A stretch of DNA of 64,000 nt from Nemertoderma westbladi (GCA_032718475.1 JAUCBJ010004353.1:42005-106004), one strand, 5' to 3'. Positions 1 to 64,000 are shown, counted from the stretch's first letter. A program made the numbers and translations. Notes: generated from the sequence alone by a model not told the origin.

Positions 1-493
1 ATTGTATAAAAATGACAATTTTATCAAATTCATTAAAAGATGAATTTAAATTTATTCCCGTAAATTTTATTATTTAATATTAAATAGACACAATTTTATT
101 CCAGAACATGTCTGGGGACTGGGATCCTTGATTCTAGGAAATTGGTCTTTTTAAGAATATCGGTAAGTGCTACGATATCTTAATAGACTAGAATTTTAAA
201 GGATCGAAAATTTGACAGATTTTGTAAATATTAATAATTAATATTTAGGATGGGCACCAGTTTATTCCAGAACTTGTCTGGGGACGTTAACCACTGATTC
301 TAGAATTTTGTCTTTCAAGTATATTGGTGGGTGCCGCGATATCTTAATCAACTAGAATTACAGATGGTCAAAGGGTTTAACAGATTTATTTGCATTGTAC
401 GCTACTGTTAAAGGGACATCACGCTACTATATGTATTATTTAATATACGGTATGAGAGCAATATCGCACTAAGCAATGTCAGTGAGAAGAGGC

Positions 494-789
494 TACTACT
501 ACTACTAGGATCGGCATGCTGCATTGCAGCTGCATTTTTAAGAATGCTGTGCCGGCTTGTCAACAAAATTGCACCGCCACAACTCCCTATCATCCATGAC
601 ATTTGCTAGATCATCCGCATCTTTAAGGCCAGTGTCCTTTAAGATGCGTCTCAAGAAAGTCATGGGCCGTCCACCATGCTTATTCACTCCATGAGGCTGC
701 CAAAGTACAAGATTATGCACTGGCTGGTCCTCACGGCGAAAGCAATGTCCTGCAAAGCGGAGGCGATTTTGTTCTAGTGTCAAGCTTAG
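494..789 (-). mobile_element. 5'-truncated RTE-clade LINE 3' end with (TAG)n tail
   Basis: Encodes RLRFAGHCFRR..LVLWQP..GRP..DTGL..MDDRELWR (typical RTE C-terminus). 8-bp TSD GAAGAGGC at 486-493 and 790-797. Empty site visible in the paralogous region near 35013-35020. Confidence 0.92.
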
Positions 790-1212
790 GAAGAGGCAAG
801 TCGTTTCCAAGGTCTACCCAGAGCTTGGTTTAGCCGAGACACGAGGATCTGAATTTTGCATTCCTAATACTCTACTTTACCAATAATACTTGAATATAGT
901 AGGATCTTTATTGTACTTTAATAAGTACGGATATTTCATCTTACTGTAGTTACGTATTTGTAATGTAATACTGCCAGTAAGGAAAGAGAAAAAGAATTAT
1001 TTCTCGCCGTCGCTGTAAATATATAATATATAAGTAATTAAGTAATAAACACTAATATATATTGCACTAATCTACTAAATAATCGCTAAAATAACATTCT
1101 ACTAAATAAAATTAAAGAAAACGATTGTAATAAAATTACATAATAATACGTACCTAAATATAAAATAATAAGAATATAAAATAATATAGTCACACACCCA
1201 CTCCAGCCGTTG

Positions 1213-2112
1213 TTAATTTGGGGAGTCCCTAGATGTTTGCTGGATTAGGGAGGTGGTCGTGGGAAGAGTATCTTGCCTTCCATAGTTTCCGGAGAGTTCT
1301 CTGTCTCTTTCCAGTAAACATAAACGACCAACTGGGCGATTGAGCTGCTGTGTCTCGAAGACAATTCCCGGTTTCTTGAAGTTACGTCGCATGACGACGA
1401 GTTCTACCGATCGCACCAAACCATCATCCGAGATGTGAGTCTCGATGATACGACCTGTCTGCCACCGCTTACGTGGAAGATCTGAATCCACAATAAGGAC
1501 CATGTCTCCAGCGCTGACGTTTTCTTGCTGCGCAAACCACTTAGTTCGAAGTTGTAGCATGGGCAGATAATGTTTTTCGAAATGGTCAGCGAAACGACAG
1601 GATAACAACTGCATAAGTTGCCAAGTTTGCCGGCAGTATTCGTCTCCGTCTGTGATTTCCGATCGTGGGAGCATGGCTACAGGTTTCTTCAGTAGGAAGT
1701 GCGCGGGTGTTAGCGCTTCCAGGGAATCGGGACTCGATGAGACTGGCATAAGCGGTCTCTCGTTGAGATAGGCGGCGATTTCCTCCATTAGCGTCCGCAA
1801 ATGTTCGTCGGTGAGATACGCGCGGCATGGCACTATAAAGTGAAATGCGGTCTTCACGCTCCTGATTAATCTCTCCCAACTTCCTCCCCACCAAGGGGTG
1901 TCGGCGGCGTTGAAGGTCCAGCTAGACGCTGTTACCCTTAGCTGATCGTCCACCTGTCTTTGGTTCCAATCTTTGATGTAAGCTTTGATTTCATTGTTGG
2001 CACCAATGAAGTTCGTTCCCTTATCAGATCTCATCGTGTTACTAGTTCCAAAGCGAGCGATCTGTCGTCGTAAGCTCAATAGGAAGCTGTTGGTCGATAA
2101 ATCGTTCACCAT
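1213..2112 (-). pseudogene. Bel/Pao integrase core and C-terminus (frameshifted from upstream pol at ~2110)
   Basis: SDKGTNF, PWWGGSWERLIRSVK, LNERPL, ALTPAHFL, W..GRI....DGLVRSV. Confidence 0.92.
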
Positions 2113-4730
2113 ATCAGATGGATAGCTCTACAAGTCATACAAACAAAGATGACACACCATCTCTTGACTATAGTCCTAGCACGATATACTTCAATAGGGC
2201 CAAATAAATCTACACCGGTATTAGTAAAGGGTGGTTCATAGAAGCTTACTCGTTCCCTAGGTAATTCTGCCTCTCGCTGTGTTAAAGGCCTACTGAATGC
2301 TTTCCTACAGGGTATGCAGTTCCTAAGAACTTGGTTCAGAGCTCTACGGGGTTTATAAAAATAATAGCGAGTTCGAATTTCGCTAAGAACTCGTTCTCTA
2401 CCAGCATGATAAAGTTTGCTGTGAACATCTACAATCATCTTGATTTGTATTTCAAGATTTCTAATGAGTATGGGAAACTTGGTGTCAAAGGATAATGGAG
2501 CATTAGTTAATCTTCCTCCAACACGTATCAACCCATCTATCATTGTGCTAGAGAAACGATCCCTTAAGCGCATCTGTGGGTTTCTCAACAACAGGAAATA
2601 CTTATCGGAATCCTCATAGCATTGCAGGAGTCTCAGCATCTGCTTGTTGGTTTCTTCATGCTCCTGATAACTGATCTTCTCCTTCAGAAACCTGTCGGAT
2701 ATCTTATATTTGGGAAGATCTTTAACAACATGGACCTGCACAGATGTCAGTGGAGCAGTATCACTATTGGTCTTCGTCCTGGAGTAGTGATGATGAAAAC
2801 ATTGCTTTAAATATGTAACGGCCTTACAGAGCCGATTCCAGGAACTGAAGTGATATATCGCTCTCTGCAGGAGAGGTGAGAGTCCTTGCGAGACGTCTGG
2901 TATTCCAGATTTCCAATCCCTCTCTCTGATTTCCACAACAGACTTATTTGTGGCTGTGGGTTTCGGATCCAAAGCGTCGTCTCCGGAAGTGTGTAGTACA
3001 GACAGATCTACCACGGGTTTAAATAACTTCGATTTACTCGCCCGAGTTTTAGGTTTGACTTTCTCCGCTCCCTTGGCCTGTCTAATTTCTGCTGTAGTAA
3101 GATGAGGAGGCCATTCATCCTCTTCTTTGCTTAGGAAGTCGGGTCCACCTAACCAGTCTGGAGTATCTATCAGTTCTTGTGGAGTTGCTCCCCTGGAGGC
3201 AATGTCTGCTGGATTAATCGTTCTGGGGCAATGTCTCCATTGATCCATCTTCGTGCGACTAAGTATAATGGCTACTCTGTTGGTAACGAAGACGCTGAAC
3301 TGACAGACTTCATTGGTTATATACTCCAACACGAGTAAAGCATCGGTCCAATAGACAGTTTTCTCCAGTGGATAGTCGATCTGTTCTGTTACATTCCGGC
3401 CGATGGCTGTAGCGTATAGAGCCGCTTTTAACTCCGCTCGAGGAACTTTCAACTTGTTGTTTATCAATGCCTTAGAGGTAACCAAGGCGACTTTGATTCC
3501 ATCCGGAGTTTCCACTCTTAGGTAGGCTACTATACCTATTCCCATATCGCTGGCGTCTCCAAACACATGGAGTTGATAGGAATACGTAGGGAGAACATGA
3601 CCAAAATATGAACGGGAAATTATAAAGTTCTCGATGGCTGGTAGAGAATCTTCCCATTTCATCCACTTCTTTAATAATTCTCCCTTAAGTGGATCGTCCC
3701 ATGAGTGGTTTTCAAGCCACATTTGTTGTACTAAACTCCGAGCAATCAATGTAACTGGGCTAATAAATCCCAATGGATCGAAATAAGTGCTCAGGATACT
3801 TAAACAAATCCGTTTAGTCCGAACTGGATTATCTCGCTGTTTTAGCTGGAAAAACAGGATATCTCTCTCTGTGTCCCATTTCAAACCAAGTGTCTTGGTC
3901 TCTGGAAGATCATCTTTGATTAGGTCTAGGTCTTTCGCTCCTCGATCTTCTACCGGGATCGATTCCAGAAACTCACGGGAGTTGCTGGTGAATTTAGTTA
4001 ATCGAAATCCACCTCTTTTTAAGCACTCTACCTTTCCTTTGGCGACATCAATGGCTTCTTCCACAGATGGAAGGGACTTTAAATTGTCGTCCATGTATAT
4101 ATCCCGTTTGATGTTGTCGATCACCACTTTTGAGAAGGCGTCCCGGTTGTCATCAGCAGTGGTGCGCACCACTGAGCAGGCGTTTGAAGGGCTTGAGATG
4201 ATCCCAAAAGCCTGGATGGTCATCCAATACTCCACCGGTTTCTGGTTGAGGTCTCCTTCAGGCCACCACAGAAATCGTAGGCTGTCTCGATCCCTATCCA
4301 GCGCCTTGACTTGTAAGAACATGCCTTCTATATAGGAGGCGAAAGCGATTGAATATTGTCGTAATCTTAAGAGTATTCCCAACAAGGATTGGAGTAAGTT
4401 GGGTCCTGGTAACAACTCGGAATTAAGGGATTGGCCCATGTAGAGGGCGGAGCCGTCGAATACTACTCGTACCTCATGAGGTTTACCGGGTTTGGGAACG
4501 TAATGATGTGTTAAATAGTACGTTCTTTCAGTTAGGGGTGTTCCTTCCGGTACTCGCTCCGCATATCCCTTATTAATAAATTTCTTCAACTGAGTCTGAT
4601 ACATTTCTTTAGCTGAAGCATTTGCCGTAAGGCGTCGATGTAGTTGAGCAATTCTTTTCTCCGCCAAGGGTCGGTTGTTTATGAATTTTGGTTCTCGCTT
4701 TCGGAATGGGAGACCGATTTCATATCTACC
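2106..4730 (-). pseudogene. Bel/Pao RT, RNase H and integrase N-terminus
   Basis: YYLTHH, RVVFDGS, DIYMDD, LHVFGDAS, PRAEL, WRHCP..NPADIASRG, H..HAG..CIPC, TGVDLFGP. In frame with gag across a single TAA at 4731-4733. Confidence 0.93.
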
Positions 4731-7217
4731 TTAATCTTTAAGAAAACGTGTAGTTGTCTCCTGGATCTGCTTGGCTCTTTCTTCTTCTACCGATAGGGCC
4801 TTATCGTAGGAATTGGGCTCCACCGCCTCCTGAGTAAAGAATCGTACGGCGTGTTCATCTCGAGTTTTCGCGTTATATCTCTCTATTACGTCATTCAGTT
4901 CGTCATTATAGTCGACTCGTCTTGATGGACTAATGACTTGACATAGGTTCACTTGGTTTTGCCAAGTCTCGTTTTCCGTAAAGATATCGATGGTATTCTC
5001 CTCGTCGAAGAGCTGGTGGATATCGTCATTATCTGAGGAGTATGGTGTTCCCTCAGTTGGGTCGTCAACTTCACTGCTCTCCACTTCCCATTCACTTAAT
5101 TGATATACCTGTTCTTTTGGTAATCTTGCCATTAGAGTTCTACGTGAAGGGCCAGTAAAGTACCAACCTACTCTAGTTCTTCCCGCATAGACTTGTAATG
5201 GTTGTGGTTGAGCAGGCCGTTTCTCCAATGTCTCAAGCGCCTCATGCGCATTTTGGCCGATGAGTATTTGCACTCCAGGGTAATCTGTGTTGAATCTAGG
5301 TATATTAAGTTGCTGGGTGGAATCGTCCTCATCCCAGTTATAAGGTTCTACTTGGCTGGTAGCGAAGTTCTTTATCGCCACCATTTTTACTGACCTTATA
5401 CTGTGTTCTCCTAGTTCATCCTGGGGGGTGGACAACGCACCTACATAATAATCCGCTATTACTGTAGATTTCCAAACCTGCATAATTCCTGACATGTTTA
5501 ACTTAGTTCGGAACTTGGGTTGTCCAGCAAAGATGTCTTCGGCTAGTTCTTTGTTGATGAATGTTCCTGTGCTACCGGAGTCAAGGAGGGCGTTCACTAT
5601 ATAACTCCTTTTAGGTCCGTGGACCCTCAACTGTACTACAGGAAATTCTCGGATTCCTACATTGGAAATTGGTGCTTTCCAAGATGGTTGTCGGTCAGAA
5701 GTAGTTAGGGGGAGCTCGCTGTCGGTGTCCTTTTCATACGTAAGTGCTCGATACACTGCGGTATTTATCAGGTAACAGGATTCGTCTTCGTTGGAGAATT
5801 CGTCCGTATAGAATCCTTCCATCTCAGAACTTTGGTCAGTGTCGTTCACATCACTGAATTGGACATGTAGTTCGGAATCACTTACCTGATTCGGGCTGTT
5901 TCGTTCGAATTCAGTGAGCAACAAGATATGATGTTTTGCGCCGCACTTCGCACACCTTGCGTCCAAGTAACAGGTTCGCCGTTGATGTCCTTGTCTGAGG
6001 CAATTATAACACAACCGCTTATCCCACATGACTTCCCGTCTATCCTTTAATGATTTCTTTAGGAATTCATCACACACATTCAAAAGGTGGGTCCCGTCAC
6101 ACAGCACACATTTCGGTTTGATGTTACTTACCTTATTTTGAGTAACGTTGTGCACACTCGTTCTTTCTTCTGGCTTTCTTACCTGAATTCTCTTAGGAGA
6201 CGTAGGATGAGTTTTTCTTACCTGTTCTCTCCTGTCATTGGTTCGAGACTTGAATTTACTTACGTCTTTAGGCGTTTTGTTGACGTAATAAGATCTTTCA
6301 GTGTCTTTCCCGCTGTCTTCTTCTTGAGAAGCCTGGCTTTCGCCGTCGTCGGTATAACACACTGGTGTTACTTTTCTCCTAGAAACGGGTTTCTCACTTA
6401 CCTTGCTTTCCGGTGTCTTCTCTCTGGACTGCTTTAGGAGCTGTAATTTTACTTCTCCATCTAAGAATGACATGAGATCAGCCATGGTAGGGTCTCGTCG
6501 TTGTTGTTCCATCATATATAACACTTTCTTATCCCAGCGTGTACCTACTCCACCTTTCGGTAAAGTAGAGGCCACGGCTCCAATAACCATAGAACTCTGA
6601 TATTCATGAGACTTACCTAGCCAATCTAATTGTCTACAGATCTCCTGAATCTCATCGGAAAACTCTATAATCCCGCTGCTAATGAATTTTCGGGGCGCTA
6701 CCAATTTTGCATACAAATACCTAGCTATGTTATTCCTATTACCATACCTGATGTTTAATGTATCCCAAACTTGTCTTAACCCATCTGGATGTCCAATAAA
6801 CTTTAACGCCATTAACTTGGGAGATCCTTCCAAGCACTCGATGAGGAATCTCAGTTTCTCTCCGTTAGATAGCACGGAGTTCTGTATGCTATCTTTGTAA
6901 TATTCATTAAAAGGTAACCATTTCATCTCATCTCCATTAAACTTGACGATCTCTCCCACCTTTACTGCTTGACGTGCTTCGGTTCTAGCCATTTGACGCG
7001 TAAAACTTTCTTGAGCCATCGTGTTATTTAATATCGAGTTATCGGTATATAAATTTCTCGGATTATTATCAAGTCTATATGGAATATCATTGTCAACAGG
7101 TTTATAATTACCCTTAATAGGGTTTACTATAGGAGTTTCCACTTCACTAGCAGTATAGATGCGTGTAGGCTCCACACCTTGCGCATGAAATACTTCAGAC
7201 CTAACAGGTTGACACAT
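4731..7217 (-). pseudogene. Bel/Pao Gag (capsid-like region, Cys/His knuckles) and aspartic protease, 5'-truncated
   Basis: KFNGDEMKWLPF, CVLC..H..C, CYNCLRQGHQRRTC, CAKCGAKHH, ALLDSGS. Confidence 0.92.
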
Positions 7218-7233
7218 TGTTACAGGGGGTGGT

Positions 7234-7586
7234 TGTAATCGTTTTTATTTCGAAATATTAAAAATGCTTTCAGTTATTTTTAAGATAGAATATAATATAA
7301 ATACACAATAATTGGTACAATACATATAATATACACAAAACAATTATAATATATCTTTTACTCTATATCCAATCGTTTACACCAATAATCTACCTAAAAA
7401 CCCCTTTCCTCACCACCCCTCTCCTATACATATTCTCTCATCCAAATCATCACAGCTGGATAACTTCTCACTACATACACACTCGTTTACAAACCAATTA
7501 TTAAATCACTTTATACTAATCATATACTCTACTCACTGTAACCATTATAGTGATCATGACTATAACCTATACAACAAATTATTACA
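7234..7586 (-). mobile_element. Gypsy-type 3' LTR (353 bp)
   Basis: Minus-strand termini TGTAAT...ATTACA, preceded by purine tract GAGGGGGA. AATAAA near the 3' end. Lies directly downstream of a Gypsy integrase. Confidence 0.85.
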
Positions 7587-7634
7587 TCCCCCTCTGATAG
7601 AACCCCGTCTATCATATTTATTACATCCCCCTCA
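7587..7634 (-). promoter_or_regulatory. Duplicated polypurine tract / LTR start
   Basis: GAGGGGGATGTAATAA occurs twice, about 39 bp apart. Confidence 0.75.
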
Positions 7635-7643
7635 GTAACATCA

Positions 7644-8504
7644 TCAATAACGTTTTGGATTTCCATACAGATCAACAGGACGTCTCACACTTGTAGATCG
7701 TCGTGGTATTACTGCATCTTCATTTTCGTCATTATCAGTATTTTGGTTGCTGTTATCGCTTTGATCAAACTCTCCACATTCAAATTCTAAGAAATTATCG
7801 CTGTCATCGGATTTTATTATATTATCATCCTCTTTAATCTTTGCTTTTTCCAAACGGTCATCAATATTTACTTCTACTGCGTGTTTTATTATATCAATGT
7901 TTACAAATTTGTCTTTGATCTCCTTATTGGTATTAGATATTCGTACTGTTGTTGAGTTTATAATATCAGTCACTGTCCATCCCTTTGTCCATTGTGTCAT
8001 GTGTTTAGGCGACCTATCTTCACGTAATAAATACACCAAATCTCCAGTGGCAAAGATTTGTGGTGTTGAAATGTCTATTCCATCTAATTTTGACATACAC
8101 TCTTCCAGAGTATCAACTAAAGAAGGATTTAGACCTTGGGACCATGATGACCCAGATTTCTTATTGATATTTCTAGAACAACAATCCCAACCACACATCG
8201 CTTTTGTAGGACTCATGGCAGTTGTAGTCGTAGGTCTGTGACGATAGAAATATAACAATTGATCCAATTCTACAGCCCAATCTGTACTTCGTTCTAACGT
8301 TTTTCGTACCAATGTTAAAAATGATCTATTAAAACGTTCTACTGCTCCCTGACTTCTTGGATGTCTCACTGCTCCGCGTCTAACAATAATATTAAAAGAG
8401 TTATATAATGCTTTCGACATGGAATTCCATAACTCAGTACCAGAATCGCAACGTATCACCTCGGGGGGACCCCATCGTCGGCATATCTTCAGCAACTTGG
8501 ACAC
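7644..8504 (-). pseudogene. Ty3/Gypsy integrase C-terminal fragment
   Basis: GPPEVIRCDSGTEL..HPRSQGAVERFNRS..YRHRP..SP; acidic tail ending PRRSTSVRRP. Confidence 0.88.
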
Positions 8505-8510
8505 AACAGT

Positions 8511-11072
8511 TCATTCAAGTTGTCGAATATCCGTCTGAGATTTCTTCGGGAGGTTCCTTTCTATCTCAAGAAGTTCCTCTAAAGGATCGTCAGTGATCGT
8601 AGTCGTTACTTCGAAATCATCACCAAGGTGACCGATAGGCGCGCGCGTCTGCCGTGATTCATCCATAACCTCCACGATACGTTCTCCTTCATAGGGTAAC
8701 AATGTAAACATAGATGGTCTTTCGATAAGAGATCCCGCACAGCGAAGATACACGTCTCGAAATATACTAAATCCTGCTCGAGTAAAGGCATTACACTGAG
8801 CGTCGGAGTTGTAGAAGGGTTCAAGAAATCGTCTAAACACGTCGGTATGAATTCTCCCTTCCATGTAGAACGTATGATCTTCTCCGAGACAAAGTGGATG
8901 TCTTTTAAGAGTCCGAGACACAATGTCGGCGATTAAGCAAACATTCACTGACGACTCTATTGCTAAATAATATTGTAGGACCGCTCTTGGAGGTGACGTA
9001 ATAGCCCAATACACGCATCCTCTCCATTTGAGCTGTGATTCAAACTCACTCATATCTGGAGTATCACCTTCTCCATAAGTCTCAATATACTTGGCTCTCT
9101 TACTTTCCTTATAATCCCAATTGAATAACAGGTAGGAAATGTATCCAGTTCCGGTCTTCTGAGTATTATACTCACGAAAATATCCTTGTTCTATAGACCA
9201 CAAGATAAGAGGTCGAGTGTCGACGTACGGTGTCGGTAGTCGGTCATCGCTGTCCGTCATGCCAGCGAAGTCGCTAATTAAGTCTTCTCTTACTCCTGAT
9301 CCAATCTTTACAACAGTTTTATCTAAAATCATATTTCTTACCATCTTCGGTAGCATTCTAGCATCGATATTACAAGCTTGGTCCATCTTCTTTACTATGT
9401 TAGTGATGAGATGATGTCGCTTTGTATTTGCTGGAGGTATCGGCATTCGTTTGTCGCTCCTCTGTCTACTGAAAACGTGCAAGACTCCGTCCGCCGCTCT
9501 AATTTGTATAGTCTTAGAAGTCAAACTCTGTTGATGACTGCCGCCCTCGTTATCGTAAAACATGTAACCATTTTCCTGAAACGATCTAAACGTTCTATTC
9601 CATTCGTCCAACAATTCTTCCGAAGGTTGCCAAATCTTCTCTATGTCCTTATCATCTTCGAAACGAATAACCTTACCTCGCCAATCCGCGGCAATATCTG
9701 TATCCGACTCGAAGGTTCCAGTTCCAATCCATAAACGAATCGTTCTGGTTAAATATCCTTTCAAATTACTCGGAGCTATATCAGCACCAGCTCTATCCAG
9801 TTCCCTAAAGTCTTGAATATGAGGTGGAACGTTATACACGACCTTTTGAGTAATATGTCTACGTAAATCATATATCTTACTCATATCGCTAAAAACAACT
9901 GCAGGAAGGAACTCCAAGTTTGAAATGATTTCTGGATGATCCACGATGGGTATTTCGTACGTCGTATCCTGTCGGACTGGTATACTAATAGGAAAATTGA
10001 GTGTCGTACTCAATGGTTTCGTAGTCGAAGTACTATATGGTTGTATTTCTCTTGTCCTCTCCGGGGATGCAATCTGTAGTCTCTGAATAACATTTTGAGC
10101 AAAGTTTATGCTCTCGAAAACTTCCGGTGTCATCTCCTTAGCTGGAGTTTGATCGTGTGACGTCCAATGGTAAGGTAGGCTCGCGAGTCTTCCGCCCCAT
10201 TCTTCCATCTCACCTTTCTCGAAAGCCTTGTAGGCTCTGTATAGGCTAAGAGCTTCTTTCTTTTCGCGGGTTGACTGATTCGCCTCGTCCAGCGTAAGTT
10301 CAAATGCATCGGGTTCAACAACCTTAGGTGGGTAAACGACAGTTTCTCCCGCCTTTGGTCCAGTCATAGCAAACGAATGATATGGATTTGATAAAGGATA
10401 CCCTCCTTCCTGGTAGCGTAGTTGTTGATGGTTCGAACACCTCGCCAATATCGGTTCAGGATTTTCCTTATTCAAACGCATCGGAATCGCATTTCGTTGT
10501 TCGCGCATACAAGAACCGCATTGATAATAAAGTTTATAAACTGAAAATGCTTCCTTTGTTTCTCTATCGTCCCCTCGAGTTCGTCTGTAAAGATGCATTC
10601 TATCAAATTCATCTCGTACCGCGGGCATAGGTTCGTGCGCCTTTAGGTATTGCATGGTATGATACAAACGACTAATTTCAGTATCGGGGTCTTCGTTAAT
10701 GTCTCCCGTATCACACAAAGCGTCGTACGGGTAAAGTTCATTGAAGGTTTTGCGCAAACTTTCGATTCTTTCATTTAATGCGTTTTGCCTTCTCTTTAAT
10801 ACATTTGTGTCATATTTAGTTCTCGCGAGTTTCGCTGTACTCTCTGATAATTCCTTTATACCAAATATAGTGTAGTCTTTGGCTCCAAATCTCTCGAATG
10901 GCGCTGCTGCTTCCTCTTGGATATCATATCCCCATCTCGGCTCTCCATGTATCTCCTTCTCCATAATTAGAGGTGTAGTTACATAATCATTACTACTAGA
11001 GGGAATACAACAGAGTTTGTAGTTAGTTGTGAGGAGACGTGAGAGTTTTCGTCTGCCCTTTTGGCTCGACAA
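8511..11072 (-). CDS. Bel/Pao accessory ORF (env position): Zn-finger plus DEDDy/WRN-like 3'-5' exonuclease-like protein, C-terminally truncated; first ATG ~10963
   Basis: 853 open codons starting ~550 bp after the pol stop. YMFYDNEG..TIQIR..LHVF (ExoI), LPKMVRNMILDKTVVKIGSGVREDL (ExoII), YVDT, YLAIE (ExoIII-like). Colinear homolog at 29564-33814. Confidence 0.8.
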   Translation of the reverse strand: MSSQKGRRKLSRLLTTNYKLCCIPSSSNDYVTTPLIMEKEIHGEPRWGYDIQEEAAAPFERFGAKDYTIFGIKELSESTAKLARTKYDTNVLKRRQNALNERIESLRKTFNELYPYDALCDTGDINEDPDTEISRLYHTMQYLKAHEPMPAVRDEFDRMHLYRRTRGDDRETKEAFSVYKLYYQCGSCMREQRNAIPMRLNKENPEPILARCSNHQQLRYQEGGYPLSNPYHSFAMTGPKAGETVVYPPKVVEPDAFELTLDEANQSTREKKEALSLYRAYKAFEKGEMEEWGGRLASLPYHWTSHDQTPAKEMTPEVFESINFAQNVIQRLQIASPERTREIQPYSTSTTKPLSTTLNFPISIPVRQDTTYEIPIVDHPEIISNLEFLPAVVFSDMSKIYDLRRHITQKVVYNVPPHIQDFRELDRAGADIAPSNLKGYLTRTIRLWIGTGTFESDTDIAADWRGKVIRFEDDKDIEKIWQPSEELLDEWNRTFRSFQENGYMFYDNEGGSHQQSLTSKTIQIRAADGVLHVFSRQRSDKRMPIPPANTKRHHLITNIVKKMDQACNIDARMLPKMVRNMILDKTVVKIGSGVREDLISDFAGMTDSDDRLPTPYVDTRPLILWSIEQGYFREYNTQKTGTGYISYLLFNWDYKESKRAKYIETYGEGDTPDMSEFESQLKWRGCVYWAITSPPRAVLQYYLAIESSVNVCLIADIVSRTLKRHPLCLGEDHTFYMEGRIHTDVFRRFLEPFYNSDAQCNAFTRAGFSIFRDVYLRCAGSLIERPSMFTLLPYEGERIVEVMDESRQTRAPIGHLGDDFEVTTTITDDPLEELLEIERNLPKKSQTDIRQLE

Positions 11073-11626
11073 CGCTCTAACCTCCTACCCATAGCCTAAG
11101 ATCTAGGGTTTCTTTAATGACACGCTGCTTCTTATCTAAAATTTTTTGCCGAAATAAAAACGAATTTGGGATAAACTGGCTGTGAGTCTAAAATACTCAC
11201 TTTTTGATCCCAAACTATTATCAGAAAATAAGCAGTCAAGAATTAGTAATAAATATAGGGAAGTCTATTTATTGACGTAACTTATTGAAACAAGACCGTG
11301 TAAAATTTAATTAAAATTTTAAGAAAGGCTCGCAAGTCTTCCTCTCTTGTTTCTCTAATTTTAAGTTCCACCCGACTGTACCCTGAAATCTATTCACTGG
11401 AGAAAATTTTAAAAATTTTTCAAATCCAAATGGATTGTCTAAAATTTCGAAAATGTCTCAATATTGTGAGTTCCAAGTAGAATTCCATTTCTTATACCTA
11501 CAAATCCCGCTCCTATGTGACACATAAGGGTACTACCCTCAATGTTCACATATAAAGACAATGGAATTCTACCGCTGTCCTTACTACAGTGTACAGGTAC
11601 GTGGAAATCTATTTGTAAACTCCTAA

Positions 11627-14600
11627 TTATTTACTAACATTTGTTGGAGATTTGTAGTCTCCAGACTCGTTTCGAGTCTCTTCAAGAAGTACGAGACGTT
11701 GAGTCAGTCTGTCAACTGTATGACCGTCAATTGTCCGTACCGTCACAGTTCTTGTCACTCCATCCATAGATGGATGTGTGGCTAAAATTACACCTGTTAT
11801 CCAGAAGCGTCTTTTTAGATTCACTTCCGCTAACAGCACGTGATCTCCCAGCTTTAATGCGCGGGTGTTATTGTACCATGTTGTTCTGGCAGAAATAGAG
11901 GGCAAATAATGGTTTTGCCATATTTCCCAGAATTTGTTAGCTAGTAGTTGCGTGATTTTCCACGCTTTTCTACCGTAGCTATCGCCTTCCATTGGAAAAG
12001 AAATAGGCGTTAATGTAGTCGGTGCCTGCATAAGCAGGTGTGCTGGTGTTAAAGCAAACTGGGATTGTTTGTCATCGGGTACTAATACTATTGGTCTAGT
12101 ATTTAGTATTGCCTCGATTTCAACAAACAGTGTTGTCAGTTGGTCGTCTGTCAAAATGTGGTTTACTGGAATGACCTTTGCCATTGCCGTTTTGATAGAT
12201 CTAATCAATCTCTCCCAGACTCCGCCTCTCCATGGACTATCTGGAGGATTAAACTTCCAAACAATCTTGTAAGGACGTAGTTCGTTTGAGATTTGATCAT
12301 GATCTAATTTCTTAAAGGCTCTAGCAATTTCATTTCGAGCACCAACAAAGTTTGTCCCTTGGTCTGAGTACAAGCATTTCACTAGTCCGCGTCTAGCGAT
12401 AAATCGCCGCAATGCTAGTATAAACGCATTGGTGGAAAGATCCATCACACGTTCAATATGAACTGCCCTACTGGACATACATGTGAAAATCAGTCCCCAG
12501 CGTTTTACTAGTATACGTCCACGTTTCGTATGTATGGGACCAAAGCAATCAATTCCAGTCTCTGTAAAAGGTGGTCTGAATGCTTGAAGTCGTGCTTGTG
12601 AAAGTTCACTCATTTCTTGAGTACCTATTCTAGAGTGTACCTTTTTACAAATAATACGCGTACGTGTCACTGAACTTAACGCTTTACTGGGTCTAATTAA
12701 TACAAATCTTGTACGTAAGTAGGAAAGACAGTGGTGTCTTCCAGCGTGTTTCAGATGTAAATGTGCTTCCAGTATCATTGCACGTTGTAATTCGTGATGC
12801 TGCGGTATTATTATTGGGTATCTAAAGTTTGTGTTAAAGTCAATGTTTTGAAGCCGAGATTTATGACAAATTAAGCCATTATAAATTATCGGACTCCAAC
12901 TCAATATTGGTGACGACTTGATTGGTTGACCTTGATTTATAGATGTGAATTCGCGCGCGAAATATCGCAGTTGGTAATGGCGAATTAATTTAATTTCACA
13001 CCTGTCAATCTCAGTCAATGTAAGTCGACGTGTAAAGTCGCGTTTGCCTTTAACGTATTGTACAAAACGTACAATCCACGCTAATTTTCGGCAAGCGTTT
13101 GTCCAAGAATCTGTGAAGTTTACAATACGGTCGACGTAAGTATTTGTGACGTCATCAGGTAAGTCAATGGAGAATTTGGAAGGTTTTGATTTACTAGAAG
13201 GGCCCACGGGTCCGCCGGTAGGTATTCCCTTGTTGACTGTTGATCCGTCCGGGTCTACAAGTAATTTGTCCTTCTTTGTTTTCTTACCCTGGTTGTCAGT
13301 ACTTTGTAAGTCGATCGTTAATGGTGGTTTGAACTCTATGGGGTCACTGGGTTTCGGTAAACTTATTTTTCTGCCGATATTAATCCCGGGTCTCACCATA
13401 GGTTGCAAGTTTGGTATGTCTCTTGAGCGCAAAGTAACACCTGTATTTACATTAGCGTAGGTACTACCCACATCTGTAATACATGAGGTTTCACTGTGCT
13501 TATGGTTGCTCAAGTGTGTCAAATTTGGTAGTTTGTCAATACAAGGCCGCTCCAATAGAGAAACTGCGGCTTTACTATTTGTCAATATGTTACTAGTGTC
13601 TGGTAGAACATTTTGTGATATGTCTGGCAAAATGTCTGGTTGACCGTCTAGTAACGCGTCTGGTTGACCATCTGGCGATATGTCTGGTGTAGAAAGGCTC
13701 GCAAGTCTTCCGTTCTTGACCTTTGAAGTTATATCTTTCCATTTCGCCTTCAGTTTTTTCTTAAGTTTAACCGCCGTCCTTTTCTTTGCTTTCCCTTTCT
13801 TTGGTTTTTTAATTTCCGCGTCTTTAGGGATAGTGTTAGACTTGTTGTCGTATAGTGGCGGCCAATGTTGTACTGATCTTTGCAAGAATTGTGGTCCGTG
13901 TTGCCAAAATTCTTTGTTTTCCGGTTTACAGAATTCCTCGGGCATCATTCCTCGCGACGCAATATCAGCTGGATTTTGTGGTCCGGGACAATGTCGCCAA
14001 TCTTCCTTTATTGAACAGTCTAGAATTTCTGCGCGACGGTTAGCTACGAATGTCTTGAATTCAAGTGTGTCGTTGTTTATGTAAAATAAAACCAACGTCG
14101 CGTCAGTCCAATAAAATATCTGTAAACTTGACTGTAGTTCCGTCTGTATAAGGTTCACGATTGTGGTTGACAGGGTTGCGGCTTGTAGCTCAGCGCGTGG
14201 TGTCGTCATATACTTAGTAGGCATGGTCTTAGTCTTAGAAGTAATGAGCGAAACATCAAACTCTTCTGAGTCTACTTGTCTGCGCAAGTACGCTGCCACA
14301 CCAAAGCCGTTGTCACTGGCGTCGGAAAAACAATGTAATTCCGAGTTGTCAGGAAACGTCGTTTGTAATGGAAAGTACACTCTGGGTATGGAATAATCCT
14401 CTAGCGAAGATAATTGTGCCTCCCAGGTTTTCCATAAGTCCACTTGTTCTGATGAGATCGGCTCATCCCATGTCAGTCCATCCTTCCAAATACTGCGCAT
14501 ATAAATTCTGGCTTGCAGTATTATTGGGCTGATGAAACCTAATGGATCGAACAATCGACTCAATTTTGACAAGCAGGATCTCTTTGTCAGAGTGTTTTCT

Positions 14601-17600
14601 TGAGTGTCCAGTCTCACCTTCACTCGAAAGTTGTCCGTGTTTGGGTCCCCAAAGAGCCCTAACACCTTTGTCGTCGGTAGTGGTTCGAACTCTAGGTCAA
14701 TGTCACCACCTCCACGCTCAGTCGTTCCGAATGAGTCTACCAATTCGGCACTGTTTGAGGCGAATTTGGTGAGGTTAAAACCTCCGCCCGCTAAGCAGTC
14801 CCGTAATTGATGTGCTACTGTTATACCACGTTCTACTGTGTCACAACTCTGTAAGCCGTCGTCTACGTAAAAGTCACGTTCTACGATCTTGATTATCTCT
14901 GGGTCATATATATGTTTCTGATCCCTAGCGGCTTGCTTTAGGGCGTACATCGTACAGTTTGGGCTGTCCCTGGCACCGAAAACGCGAACTTGCATTTGGT
15001 AAGTCGCCGGTGGTAGACTTAAGTCTCCTTCCGGGTACCAGAGGAACCTCAAACTGTCTCTGTCTCGCTCTAACGCTCGCACTTGGTGAAATATAGCTTC
15101 GACGTCACAAGTAAAGGCTACTTGACGCTGACGGAAGCGCATAATCACCCCCATAAGATAATTATTCATGTTTGGTCCATCCATTAACTCACTATTGAGG
15201 GACATTCCCTCAAACAGAGCCGTGCAGTGATTGACTACACGTACTTTGTCTGGTTTGTCGGGGTGTCTCACGTAGTGATGTGGCAAGTAGTATGTCTGGT
15301 CAGTCACAATCTCTGGGTTAGTCATTCTGATAGCGTATCCCTTCGTTAAATACGTCTCCATCTGAGTATTATACTGCAGATGGGCTTTCTTGTCCTTTAA
15401 TAGACGTTGTCGTATTGAGTGTAAACGTCTTAAGGCTAGCGGATAGTTATTTATGAGTTTAGGACGTTGGTTACGCCATAGCATCCCTACCTCATTATGT
15501 CCGTCTTTCGTCTGGCGGATAGTATCTTCCATGATCTTCAAAGATTGTTTCTCTTGTTCCGACATACATGGTTCGTAGCTACCAGGTTCGGCTGTATCTT
15601 GTTCTAACCACCTGATAGTCTTCTCCGTTAATTCTTTGTCCAATGCAGCTTGTTCCACTTGATGATTTCTTAACGCGTCATCATCGATATCGACGGGCAT
15701 TGTTGAGGTTATTAGTGTAGATAGACTCGCAAGCCTTCCGGCGTTATCATCTGTCGTCGATGGAATCTCTGGCTGACTCGTCTTCTTCCCAAGTTCTAAA
15801 CTCACCTGGTGGATTAGCTGCTCCTTGTGACTTATCATACTCGCTACACACGTCGTGTCATGTTTTGTCGAATGTAGTGTAGTATAGTCTACGTCGTGTG
15901 AAAAGGAATGAGTCGAAGTTGTAGTTAATAAACTACATGTACTTTGTATATCGTCTTCCTCGTCACTTATATCCAGTGTGCGCACAGGCGCTTGAGTATA
16001 CCACCCTATCGGCGTTCTACAGGCGTATGCGTTTCCCGCTATGACTGCCGATGGTCTGGTTTCCCACACTTGATGTAGGTTGAATTGATCTGTCCCGATC
16101 AGCATTGCTACCGACCTATAGTTGACAGGACATTCAGGTACACCAAGGTGTCTGAAGTACTTACGGTCCTCCAAGGATTGTTCTGGGACAGGACCTAGTA
16201 GGTTACTAAAGTCCTTTGTGGCCGCAAAGGTTAAATCTTTAAAGGGTAACAAAGACCTCTCCTTTTCGCTATGTTGCGATTTCGGAAGAAGAGTGTCTAA
16301 GTTCAACTTAACTCGTGTCACTGGTATTGCACGTTGTCCATGCATACTACTTACGGTGTAACTGACGTTCTTACCTTGTCGGAGATCCGTCACAACATCA
16401 GCTACTTTCTCATCCACGTAGCTATGAGATGAGGCTGAGTCCAGGATAGCGTAGATCCGTATCCGTTTGCTCCCCTTTGTGCCCGTAATCTTGACAGGAA
16501 TTATACTAAACCCCTTTAGTTGATCAGGCATCAGAAGTGCAATCGATGGTTGTTCGTCTCCAGTATCAAAGTAAACGTCTTCGTCTTCCGACTCTTCATC
16601 CGACGATCCTGATTGTTCCGAGAAGCAATCTCTAATGTGCGTCACGAAAGTCGGTGTTGTTTTCGACTCTCGACCCTTATATGCTGTGTTGCATCTTGCT
16701 GCCGCTTCCGGGTGTTCCCTGGTGAAGCGTCTGGTCGGCGTATGACTGTCTGTGTGGAGCAAACCGTCATGGTTGCGTCCACAGGAAGGACAGGTGTCTG
16801 TATTTGGGCAGTCTTTACGGACATGTCCATGTAGCGTACACCGCCAACAAGAGTCCAATGGCCGTATTTGTAGTCGTCGTTCCTCCGAATTCAATTCGCG
16901 GAATAGTCGACAACCTCTCAGTTTATGGATAGTATGTCGTTTACCTAGCCGTTCGCAATATTGGCAACCGCTAAAGTCTGTGCTCAGTTGCTGTCGGATC
17001 TGTTTGGTTCCAATTGGTGCGGATACCTTATTACTATCCGAAAATTGTCGGGTGTCGGTCGATGTTGCGTAGGTAACCGTCTTTGTGGATGTTGTTTGGG
17101 GTTTTTGTCGGTTCGAGGATGGTAATGTTATTCCTTCCGCCACGATATGTTGGTCCGTGTAGTTCGAACGCGTCTCGACTACTGCCTCTCTGGATATCAG
17201 TAAGTAGACGTCTTCCAACTTCAAGAATCCGCCTCTCTCTTCTTGCTGATATTCTATCTTTCGCCACTCCCGACGAAGTCGATGGTGTAATCTTCCTATT
17301 ATTTTCAATAGGACTGTCGGAGTGTTCGCGTAGTCAAGTTGTCCAATCGAGCGTAGTGTAGTAATGGCGTTCTTAATCTCGTCAGCTAATTTCAGTAAGT
17401 CAACGGGTTTTGTTATAGCCCCCCCCTTACAGAGTTCTTCTATCACTGACTTAGCCATGCTTACGGTGCCTCCGTAAATCGAAGTTAAGCGATCGTATGC
17501 TAGTTCGAAGGCGTCTGGTACACCGACAAAGGTCTCCGCTAGACGTTTCGGTTCTCCCGTCAGCGTTTGTAGCAGGTAGTTGAATTTCTCCCTCGATGTA

Positions 17601-18697
17601 AAAGCGCACGCTGCTATTTGTGTTTCGATGTAGTCCACAAAAGTGTGCCAATGTTTCGAGTTACCTGAAAACTTAGGTGGTTGTTGCACCGGTAAACCTT
17701 GTCTCGCTGCGAATTTCGCTATCTCCTCGGCCACGTTCAAAGTTTCGCGTCCTTGGTTGGCAATCGAGTTGATGTTCTCTCGTCTTGGCGCTTTTCCTTG
17801 ATACGAGGTGTTTCTCGAGGATTGTTTTCTTTGTTGCTTCGGGTGTCTAGAGTGTTCGAACTCGTTACCTCGCGAACTATCAGTTTGAGTTTCCTCTAAA
17901 CGTTCCTCTATCTGGGCCAACTTGTTGACAACTGGGCGCATTATTTCGGCGAGTTGTTGCGTACTAATTGCGTCCGTTGGTTGTAACGACTTCTGTGTTG
18001 GCGTATTTTGTGGAGGATTATCGATAAAGGAATTGTCTGAACGCTCACGTTTACATTCGTCGGCCGCTCCTGTTCTAAATACCTCGCGTTCCGGGTAATC
18101 CGACTCGCTTGAAGTACTACTGTCACCTGGATACGGTGGTCGACGTGTTCGTGTCCGTTGCGTCGTACGAATTCTAACATTCCGTTTTGGAACATCGTCC
18201 ACTGTTCTCCGTTGTTCGGTAGGCTCACAAGTCTTCCTCGAAGTCGTAGATTGCGATGTAAACTGGTTAAACGGTCGCGTATCCACTGGGCTCCGTTGTT
18301 CGGTAGGCTCACAAGTCTTCCTCGAAGTCGTAGATTGCGATGTAAACTGGTTAAACGGTCGCGTTTCCACTGGTCTCCATTGTTCGGTAGGCTCACAAGT
18401 CTTCCTCGAAGTCGTAGATTGCGATGTAAACTGATTAATCGGTGGTCGGACGACAACGTTTGAATCTAAAGGCCTTGTAGGCCTAAACGTCATTGGGTAC
18501 GTGTAGTGCGTAACGGGTTTTGGTGTCGAAGGTGGACTCACCTGTTTAGTCGTCAGTAGTGCAGGTCTGGTCAACAAACTACTACGATTTGTAATCGGTG
18601 GGTTACTTACCTTGACTTTCAGAATAGGCGATGACGTTGCTCTTGAGTTGAAATTCTGCACAAAAAATAATTCGCACCTACTAGGATTCGAACTCAA
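11627..18697 (-). CDS. Bel/Pao Gag-Pol polyprotein, family B, uninterrupted (2356 codons)
   Basis: PKFSGNSKHW, CWRCTLHGHVRKDC, AILDSAS, DFYVDD, LHCFSDAS, TGIDCFGP, SDQGTNF, WRGGVWERL. First Cys of the integrase HHCC appears replaced (TRIIC). True start codon uncertain. Confidence 0.95.
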   Translation of the reverse strand: MSSNPSRCELFFVQNFNSRATSSPILKVKVSNPPITNRSSLLTRPALLTTKQVSPPSTPKPVTHYTYPMTFRPTRPLDSNVVVRPPINQFTSQSTTSRKTCEPTEQWRPVETRPFNQFTSQSTTSRKTCEPTEQRSPVDTRPFNQFTSQSTTSRKTCEPTEQRRTVDDVPKRNVRIRTTQRTRTRRPPYPGDSSTSSESDYPEREVFRTGAADECKRERSDNSFIDNPPQNTPTQKSLQPTDAISTQQLAEIMRPVVNKLAQIEERLEETQTDSSRGNEFEHSRHPKQQRKQSSRNTSYQGKAPRRENINSIANQGRETLNVAEEIAKFAARQGLPVQQPPKFSGNSKHWHTFVDYIETQIAACAFTSREKFNYLLQTLTGEPKRLAETFVGVPDAFELAYDRLTSIYGGTVSMAKSVIEELCKGGAITKPVDLLKLADEIKNAITTLRSIGQLDYANTPTVLLKIIGRLHHRLRREWRKIEYQQEERGGFLKLEDVYLLISREAVVETRSNYTDQHIVAEGITLPSSNRQKPQTTSTKTVTYATSTDTRQFSDSNKVSAPIGTKQIRQQLSTDFSGCQYCERLGKRHTIHKLRGCRLFRELNSEERRLQIRPLDSCWRCTLHGHVRKDCPNTDTCPSCGRNHDGLLHTDSHTPTRRFTREHPEAAARCNTAYKGRESKTTPTFVTHIRDCFSEQSGSSDEESEDEDVYFDTGDEQPSIALLMPDQLKGFSIIPVKITGTKGSKRIRIYAILDSASSHSYVDEKVADVVTDLRQGKNVSYTVSSMHGQRAIPVTRVKLNLDTLLPKSQHSEKERSLLPFKDLTFAATKDFSNLLGPVPEQSLEDRKYFRHLGVPECPVNYRSVAMLIGTDQFNLHQVWETRPSAVIAGNAYACRTPIGWYTQAPVRTLDISDEEDDIQSTCSLLTTTSTHSFSHDVDYTTLHSTKHDTTCVASMISHKEQLIHQVSLELGKKTSQPEIPSTTDDNAGRLASLSTLITSTMPVDIDDDALRNHQVEQAALDKELTEKTIRWLEQDTAEPGSYEPCMSEQEKQSLKIMEDTIRQTKDGHNEVGMLWRNQRPKLINNYPLALRRLHSIRQRLLKDKKAHLQYNTQMETYLTKGYAIRMTNPEIVTDQTYYLPHHYVRHPDKPDKVRVVNHCTALFEGMSLNSELMDGPNMNNYLMGVIMRFRQRQVAFTCDVEAIFHQVRALERDRDSLRFLWYPEGDLSLPPATYQMQVRVFGARDSPNCTMYALKQAARDQKHIYDPEIIKIVERDFYVDDGLQSCDTVERGITVAHQLRDCLAGGGFNLTKFASNSAELVDSFGTTERGGGDIDLEFEPLPTTKVLGLFGDPNTDNFRVKVRLDTQENTLTKRSCLSKLSRLFDPLGFISPIILQARIYMRSIWKDGLTWDEPISSEQVDLWKTWEAQLSSLEDYSIPRVYFPLQTTFPDNSELHCFSDASDNGFGVAAYLRRQVDSEEFDVSLITSKTKTMPTKYMTTPRAELQAATLSTTIVNLIQTELQSSLQIFYWTDATLVLFYINNDTLEFKTFVANRRAEILDCSIKEDWRHCPGPQNPADIASRGMMPEEFCKPENKEFWQHGPQFLQRSVQHWPPLYDNKSNTIPKDAEIKKPKKGKAKKRTAVKLKKKLKAKWKDITSKVKNGRLASLSTPDISPDGQPDALLDGQPDILPDISQNVLPDTSNILTNSKAAVSLLERPCIDKLPNLTHLSNHKHSETSCITDVGSTYANVNTGVTLRSRDIPNLQPMVRPGINIGRKISLPKPSDPIEFKPPLTIDLQSTDNQGKKTKKDKLLVDPDGSTVNKGIPTGGPVGPSSKSKPSKFSIDLPDDVTNTYVDRIVNFTDSWTNACRKLAWIVRFVQYVKGKRDFTRRLTLTEIDRCEIKLIRHYQLRYFAREFTSINQGQPIKSSPILSWSPIIYNGLICHKSRLQNIDFNTNFRYPIIIPQHHELQRAMILEAHLHLKHAGRHHCLSYLRTRFVLIRPSKALSSVTRTRIICKKVHSRIGTQEMSELSQARLQAFRPPFTETGIDCFGPIHTKRGRILVKRWGLIFTCMSSRAVHIERVMDLSTNAFILALRRFIARRGLVKCLYSDQGTNFVGARNEIARAFKKLDHDQISNELRPYKIVWKFNPPDSPWRGGVWERLIRSIKTAMAKVIPVNHILTDDQLTTLFVEIEAILNTRPIVLVPDDKQSQFALTPAHLLMQAPTTLTPISFPMEGDSYGRKAWKITQLLANKFWEIWQNHYLPSISARTTWYNNTRALKLGDHVLLAEVNLKRRFWITGVILATHPSMDGVTRTVTVRTIDGHTVDRLTQRLVLLEETRNESGDYKSPTNVSK
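18200..18436 (-). repeat. Coding tandem repeat, 84 bp x ~3, in Gag N-terminus
   Basis: NQFTSQSTTSRKTCEPTEQ..V.TRPF repeated with a 28-aa period. Confidence 0.9.
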
Positions 18698-18747
18698 TAC
18701 ACACTACATATAATTTCCAACGCTCTACCGACTGAGCTACTGAACCA
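18662..18747 (-). other. tRNA-like Pol III module (A box, B box, T run); not a complete tRNA
   Basis: Minus strand TAGCTCAGTCGGTAGAGCG ... GAGTTCGAATCC ... TTTTTT; no convincing acceptor or anticodon stem. Confidence 0.55.
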
Positions 18748-19255
18748 CTTGGCTAATCATCGTACAAATAGATATAGCAAATACAAATGAGGACTTAATG
18801 TAATCTTTTAACAAAGTTAATTCGAATAAAATAAAATTTTGAAAATCCACGGCGTTTAGAGAGTATAATTCTATATAGAAACTTGACGGTTGACGCGTGT
18901 ACCAGAGGTACTAGGCCTATACCTCCGACGGGATTGGGCTATTTTTCTGCCTCTTACAGCCGTTATTATGGGCGATATTTTCTGATTTTTTATTAAGACT
19001 GCTCATTAAACCAGAGATTAGTAAATTTATAAATCCGCCCCGCTGCACCAATCGTTAACGATAAATTCTAATAGGATATTTGGCTGTTGGTTTTTTAGCA
19101 ATCTCTCGTATAGTTTTTTTATGACGTTTTAGCCTCGCCATTTTTTTGCTCAGGAATTTTTACGTTACCATTTAATACATTCAGAATAATATTAATTAGA
19201 AAACTTATAAGTTCATCGGTTCTACCGACGCCTAAGAAGGTTTTTCTACGGTTAA

Positions 19256-20817
19256 CCCTATTAGTACCGGGCTATAAAATGTTTTACAAATACCGGGGGA
19301 GGGTCATATTGACCCCCCCCCCCCCTCTAAAATCTACAAATATTTACGAAAACGTCTGATTTTTTGTTTGTCCGTAGGTATCACTTGTCTGGATCCGACC
19401 GAAAAAAAAAAATTTCGAAAAAATGTACTGGGGTGGTTATATTGTAGCACCAAAATTACAAGTAGTGCACAATTTTCACCAAATTTGAAAGTTACATTTT
19501 CGGCTTATTATTTTTCAATACAGGTTTTCTGGGGTGCAAAATACATTGGAAAATATTGAAAAATGATATGATTACTATAAATGGCTGTTTAGTCCTCTCT
19601 GCGTAGGAAAAAAAATGAAAAAAACAAGTAACCAGCACTTTTCAGTTAGAACACAAAATTTTTAATTCAATTATACGATGCTATAAATTCACATTTTCAG
19701 GTTTTCAGGGCGCTGATTCTAATGGAATACATTTCAAATATGCCAGATCATTGTTACTTGTATTTTTCGGCGTAATTTGGAAAATGTTGGTGCTAGCACC
19801 AAATTTCGTACCCATCACCAAAAAGTACAAGTTTGCGATGTCCAGCGCTGTTTTTATTGATTCCATCGGATTCAGCACCCTCATAAACCCGTATAACGCA
19901 AGAAACAAGGTGATACTATCTACTTATCAATTTGCATATTTTCCAAAATTTGGTCCTGGCACAACAATTTTCACCCACCGGCGAAAAATACAAGTTTGAG
20001 AACTCATATGAAATTTTTACTGATTCCATCGAATTCAGAACCATCACAAACCCGTTTAACGCAAGAAACAAGGTGACACAATCAATTGATATATTTGATG
20101 GTTTTCAAAATTTGGTGCTAGCACCACATTTTGCACCCACATCCGAAAAATACAAGTTTGAGATGTCTAGTTCGATAATTATATTTTCCATTGAATTCAG
20201 AACAGCCATAAACCTCTAAAACGCAAGAAATAAATTGTCACAAGCAATTTTATCTATTGAATGGATTTTCAAAATTTCGTGCTAGCACCAAAATTTGCAC
20301 ACAGCACCGAAAAATACAAGTTTGATACGCTTGGTGAAACTCGTATATATTTCATCGAATCCAGAAACCCAAAAAACCCCAATTGCGTAAAAAACAAGTT
20401 TCAAACGATCAATTTACAAAATTGACTTATTTCAAAATTTGGTGCTGGCACCAAAATTTGGCACCCACCGAAAAAAACAAGTTTGAAATTTCTAAATCAA
20501 TTTATATGAATTCCATCAAATTTCTAACACCAAAAAACCGGTGTAAATCCAAAATAGAGATGTTACAATTCATATTTATTGAAATGTAATTTTCAAAAAA
20601 CGTCTCAAAAAAAGTGCCAAAAGTAGGGTTAAAAAATGGTGCTATAACTCGAAAAGTACCAAATATTTTTGAAAACGGTTTTCACTACTAGGAAGACAAT
20701 AGATTTTTAGGAAAAGACATAAAATTTCAGATTCCCAACGGCGTTTGTTTCAGAATTATAATAAAAAAACCACGGGGGGGGGGGTCATATTGACCCCCCC
20801 CCCCGGGTTTAATAGGG
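19256..20817. mobile_element. Non-autonomous TTAA-specific (piggyBac-like) DNA transposon
   Basis: TTAA at 19252-19255 and 20818-20821. Termini CCCTATTA / TAATAGGG. Subterminal G(n)TCATATTGAC(n) at both ends. Internal ~160-bp tandem units containing TTTGGTGCTAGCACCA. Confidence 0.85.
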
Positions 20818-21688
20818 TTAAGGGAGGCGTTAGATAAGAACTTTAAATCCCCATCGAATTGTTTAATTAAAGCGAGTTTAATTGAGTGATTTCATTACAT
20901 ATATTATATGTATATTATATTAATAACATATATAAACGAGAACAATAATAGTAAGTAATAAAACACTGCCACCGTTATAAATAGTATCGAGTATATACGC
21001 GGGTGGGGTTTTTCACGCGGTAAAACTGAGCAATTATAGAAACCAGCACTCTTTAAAACCTAACATAAATAATTAATAAAATACATTATATAATGTGAAC
21101 AATAAATTAAGTTTGACATACTGACTGACAGAAAGACTGACAGACAGACAGACAGACTAGATTTATGTAAATTTAAACCGACATCAGAAATGAAATTGAC
21201 GCCCTTGACAATCTAAGACTACCGATATAACACGTTATATATAATGTGAATAATGGTAATATCCGTGTTTATTTAAAAACCTAACGAGATCCCACCGGAC
21301 AAACCTAAAACTGGCACCAGAAATGAAAAAATTAAATATTTCTACCTAAATTACTATCTAAATTACCAATAAAATTCAAAAACTTTGGAAAAAATGCTTG
21401 AAATATCCCGGGTTTTGCCATACACACAACATTTCACAACTTTATAATCAGTATGCTTATATATATACTTAATAATTTTTTTTATTTTAGGTGATTTACT
21501 GAGTACTGAGGAAATTTACTGAGGAAAAAGAGACACGTCCCTCCGCAAATTTTGGCGATATATTGGAGAGGCTTTAAGATGAGTTTTCCATTTAGAATTC
21601 GTTTAGCCAGCACATCGAATGATATGCACCCGCCAACCAACCTCAAACGTATATTACTGTTGACAACGCTAAAAGACATCTCAGTCCG

Positions 21689-22327
21689 CTATTCTACAAT
21701 GGGCGGTATATAAAGCTTAGGGGCTGGCGCTTTGCGATGATCCAAATGTGTTTTATAATGGCCGTAAGGTAGACTTTCATTAGTTGATATGTAGTATCTT
21801 TTATCTTCCCACAGTTTTAGCGAGTTTTTTCTTTGTGAAACGGTGTAGATTTTATGTAAATTAGATTGAAACCTTTGACTGTATTCGTAATGCTCGCTAA
21901 CCTCGTTATATACTTTTAAATATGATTCGTGGGAGAGTTTTTTTTATAACCATTTTTCCTACGCCTTTAGCGACACATTTTGGAACTGACCCCTCACGAA
22001 AGCTATAACATTTTGGTCTGAGTAAAATACCTGTTTAAACGGGATAGACTTAAATATCTATATTTCCCTTTCTGTTCTACTGTATACAACGGATGTGTAA
22101 TAGGATAATTTGAACAGTCTAAAACTTTTTTTGATTGTAACGCATATACAAATTGGTGTTGGGATAAACCAACACACTGTAAAAAAAAAGAATCCGCGTC
22201 CCCACCTAGCAAATTTATACAACAATTTAATTCGGCTTCCAGGGGCATTAATTTCTCGTAGAAGAAACTGTAATAATCTAACTTCGACATGTCCAATACA
22301 GCTTGGCCTAAAAAATAGGTTTTTGCA
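21689..22327 (-). pseudogene. Protein-primed family B DNA polymerase C-terminal relic (Maverick/Polinton/adintovirus-like)
   Basis: LGQAVLDMSK..Y..Y, LLGGDADSF (DTDS motif, degenerate), DCSNYP..HPLY, LRPKCYS, AKGV, HKIYTV, EDKRY, LPYGHY, read across frameshifts. Confidence 0.82.
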
Positions 22328-22491
22328 TAAAAATTGTGGCTAAAAGTGGCTACACTTACAGTAATACGGTAACAGTACAAACAGTAATAATTACAGCATT
22401 GCAGCATTGCAGCTTACACAGCACAACTGCACGCCTGTTAGCCTAACCTGTTGGTCAATTGACAACCGCTGAACGCTCGAAATTGTGTGAA

Positions 22492-23440
22492 ATGGGAAAT
22501 TGTAAAAGATGTGACGCTCACCAAACACGATTAAAACCAGGTGGCCTTTGCGATGCATGCTTCCTTGGTAGGTCGCAATCTTTATCCGATTTAGGCCTAC
22601 CGGTATCTGGGCCCCAGCCCCTCCAATCTCAACATGCCCAGTTAAATTCCACTCAGGTTTGGCCAAGTTACAGTCAGACAGCTCCTGGATTCACTACCGA
22701 CCAGCGCTCAATTTGGCAACAACACCCTATTGGGTCAGGACCACCTCAGTCTTATCCGCCGGCTCCATGTCCTCCGAACTTCACGCCGTCTCCGGGCCTT
22801 CACCCCCCCACCATTGATGATAGCTCCTCAGTGAGCTCGCTCTCTGTAGGTCAGCTGAAATCCATATTTAGCTCTATGATGACCGAGCACATAAGCGCCT
22901 TAGGAACACGTGTCACCACTCTTGAACAAGAAAATTGCGACCTCCGTGCTACATGTGGAGCCCAACAACGGTTTTGCGAGTACATTGACCGTCAAATGAG
23001 AATTCAAAAGCTTATTGTACGGGGGGTCGTCGAAAACAACCCGCCCAGCGAGGATAAAGACAATGATCAATGCGATGCAATCTTTAGCGCAATCGGGATC
23101 AAAGTTTCTAATTACAAAGTTGAGCGCCTTGGTCAGTTTGTCCCTGATAAACCTAACCCAAGGCCCATTCTGCTTACTCTGTCTCAGAATTCGGCAGAAG
23201 CTGATCGCAGAAAGATATTCCCTGCTTTGAAAAAGTTAAAGAATGATGACAATTTTGGGAAAGTATTTATCAAATCCGATGTTCATCCTATTATACGTAA
23301 AGAAATCGGCCGTCTACGTGAAGTTGAAAGGCTTGAAAAAGGGAATCCTGCAAACAGATCTCGTTATCTCGTATGATCCAGTACTTCGAGTTGTAAAAAA
23401 GGACGACGTTATAATAGACAAATTTAATCTGAATTTTTGA
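22492..23440 (+). CDS. LINE ORF1p (Cys motif, Pro-rich, coiled coil, RRM-like); probable frameshift near 23355
   Basis: CKRC..CDAC, RVTTLEQEN, LIVRGVVE, VERLG..PRPILL, VFIKSD. Annotated frame stops at 23376; a plausible tail ISYD..IIDKF continues in the +1 frame to 23440. Confidence 0.75.
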
Positions 23441-26400
23441 ATGCTCATCACAAATCTGACCGGTTGAAGTTTCTTAGTTGGAATATTGATGGTATCAGGG
23501 ATAAACTGCACAACTCTGTTATATTGCAAAAACTTTCACAGTATGATATAGTAGCTCTGTTTGAAGTAAAAGCTATTTTTAATTTCCGGGTGTCAGGGTT
23601 TAATGTTTTACGGTTTCCTGATGTAAAAACAGCTCATCGCGGTGGAGTAGCTGTTTTGGTTAAAAACTATTTGACCAGTTCGATTATTTGTATGAATATG
23701 GAACATGATTTGATATCGTTCAAACTCGATTTTGCCCCAAATATTCACTTCTACGCTGTATATATTCCACCATCAAACTCACCTTATTTTTCATCCAATA
23801 TTTGGTCCAAACTTCAGGCAGCAATCTTCCTCGCTTCGACAAACTCTAAATTTGTTTTATTTGGCGATCTAAATGCTCGATGCGGGGTCCGTCTAGCAGA
23901 TCTGAATACTAATGAATACTGGTACCATACCCCACATGATAGAACTATAAACGCTCATGGTGCTCGGCTTATTCAATTGTGTAAAAACTGCTCATTAGTT
24001 AATTTGAGCTACCTCGAGACATTGAATGGGTCGTATTTCAGTGGAAATCTAACATTTAAACGCAGGTCTGGATATATCTCTGAATTGGACCGTGTACTTT
24101 GCTCTGGAGACCTGATATCCGGATTCACGGATTTTAACACTCTGTTGGACTTCGATTGGCCATCAAACCACGCCGGGGTAGAGTTTAGCCTGTATATTAC
24201 TAAATTTTGTTTCATCTCGTCTGCCTGTCTTCTTGAACGAGCTGACCTTTTAGGCTCTTACTGTCACCTGTTGAAAAATCCTTGTAAACCTATATGTGCT
24301 AAGAAACTATATTGTGATACCTCATGCGTTGATACTACAAAGTTTCAAGCCATCCTAAATAAATCGCTAGTTAATGTTGACGATTTAAACATCGGAATGA
24401 ATATTAATGATTTAGCAGCAACGTTCACAGACTCAATCTACAAGGCCGCATCAGAAGCCTCTGTTAAACACGTGCATAGTTACCCCCGAATTCCTACATC
24501 AGTGCCCCAATGGCAGGTCTGGCAACACATGTTAGACAACTGCAGTGCTAAGGACATGTGGGCAAGAATCGGTTGGCGGGGTGAATTAAATGCAAGTCCA
24601 TATAATCCGTCCAATTCGGAGATAGAGCCTTCAGAGGCAGAATTTGCCACCCATTTCTCCAGTTTATTAAATCCATCTGGTGTCAACAAGTCCCCTGATC
24701 CCCCATTGTTAGAGACAGATTCATGCAATAACGATCTTGATAGCCCTATATCTTTAAGCGAGCTGAAAGATGTTATTAACGTCATTAAACCTGGGAAAGC
24801 TCCTGGCCCCGATGGTATCTCACCGGGTTTCTTTAAACTTTTGCCGTTCACCTGGATATTGCAGCTGCTCTCTCTGTTGAATCTAGTATTCCTGACTGGT
24901 GCATACCCTGTGCTGTGGGGTTTCTCTAGATTAATCACTGTCTTCAAACGTGGCGTTAAGTCACAATGCTCAAACTACCGAGGAATTAGCGTGTTAAATA
25001 CCATTTACAAAATACTGGACACTATTTTTTTTCACCGCCTAATTTCGTGGAGACTTCCAAGCTGCGAGCAAGCGGGAGCCGTTAAAGGCCGTGGTTGTTT
25101 AGAACAAATCCTTACTCTTCGCCTCCTTATTGATTTTGCAGAGTCCAAAAAGCATCAGCTATTCATTGTATTCATAGATTTCCGAACAGCCTATGATAAA
25201 GTCCCTCGTGGAAAGTTGTTTGAACTACTCAAATCGATGGGATGCAGCTCAAGAATGCTGATCATGCTCCAGTTAATGTACTCTAAAACGGTCAGTATCC
25301 TAGGGAAATCTAAAATAAATTCCCGCGTGGGGGTTCTCCAAGGAGGTCCCAGCAGTGGATACCTATTTACTATGTTTCTAAACCCGCTTTCAGCCGCGCT
25401 ACGATGTTTCACCCCCGATAGTTTCCTAAATTGGCTACATATTCTCCTCCTCATGGATGATTCTGTTATTCTCGCTTCCTCCCGTTCTTTATGTCTAGCC
25501 AAGATGGAAAAGGTTCTAGAATATTGCGGCGAGTACGGTATGATATTAAACACCAAAAAGACAAAATTTATCGTAGTTGGTCCTGCATTGGAAGCAAACG
25601 ATAAAACAGACTTGGTTTTAACAGTCCCATCCTATAGTTGCGATATGGTTGCTATAAAGAATACGGACTCCTATTTGTATTTAGGCTCACCTATCACTCA
25701 AACCGGTGGTTCGAAAACCGCTATCGTGTTACACGCCGAAGAAAAGCTGAAACAAGTTTCAAAGTTCCGTGCTTTCATAGCCAAGAATTACTACAGCCCA
25801 GTTTGGTTAAAGCTGCAGGTATTTCGCGCGGCTGCTTCATCCGCCATTCTATACGGTTGCGAGACGTGGATAACCGGCGACTTAGCCCCAGTATCCAAAC
25901 AGTATACGGAAATGCTATGCTTATTAATGGGGGTCCGCCCCAATGTGTGTAGACAAATTCTCCATATCGAATCCAATGTTCCCGAACCTAAACCACTTAT
26001 ATTGAAGCGGCAATACGACTTTTTGTGTAACATGATCGAACATGAAGAGATTCACAAACCTCTGATGATGGTACTAGACCAATGTATGTTGCATCGAACG
26101 CCTATGGCGGGCCAGGTTGAATATATTCTTTCTTCAAAGAAAGACTTTGTGATGGATGCCATGGAAAAACTAAAATTAAATGTTCGCTCCGAGGTCGACT
26201 CAACAAAGAAAAAATTATACCAGTTATATAACCCCAATTTATCACCTCACATTTGTTACATTTCCCGCAAAACGTTTAACGAACCTGATCGCATCGCTTG
26301 GACCCGCTTAAGGCTCGGCTCCACCCGCCTAGCCGTTGAATTAGGTCGCTGGAAAAAGATCCCACCTGATCGCCGTATCTGCCCTTGTGGGTCGATACAA

Positions 26401-26553
26401 GATGAAGCTCATCTGATAACCACTTGTAGTCGTATCCCACGAGATCCCAACCTATCATGGTGTTCAATTTCCGATTTCATGAACAACAAGGATGAAGCCA
26501 AGGTAATGGAGGCTGTCCACTTGATCCTACTGTTGGCGGAAGAAAATAATTAA
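23437..26553 (+). CDS. LINE ORF2p: AP-like endonuclease, reverse transcriptase, C-terminal Cys/His motif
   Basis: SWNIDG, GDLNAR, LDRVL, SNH; KAPGPDG, NYRGIS, FIDFRTAYD, GVLQG, LMDD, YLG; GRW..RICPC..DEAHLITTC; 1038 open codons. Confidence 0.95.
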   Translation: MNAHHKSDRLKFLSWNIDGIRDKLHNSVILQKLSQYDIVALFEVKAIFNFRVSGFNVLRFPDVKTAHRGGVAVLVKNYLTSSIICMNMEHDLISFKLDFAPNIHFYAVYIPPSNSPYFSSNIWSKLQAAIFLASTNSKFVLFGDLNARCGVRLADLNTNEYWYHTPHDRTINAHGARLIQLCKNCSLVNLSYLETLNGSYFSGNLTFKRRSGYISELDRVLCSGDLISGFTDFNTLLDFDWPSNHAGVEFSLYITKFCFISSACLLERADLLGSYCHLLKNPCKPICAKKLYCDTSCVDTTKFQAILNKSLVNVDDLNIGMNINDLAATFTDSIYKAASEASVKHVHSYPRIPTSVPQWQVWQHMLDNCSAKDMWARIGWRGELNASPYNPSNSEIEPSEAEFATHFSSLLNPSGVNKSPDPPLLETDSCNNDLDSPISLSELKDVINVIKPGKAPGPDGISPGFFKLLPFTWILQLLSLLNLVFLTGAYPVLWGFSRLITVFKRGVKSQCSNYRGISVLNTIYKILDTIFFHRLISWRLPSCEQAGAVKGRGCLEQILTLRLLIDFAESKKHQLFIVFIDFRTAYDKVPRGKLFELLKSMGCSSRMLIMLQLMYSKTVSILGKSKINSRVGVLQGGPSSGYLFTMFLNPLSAALRCFTPDSFLNWLHILLLMDDSVILASSRSLCLAKMEKVLEYCGEYGMILNTKKTKFIVVGPALEANDKTDLVLTVPSYSCDMVAIKNTDSYLYLGSPITQTGGSKTAIVLHAEEKLKQVSKFRAFIAKNYYSPVWLKLQVFRAAASSAILYGCETWITGDLAPVSKQYTEMLCLLMGVRPNVCRQILHIESNVPEPKPLILKRQYDFLCNMIEHEEIHKPLMMVLDQCMLHRTPMAGQVEYILSSKKDFVMDAMEKLKLNVRSEVDSTKKKLYQLYNPNLSPHICYISRKTFNEPDRIAWTRLRLGSTRLAVELGRWKKIPPDRRICPCGSIQDEAHLITTCSRIPRDPNLSWCSISDFMNNKDEAKVMEAVHLILLLAEENN

Positions 26554-27054
26554 GCCCACCCAGATCTTTGGTATCGGTTCGTATTTCCTGTTTTATTTGG
26601 CCGATTAACTGGTACTACATTTCAGAATCTCTATGTCAAGTAGAATATTCATTTTTTTTTTTTTTTTTTTATCTGTGCAAATAAATAATTATATCTATAC
26701 CTTATATTGTTGTGTTTTTGGTTGCTAAACGTTTCCCTTTATGAATTTACCGTTTTTCTCAGTAAATAGTATTACAACGTATTGGTGAATAGTTTTTAGT
26801 TCCGTATTAAAGGTATTAAAGTTATCCTCTTATAAGTCGTTCCGTCCTTTGTCGATCTAGAATAATTGTATCATTTATGTAACGTATTAAAAGCTCTTCC
26901 TTCTATGTGTATACCGCATTTATAGAATATTTTGTGATTTCGTGATTATTTTCTAATTGCTTAAATATGGACAACCTCGGTTTATTTTGTGATGAGTACT
27001 TAATTATTGATACTGTTTATATAATCCAAGTCGTCAATAAATTATATATATATA

Positions 27055-27379
27055 TGCAAACAAACCGCAGTCTTAGATAGGACGTGACCCGATAATGAAT
27101 CAGTGAACATAATTAAATTTTCGTGATTCGGCTTGGATAATAATAAGTCACATTTCTTGATTGAATTACATAAGCGAAATGAGACGCGGCCCCGTATATT
27201 CTCCATGCTTTTCCCGAAAAGCGCGTTATTTGTTCCTTTGTGAAACTTATGATAAAAGTCATTGCTTGCTATTTTTCTTTGCTGGGTGTTATATTCAATA
27301 AAATCCTTAAAAATGTAACCTTTCTTAAATCTAATAAGTTTATGAACTTTAATCAAGTGCATACCATGGTGAATATAAA
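27055..27379 (-). pseudogene. Upstream piece of the same PolB relic
   Basis: FYIHHGMHLIKVHKLIRF..YNTQQR..KGTNNALFGKSMENIR (PolB KxxxNxxxG motif). Confidence 0.85.
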
Positions 27380-29489
27380 AGTGTAAAAGCTTTTGCGGAC
27401 ATAACAAGTCATTTTTCCCGCAATACGCAGTGTAGGTGCTTTTGCGGACATAACAAGTCATTTTTGCCGCAATGCGCATAATACTCTAAAAGATTGGAGC
27501 TCAGATGACGAAATCTGTCAGCTGATTTCCTGTAGACGTGGAACTTTTCTTTGTTCTGCCTAGTCAGCCAATCAGAGCGATTTTCCCCTTTATGTTGGAC
27601 AGGGGCCTATGGAAACCTAAATAAAAAATAAATAAAAATTGATTATAAGAACGTAAAACTATTAACCTGAAACATTGCTGATCATACTCAACACATTGAA
27701 CATTGCTGCACACGGAACACTGCATAAGTAACACATACTGACTGTTCACCGCATTATTTTGCTTCTGTTATTAATTGGTGTTATGTAAATGGATATTGCT
27801 GTTATATTTGGAGAATACCGATAAATAATCATAAACCCCCAATCTTCTTGATTACTGAAGGTGAGAGGAACAGGTTTACCGGTAGCAACTGCGACTTACA
27901 TTATAGTGGTTTTTGTGTGAATTAAATGCTATTTCATAATCCCTACATGTGTCAGTTGCGATCCTCCTATATGATCAAATTCAGTGACGGTCGGCAGATC
28001 AGTGCGAAGTAGTGTGAAGTAGTGTGAAGTAGTGTGAAGTAGTGTGAAGGTTAATAAAGCATATCCTAAAGAATGCGCTTTTTACGAAACTCAGTAGCCA
28101 TCTAGTTGTGATTAGTATAAGTCATAACTCTGTTTTTATACTTAAAGCGCCACATCCTAAAGGAACTGTTAATATTTCCCCGAAAGTAAATATATTGTCA
28201 GAGATTATATATTAACGATCAATCGAATAATACAGTAGGTCTACACTTGTTCGCGCTTTCAGACCTTTAGCAGTTTAACCTGCCAAATTTAGGTGTCTTC
28301 TAGATTATAAATCGACTTTAGCCTATGACGAGTATTTGATACACTACATTAGCCGAAGCCAGCCTATGCGCGACCATTCACCCATTCAGCCAGCACAGCA
28401 TTCTTAAAAATGCAGCTGCAATGCAGCATGCCGATCCTAGTAGACCATTCACCCGCTGGATATTCCCGGGAGACTGGATTCGGATGCTCTGACCTTATTG
28501 CGGTGTAGGCCTACTGTATTATTCGATTGATCGTTAATATATAATCTCTGACAAATATTATTCACTTTCGGGAAATATTAACAGTTCCTTTAGGACGTGG
28601 CACTCTAAGTATATAAACAGCGTTATGACTTACACTAAGCACAACAGGATGGCTATTGATTCACGTATAAAGCGCATTCTTTAGGAGATGCTTTGTATCT
28701 ATCACACTCATGCACACTACCGCACAAAACTGCACACCGATCTGCCGGCTTTCACTAATTTTAGTCACATATAAAGAGAACAGCAACCGACACATGTAGT
28801 GCCCATGAAATAGCATTAGATTCACTCCAAAACCAATATAATGTAAATCGCAATTGTTATATGTAACCGGTCTCTCTAACCTTCAGTATATCAAGAAGAT
28901 TGGGGTTTTCTGATTATTTATCGATATTCTCCAAATATAACAATATTCCATCAACTGATATAATTAATAACCGACAGTAAATAGCAATAAAATAATGCGG
29001 TGTTTGGATTAGATATGACAGGCTGATTTGCCAGTTTGTTGCGGTGGTTTGATAACAGTTATACGTTTCTAGGATCAAAGCCTACTAATGTTTGGCTAAA
29101 GCCTGAAACATAGAATAATTCCAAAGCCGGTGTTCTGGGCTTAGGAAAATATACACACACTGACTCAATTGCGTGAGTTTCTGTATACAAAATCCAACAC
29201 AGAGTGAAAACCGCTCTGATTGGTCGACCGAACAAAGAACAAAGAAAAAGTTACACGTGGACACAGCTGATAGATGTCGTCATCTGAGTTCCGATGTTTA
29301 GAGCATTTGGCTTATTGCGACACAAAATCGCTAGTTATGTCCGCTAAAGTACACATACAGAAGAAATGGCTTTTTATGTCCACTAAAACACCGGTACAGT
29401 AAGGAAACGGCTTTTTATGTCCGTTAAAACAACTACAGAGTACTTTGCGGGGAAAATAACCAGCTAATTCCGCAAAAGCCTTTACACTG
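27380..29489. mobile_element. Foldback / long-TIR non-coding element (~2.1 kb imperfect palindrome)
   Basis: 27380-27595 pairs with 29205-29489 and 27747-28246 pairs with 28503-29002 as inverted repeats; repeated subterminal TTATGTCCGC motifs. Confidence 0.85.
28384..28442 (+). mobile_element. ~60-bp RTE 3' tail insertion
   Basis: Reverse complement of the 3' UTR at ~503-557. 12-bp TSD GACCATTCACCC at 28372-28383 and 28443-28454. Confidence 0.88.
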
Positions 29490-29563
29490 CTCCCAGAAAA
29501 TGGGATTTAATTCTATAAAATATAAAAAATCACAGTTTCTAAAATATAAAATACTCTAAACAG

Positions 29564-32500
29564 TTAGTCTTTCTTACGCGGACGGCGTTTACGCAGTTTT
29601 TTGAGGCTAGCAAGAGTCCTTTTCTCTTTGGGGCGAGCCACTTTACTAGGAGGGCTATAACTCCTGGGTGAAGGGTGCAATACAATTGCATCAGAATGTT
29701 TAGGATTACGATCGGTGTATCCGCCAGTCGAGGTACCTGGTTGATCGATATCAACTTCAGTGGAGCGAGGTCTAACGGCCTTTAGGGCGCGTCTTAGGAC
29801 AGCAGCTCCTACTGGTCCCTGACGAGTAGTCTGGACAATAGCGGTAGGTGGACCGTGAGTGGTGAGAAACTTCTTCGGTTTAATGGTTCTTTCCAGCTCG
29901 CGTTCTCGGGCTCGATATTCGTAGGGCCGTCGAGATACTTCCTGTAACTCAGGGTGCGAGTTAATAAATAAATCGCCATACTCAGGGTCTTGACGGATGA
30001 AATTGATCAAATGGTATGAAATAATATCGTTAGGATTGACGTTCCTGAGATATTTTCGAACAAATTTGGTGGAAATACACTCACCAACACGCTTCATTAG
30101 TTCGTAACTTGGTGTGCGTGTTTTTTGTTCAACAGACGCGAATAGATAAGGATGGAACGTGTAAACTCCTTCGTAGGCGCGTCCAGGGTAATAGCGATGG
30201 CGTGACTCACAATGTAAATCCGCGTTCGCTTCCCAAGCTCGGATGTAGCGCAGGGTAATCATCTCATCTACGCTTTCCAGATCGCGGTTATAAGGGCAAT
30301 TAAAACTGGCATGTCCTTTAAGTTGACAGTGGTGGCATTGAGTCATAAATTGGGGGCAGACTGCAAAAATGTGCGAGTTATTGAGTCTGCAATACGCACA
30401 ATAGATCTCCATCATCGGTTGTTCATGGAAATAGGAGCAGGGTACGTCTGAGTCCATAGGGGTGAAATGATCTCTCGATGCGCATAATCGGCAACGCTTT
30501 TGAGAAACATAGTTGGCGTGCCGATAATCGTATGCGGTGAGACATTGTGGACCTTGATACCATTCCAAGACGTAGTCGTTATAGCTGCTCCGGGGCGCTG
30601 TAGGTTGAATCTCCTCAGATTCTAAGCATATTGGTTCGTCTTCCAATTGCATAGTTGAGATAGGTGCGGCTGTCTCTGCAAGCGAACCCACTGTCTGAAC
30701 TTCCACGACAGAATAACCCATGGGTATTCGAGGTCTTTGTATAACAGATGAATGTAAGTTCTGTATACAAACGTCCTTGAAAAGGGCGAATCCCGGGCCG
30801 TCTAACTTCTCCGCAGCTGAGTCTCTTAGGCTGAGTTTGGTCAGAGCGCGGTCCTTGAACTGACTATCAACGTTACGGAACGGAGTCAGAAAGCGCCTCA
30901 AACATTCGAAGGGGATGAATTTATTGTGTTCATCTAGCTTGGCGAGTTTGGTTCCAAGTATTAAGGGATGGGCGCGTATGGTACGACTGCACACATCGGC
31001 TAGCCAACCGGCAAGTGCGGCGTTTTCAAAGATCGTGTATATAGCTAAGGAGGGACGAAGTGGAACACTCATAAAGCTATACACGGCGCCAGGTGCGGTC
31101 AATGGTCCGGCAAAGTATAATCGAGAATAATGATCTCCATATACTTGTTGGTAGTTGATAGGATTTCCAACCTTGAAATTCCATCCGTATTCTTGAAAGG
31201 CAAGATGTCCGATGGAGGTTCGTTGTACTTTAGTAATGCCGCTGGGTGTATTTGCATACATAGTGCGGAAGAAACCTCTGCCTTCTGCCCAGGGAGCAAT
31301 CAGCTGAGTATCGACGAAAGGGTATGGAATATTCTCCATGTTCCGAAAGTCGTTTTGGAGATCTCCATAAACAGCTGAGCCGATTTTAAGGATTCTTTCG
31401 TTAAACAACATCTCGAGCACGGGCTGGGGTAACATCGATCCATCGATACCCATGGCCGGTTTGCGCTCGGTGTCGGTGACGTAATGCTGCGCGAGTTTGA
31501 ATTGTCCATGTCGGAGTTTCTTTTGTATCTCGGTAAGGGTCTCAAAAGAATAATCAATCACATCGGAACACGCTCGAGTAAATATGTGGGTAGAACCAGC
31601 TAGTCCTCGTATGTGTATCATTCACGTAGTTCCCAGTTCTCCAACCGGAACGCTACCTTCGTTATCGTAAGTGACAACTCCATACATCTCGATAACGTTA
31701 AGAGTCTCATTCCACTCTTTAGGGGCGTTTTCTAGAGTCATTCCCACTGGATGCCACAAGGTAGCGCATTCGCTAGCATTAGGTAGATCTCTATACTTTA
31801 AATATTGTGTAGTGTATGTCTCTACATCTCCATATCATTGTATTCTTTCCTCCTCGAAAAACACATCGAGTTTCCAGTGCACTAATCGAGTTTTGATGAA
31901 TCCATCAAGATTATACGGAGGTATTTTCTCTTTCTCTATTCTGGAAACATTATAGGGTTTTCGGAATGAGTTTACTTTAACTAACTGATCCAGATGTTTC
32001 TGCAGTTGTTCGAGTTCGACAAGATCGAGAGGATTTATTAGTGGTAGAAACCTCAGACTATGTGTAGGATCTTCCGGTTTTACCATGTAATATTGCGTTA
32101 GATTGACGTAATAAGGGTGATCTTTGATCCCATAAAACGAGTTTGGTAAAGGTCTAGCGCGTATGTTAACTTCGTGTACCATACGACGGACAAGATCCGC
32201 TCTATTGTCCGGAGGTTCAACGAGTATACCATCGACACGAGCGGCCTCGATTGGCGGACGTTGCAACATGGGAGCGTCAGCGATAAGATCTCGAGATCTT
32301 AGGTTGATATCAACCGGTTGAGGCTGTGCCATGGCGAAGAGTTTGTCTCCAAATGGGGAACCATCGAAGGATGGATGATGGTTTTAGAATAGAGATCCGT
32401 CATAAGAATTTGAGCTTCTGGCTGGGCTAAAGCTGCTTCTTCTCTCTCATCCATTTCTATGTGTTTCTCCTCGAGCTGATTTTCCTCCGCTTGTTGTTGT

Positions 32501-33814
32501 AAACGCTCGTCTAGGAACTCTTGTAAAGAGTAGGTTCGTCCACGTTCGATGTCTTCCTCGAGATTCTGGATTTCTCTATTGAACTGGGGTAAAGCTAATT
32601 CTTTCACCGCTTGGACTTGTTGCTGCAATTTGCGTTTCTCTAAACAATCGTAAGTTCCTTTTCCGATTTTCTGCCGAATAGCGTCTAACGCGTTTCGTAC
32701 AACGCTCTCTTCGACTTCAGTAACGGGTTGTATCAGGGTTAAGCCTGGACGGTTGTACGGGTTAAACGGCGATATTAGATGACCGCGTCCTAATCCGGCT
32801 AGGTAGGGTTGGCGAATATCTAGTGAGCCCACTACCGGAGTGCCACCGATTAATTGTTCGGGTAACACAAGATCTTTAAATAGTGAGTACAGTTCAGGGG
32901 GATCCGTTATACTATTAGGATCAAGCGTTTGAGGTCTCACTGAGGAATGAGGAGGTCTGACCGAGTATTCCGGAACTCTGATCATTGGTTTATTCAAGGA
33001 TCGTTTGAGTCGAGCGAGCGTAGGTGATACATCGAACAGGTTTCGCTCGAAACTCCCATAAGTATATCGTGTAAAACTGTGTTTAGCGCAACGTCTCCGC
33101 GGATGTTTATGTCTTTCCGTTTGCTGATTGGGCCTAGGGCATTCGTCACAGTAATACCAAAGACGCACGTCCTGCAGGGGAAACGCGGGGATCGTTCTCC
33201 AGTTTTACAATATTCCTCCATCTGTTCGAAGCTATCTGGGACGACAGGTAGCGGTCGATCGGCGGTAAGATACATCATAGTGAAATAGAGTCGTTTGAGT
33301 TCTATCATAGGGTCATGATGTATACCTTGAGGATATCGAGTTTCTAGATTTTGTTGACTGGCAATATTGAGATATGTTTCTCTCAGGAATTCCAAAAATC
33401 GTTGAAGTCGCTGCGTTTATCCGGCTCTTCAATGTCTTCCCTTTCGAGTCTGTTTCGAATAGAATTCTCGTGTTCTATTCTTGGTTTAGCGTTCCGACTC
33501 CGCTGGGTATGATATTTAAATAAAACCATTTCCCTTTCGGTGTCTACATCGTCCGTATCGTGTAAATGGATAGGATGGCCAGTAGTTAAGAAGTCCATAT
33601 ACGTACCATTACGATGCGTATAGCGAGCGGTGAATTTTCTATAGTCCAATTCACGCGTAAGTTGCTCCTGGGACATTGGTGGTTCGATATAACGACCATT
33701 GTCCTCCGTAGTAGTTGGACCAGCGTCGCCGCGTATCAAGCTATCAACAAACGCTTGTAAAGGTAGAGTATATCGCTCCCTGATACCAAGATCATCTTCT
33801 ATCAACTCAGTCAT
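29564..33814 (-). pseudogene. Bel/Pao family A accessory ORF (~1400 codons when reconstructed): Zn-finger, DEDDy-like exonuclease, CCHC knuckles, basic tail
   Basis: Consecutive ORF pieces 33383-33814, 32994-33395, 32299-33168, 31835-32332 and 29564-31621, joined by frameshifts and stops. Colinear similarity to 8511-11072. Confidence 0.8.
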
Positions 33815-35435
33815 ATCTGCTATATGAGTTTATTAATATTATAATGAGTTTATATTTAGGCTAGCGGGCGTCGCTGCCTACCCCTCTCTGCCCCCGGACA
33901 GTGCAAGATCCTCAGCGCCGATGTACCGTCGTCGCTGTGTTTTCGCCAACGTAGTAGCTACACAACTACAACGATAACCGGCACAAGTCACTCCACTGTC
34001 CGTCCCAAAGGCTTAGATTTACTTCAGGTTCTTGCTGCAGAGTTAGGGCTACTTTCACAATTGCGACTCGCTACTGTAAACACACTTTAGTAGTAACATT
34101 CACCTATAAATGCACAAATTCCACACAACTGTCACAAATTGTACACATTCGGGCCATTTGTCCATTAGTCAAGTGCCTTCCAGAATGCCACATTATTATT
34201 ATGTATCCTTGGATACTAGCAGTGTGCTATTTATTCCCTATGCTATTCAATGGGGTAAGCTTTCTGTTGTTCTTTTAACTCACTTCTAATTCTAGCGTGG
34301 TTGTTGCTATGGTGACATTATGGAAATGAGGGTAATTCTCATGCATACAGATCTGGGATGCTATTTAATAGTAATTCTTTAATTGTCAATATCCCCTTTA
34401 TACATGATTTTATAAATTTTATCGGCTATTGACTATATATTGGAGATTCTCGCACACTAATACACTTAATAGGGTGAATCTCCGCTCCCATGATCTATTA
34501 ATTAATGGAATTTTGGGAATGTTATAAATTGTATAAAAATGACAATTTATCAAATTCATTAAAATATGAATTTAAATTTATTCCCGTAAATTTTATTATT
34601 TAATATTAAATAGACACAATTTTATTCCAGAACATGTCTGGGGACTGGGATCCTTGATTCTAGGAAATTGGTCTTTTTAAGAGTATCGGTAAGTGCTACG
34701 ATATCTTAATAGACTAGAATTTTAAAGGATCTAAAATTTGACAGATTTTGTAAATATTAATAATTAATATTTAGGATGGGCACCAGTTTATTCCAGAACT
34801 TGTCTGGGGACGTTAACCACTGATTCTAGAATTTTGTCTTTCAAGTATATCGGTGGGTGCCGCGATATCTTAATCGACTAGAATTACAGATGGTCAAAGG
34901 GTTTAACATATTTATTTTGCGTTATACGCTACTGTTAAAGGGACATCACGCTACTATATGTATTATTTAATATACGGTATGAGAGCAATATCGCACGAAG
35001 CAATGTCAGTGAGAAGAGGCAAGTCGTTTCCAAGGTCTACCCAGAGCTTGGTTTAGCCGAGACACGAGGATCTGAATTTTGCATTCCTAATACTCTACTT
35101 TACCAATAATACTTGTATATAGTAGGAGCTTTATTGTACTTTAATAAGTACGGATATTTCATCTTACTGTAGTCACGTATTTATAAGGTAATACGAACAG
35201 TAAGGAAAGAGGAAAAAAATTATTTCTCGCCGTCGCACTAAATATATAATATATAAGTAATTAAGTAATAAACGCGAATATATATGGCACTAATCTACTA
35301 AATAATCGCTAAAATAACATTCTACTAAATAAAATTAAAGAAAACGATTATAATAAAATTACATAATAATACATACATAAATATAAAATAATGAAACAAA
35401 TATAAAATATAGTCACACACCCACTCCAGACGCTA

Positions 35436-38400
35436 TTACGTTGGGGAGTCCCTAGATGTTTGTTGGATTAGGGAGGTGGTCGTGGGAAGAGTATCTTGCC
35501 TTCCATAGTTTCCGGACAGTTCTCGGTCTCTTTCCAGTAAACATAAACGACCAACTGGGAGATTGAGTTGTTGTGTTTCGAATACAATTCCAGGTTTCCT
35601 CTTCGTCCTGGAATAGTGACGATAGAAACATCGCTTCAAATACACGACGGCCTTACAAAGCCGATTCCAGGATCTATAGTGGTCCATCGAGGTGAGAGTG
35701 AGAGGTGAGAGTCCCGGCGAGACGTCTGGTGTTCCAGATCTCCAGTCTCTCTCTCTGATCTCCACAACAGATAGGTTCGCGGTGGGGGAGTTTAGATCCA
35801 CAGCGTCGTCCCTGGCAATGTGTAGTACAGACAGATCTATCACGGGTTTAAATAACCTTGATTTACTCGTCCGGGTTTTAGGTTTGACTTTCTCCGCTCC
35901 CTTGGCTTGTCTAATCTCAGCCGTGGTAAGATGGGGAGGCCATTCATCTTCTTTACTTAGGAAGTCGGGTCCACCTAACCAGTCTGGAGTGTCTGTCAGT
36001 TCTTGAGGAGTTGCTCCTCTGGAAGCGATGTCGGTTAGATTAATCGTCTCGGGGCAATGTCTCCATTGATCTACATTAGAGTTAATATCGTCATTATCTG
36101 AGGAGTATGGTGTTCCCTCAGTTGGGTCATCCACCTCACTGCTCTCCGCTTCCCATCCACTTACTTGGTAAACCCGTTCCTTGGGTAACCTTTCCATGAG
36201 AGTTCTACGGGAAGGGCCAGTAAAGTACCAACCTACTCTAGTTCTTCCCGCATAGGCTTGTAGTGGTTGCGGTTGAGCAGGCCGTTTCTCCAATGTCTCA
36301 AGCGCCTCATGCGCATTTTGGCCGATGAGTATTTGCACTCCAGGGTAGTCTGTGTTGAATCTAGGTATCTTAAGCTGCTGGGTGAAATCGTCCTCATCCC
36401 AGTTATAAGGTTCTACTTGGCTGGTAGCGAAGTTCTTTATCGCCACCATTTTTACTGACCTTATACTGTGTTCTCCTAGTTCATCCTGGGGGGTGGACAA
36501 CGCACCTACATAATAATCTGCTATTACTGTAGATTTCCAAACCTGCATAATTCCTGACATGTTTAACTCAGTTCGGAACTTGGGTTGTCCAGCAAAGATG
36601 TCTTCGGCTAGTTCTTTGTCTATGAATGTTCCTGTGCTACCGGAGTCAAGGAGGGCATTCACTATATAACTCCTTTCAGGTCCGTGGACCCTCAACTGCA
36701 CTACGGGAAATTCTCGGATTCCTACATTGGAAGTTGATGCTTTCCAAGATGGTTGTTGGTCAGAAGTAGTTAGGGGGAGCTCGCTGTCGGTGTCCTTTTC
36801 ATACGTAAGTGCTCGATACACTGCGGTATTTATCAGGTAACAGGATTCGTCTTCGTCGGAGAATTCGTCCGTATAGAATCCTTCCATCTCAGAACTTTGG
36901 TCAGTGTCGTTCACATCACTGAATTGGACATGTAGTTCGGACTCACTTACCTGACTCGGGCTGTTTCATTCGAATTCAGTGTGCAACGAGATATGATGTT
37001 TTGCGCCGCACTTTGCACACCTTGCGTCGGAGTAACAGGTTCGCCGTTGGTGTCCTTGTCTGAGGCAATTATAACACAACCGCTTATCCCACATGACTTC
37101 CCGTCTATCCTTTAATGATTTCTTTAGGAATTCATCACACACATTCAAACGGTGGGGCCCGTCACACAGCGCACATTTCGGTTTGATGTTACTTACCTTA
37201 TTTTGAGTAACGTTGTGCACACTCGTTCTTTCTTCGGGCTTTCTTACCTGAATTCTCTTAGGAGACGTAGGAGGGGTTTTTCTTACCTGTTCTCTCCTGT
37301 CATTGGTTCGAGACTTGAATTTACTTACGTCTTTAGGCGTTTTGTTGACATAATAAGATCTTTCAGTGTCTTTCCCGCTGTCTTCTTCTTGAGAAGCCTG
37401 GCTTTCGCCATCGTCGGTATAACACACTGGTGTTACCTTTCTCCTAGAAACGGGTTTCTCACTTACCTTGTTTTCCGATGTCTTCTCTCTGGACTGCTTT
37501 AGGAACTGTAATTTCACTTCTCCATCTAAGAATGACATGAGATCAGCCATGGTAGGGTCTCGTCGTTGCTGTTCCATCATATATAACACTTTCTTATCCC
37601 AGCGTGTACCTACTCCACCCTTAGGTAAAGTAGAGGCTACGGCTCCAATAACCATAGAACTCTGATATTCATGAGACTTACCTAGCCAATCTAATTGTCT
37701 ACAGATCTCCTGAATCTCATCGGAAAACTCTATAATCCCGCTGCTAATGAACTTTCGGGGGGCTACCAATTTTGCATACAAATACCTAGCTATGTTATTC
37801 CTATTACCATACCTGATGTTTAGTGTATCCCAAACTTGTCTTAATCCATCTGGATGTCCAATAAACTTGGGCATCCATTAACTTGGGAGATCCTTCCAAG
37901 CACTCGATGAGGAATCTAAGTTTCTCTCCGTTAGATAGCACAGAGTTCTGTATGTTATCTTTGTAATATTCATTAAAAGGTAACCATTTCATCTCATCTC
38001 CATTGAACTTGACGATCTCTCCCACCTTTACCGCTTGATGGGCAATCGTGTTATTTAATATTGAGTTATCGGTATATAAATTTCTCGGATTATGATCAGG
38101 TCTATATGGAATATCATTGTCAACAGGTTTATAATTACCCTTAATAGGGTTTACTATAGGAGTTTCCACTTCACTAGCAGTATAGATGCGTGTAGGCTCC
38201 ACACCTTGCGCATGAAATACTTCAGACCTATCAGGTTGACACATTGTTACAGGGGGTGGTGGTATACCCTTTTGTGTATTTACTAATTTATCGCGTTCTA
38301 ACGCGATACTTTGCTGCACTTCTTGCAACTCTAACCTACTTTCCCTTACTGTTCCCTTAAACTGATGAACAGTCTCCTGCATCTGCCCGAGCAGGAGATT

Positions 38401-39924
38401 CATCCCTCGCCGCCCCTCATCCACCCACTCGACCGCCGAAGCGGGAGCCGCCAACATAGTAGCGGGCAGATGAGAGACGACGGGCGATAAATTCTTGATA
38501 TCTCGCTCGGCGTCCAGGACGGGTTCGGACTCGGGAACAGTCCTACTGGGCACAGGTAGTTTAGTACTGTGCAAAGGGAATTTAGAGGTAGGTTCTGGGA
38601 GTACAGGTGTCTCTATCACCGAAGGGGTGGCTTCGAGAACAGGCCTAATTATTTCAGGCTCATCTACTATAGTAGGGAGTCTTTCTATTTTAATTATTTG
38701 GTCTGTGGGTTCTGTACTACCTAAGTCTGTGCTAGCTAGTTGCCTTCTAACAGCTGGGGGCAAATCAGGCAATTTCTGACGGTGGGACATTCTTCTACGC
38801 CTACTTAGACGAGATCTATTTCCTCCGCCTTCAGGATCGGTGGTATCGCCTTCATCAGAGGATGTAAATCCCTGTCGTTTGGGAGTAGATCGACTCATCA
38901 TCTGCATTTGACTAGCTGTTAACTGTTTATTGAAGTTGTCTTGCCTCTCTTGAAGATTTTCCAACTCTAGTTGGGTTGTCTCTTCAGATGCCCTCCGTTC
39001 TGCTTCTGCCACTGCCGCTTTTCTTTCTGCTTCGGCCGCTTTTCTTTCCGCTTCTGCCGCTGCCACTGCCACTTTTCTTTCCACTTCGGCCGCTTTTCTT
39101 TCCGCTTCTGCCGCTGCCACTGCCGCTTTTCTTTCCAAGTCGGCCGCTTTTCTTTCTGCTTCGGCCGATTTTCTTTCCGCTTCTGCCGCTGCCACTGCTG
39201 CTTTTCTTTCCACGTCGGCCGCTTTTCTTTCCGCTTCTGCCGCTGCCATTGCCGCTTTCTTTTCCACTTCTGCTGCCTTTCTTTCCGCTTCTGCCTCTGC
39301 CGCTGCCGCTGCTGCTGTCTTTCTGTCTTCTATACGTTTTTTCTTTACTTGTTCTTCTTGAACCTTAGCGATGCGGATGCTTTCATCAAATTTAGCTTGG
39401 TTCGCAGCTGACATTTCCGCATCTATTGCGTCCAGCACAAACTTAGCTCCTTCACTATTAGGGCGAAGTCCATCCAGCCTTCTCCTCAACTCTTCGTCAC
39501 CTAGAAAGCGTTGATAGTCTGGCAGATAGATGTCAATAGCATCCCTCTTATGCGGTTTCTCTGCTGTCGCTTCGCTTTCCACTTGAGAAAAGGTAGCGTC
39601 TGTTGATTCTCCATGGGTTGAGCGCTCAGCCAGCTGAGATTTCCACTGGGCCATTCCTTGAACCTTGAGACTCACCCGCTGGAACCAAGTCTTTACAGCA
39701 ACTTGCAACGACGTGTCTTGTCTCCTTTTCGAAGCTTCCTCAAAGGCCGATAGGATTAGTCTGATTCTTAGAATTCTTTCTCTAACTTGATAAAGCAGCT
39801 CTTCCTGCTCTTGAGGTCCTTGGGGTTGTCGAAACATGTCTGGTTTGGTTATGCCCTGGTTTGGGATACGCGATATATGACTGCTGTAGTTCATTGAATG
39901 ACTGTTGATATCTAAATATTTCAT
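35436..39924 (-). pseudogene. Gag-protease fused to pol remnants
   Basis: ORFs 37804-39924, 36966-37874 and 35436-36914, separated by a frameshift (~37875) and a stop (36966). Deletion junctions at ~36080 and ~35600. Confidence 0.9.
38990..39320 (-). repeat. Coding repeat (EAERKAA)n, coiled-coil-like, in Gag N-terminus
   Basis: Iterated GAAGCGGAAAGAAAAGCGGC units. Confidence 0.9.
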
Positions 39925-41329
39925 TCAAAATTAAATATCGGATTAGAATCTATTAGGGTGTAATTTTGACACTTTCCAATATTATAGAAATCGGATTTAC
40001 TAAAACGATTCCCATTATATTCTTATTATGTTCCAGATAACACCCCATGAAGTCAATATTCCCCGTAGATGAGGCTCCTTTAGTAATTATACTTATATGC
40101 GCGGCATTGCGCGGCATATATCCGCACTAGCTCTGTAGAGCTATGGCCTAGTCTAACTTGTGCTATGGTTTGTGCTTACGTGAGAAAATATAAATTAACG
40201 ATTAACGATTAAAAAAATTAAATTAGCGGAATTTGTTTAAATAATGACAACTATCCATTGCATTCCAAAACAATAATTAAAATTACCATCAATTATAATT
40301 CACATGTACTGTATTTCAATCATTTAGGCCTAATTACCAGTCGAGGGAGCGCTGAACCCTTAACCCCCCCCCCCCCCCCCCCGACCCCTGCTGCTAAAGG
40401 GCGAGGGCCACTAAGTTGTCATTAAGGTGGGTGAAAATTTTTCAAAAAAGTGATTTTTAATTTTCAGTTGGATTAAGATCGAAATTTTTTGCTGATTTCC
40501 AATATGCAAACAGAATTTTGACATCACAATTAGTTATGTAATGGCAGTGCATTATTTGAGGTTGTGTCAGCATCCTATCCACAACAAAAAAAAACTAAAA
40601 ACATCGTCCTAAGTTGTTAAATTTTGTATATATCAAGCGCATTAACTACTGTATAATTTCGTTTTTGAACTTCCCTCCCCATTTAAATGTATCTAATAGT
40701 AATACATTGGTGGGAAATTCAAATTATATATCCAATAGGCCTACTTACAATAATACTGTATTATTCATGTCCGGTTTGCTGATTGAAAATCAATACTGTC
40801 GTACAACTACTGAACTATTCCTGTAAATCTGATACTTCAGTTTTGGTTTGTATTTCTATTTCTAGTAATTATTTTATAATGCCAAGGATAAAAGGACCAG
40901 CCAAACTTGCGACGCAGAACGACAGAGGATGTATGGGGCAGTTTCATTCTGCGCTACCGGTATCTAATACCGGTACCGGTAGTACGACTACGGTATCATG
41001 TAGAAAGTTGCCACACGCTGGGACTGGAAGTGTTACGATATATGGCGCTGTGTACTACTACCAGCCCACTATACAGTATAAAATATTTAGATAAGTCATA
41101 ATGATGTACGGCCGTAATTAGATAGGGACAATAAAATATCCAAGTTTATATATCTCATCCATTTTTTGTATAGTATGTAGTTTGCGTACGTAATTTTATA
41201 ATAAAACCTTAATAAATAACATTTATGGTAGCACGTTCCTATAAAACCTTAATACGAACTTGCCGTTTATTTCTATTGATCGAATTGATTGTGTATTTGT
41301 ATTAATTTCCATTTATATTTCCCTTTAAT

Positions 41330-42146
41330 ATTCAGAAAATGCCCCTAATTTTTTATTTAAACATATCTTTATAGGTTTTCTGGGCCGCTGAATCGATTGA
41401 AAGGAATATAGAAGCCTGAAGACTTAGTGGTTCGCCATTTTTGGTGCACTAAAATTAGGTCGTGGCACTTGAAATTTTGAATAATACGAGATTCGGAAAA
41501 TAAACCACAATTGAAATTTTAACACATTTATATAGGTTTTCTACACCGCTGAATCGATTGAAAGTAATATAGAAGCCTGAAGACTTAGAGGTAAAATTAG
41601 GGCGTGGCACTTCAAATTTTGAAAAATGAAATGAAAAATTTTGGTGCACCAAAAATGGCGAACCACTAAGTCTTCAGGCTTCTATATTACTTTCAATCGA
41701 TTCAGCGCTCCTGAAAACCAATAAAAATGCTTCGAAATCAAAACTTTAGTAAACTTTCCGGATGAAGTAATTTTTAAATTTTAAAGTGCCACGCCCTAAT
41801 TTTGGTGCTCCAAAAATGACGTACAACGACACTTACATACTTGTATAGAGCATTAGAGTGATCCAAACCAATAAAAATAAATAAAAATATCCCAAACATA
41901 AATAATTACTAAATCACGAATGACTTTGTAGAATTCGAAAATTTCAAAAAATTTGGTGCTGGAGACCAAATTTTGAGGTGGCACCCACATCGAAAAGTAG
42001 AAATCCAATTGCAACGTCGTTTTTGCGGCATTAAATTTGGCTAATTCTCAATAAAAATTGGGCCGGTACGTAATGTGGTTGTATAGTTACAGCAACTAAA
42101 AACTAGGAAGGGGCCGATTCGGCCCCTCCCCCCAGTGGTAATAGGG
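41330..42146. mobile_element. Right end of a TTAA-type (piggyBac-like) non-autonomous element with internal inverted repeat
   Basis: Ends GGGGCCGATTCGGCCCC..TAATAGGG|TTAA (42147-42150). 41373-41456 is inverted at 41636-41719. TTTGGTGC motifs as in 19256-20817. Left end not found. Confidence 0.6.
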
Positions 42147-43800
42147 TTAATGCTGTTATTCTGCTTCTGTGTTTTTTCTGATTTGAATTCTTTGCTTTTC
42201 TTTCTTCAATTACTTAAATTTGATAATGATTACTTCTAATTACAATCTCGAACTATGATTTCTACATTTAATTCCTGATTTCTATGTAATTGAGATGCGA
42301 TAATCCTACGGGATTTCTCTTAGACTGTCAGACTGTTTGTGAATGCATGCGCCGCTACGGTAGCTATTTGTTTTAACATGGAGGGATAAAGTACCAGTAG
42401 GCGTGGCGGGCGCACCGGGGGAAGCGAGGCAACCAAGATCCAAAGCGAGGCAACGCTGACGGGGGCCACCATTGCGGTCGGGGCTAGTCAGTTGAGGACC
42501 GGGGACCAGCCGCTGTACAGTATTAGGGGGCTGACGATCCAGATTTTGTCTCTACCTTGTTTAGGGGTTTAGTTGGTGTTTAGGGGTGTTTAGGAGTCCT
42601 AAGTATGGCTTTGGGTGACCTGTGGTTCTTACACTGATTGTCTGACTGACTAATACTGGTATACTGATGTACTAACGTACAGGTATTTAGTGCACTAGCT
42701 GATTGGTGTAGTTAGGGCTATATGCCGTATTACTAGCTTATTGCTACGCTATTTGTGTTGTGTTGCTAAAGAGTGCCTGATTCTTGAATGTGAATGCTTA
42801 GGTAGGCGCTATTTCCCTTGATTGATTTCCATTTCTTAGTTTATGCTTATTGATTGCTGATTTGGTCAAAATAATACAGTATTTAGGCTGTTGCTAGTAT
42901 AACCCAGTATGTAATTAGAAGTACGTATTCTGGAATATCTAGTAATTAGTACGCAAATTTGTATTTATGACTGTAATTAATTTAGCGATATAAAATTAAA
43001 TAAGAATTTGTACGCAGCATAGCGGAGAGTAGTTTAAGTGATTATTTAGAATACCGTAGACTATTCACGCTAGGCGGTTATTTGAAAATAGCGGGGCTGA
43101 TAGCAGTGTCCAGCAGTATACAGTACAGCAGTAGTAAGTTTGCTGGTCTAAAACCAGCCAAAGGCCAAGTTTCGACATAGGAAATTAAACAGATCTGTCC
43201 ACGTAAATTATTAAAATATTCTCACATTCAACGTGTTCTGCCAGTGAATTTCAGTATTTTACGATAAGTGAATCTGAGTGCTAGGTCACCTACACTCGTT
43301 TTAAGTAGCTTAGGGAGCCGATTCGGGTTTATTGTTTTGGTTATTCCCACGTGGCTCATAGATTCGAACAGTTAGCTCTCTGTCGAGCGATCGACAGAGA
43401 AAGGAGCAAGCGATTTTGTAGGAGTATAGAAATTAATAGTAAAACATATTAGCGGAAGCCCGATCAGCGCCACCTAGCGGTAAGAAGCAATTTCGTGTTT
43501 TGCTGCTTGCGGAAGCTGTATTATTCAATAGTAAGAACCCACTCCTGATCGCGCTTGTTTAACAGTGAGAACCATTGTATTTTGCTGTTGCCTTGCAACA
43601 GTGATAAGCATTTGTTTGCTAATCGCAGAAATAGCAGTTCATTGGGCTATAGGGTAATTGGAAATTAGTAAGTTTTTGAAAATTTTAGCTAGGTTTGTGA
43701 GAATTCAGTTTCGGCCAAAATTATTTATATAATAAAATTTAGAGTTTTGTACCGGTATGTTAGATAACCGCTTAATTATTTTATACCATCTGGAGATACA

Positions 43801-46800
43801 TGGCGAGACGGAGCTTCAGAGTTTGGGGTTTGTGTGGGCCTGCGGGTTCAGTTTGCAATCAGCGACGAGACTGAAACCTAGGACGGGATGTGGAATCTCA
43901 CAGCAAACAAGGTTAGTTGTTCTGTTGATACCATTGTATTTGTGGAAGCAGTAAAAGATTACTGGTTGTTTAACTACGAAACTGAACTCAATTTATTAGT
44001 TAGGATAGTTAGGTTTAGCCGGCCATGGTGTTTTGGATCGCTCAGTTGGAGAGAGAGAGAGTGAGAGTGTCGCAACCTAAGGGTGTAGCCACGCGCTAGT
44101 GGATATATATAATATTTAAAAATAAAATTACGTTGATTTGAGCTATATTTGAAGTTAGAAATATTTGGGTGACTAATTCATTTTTTTGAATTTTTTGAAT
44201 TAGATTCAGAAAACATTTTCGTGTTATACCGGTATTTAAATGCTGTATAATAGCTATAGAGCAATATTTTCGTTTAAATATTATACCGGTATTTACTATA
44301 ACTATATACTTAAATTCGCAATATTGTATTCCGAATTTATTCTTTGTATTTTGACATTTGAGACCAAATAAAATATTTGGTAAATAATTTAATCGTATTT
44401 CGATTAAATTAATTATATCTCGAATTTTTGCGAAGATTTTAGCCGGAAGGCAAATAATTATATACTTGAACAATGAGTGTCTCAGAGAAGGAGGCACCAA
44501 AGGACAGTTATGAGACAGCGGCCAGACCGCCAACTGATAACAGTGTTGACATAACTGTTGATGACAATGCTGACTATGGCGACGCAGCGAGTGACGCTGA
44601 CGTAAGTGAACAGGAGGACGAGACAGTGACCAGTGAGGAAGAGCAAGGTGAGATAATATTATTAGGATCCCCTACCATACTGTAAGGAAGGATTGCACAG
44701 CAGCCCGCCCAGAGGTGAGTGATAGGGAAGGTAGTCTAGCAGGAGCGAGAGCCCGGAGCCCGGTTTCCAGACCTGTGGGTATGGTAAGTGCCGTGGCCCC
44801 AGCGGCTGTAAGGAGTACCCGCAGTTCCCGCAATAATCCCTCAAGTCCACCGAGTGTGAGTCAGGTAAGCGAGAGAGAGATAGACATCGCGATAAAGAAG
44901 AAACTTCGCGCGCATGCCGGACATATAACCCGGACAACGGACAAGGTAAGGAAGATGCTAGCTGACTCCGGTAACATCGGAAGGGAAGGGTTAGTAGAAC
45001 TTAGAAGGGGATATAACTCAGCATTATTTAGGCAGACTGAGGAGCTTGCAGTCCTAGCGAAGAGAGCAGTTGAGTGACATAGCGACGAAGGTTTACGACA
45101 GGGCTCTGGTGGCCTTGCTGGAGCGCCGCAGATTATCGGAGTGATTCCGGCGAGTTAGGACAGAAAATTGGTTGCTCTGGGCATCGCAAGCGCAGGTGAC
45201 TCAGGTAAGTGACGCGGAGTTGAGGAACTTAGTGGAGTGGGAAGAGACTCAAGACAAAGAAGAACGTAGATACCAGAGGGAAGTCACCAATTGGTTGATG
45301 CAGAGTGGAGTAGTAGTACCGGATCAGGTGTTACCGACGACGGAGAATATCCAACAGAGGACGCTAACTGCGCCCGACGACGAATCCAGAAATAGTGGAG
45401 ACTCTCAGGTTAGTCACGCGCGAGGAAAGGTTATATGTGCCAGATCCCTAGTTTCTCACAACTCGGCGGAGGATAGAAGACGACAACTAGATGAACAACA
45501 GGCAGAGGTCTTACGTGCAGCGGAGGCCAGGAAGGAAGCCGAACGAGAAAGGGAGCGCAAACGGAAGTTAGACGCAGAGCTGCGAGAGTTGGAGGATATA
45601 ATAAATAAGCGTGAGTGAGCCAAATGCGAGCGAAAGGAACGCGAACTCCAGGCCGAATGCGAGCGCAAGGAACTCAAAAGCGAACAGAAGGAACGTGAAC
45701 TTCAACTCGAACACGAGTGAAAGGAATGCGAACTCCAGGCCGAACGCGAGCGCAAGGAACTCGAATGCGAACAGAAGGAATGCGAACTTCAACTCGAACG
45801 CGAGCACAAGGAACGCGAACTCGAGATCGAAAAAAGGAAGCGTGCATTATATGAAGAAAAGGCGCGGCTGGAGGAAGAGAGCGCAGCGAGACTTGCAAGA
45901 GAAGAAGAACAACGCAAACTGGCACAATTAGAAAGTGCGAGACTAAACTTAGAACTACTAGGATCGGCATGCTGCATTGCAGCTGCATTTTTAAGAATGC
46001 TGTGCCGGCTTGTCAACAAAATAAGAAAACGAAGAACGAACAAGGAAGGTAAATGAAATTGCCGAAAGGGGGATGCGAATGATCGAAGAATGTGGGGCGA
46101 GTGTAGGTACCGAGTTGCGTGACCTGTTTGCGCAGCAGAAGGCTGATCAAGAGGCGAGAACTCCGGTTATACGTGAGTCAATGGTGACCAGAATTCCTAT
46201 ACCCGGTCCAACTATTATGAGTACTCGGATCGCTAAACAATTTTCTGCATATTGCACGCCAGTTGGAATTAGTGCTTCACCAATCGCGCAGGATCCGCGC
46301 CATCTGGAGGGTGCGTTGCGGCGCGATTATTATCGTGACGAAGAGGAGTTTGTAGAAGAAACTCCTAGAGGATGAGTATTGGGCGAACCAAACCCGCGGG
46401 TTTGGAAAATGCGGATGGATTGCCGACCCAGTTCGACGGAGAACTTCCAGGTTAAACCGGAAGAGGGATCATATGAGAGACAGCGGATTACCCAAATAGA
46501 GCCGACAGCTCAGCGGAATCCTAGCCAGGAGTTTATTACGAGGGAGGAGTTAAGTGCCAGTTTAGTGCAAGCTATATCGCCGCATATCCAACCTATAACG
46601 GACATGCTTAGTAACTTACAGTCAAAGGAAGCAGCTCAGGTAAGAAGTAATTCTAATCATAGCAGACCAGAGTTAGATAGAGTCCAACCTGGCACGCGAG
46701 TATGCATATCGGAGGCAACAATACCACCAAGACCTCAGGTAAGAACGCCCATCCCTACGATCCATATCCCGATTTCGAACACTCGGCTGAGAGATTTATA

Positions 46801-49800
46801 CAAAAGGCCTGGGTCAGGGCCTCGGCGCATAAACCGACGCGAGCGCCGGGAACCGACACAGACTCGAGCGACGAAGAGGAAGAATTGAGGCGTCAGAAGT
46901 CCCAAAACCGGAAGGAAAGAAGGACTGACGCGGAGCAGGTAAGTATGAATCCCCGGGAAAGGACTAGACTTAACAACCCTGCAGAACTAAACAACTTATT
47001 AACCCAGAATGACGCCACCCTTAGAGATATAGGTAAGTTTGCTGCTAGGCAGGGATTGCCGACGCAACAACCCCAGAAGTTTATGGGCAACCACAAACAT
47101 TGGAGGACGTTTAAAACCTATGTAGACGAACAATTAACCAACAGCACCTTTACTCCCAACGAGAAATTCGACTATCAACTACAGATGCTCCATCGAGAAC
47201 CGAGAGCCATTGCTGATAACTTTGTCGGCAATGAAAGAGCGTTTGAACTAGCTATGAAGACACTTAGCGACATCTACGGGAATAAAACCAAGATGGCACA
47301 ATCGATAGTGGAAGACTTGGGTAAAGGCGGAAGGATTACGACTCCGTTGGAGCTGTTGAACTTAGCGAACGCCATCTCGAATGCATTAGATATCTTAAGG
47401 ATGGTAAATCTGCCTCATCATGGCGATCACGCCGAAGTTTTGAAGAGCATAATAAGACGTTTAAATATGCGTTACCGACAGAAATGGTGCAAACTAGAAA
47501 ATAAACTAGAGGGTCAAGACAAGGTGTTGATGCTTCAACACGTCCACGACATGATAGCCACAGATGCGGTAGCAGAGATGAAATCAAACTTCTCAGAGGA
47601 GAATATGAGGTAGTCTAAACCTGCTACCAGGAAGTCAATGATAAGTTTTGACGATGACAGAACCACTGTGACTTTTAATTCAGTAGACAAATACAATCCG
47701 AGTACCCCTGCCTTTAGACCAGACGCACGAGTATGGTCAGGTGAGAGGTTACATAGACCTAAGGTGAAGCAACAGGAGTTGCCGGACGGATTTGTAGGTT
47801 GCCAATTCTGCCTACTAAAAGAGGTAAGATCAGACGACCATAAGTTAGACTGTTGCAGGAGGTTCAAAGAATTAACTTCGGAACAAAGAAGTGTTCAAGT
47901 GCGGATGTTGGACAGCTGTTGGGCATGTCTTGCTCCAGGTCACGTACGGCGCCAGTGCCCGAACAGTAAGGACGGATGCATGGAGTGTGGCAGACTACAT
48001 CACAAGTTGCTACATGTGGATTTCCATACCCCAATGGACCGTTATTTACAGAGAAATCCTCAAAGAAAGGGAAGCAGAGATTCCGTAACAATAAGAAAGA
48101 ATACGTACACCGGCATCCAAGACGATGGGTATCAACCAGGTTCATCGGACGAGGACGGTGAAGCGAGCGCAAGGGAGGTGACCTGCCAGGGATTCACCAC
48201 CGATAGCTTATCGACCAGCGCGCAGATGTATTTATCATCGGCCACATTGGAGATATTCAAAGAGAGTCAAAGAGAATATATGTGATGTTGGACACTGCGT
48301 CCACATTATCATATATAGACGAGGAAGTAGCGAGAGCCGTTTCCGGCTTCCGGGATGCTGAGGAAATAAAAATAGAGTTAAAATCTATGCATGGGGTAGG
48401 AGACATTAAGGGACATAAGATTTCTATAGAACTAGACTCCCTACTCCCGAGAGAAGAGCACACTCGCCAGGAAAGGAGAGCGTTGCTGTTGGATGGATGT
48501 AAGTGTCTAGCTATGAAAGGGTTCGAAAGGCAGTTAGGTAAGGTGCCACCGATGAGTCCCATAGCACAGGAGTATTTTGACGAGCTCAAAATACCAAGAC
48601 ACCAGGTAGGTTATAGGAATGTGTCTATGTTGATTGGAGCAGAACAGCTGATCGCGCACCAAATATGGGAAACGAGACCAGCTGAGCCGTATGAAAATGG
48701 GCCACATGCCCATAGGACTATATTAGGTTGGTATACACGAGTACCCATGTCCTATGAGTTTTCAGGTGGCGATAAGCCAAAGGATGGACACGACGAATCA
48801 CAACCTATAACACAACTACCGTTAGTAGAACAACCAGACGTAGACGAGTTTAGGAGAGCCTGTATTGACCACTATACCGAGTCAGGCGAGGAGTTGATTC
48901 CCGATAATGTTAGATTGTTGGAACCACTCTATAATGACTGGGCAAATAGTGAACCCGAGGACTATTGTTATCAGACCCGTGTGTCTGGTTCAGTGGCCCA
49001 CGCCACCTATTTGAGTAATGTTTTGACTTATACCAATATAGTGGAGGGTCAGGTGGCGAAGTATCGAGACCTCGACATTTTCCAATTTAGTGAAGAGGAG
49101 TTACAAAAGGAATTGATACGCCAGGACCTCGAGACAGGAGCCAGAACCGCCGAATGGCTGGATAAGGACGCGATGGAACCAGGTGGTTATGACTTAACCA
49201 TGTCCACCAATGAGAAACGATCTCTAGAAATGATGGAAGACACCATGCGCCTGTTACCAACAGGACACTTCGAAGTTGGAATGTTGTGGCGTCGACAACC
49301 CCCTAAGTTGGAGAACAATTATAACTTGGCTCTGAAAAGATTAAACAGAGTAAGGGCTCGGTTGCTAAAGAATCAAGACATTAGGGAGAAGTATTGCGCC
49401 CAAATCAACAACTATTTGACAAAGGGATTTGCCGGGAAGGTAGAGAACCCCGAGTTAGTAACGGATCAGACTTATTACCTCCCACACCACTATGTGACTC
49501 ACCCCGACAAACCAAAGAATGTCCGAGTGGTCAATGACTGCGCAGCAGTCTATAGAGGAATGTCCCTGAACTCAGAGTTGATGGATGGTCCCAATCTAAA
49601 TAATTATCTAATAGAGATACTGCTACGCTTTAGACAGCGCCGATTTGCATTTACTTGCAACATCGAAGCGATGTTTCACCAGGTAAGAGCCTGCAAGGCG
49701 GACCAGGATAGTCTCCAATTTCTCTGGTATGAGAATGAAGACCTATCCGGCCCAGTGGTTACGTACCAGATGTGCATCAGGATATTCGGCGCCCACGACA

Positions 49801-52400
49801 GTCCCAATGGCACACTGTTTGTTTTAAAGAAAACAGCGATGGCCCAGATTGGAAATTATCCGGTTGACGTAATCGAGTCCATTCTGAGGAATTTCTACAT
49901 GCACGACAGATTGGTGTCCAAGGACACAGCGGAACAAGCCATAGAAGTGGCTCACGGTCTACAGGAGTGCTTGGCTACATGAGGTTTTCCACTGACCAAG
50001 TTCACCACTAATTCAGAGGCCTTATTAGAGTCGTTCCCAGTGAAGGATCGTGGGAGCAGAGACATTGAATTGGGTGTAGAACCCATCCCCATGGCGCGAG
50101 TACTGGGACTTGGTTGGAATCCAAATACGGATAAATTCCAAGTGAGAGTTAGGTTTGAACCCAGTAGCCCAGACAAGACTTTGACTAAGAGAATCTGCTT
50201 ATCGACCATGAGTAGACTATTTGACCCGATGAACTTTATCAGTCCAGTAATATTACAGGCTCGGATATGTATGAGGAAAATCTGGCTGACCGACTTAGAG
50301 TGGGATGAGCCGATATCCCCGATACATACAAATCAGTGGAGAGAGTGGGAAGCCGAGTTGCATTTATTGAAAAATATAGATTTTCCCCGCTCCTACTTTC
50401 CGAATCAGCTGGTATTCCCAGCTGATCTACAACTGCATTTATTTAGTGACGCAAGTGATAGCGGCTTTGGTATGGTAGCCTACCTTTGCCGAGAGGTAAG
50501 TCAGGATAAGTTTGAGATGGCCTTTGTGACTTCTAGATCGAAGACAATGCCGGTCAAATACATGACTGTCCCTCGTGCAGAGTTGCAGGCAGCGGTAGTA
50601 TCGGTCGAGGTGAGTAAGCAGATAATAGAAGAATTAGACACGACTTTGACATTATTCTATTGGACGAACGCATCCTTAGTGTTGGTGTATATTGCAGCGG
50701 ACAATATTGCACTAAAGACATTTGTGGCCAACAGACGCGCCCAGATCATCGACTTTTCGACGAAGGAACAATGGAGACATTGTCCGGGAGTGTTAAACCT
50801 GGCCGACATAACTTCGAGAGGTGCTATGCCGGCGGAATTCTGTCAGGAAGAATCCCAGGAGTTTTGGTTACATGGGCCTGATTTTCTAACGAGGACACAG
50901 GAGCATTGGCCAGAGCGACTGAAGATCGTTACCAATCCGATTCCGATAGATGCAGAGGTCAAAGTGGAGAAAGTTTCCAAGTCTAAATCGAAAGCCAAAC
51001 TCGAGTCATAGGAGCGGCCTGAATAGTCATTGGAGCGGCCTGAAGAGTCATTGGAGCGGCCTGGAGACCTGTCAGACCAAGAGACTTATGTGACCACAAG
51101 ATCCGGAAGAGTAAGTTATGACATAAAACCACCCTTACCAACTGCACAAGGGTCACAGTTAGAAAGTGACGGACAGAAAATGACCGACAAGATGGAGCCT
51201 TCGGTTTCCAAACCTGCGGGTTTCGATTCAAAAATCCCATTGGCCAGTGGGCAACCGTCGCTGGCATTAGAGCCACCTAGTATTTATGACAAATTACTAA
51301 ATTCGTCTGTCTCTTGGCTGACAATTTATAAAAGAACTGCGTGGTTTAGCCGATATGTTTTGTTCCTTTGTTTAAAATATTCGAAACATTTAGGAGAACA
51401 AATAAGCGCTAATAGCAAGCGAATTCAGAAATTGAAACAACCTCTGACAGAGGATGAGATTGATCAAGCGGAATTAAAGCATGGACATTATCAAATGTGT
51501 GACTTCCCGAAAGAATTCTATCTGTTATCGGCTCAACGACCAGTTCTCTATAAACCTCTCAAAAAATAGAGTCCATTGATCCATAAGGGTTTGATTTGTC
51601 ATAGATCAAGAATCCAGACTGTTGACATAAACTCACAGTTTAGGACCCCAGTGATAATCCCTAGTCACCCAATAGAATTGCAAAGAGCGATTGTATGGGA
51701 TATACATAAGAGGCTTCATCATGCGGGAAGGTTACACTGTTTGTCGGCAGCGAGACAGCGATTCATTCTGTTGCAGCCAAGCAGGGCGGTAGGTACTATG
51801 TACGACGCCTGTCTGGTTTGCAAGAGGATGAACGCCAGAGTATTGGAACAGGAGATGGCTGAACTCCCGGAAGCGAGAGTGCAGGCATACGATCCACCCT
51901 TCACAAATACAGGGGTGGACTGCTTTGGCCCGATTGAGGCAAAGAGTGGATGGCTGACCCACAAGAGATGGGGCCTGCTACTGATATGTATGGCTAGTAG
52001 AGCCGTACATATTGAACGTGTGGCAGACATGTCAACCAAATCTCTGCTACTGGCCTTAAAGAGATTTATGGCCAGGAGAGGACTAGTAAAGGCATTCTTC
52101 TCCGATAAGGGCACTAACTTTGTCGGAGGGAATAGCGAGTTGAACGCGGCTCATAGGGCAGCGCAGAACAAAGAAATCTCTGCGGCACTTTTGCCGCATA
52201 GAGTCGAGTGGAGGTTCAATACCCCAGAAAGTCCCTGGAGAGGAGGGAGTTGGGAGCGTCTGGTTCGCTCCATAAAACAGGCTATCGCTAAAACATTGCC
52301 TGTGAATAAGCAACTGACGGACGACGAGCTGGTAACAGCTTTCATCGAAATCGAGCATACTCTAAACTCGAGGCCGATAGCTATGTTGCCCGAACCAGCT
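43801..52400 (+). mobile_element. Degenerate Bel/Pao element, family C (related to family B), truncated within integrase
   Basis: Fragmented gag from ATG 44473; KFAARQGLP.QQP.KF.GN.KHW shared with family B; MLDTAS, NFYMHD, LHLFSDAS, TGVDCFGP, SDKGTNF, WERL; many stops and frameshifts. Candidate LTR end/PBS ACA|TGGCGAG at 43798-43807 is tentative. Confidence 0.9.
45955..46022 (-). mobile_element. ~68-bp RTE 3' tail insertion inside family C gag
   Basis: Matches ~502-569 (CTACTAGGATCGGCATG...TCAACAAAAT); only a weak AGAA target duplication. Confidence 0.85.
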
Positions 52401-52407
52401 TGTCCAA

Positions 52408-53890
52408 TTAAGGTAAAGTACGGATTCGTACGAAATAGTTTTTCTTATTTTATGATTTCAATTCTAAAATTTAGCGAATTGTGCGCAGGTACGGTATTGA
52501 GTTGATGTTTAGGATAAAGCTGTATTATTAAGCTTAAATAAAAATATAAATATCAGACGAATTGCTACATTGCTAATGTTTTACAGTGTGGTGTGTGTGG
52601 TAAAGTATGGGACATTGCTAGGTAAAGTACGGGACCTGTACGAATTTTATGGTCAAAATGGTCTCTTACACTTAACCTAACAGTAATTTCTGGATAATTA
52701 GTGATAATAAAGTGCAACTAAGTATTTCCAACCAAGATATGGATGCAAAATGTGGGGCGACCCACAAATTGACCCGAAGTCTTAGCATATGGGTGCCGTT
52801 GAGGAGTTGTCTGTCATCTGTCTAATTTTTGATCGCTAATAGGCCTACTGTATAACTCGGTCATTGATAGATGAAATTGAACCAAACTTGGTACGTATGA
52901 AGTCTGTCAAAAGTTTGGAAATAATCTGAAGTTTAATGAATCAAAGGTCACATATCAGACATATGTCTGATGGTACCGATAGTTTCAAAATTTTGATAAA
53001 AACCGAAATAAGTCCGCCAATCATTGATGAAATACTGTATAACCAAACTTGGTACACATGTATTCTGTGAAAAGTTTAGAAATTCTTTCCATTTTTCTAA
53101 AAATGTATCAATTACTGTACTTACCGATCTTCTTATCTGCTAAAAAACTAAATTTTTTGAAATTTGTTGTAAAGTACGGGACTTTACATGCATAAACTCA
53201 AAGATTAGTTAACTGAGGAATGATTCTTAGTCCAAATACATACTGCTATGCTTCTCACTACTATCACCCTAAAGCATTATAACACTCCTGCCTCCAGGTT
53301 TCATATATTACATTAATACAGTGCACTAAAATGTAATCGCCATTATAATGGTAAAGTATGGGACAATTTTCAATTGGCCGTGATCATGATGTTTCTGAGG
53401 GAGTAGATTATGAAACTACAGGTAATTGTTTCTTAAGATGACGCACAAAACGTGCTTTGCATTCCACTGGGTGATTGGGCTGAGTTAGACTACTTCTCTG
53501 TGTATAAATTAAAAATTTCACTATTTTATAGTATGGGACTTTACATGCATAAACCCAAAGATTTCTTGACTGAGGAATGATTCTCAGTTCAAATATACAG
53601 TAGACTCATATTCTTACGACCGACTATGACCTTAGAGTATTATAACACTCCTGGCTTCACATATTACATTAATACAGTGCACTAATATAATCGCCATTTT
53701 AATGGTAAAGTATGGGACAATTTACAATTGGCCGCCATGATAATTCTGAGGGAGTGAAGATGAAACTAATTGTTTTATACGATGACGCAACACAAACGTG
53801 TTTTGCATTCCACTGGGTGATTAGGCTGAGTTACATCTCTGTGAATAAACTAAAAATATAACTATTTTAGGTAAAGTATGGGACATAACA
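52408..53890. repeat. Non-coding DNA-transposon-like segment with iterated GGTAAAGTAYGGGAC motif and a ~350-bp direct duplication
   Basis: Motif at ~52412, 52599, 52621, 53169, 53350, 53704 and 53870. 53170-53525 is duplicated at 53530-53885. Confidence 0.6.
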
Positions 53891-56196
53891 TAATTAACTT
53901 TATCGATTTCATTACAGAGGAATTAAACACTGGTGATATTAAATGAAACCAAAAAAATTCGAAAATGGGTTTGTTTTTGATTTGGTACATGCTCAGAAAT
54001 GTTAATATATTGGTCATAGGAAGTGCCTACAAGAAACGAAACTTTTGCACACTTTTATTCACATTTTCTTCAGGTGCATAATTTGTAATTGTACAATTTT
54101 TAGCACTGAATTCAGGAAGTACGATAAATTTTGACCTAAAAGAAGTATAAATTCACAGCTACATCTCATTTTTCGAAATTAGTGGGGAGTTTGACCTTTT
54201 CATGGAATGAGCCTAGTAAGGTAGATGCTTTGTATTGACTACAGTTGGCACCATTACACTATTAAACTCAGCATTATTGTAGTACTACTTTGGTGTTATA
54301 TGAGGTGCTATTGAAACAATTACACTGTCAACGTGCTTTATAGACAATCTACAGAACTGAGTTATCCAACACTTTTACTTTAAGAACCTGTCCTTCGTCT
54401 AGCATCCATACATGATATTCTTGATCTACCTAGTTACTCAAACCTTACCCTGTATCTGGCCTCGACCATGCTGACACATTGACCATGTTTCTGAAAAATG
54501 ATGTTATTTTATAACTGTAAATCAAACCAATTTACTTTTTCCTTAGAAGTGATATAATAATAAACTAGAGTGTTCAGTTTACTGCTGATAGTGATGTGAA
54601 AGGACATATGTTAATTTTATACACCAATAAACCTTATGGAAATAGCATGAGTTGCTTCACTAGCTTCACAAGTTGTTTAAGTTTCATCAGCTCACTTTAC
54701 AGCCCTATATTACTGAAGTTACAATGAAAGCTGTAAAGTATTCATTATTTTTTTTACAGACTCTATAAAATAATATACAGCTCTAATTGCAGTTTTGTAA
54801 GCCACAGTTGAAATAAATGTGGTGAGCTATACCAAAGTTGGATGATGTTGACAATTTGAATTTAAAAATATAACATGTTCAAGTGATTACTCATTTTCTC
54901 TGACAGAATGACTTCTTTATAAACTTTATTATTTAAATAGTATTGTCTATTGATATTAAATTACTACATTGATAACCAGAGAATATTCAAGGGAATATTT
55001 GTGTGAATTAAGCTTAAGCATGCAAGATTTGGCATGACCTTCTTCATCAGATTAGACAATAGAGTAATATATTAAATTTGCTGTGAGTTCTTGACAAATT
55101 CACTCAAGCCAGTTTGGCCCAAATATCTTTAACAGGTCAATCCAAAAGGTTGACATAAAATTGGTCTGACGACGTTCTACATAATTTAGTCTTGTCAGAG
55201 TTTATTCAACTGAAATTTTACTATTTAGTCAGTGTCAGGGGATCTGTACACAACAAGTCTTGGTAGATTTTTCATGGGTATTTGATACGTAGATTAGATA
55301 CCAAGCGAGTTTATTGTTGTATATAGTCCTGGATATTGGTGAAAACTCAGCTAGTTTCGTATTTAACTTCCATATATTGTTAATAAACAGTATAATAATA
55401 GTAGATAAATCACAGATAGATAACAGCTAATGTCCCCGAATCTGGGCCTCGATCAGGACTATGGCAGTATGGTTCAGCACAGGATGAAAACTATAAGTTA
55501 GTCTTAGCTCATAATACATTATGGTGTTAGTGCAGCAATGCCCCTTAACAAGTGAGCTAATACAAATAATAAATTATACCCGTATGTCAGGAACGCTGAT
55601 AGGATAGTGGTATTGTTATTGTCAACAAAAACATATTGAGTAGCAATATATGAGTAATCATTGTTTGGCTGATACAATATTCAGCTTTCCCTTCAGATAA
55701 TGCTAGCACCAATGTACTAGGGGTTTGCCTGTGGCGGTTTATCTCAAAGCACAATGGATAAGCAATATACAACATATTTACTGTATAACGAATGCCATGC
55801 CACGAACGTGTGGTTCAACTGTTTGGTCACAAGACATTAATTGCTACCCTGACTTTATTGGGTAGCAATATGGGTTTTTCATGGTCGCTGATTTCATTTC
55901 TGATGTTAGTTTTCATGTTTGACGGAATCTAGTCTGTCTGGCTGTGTTTCTGATTGTCGGTCTGTCCGACAAACATCCATAACTCAAATGAAACCCCCCA
56001 TTAAAATCTGTTATAGATGAAATAAAAAACAAAAATCTGAAATTTATACTGCATATTTATATCGTATTAGCAATAATCCCACCATCTATTTTCTGACACC
56101 CAAAAAGACAAACATTACAAAATAGTAATAATCGGGTTTGTTTGGAGTAGGCCCTAATACAATTCAGTTGGATTAGTCAGGTGATCACTGGAGACT

Positions 56197-57690
56197 TCAT
56201 TTTGCCAACTTGGCGATTTTAAGTAGCGACTCTTTCCCCTCAATTTCAGCGCTTCGTTTTTTCGACCAGTTATTCAGGAAGATGTTGCTGAGTACCTGTG
56301 AGACAGAAGTTGCATATTCTAGAGGAATCATCGACAACAAATTATTTACATCCACGAAGTATTTGGTATCGGCGGTACGGCACAAGGGTTCTATTTCGTG
56401 TTGTAACAGAAACGCAAAGTAAACATAAAATACGAAATAAGTAACTGAGTCAGTGGGTTTAATTAATCGGCCTCTATCGAGTTCATCAGTGAAATCATCA
56501 AACTCGACATACAATAAGGTTGTGTCGTCGCCTGAGAGAGATGCTGCCAGCTTGGGGTACTTGCGCAAGACAGTAACCCGCGATATAAACCTAGACCTCG
56601 TATAGTTTGTGGAGACAAGCTGGATCCGCCTCTACTATATCGCAAACATTTAGCTCAATAGAGATGCTCACAAAGGATGCAGGAATGGCCGCTGGCAGAA
56701 GAAGATATGGAATCCACGTCTAATCGTGAAAGGTACTTCCTAGCGTTGTCGATTTTGAATCGTTGATCAACATTCTGCACTGAAATATAACGTATTTATA
56801 TATAGAGTTAGTATAAAGTATATTATAAATATAAAGTAAATTAAATATACAGGTTCATCATTTTTGAAACACTGAAAAAATCAGTAGTGTCATTCGCTAG
56901 ATGTGTAAAAACAGACAATGGAATACACTGCAATACTGATACAGAATACAAATACTGGTGTATCAAAGACGAACTTTGGACCACCAAATAAACATTGCAG
57001 TTTAATGGCGATTATTGTTCTGGCCTTCTCGGTATCTTTGTTCTCTGCAAAACCCAAAACAGAGCCCCATTAAACCCGGGTATTGAAACCCAGGTTTAAC
57101 ATAAACCTCGTCAGACATTACCACACACATTATCTGGTTCTTAGAAAGTCTGCGTAACTGGGTTCGCAAGAACTCGATGACGTCCACCTTTCCCACCATA
57201 CATGTATAATGCGCATGCAACTAATGCTTGGTAGCGGTAAATATGAAAGTAGGTCCATATAACTTGACCGTGACTTTGAGTAGATGGATAATGCAAATGT
57301 TATGTCCTCGAGTTTATAAGTCTCCCGAACAGTTTTATTGAGAACTGCCATTTGCCGAGCCAAGAATTTGCATTTATCTAACAGGGATGGTTTGATGGCT
57401 GCATTCTGGCTGCATCGAAAGTATTGACATAATGTACAGCTGCCTATAATTGGGACCACCCAATAAATATTCCATTGTAAACAAATTGGATGCCGACTGC
57501 CAGGCATTTATGGAACAATTTAATCGTCGGCTGTTGAAACCCACCATCAACATCGCGTTCTCCACGAGTAATAAACATACTAATATCGTGGAGTGGACCT
57601 TCCCGCTTAATGGAAAGAAGTTGAACCTCCTCCTCATTATGGTGGATTGTAAAACCACCAATATCCGACAAGTGATCTTTTATATATAAT
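56197..57690 (-). pseudogene. P-element/THAP9-like transposase relic
   Basis: ALSIYSKSRSSY..LPLPS, CVVMSDEVYVKP, YIAGY (~56575-56590), LDRGRLIKP; fragmented with the middle missing. Confidence 0.72.
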
Positions 57691-59604
57691 TATATAATTT
57701 AATTAATATTTTAATTATAATATATAACTAATTGCAATTGTGAGAATGGATAATATTCCGAACCTAAATTTAATATGGAATTTATCAATACAACTACTGT
57801 AGAAACTGTTTAAACTGTAGAAGCTTACCTGCGACAACTTCCTATTTAAACACTAGACTTCACTCTAAATACACTAACCGACAACAAATACGATTTTATA
57901 TTAACTGGTAACATGAACATTGACTTCTAAAAACCACAAAAAGTTCTAGACAATACTCCGACTTGCTAAATTCCAATGGCTTTATTCACTAATCTCTACC
58001 CATACCTGAGTTATACCCGCTTACCTAAAAAACCCAACTACTGTACAACTATTGAACTCAAATACAAACTATACAGAAATAAACGAGCCGAGCTGCCCAA
58101 AAAAACTATTACTCTACACAATTTGAATCTATTTCTAATAACTATTTACATACTTGTGTGTAAAGTAGCACTTTACTGTGTGATGATCCGAGTGGCTTTG
58201 TTACACGTAGGAACGTTAGTGAGTGAGTGAAAATAAAGCCACGAGGACCAGAACACTTTAAAGTACTTTGCAACAAGTATGTATGTAGTTTTATTCCAAA
58301 ATTGTAACATTACGAAATGATTGTATATATTATAAGTGATAGAAACTGCACAAATTAAATTAGTTGCTGTATAAATAAATGTAAATGTGACATAAATTAT
58401 GTTATAAATATGTTAGCTTATATTTATGGTGGCGCTTGGAGCCATGTTATATAATAGTATAGCTAGGCCCTACTGGTTATTAATAGCTATACCCCGCCTA
58501 CCGATAGGTATTGCAGTAGGCCTATCTGACTGTCTGACAAATTTCCACCTATTGTTTACGTGGTAACCATTGCCGCCGTAACTTTACAGCTCGCCGTCAT
58601 TGGTTACTACATAAACATGGGACATTACAACACCCACTACAATACTAATTGTACACATGTACAGGCCAATACAATGCTGTAATGTTCTCTAAGGTTGTAA
58701 AGTGCTAAATAACATCTCGCTGTTAATAGAGAATACTAACGGCGTTGAGTAATGTTACAATTTTGGAATAAAAATATGTGCAAAACATGGCTAATAATTA
58801 TCACGGCTTTAAATAAATTGCAGGGCCGGATTAAGGGGGGGGGGGGGGGGGGGGGGGGGTGGGGGCATGGGCCCGGGCCCTGGGCCACCCACCAAGAGGG
58901 GCCTCCCACCAATACGGCCATAAATTTTATTATAATTCTATGACTTTGAATTTTTTCCCAAATTTAACTAAAATTACTGGTACTGCACAAATCATTTGAT
59001 TACTTCATAGTTTTTTTTTTCATTAAATTCCATTCTGTGCTGCTCGTGCCCTTGTATTTAGACTTAATCTCCTGGGGCATCCTAGTCCATTATTATGTTT
59101 TGTAATCTCTATTATTGGTTGTTTGCTGTAGGCCTATCCTGTATGATAGTTTAAACATCGTCTCAAACTTAAAAATTGTTCCCTAACCTTACCGGACTGG
59201 TAGTGTAAATATGTATAAATGTTTACGCCAAACATAACCTACTAAATATACATGCTGCATTCTACCTACTAAATTTAGTAGGCACACGTTTTGAAAATCA
59301 TTTTTCATCTATTTGAAGGATTTTATAATAAAAGTCTTCTAGAACATTTCTTTATGATTCATTTCAATAGTCAAGTATTCTAATTTTGAAACAACTTATT
59401 TTAAGAGCTATTTTTATATATTATTGGTAAATGCCAGTTCCACTTCGTTGGTGCGTACCTACGCCATCTCCTGGAAATATTGTGTCTTAATTCAGTGACT
59501 TGGCCACCAATTAACGCGTCAGAATATTTATTTTTGCTTTCAACCCTTAATTAACTACAAGCGTTTGAAAAGTGTTTTATTGAGTCTATTTAATTACTAT
59601 CTAT

Positions 59605-59866
59605 TAGGGAGACAGGGGGAAACTGGACGCAAAACCAGCCTTGACGAATTAATATCCCGCCTCAATGTTAAATTCTCAATTTAGGGAAAGGAGCAGGTTA
59701 CAGTGGCATGTTATTTTAACCAAAACAATAAACTAAACACAATGGAACAGGTTACAGCTTTACTTTTGAGAGTAATCAACTGTTATTTGCGTCCAATTTC
59801 CCCTGGAGAGGGATGAATTTTTATTGCGTCCAGTCCCCCCCCCCCCCCCCCCCCCCCCCTCTATCT
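59605..59866. mobile_element. Small MITE-like element
   Basis: GGGGGAAACTGGACGCAA at the left; inverted copies TTGCGTCCAATTTCCCC and TTGCGTCCAGTCCCCC at the right. Confidence 0.5.
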
Positions 59867-60084
59867 GCTATTAGGACACAGTTTTTGTTACATTATTTTT
59901 TAGTTAGTGTTCTACAGTAGATTGTTTAGCAATTAAATAGCCTCGAGACGACGATACAACTTGCCACTTCCGAATGCTAATATTCCACTCAATTTCATTA
60001 AGATTCAGAGGGGGTTGGTACTAGTGTGTTTTGTGCACACCCCCCCTCAAATTTTTTATACTAGCAGGTTTATGTTACTTTTTT

Positions 60085-60555
60085 TAATGTTCTAGAATAT
60101 ATTGTCTATTCATTTTTTTATTAATTTTGTTCTAGAACAAATAATTGTTGTTCTAGAACAAAATTAATTAATTAGGTATTTTTGAAGTTATCAAAGCTAT
60201 TTTTTATTATTTTATTTTTTTATGTTCTAGAACATTTCGTCTATTCATTTTTGTAAAAAGTAATGTTCTAGAACAAATATTTTTTGTTCTAGAACATTAC
60301 AAAAAATGTTATTTTGTGGTGTTTTTTATTTGATTAGTAAGTGTTAAAAACAATTACTAACAACTATAAAGTTTCATTGTAGCAGTGATATTTATTAAAT
60401 ATGTGATAATACAAAGATAACACAGAATAAAAAATTAACAAAATTTACAAATTAGCTAGTTTTTTTGTTTTTTTTTTGTTCTAGAACAAATAATATTTGT
60501 TCCAGAACACAATTTTTATATTAAATTAATAGATAATATGCTCTAGAACATTTTT
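60085..60555. repeat. AT-rich cluster of about nine GTTCTAGAAC palindromes
   Basis: Copies near 60089, 60129, 60150, 60224, 60265, 60286 and 60478; variants at 60499 and 60540. Confidence 0.7.
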
Positions 60556-60699
60556 TTTAAAAGGAAACAATAACTAGCTATGTAGTTTAAAAAATTTATA
60601 CAAAGATAACATACAATAAAAAATTTTAAATAATAAATAAAAATAAAATAAAAATAATAAAAAAATCACAATTTTAGCTGATTATAATAATTACTGCAA

Positions 60700-62946
60700 A
60701 TATAGAAACCTTGTCCAACGGGAAATAAAAAAAGCTAAATCTGAATATTTGTACAACAAAATAAGTGAGAATAAAGATAATCCTAAAAGTCAATGGGATA
60801 CCCTAAAATCTTTAGGTTATAAAAACCTTAAAATCTAAATCGAATATTGTTCTGCAAGATAACGGTGAGCTGATTCATACTCTAGTTAGTAATTTATTTA
60901 ATAATTATTTTACTAATGTTGCCTCTAATTTAGTTAAGAAGTTACCGTTATCAAGTAATAATTATAGTATAGGGTCCGAAACTCTAAATAATTTTTATTT
61001 AGAAAAGTTACAAAATTCAGAAAAGTTATTTTTAAAACCCGTTTCTGAGGATTTGGTTTTTCAAAATCTACTTAGCCTATCAGCCTCAAAAAGTACCGGT
61101 CTAGACCTAATACCTGCCCGTTTTCTTAAGGATGGCGCTGAAGTACTTAAAGTGCCTATTACTTTTATTATTAATTACTCTATTGTAGATAATGTAGTAC
61201 CAGACGAACTGAAATTAGCTAAGGTTGTTCCTCTGTATAAAAAGAATAGTAAAGTAGAACCCTGTAATTACAGACCTGTTAGTATCTTAAGTATTGTATC
61301 TAAAATTCTAGAACGTTCTGTTTTTCTACAGCTGGAAGCACATCTTAGTAGGCTAAATCTGATCTATGAACTTCAGTCCGGTTTTCGTAAATCATATTCT
61401 ACAGACACCTGCCTTATTAACTTAACTGATACAATTAGATGTAATAACGCGATTGGTTTATATACTGGTATGGTAATGTTGGGCCGACAAAAGGCTTTCG
61501 ATACTGTAGATCACGAAATTCTGCTTGGTAAGTTAGGCCTGATGGGTATAGGTTCTATAGACTGGTTCAAGTCCTACCTGTCAGACAGAGGTCAAACTGT
61601 AGTCATTAGCAAATCGCAGTCTACTGTACAAGAGATTACCTGTGGTGTACCGCAAGGTAGTATATTAGGTCCTCTGCTTTTTGTATGCTATGTAAATGAT
61701 ATGATAAGTAGTATAGATCCCGATTTTAAACTCATTTTATATGCCGACGACAGTGCTCTTATTTTCTCTCATAAAGATCCTATCCATATTTCCAAAAAGT
61801 TAAGTGCAGTTCTAGAATCCTGTAATGAGTGGTTGGTTGATAATAAGCTATCCATTCACTACGGTAAAACTGAAAGTATTTTGTTTGGTTCCAAAAGAAA
61901 GTTAAAGAAGGTAACTAAGTTTGATGAAGTCACTAGTAATGGACATAAGATTGAAAATAAAAAGGAAGTTAAATATTTAGGCGCCACATTGGATAACTGC
62001 TTATCAGGAGAAAGTACAGTGAAAAACATTTTCTCGAAAGTTAACAGTAGGCTTAGGTTTCTATACATAAATAAAAATAGTTTGAACACCGACTCCCGCA
62101 AGTTACTTTGCTCTTCTTTAATACAGTGTCACATGGACTATGCATGCTCTTCTTGGTATGAAGGCTTAACCAAACAGCTTAAATGTAAAATACAAGTAGC
62201 TCAGAATAAAGTAGTACGATTTATTAAAGACTACAAACCTAGGCACCACCTAACTCCAGATGACTTTTCTGAATCTGGACTACTTAACTTAGATATAGTA
62301 GAGTTAAGCAGCTACGCCTTAACCATGTGCATAAAGTGTATAATGGTAAATGTCCCAATTACCTAAAACAACAATTCAACAGAGTACGTGATACACACTC
62401 TTAAAGTACCAGAGCTAGTGCTTCAAACTTCTACCTCCCGAATTGTAAATCCTTTGAATCTGATACTTTCTTTTTTAACGGCATTAAAAATTGGAACGCT
62501 CTGCCTAATGAAATTAAAAACCTAAATAATCAACATTCTTTTAAATCTGCAGTTAAATCTCACCTCCGTGTGCAATGTAAAATAGGTACAATAGTTCTAC
62601 AGTAAGTTATTAGTTTATTAATTATTTACTATTTATACTGTAATTACGTTTTATAATAAATTGTTCTGTACATTACATATTTATCGTTGAGTCGCGCATT
62701 GTCACGCTCTCGGTAAAAGTTGTACATGTACATAGTGTAATTACGTTTTATATTGGTTTTAGGTTAGCGTAGTGTAATATTGTATTTGTAACCAAGTAAC
62801 ATAAAGGACCCCCTTGGAAATAAGCTGCAAAGCTTTAGGGGTAATCCTATATGTTATGTTGGACAATACCTTTATACCGGTACATTGTTTGGTGTATTTG
62901 TTCTTGTTATTTTATATAATGTATAAATAAATCTATCTATCTATCT
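60700..62946 (+). mobile_element. 5'-truncated CR1-group (Crack/L2-like) LINE; RT ORF 61053-62366
   Basis: NYRPVSIL, QSGFR, KAFDTVDH, GVPQGSILGPLLF, LYADD, KYLG; 3' AATAAA followed by (ATCT)n tail. Confidence 0.88.
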
Positions 62947-62949
62947 AAG

Positions 62950-64000
62950 ACACTACCTATAAAACAGGGTACTTCACACCTGCCGAACTCCAAAGAAGCA
63001 TTAAAAGCATGTCCAATAATAAAGCGAGTGGATTAGATGAAATCCCAGTGGAGGTATGAGGTATGGAAAACCAGAGTGCTAAACAGACCATTATTGAATG
63101 TTTGCAACAGGAAGTTAAAAGGGGAAAAGCCACCACCAATTTGGACTAAAGGTCAACTAAAGCCTTTCCCAAGAAAGGAGACCTCGGCATACCAACAAAC
63201 TATCGTGGGATCTGTCTGCTTATGGTAGCTGCCAAAATATACAATAAAATGATTCTATATAGGATTAGGCCTCACATAGAGAAACTACTGCGTAAGAGCC
63301 AAAACGGATTTCGACCAAGTAGATCAACAATAGCTCAGATACTTGCACTACTGAGACTGATTGAAGGAATTAAGTCAATGAATCTCCCCGCAGTCATGAC
63401 TTTTGTGGACTTCAAGAAGGCATTCGACTCCTATCCATAGAGGTAAAATTCTGGAAATCCTAAGAGCTTATGGAATACCAGAAGTAATTGTTGCTGGCAT
63501 TGGATTGTTATATTGTGACACAGAAGCGCAGGTACTCTCACCAGATGGTGAAACTGAGTTTTTCTCAATCCTGGCTGGCGTACTGCAAGGTGACACATTA
63601 GCACCATTACTATTTGTAATTGTGCCGGGTTACGCAATGAGGACGGCCACAAAGGGTGAAGACCTGGGATTCACACTTCAAGAACGCAGAAGTAGTAGAT
63701 ATCCGGCAACTACAGTCACAGACACCGACTTTGCGGATGACATCGCCCTGCTCTCTAATACGCTAGCAGATGCACAGCTTCTACTAAATAAAGTGGAGAG
63801 GGCTGCTAAGGAGGTTGGATTGCATATAAATGCTACCAAGACCGAATTCATGACCTTTAATGTTGATTGAAACTTGACAACCATTGATAATAATCAACTA
63901 AGGAAGGTCGACGACTTCCAGTACCTTGGATCATGGATAGAGAGTAGCAAAAAGGACATAGAAGTTAGGAAAGCAATGGCTTGGGTAGCTCTATCAAAAA
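62950..64000 (+). mobile_element. RTE-clade LINE RT fragment, frameshifted, runs off window end
   Basis: QNGFRPSRST, FVDFKKAFDS, GVLQGDTLAP, DFADDIAL, GLHINATKTE, YLG. Confidence 0.9.

Follow-up and report, generated by a model that had tools for sequence, protein, structure and literature searches.

A stretch of 64,000 nucleotides from Nemertoderma westbladi (GCA_032718475.1 JAUCBJ010004353.1:42005-106004, one strand; hereafter the window) contains members of two Bel/Pao retrotransposon families, A and B, each with a large co-directional open reading frame downstream of its integrase end, ORF-A and ORF-B respectively (Table 1). Pfam domains PF03564, PF05380 and PF18701 were found above cut-off in family B (E 1.7e-10, 2.8e-42 and 6e-19) and in family A copy 1, which also matched PF17921, and translations together with Pfam positions gave the pol order PR-RT-RNase H-integrase. 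The families are 42-43% identical in RT/RNase H and integrase, and 22% identical in gag-PR. The two family A copies are 84-95% identical across their common blocks. RT is gone from copy 2, the one beside ORF-A, as are most of RNase H and integrase; the preliminary description, which had the end of family A pol (35436) preceding ORF-A by a 1.6-kb spacer, was right as to position, but the adjoining copy lacks most of pol.

Table 1. Features of the two Bel/Pao families and of neighbouring insertions (positions counted from the first nucleotide of the window)
Feature	Position	Strand	Remarks
Family A copy 1 spacer	1..1212	-	leaves window before ORF-A would begin; same as in copy 2
Family A copy 1	1213..7244	-	gag (5'-truncated), PR, RT, RNase H, integrase; contains stops
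Foreign Gypsy-type 3' fragment	7260..8510	-	integrase piece, purine tract, LTR-like tail; abuts and truncates ORF-B
ORF-B, accessory ORF	8511..10964	-	817 aa, 3'-truncated copy
Predicted DEDDy-like exonuclease core, ORF-B	8955..9557	-	D471/E473 (Exo I), D561 (Exo II), Y666/E670 (Exo III)
Putative zinc finger CxxC...CxxH, ORF-B	10428..10520	-	aligned counterpart 33150-33079 in ORF-A
Family B non-coding spacer	10965..11626	-	662 bp; multicopy depth throughout
Family B gag-pol	11627..18703	-	single open frame, 2358 codons, first Met 18490
Candidate primer-binding site, family B	19040..19050	-	TGG-starting motif right after candidate LTR
Candidate 5' LTR, family B	19054..21118	-	~495 bp of own sequence, split by later insertion
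TTAA-bounded element	19253..20822	.	163-bp internal repeats; in candidate LTR, foreign to family B
Foldback element	27380..29488	.	2.1 kb, arms 75-79% complementary; occupies expected place of 3' LTR
Possible polypurine tract, then TGT	29487..29500	-	~65-75 bp past ORF-A stop; read from sequence
ORF-A, accessory ORF	29564..33814	-	1417 codons; 3 frameshifts and 2 stops in window copy
Three CCHC-type zinc-knuckle motifs, ORF-A	30296..30493	-	pattern match; past truncation point of ORF-B
Predicted DEDDy-like core, ORF-A	31025..31669	-	DxE, D, YxxxE; RNase D profile E 1.6e-5
Family A spacer	33815..35435	-	1.6 kb, AT-rich, 164-bp tandem repeats
Family A copy 2	35436..39924	-	gag, PR, internally deleted pol with integrase C-terminal tail kept

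ORF-B had been described as an 853-codon frame following family B gag-pol on the same strand. Its place and direction were confirmed, but it spans 857 codons from stop to stop, of which 817 are counted from the Met at 10964, and its 3' end is lost. The frame runs directly into the Gypsy-type integrase fragment at 8510 and is cut off at 8514, where contigs of other ORF-B copies continue with different letters in three of four sequencing runs (X1, X2 and X4). The Gypsy-type fragment has a frame at 7644-8510, in which rve_3 was matched only at E 0.079, and purine tracts at 7633 and 7595. ORF-A agrees with the previously noted disrupted frame of ca. 1,400 codons; it shifts frame near 33400, 33200 and 32350, and in-frame stop codons interrupt it near 31835 and 31622.

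No pair of direct repeats enclosing ORF-A or ORF-B was found within the window, in which family B is cut at the 3' end and family A copy 2 at the 5' end. The assignment of 19054..21118 as the 5' LTR of family B is that of a candidate, seen as a single copy in the window: it starts with TG and has a degenerate inverted end just ahead of the TGG motif, and multicopy depth drops beyond ~21.5 kb. The joint 19253-20822 of the TTAA-bounded element that splits it was present in all four runs. ARAGORN detected no tRNA gene in the window, and self-priming of family B was discarded because the candidate LTR matches the candidate primer-binding site over no more than 5 nt. At the far end of ORF-A, the possible polypurine tract is ambiguous, as the foldback element begins at the same spot.

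ORF-A and ORF-B are homologous. In a tblastn search of the window, residues 349-812 of ORF-B matched 32059-30575 with 27.5% identity over 524 columns (E 2.4e-39, 149 bits), and residues 89-129 matched 33323-33201 (E 4e-7), the top score of 50 shuffled queries being 34.7 bits. All seven motif pairs that the preliminary description had aligned block by block were found at the expected places. The CxxC...CxxH finger alignment is weak by itself, its score being reached by 5 of 300 shuffles. An ORF identity of 27% beside a pol identity of ~43% fits shared descent, in agreement with the proposal that two divergent Bel/Pao families share a large accessory gene in the env position. The spacers of the two families have no match to each other.

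Contig depth from public runs, read solely as multicopy versus single-copy, placed both ORFs with the repeated sequences. In run X1, summed contig depth was 24,000-48,000 for ORF-B and 9,000-84,000 for family B gag-pol, versus 120 in the low-depth part of the Gypsy-type fragment (7517-8033); for ORF-A it was 107,000-416,000, versus 108-146 beyond 40,076. Contigs bridge the integrase stop and the spacer in family B, and join the spacer to the start of ORF-A in family A, whose spacer, very deeply covered, shows no break in depth towards gag or the ORF-A start; among the contigs listed, none spans integrase to ORF in a single piece in either family. The ORF contig pieces listed (n=19) carried 692 substitutions and 2 gaps, and the spacer pieces listed (n=4) 70 substitutions and 21 gaps, in a tally of the longest pieces listed from tens of thousands. 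This near absence of indels in diverged ORF copies points to selection on the frame; together with a copy number like that of gag-pol, it supports the earlier proposal of a selected accessory module. Joints that delete the core and keep both ORF ends were also observed, at 8680-10807 and 8792-10825 in ORF-B and at 30644-33447 in ORF-A.

The nature of the common core was addressed by several sequence-based approaches. With ESM Atlas language-model features, all 30 named-cluster matches fell in PF01612, with a top value of 0.92 and a "Werner syndrome-like exonuclease" in third place; these matches share 159-161 of 256 features, fewer than the 170 typical of same-family proteins, and a value of 0.9 is attained by four to ten of every 100 shuffled proteins. 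A profile built from 11 RNase D domains of bacteria ranked ORF-A first among the 233 frames of the window (E 1.6e-5), ORF-B being weak when taken alone (E 0.7 with this profile and 1.6 with a WRN-like one), and PF01612 itself gave no match in either ORF at E up to 10. Neither ORF scored above the cut-off of any Pfam or PHROG family. The preliminary description had proposed structural modelling and profile comparison as a check of the fold. Modelling did not provide it: AlphaFold2 models were of low confidence (pLDDT 31.9 for full ORF-B and 33.9 for a 257-aa core with a 3-row alignment), and Foldseek with the second model returned nothing at E up to 0.001. That model was DnaQ-compatible from the second strand on but lacked the Exo I strand, and was given no weight; dsRBD-like rows obtained from it (Z up to 5.5) are meaningless at such pLDDT. 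In profile comparison, hhalign exceeded 100 of 100 column shuffles with each of the three profiles tested, with probabilities of only 10-42% that derive mostly from ~46 columns near Exo II. Profiles of NrnC and PolI gave no match.

Putative catalytic motifs could be placed in both proteins. The DxE of Exo I, which closes the first strand, reads DNE in ORF-A and ORF-B, and the Exo II Asp lies in a K-hydrophobic-x6-D block that was the best-scoring block in hmmsearch and hhalign; with a mixed DEDDy profile, DNE likewise fell on Exo I, and the block KIG...D on Exo II. Exo III, whose position was set by hand against the WRN alignment, is YxxxE in both ORFs versus YAAxD in 120 of 120 references, which makes Glu, in place of Asp, the fourth acidic residue; hhalign placed it on an earlier YGEGD of ORF-B that is absent from ORF-A. 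Not one of 20,000 column shuffles contained the common motifs Exo I, II and III in order, whereas 104 of 120 WRN-like references do; this test was framed after the alignment had been viewed. Combined, these results agree with the earlier prediction of an exonuclease-like accessory gene. The fold of the common core is most likely that of a DEDDy exonuclease of WRN/RNase D type, and it is probable, judging from the sequence, that D, E, D and Y-x3-E are the active-site residues of this DnaQ/DEDDy fold. The zinc knuckles of ORF-A matched zf-CCHC_3 at E 0.0084, under the Pfam cut-off.

Outside the window, no homologue was found for residues 370-790 of ORF-B among 3659 candidates, for the C-terminal piece of ORF-A among 4082 longer candidates, at E up to 0.001 among 1.84 billion protein representatives, or in 167 metagenome stretches; a scan for the Exo I pattern gave 79 loci, none of them homologous, and a PDB sequence search gave no match. 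Three plasmid matches were dismissed as chance. The collections searched may hold few transposon ORFs from animals, so these empty searches do not show confinement to the species.

Similar cargo has been described in other mobile elements. As the preliminary description stated, DEDDy ORFs occur in bdelloid Gypsy-type and Penelope-like elements: in PMC5408684, ORF3 of rotifer Juno/Vesta, shared with Athena/Terminon, is likewise a non-env third ORF after pol with an RNase D/WRN-like DEDDy domain, one Asp-to-Glu change, no transmembrane segment and a putative function. The swap differs, being DEED in the rotifer ORFs and D-E-D-E in ORF-A and ORF-B, and, compared by description, the third ORF of the window is set apart by its ~1400 codons, a Cys/His finger near the N-terminus and a set of three CCHC knuckles. 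The main text of that paper contains neither the word Bel nor Pao. The earlier statement that no DEDDy ORF is known to be described for Bel/Pao accords with the literature covered, which gave none; such an annotation could stand in Repbase, in GyDB, in subscription journals or in the supplements to PMC3118150, which lie outside that scope. Belpaoviridae with an env-like third gene (PMC8742986, PMC3118150) have the same Bel/Pao-specific gag-pol with the third gene after integrase, but the third gene here is nuclease-like and without a membrane segment, and a complete element would exceed their 4.2-10 kb, as the visible parts of family B already amount to ~11 kb, not counting the inserted element and the lost 3' end. 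Cellular DEDDy exonucleases (WRN-exo, EXD2, mut-7, RNase D and Rrp6; PF01612; PMC6648332) have the same order of Exo I (DxE), two strands and Exo II (K-hydrophobic-G...D), with an Exo III-like helix also matched in context; ORF-A and ORF-B differ from them by two ~30-residue insertions, by YxxxE for YxxxD and by scoring below the Pfam cut-off. In Dada DNA transposons of Laccaria and Ectocarpus (PMC3706591), a DEDDy exonuclease and zinc fingers are likewise carried by a mobile element, but the DEDDy domain sits inside the DDE transposase, whereas ORF-A and ORF-B are stand-alone ORFs of LTR retrotransposons.

The explanation that we favour, with a probability of roughly 0.6 for the whole, is that both Bel/Pao families inherited a third gene encoding a predicted, divergent DEDDy-type 3'-5' exonuclease with zinc fingers that would serve in RNA counter-defence. 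The firmest part, and a very probable one, is that the ORF travels as part of the element and goes back to a Bel/Pao ancestor common to both families. The protein would be translated from its own subgenomic or spliced RNA, not within Gag-Pol; its CCHC knuckles would bind RNA; it would trim or destroy the 3' ends of silencing or surveillance RNAs in trans, thereby countering host RNA silencing; and copies without the nuclease core would use protein supplied by others. Such a CCHC RNA-binding protein, made from its own RNA and trimming the 3' ends of silencing or surveillance RNAs, is tentatively the likeliest single function. The more specific version, an active ~1400-residue DEDE exoribonuclease acting as a Bel/Pao-encoded suppressor of RNA silencing, aimed by its zinc knuckles at small RNAs or their precursors and provided in trans, is a more doubtful proposition.

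An exonuclease could instead serve the replication cycle by trimming the 3' ends of element RNA, primer or cDNA, or by proofreading for RT. Structured RNA and single-stranded DNA ends are among the substrates of DEDDy enzymes, such a role was suggested for the rotifer ORFs in PMC5408684, the nearest Atlas names are WRN-like, and the knuckles could direct the protein to particles. This is rather unlikely, as the ORF stands separate after a spacer of 0.66-1.6 kb, unfused to Pol, and gag and pol suffice for most Bel/Pao elements (PMC8742986). The deletion derivatives also show the ORF to be dispensable in cis, though it may act in trans. Of the three functions initially proposed, proofreading is the weakest, because the ORF is unfused to Pol and core-less copies exist in both families.

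The fold might also be retained in a catalytically weak or dead protein, like Maelstrom or EXD1, working as an RNA-binding scaffold or decoy. The Glu at the fourth acidic position of both proteins and the two insertions in the core, compared with the EXD2 spacing (D108, E110, D171, Y242, D246; PMC6648332), could be read in this way, and inactive DEDD derivatives work in piRNA biogenesis (PMC5408684). We consider it improbable: at an overall identity of 27%, both families retain the Tyr and an acidic residue at each of the four positions, and the rotifer ORFs, also with a single Asp-to-Glu change, were interpreted in that paper as possibly active.

Slightly less probable still is that the ORF is a separate mobile unit lying beside or inserted into Bel/Pao elements. 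Besides the lack of visible enclosing LTRs, the AT-rich family A spacer opens, soon after the integrase stop, with a purine-rich run and then TGT, which could hide a 3' LTR, and in run X4 the ends of ORF-A are deeper (8,600 and 18,000) than gag (240-1,700), as expected of an element whose copies are internally deleted. However, the same place and strand with unrelated spacers would require two independent targeted insertions. The spacer is common to both family A copies (93-98% identical to 34528-35450, and 97.8% for 1-493 versus 34528-35020), depth in runs X1 and X2 is unbroken from gag through the spacer into ORF-A, the family B spacer is just 662 bp and contains no purine run of at least 7 followed by TG, and the ORF pieces matched no transposase or RT family.

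An env or another structural gene that has diverged strongly and resembles an exonuclease by chance would suit the env position, the env-like genes of some Bel/Pao elements (PMC8742986) and the lack of profiles above curated cut-offs, but it is very improbable given the several tests indicating DEDDy, cysteines arranged in zinc-finger patterns, and the absence of hydrophobic segments, in line with the lack of an evident signal peptide or membrane anchor noted in the preliminary description, the maximal 19-residue hydropathy being 1.38 in ORF-B, whose natural C-terminus is lost, and 1.19 in any ORF-A piece, the complete, basic, Lys/Arg-rich C-terminus included.

Extra genes of Bel/Pao elements have so far been described as env-like, with function unknown. 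A nuclease-like third gene in two deeply split families would mean that DEDDy cargo, previously known from rotifer Gypsy-type and Penelope-like elements, reaches a third class of retroelements. With its unbroken exonuclease-like core, ORF-B is directly assayable, and the high copy number of the ORFs permits tests of selection and of small RNAs given an assembly. If the protein does suppress silencing, it would match in a retrotransposon what immune-suppressing exonucleases do for viruses, and Bel/Pao would gain its first enzymatic cargo of this kind.

The window is made up of nested transposable elements from a eukaryotic, probably animal, genome, three Bel/Pao families (A, B and C) among them, and homologous accessory open reading frames lie downstream of the integrases of family B (ORF-B) and family A (ORF-A). 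ORF-B is found 662 bp past the B integrase stop and encodes 817 residues, counted from the Met at 10964; ORF-A lies 1.6 kb past the A integrase tail, and its 1417 codons are interrupted by three frameshifts and two stops. The alignment of the two proteins has a main block of 524 columns at 27.5% identity (E 2.4e-39) and a further one at E 4e-7; the best score among 50 shuffled control queries was 34.7 bits. All the motif pairs that a preliminary description had matched between them were present and, in line with its statement that neither protein shows an evident signal peptide or membrane anchor, a hydrophobic segment was absent from both. Each protein carries a Cys/His finger near the N-terminus, a weak feature if taken alone; in ORF-A there are also three knuckles of CCHC type, and its tail is basic.

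Pfam domains PF03564, PF05380 and PF18701 scored over their cut-offs in family B and in A copy 1. Families A and B share 43% identity in RT/RNase H, 42–43% in integrase and 22% in gag-protease; family C is nearer to B (about 48% identity in pol) and ends inside the integrase, ahead of the place where an accessory frame would lie. A copy 2, which stands beside ORF-A, is devoid of RT and of most of RNase H and integrase. A copy 1 keeps those parts of pol, and its spacer, as far as the window reaches, is that of copy 2 (97.8% identity over 494 bp), a common sequence that would tie a full A pol to ORF-A only indirectly. The Ala/Glu/Arg/Lys-rich coding repeats of families A and C are probably coiled-coil, and their length differs between the A copies. 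Features of the window are collected in the table.

Bel/Pao elements, accessory frames and neighbouring repeats (window positions)
Feature	Position	Strand	Remarks
Family B gag-pol	18703-11627	minus	one frame
Candidate 5' LTR, family B	21118-19054		
tRNA-like degenerate sequence	18675-18745	minus	A-box and B-box-like motifs; family B 5' leader, just upstream of gag
Joints deleting the ORF-B core	8680-10807; 8792-10825		
Family A, copy 1	7244-1213	minus	
Family A, copy 2	39924-35436	minus	
Joint deleting the ORF-A core	30644-33447		
Ala/Glu/Arg/Lys-rich tandem coding repeats	38960-39325; 45627-45854		family A N-terminal gag region; family C, upstream of gag domain
164-bp tandem repeats, family A spacer	34528-34920; 1-390		both copies
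Repeats of similar period	19775-20426; 41330-41592		the first in an insertion
Insertion in A copy 1 spacer	494-789		~296 bp; 8-bp target-site duplication
First 56-69 bp of that insertion, found again	28388-28443; 45954-46022		
Foldback element	27380-29488		target-site duplication not evident
Family C	~45100-52500 (45145-52505)	plus	
LINE	22447-26553	plus	nearly intact; ORF1 and endonuclease-RT ORF2 (1041 codons)
RT-like non-LTR fragments	60816-62366; 63400-63870	plus	read from translations

The preliminary description had proposed that the accessory gene, in the env position, is exonuclease-like. For ORF-A and ORF-B, no Pfam or PHROG family exceeded its cut-off, a PDB sequence search was empty, and no homologues were found in any sequence collection searched. 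ESM Atlas gave PF01612, the family of WRN/RNase D-type (DEDDy) exonucleases, as the lead for residues 380–790 (0.89) and in 30 of 30 named matches for residues 440–695 (top score 0.92), two results that count as one source. Search profiles were built from bacterial DEDDy domains. With the RNase D profile, ORF-A ranked first among 233 window frames (E 1.6e-5; ORF-B, 0.71); E values for ORF-A and ORF-B were 0.009 and 1.4 with a mixed profile and 0.68 and 1.6 with a WRN-like one, and NrnC and PolI profiles gave no match. Profile-profile scores exceeded those of all 100 column shuffles, at probabilities of 11% (WRN-like), 36% (RNase D) and 42% (mixed). The mixed profile places DNE on motif Exo I, the following two strands on their counterparts and the KIG block on Exo II. 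Exo III was placed by hand against the WRN segment, which the P-x7-Y-x3-acid spacing and the hydrophobic residues after it fit in both proteins. In ORF-B, whose unbroken core covers about residues 345–760, the predicted active-site residues are D471, E473, D561, Y666 and E670. The three motifs, shared and in order, recurred in none of 20,000 column shuffles, in a test defined after the fact. Two AlphaFold2 models yielded no confident fold, and fold searches were uninformative. A DEDDy fold for the core is given a probability of about 0.8. The Exo III acid is Glu in both proteins, versus Asp in 120 of 120 references, and owing to this YxxxE motif the core is not a canonical DEDDy.

Contigs from four of nine listed public sequencing runs (X1, X2, X4 and X5) were aligned to both ORF regions; as all run data are contigs, depth distinguishes only multicopy from single-copy DNA. 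In X1, ORF-B showed depths of 24,000–48,000, matching much of its gag-pol (9,000–84,000) and far above the flank (120). Depth over ORF-A (107,000–416,000) was continuous with that of spacer and gag (177,000–1,360,000 over 33538–40075) and fell to 108–146 past 40,076. The B integrase stop and the ORF-A start were each bridged by contigs; none among the matches listed reached unbroken from integrase into the ORF. Of the listed matches, 19 ORF pieces totalling 7231 bases differed by 692 substitutions and 2 gaps; for four spacer pieces totalling 1187 bases the counts were 70 and 21. This sample is small and length-biased, and boundary-straddling pieces were left out of it. The pattern indicates that the reading frame is under selection in subfamilies whose divergence reaches about 14%. 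At three joints the nuclease-like core is missing and the two ORF ends remain. In X4, both ends of ORF-A were deeper than gag, which would also be expected of a separate element with deleted copies. The accessory frame is very probably inherited within the Bel/Pao element.

No LTR pair was detected within the window around the elements. ORF-B ends at 8511 because a Gypsy-type integrase fragment, carrying purine tracts and an LTR-like tail, abuts it; contigs of other copies depart from the window sequence at 8514 in X1, X2 and X4, so the natural ORF-B is longer than this copy. Family B has a candidate primer-binding site and a candidate 5' LTR split by a TTAA-bounded insertion, which is missing from other copies in all four runs. 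The tRNA-like sequence in its leader, for which ARAGORN made no tRNA call, may be a SINE head. On the 3' side of ORF-A come a purine-rich run, TGT and then a foldback element of 2.1 kb, and the 3' end of family A is therefore not readable. The foldback arm starts precisely where the purine tract and TGT stand; the element could be a replacement of the 3' LTR or an unusual terminal repeat.

As a stand-alone frame behind an AT-rich spacer, the accessory gene would probably have a transcript of its own. That the substrate is RNA is suggested by the zinc knuckles next to the RNase D-like domain; PDB chains 7c42 and 7c45, named CCHC-type domain-containing protein, were also among the matches of an RNase D query. 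Given the fold, the likeliest single role, put forward tentatively, would be to trim or destroy silencing or surveillance RNAs to the element's benefit. Two other roles are its main rivals: the protein could process the ends of RNA or cDNA made by the element itself, or it could be a scaffold that binds RNA and has no catalytic activity. Copies without the nuclease-like core imply that the core is dispensable in cis.

DEDDy third ORFs are described, in the part of PMC5408684 available, from the rotifer elements Juno, Vesta and Athena, in which DEED stands in place of DEDD and activity had not been demonstrated; the case is restated in the available passages of PMC6431247 and PMC6338049. The Bel/Pao frame can be likened to them in its way of working, as compared by description. 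The words Bel and Pao are absent from the main text of PMC5408684 as available, and the word 'exonuclease' from the accessible portion of PMC3118150. DEDDy domains are reported from within Dada transposases (PMC3706591, in part), and the EXD2 catalytic residues were taken from an excerpt of PMC6648332. No Bel/Pao exonuclease was found in the literature covered, to which Repbase, GyDB and subscription journals did not belong. The accessory gene of a Bel/Pao lineage is real, and it is probably undescribed.
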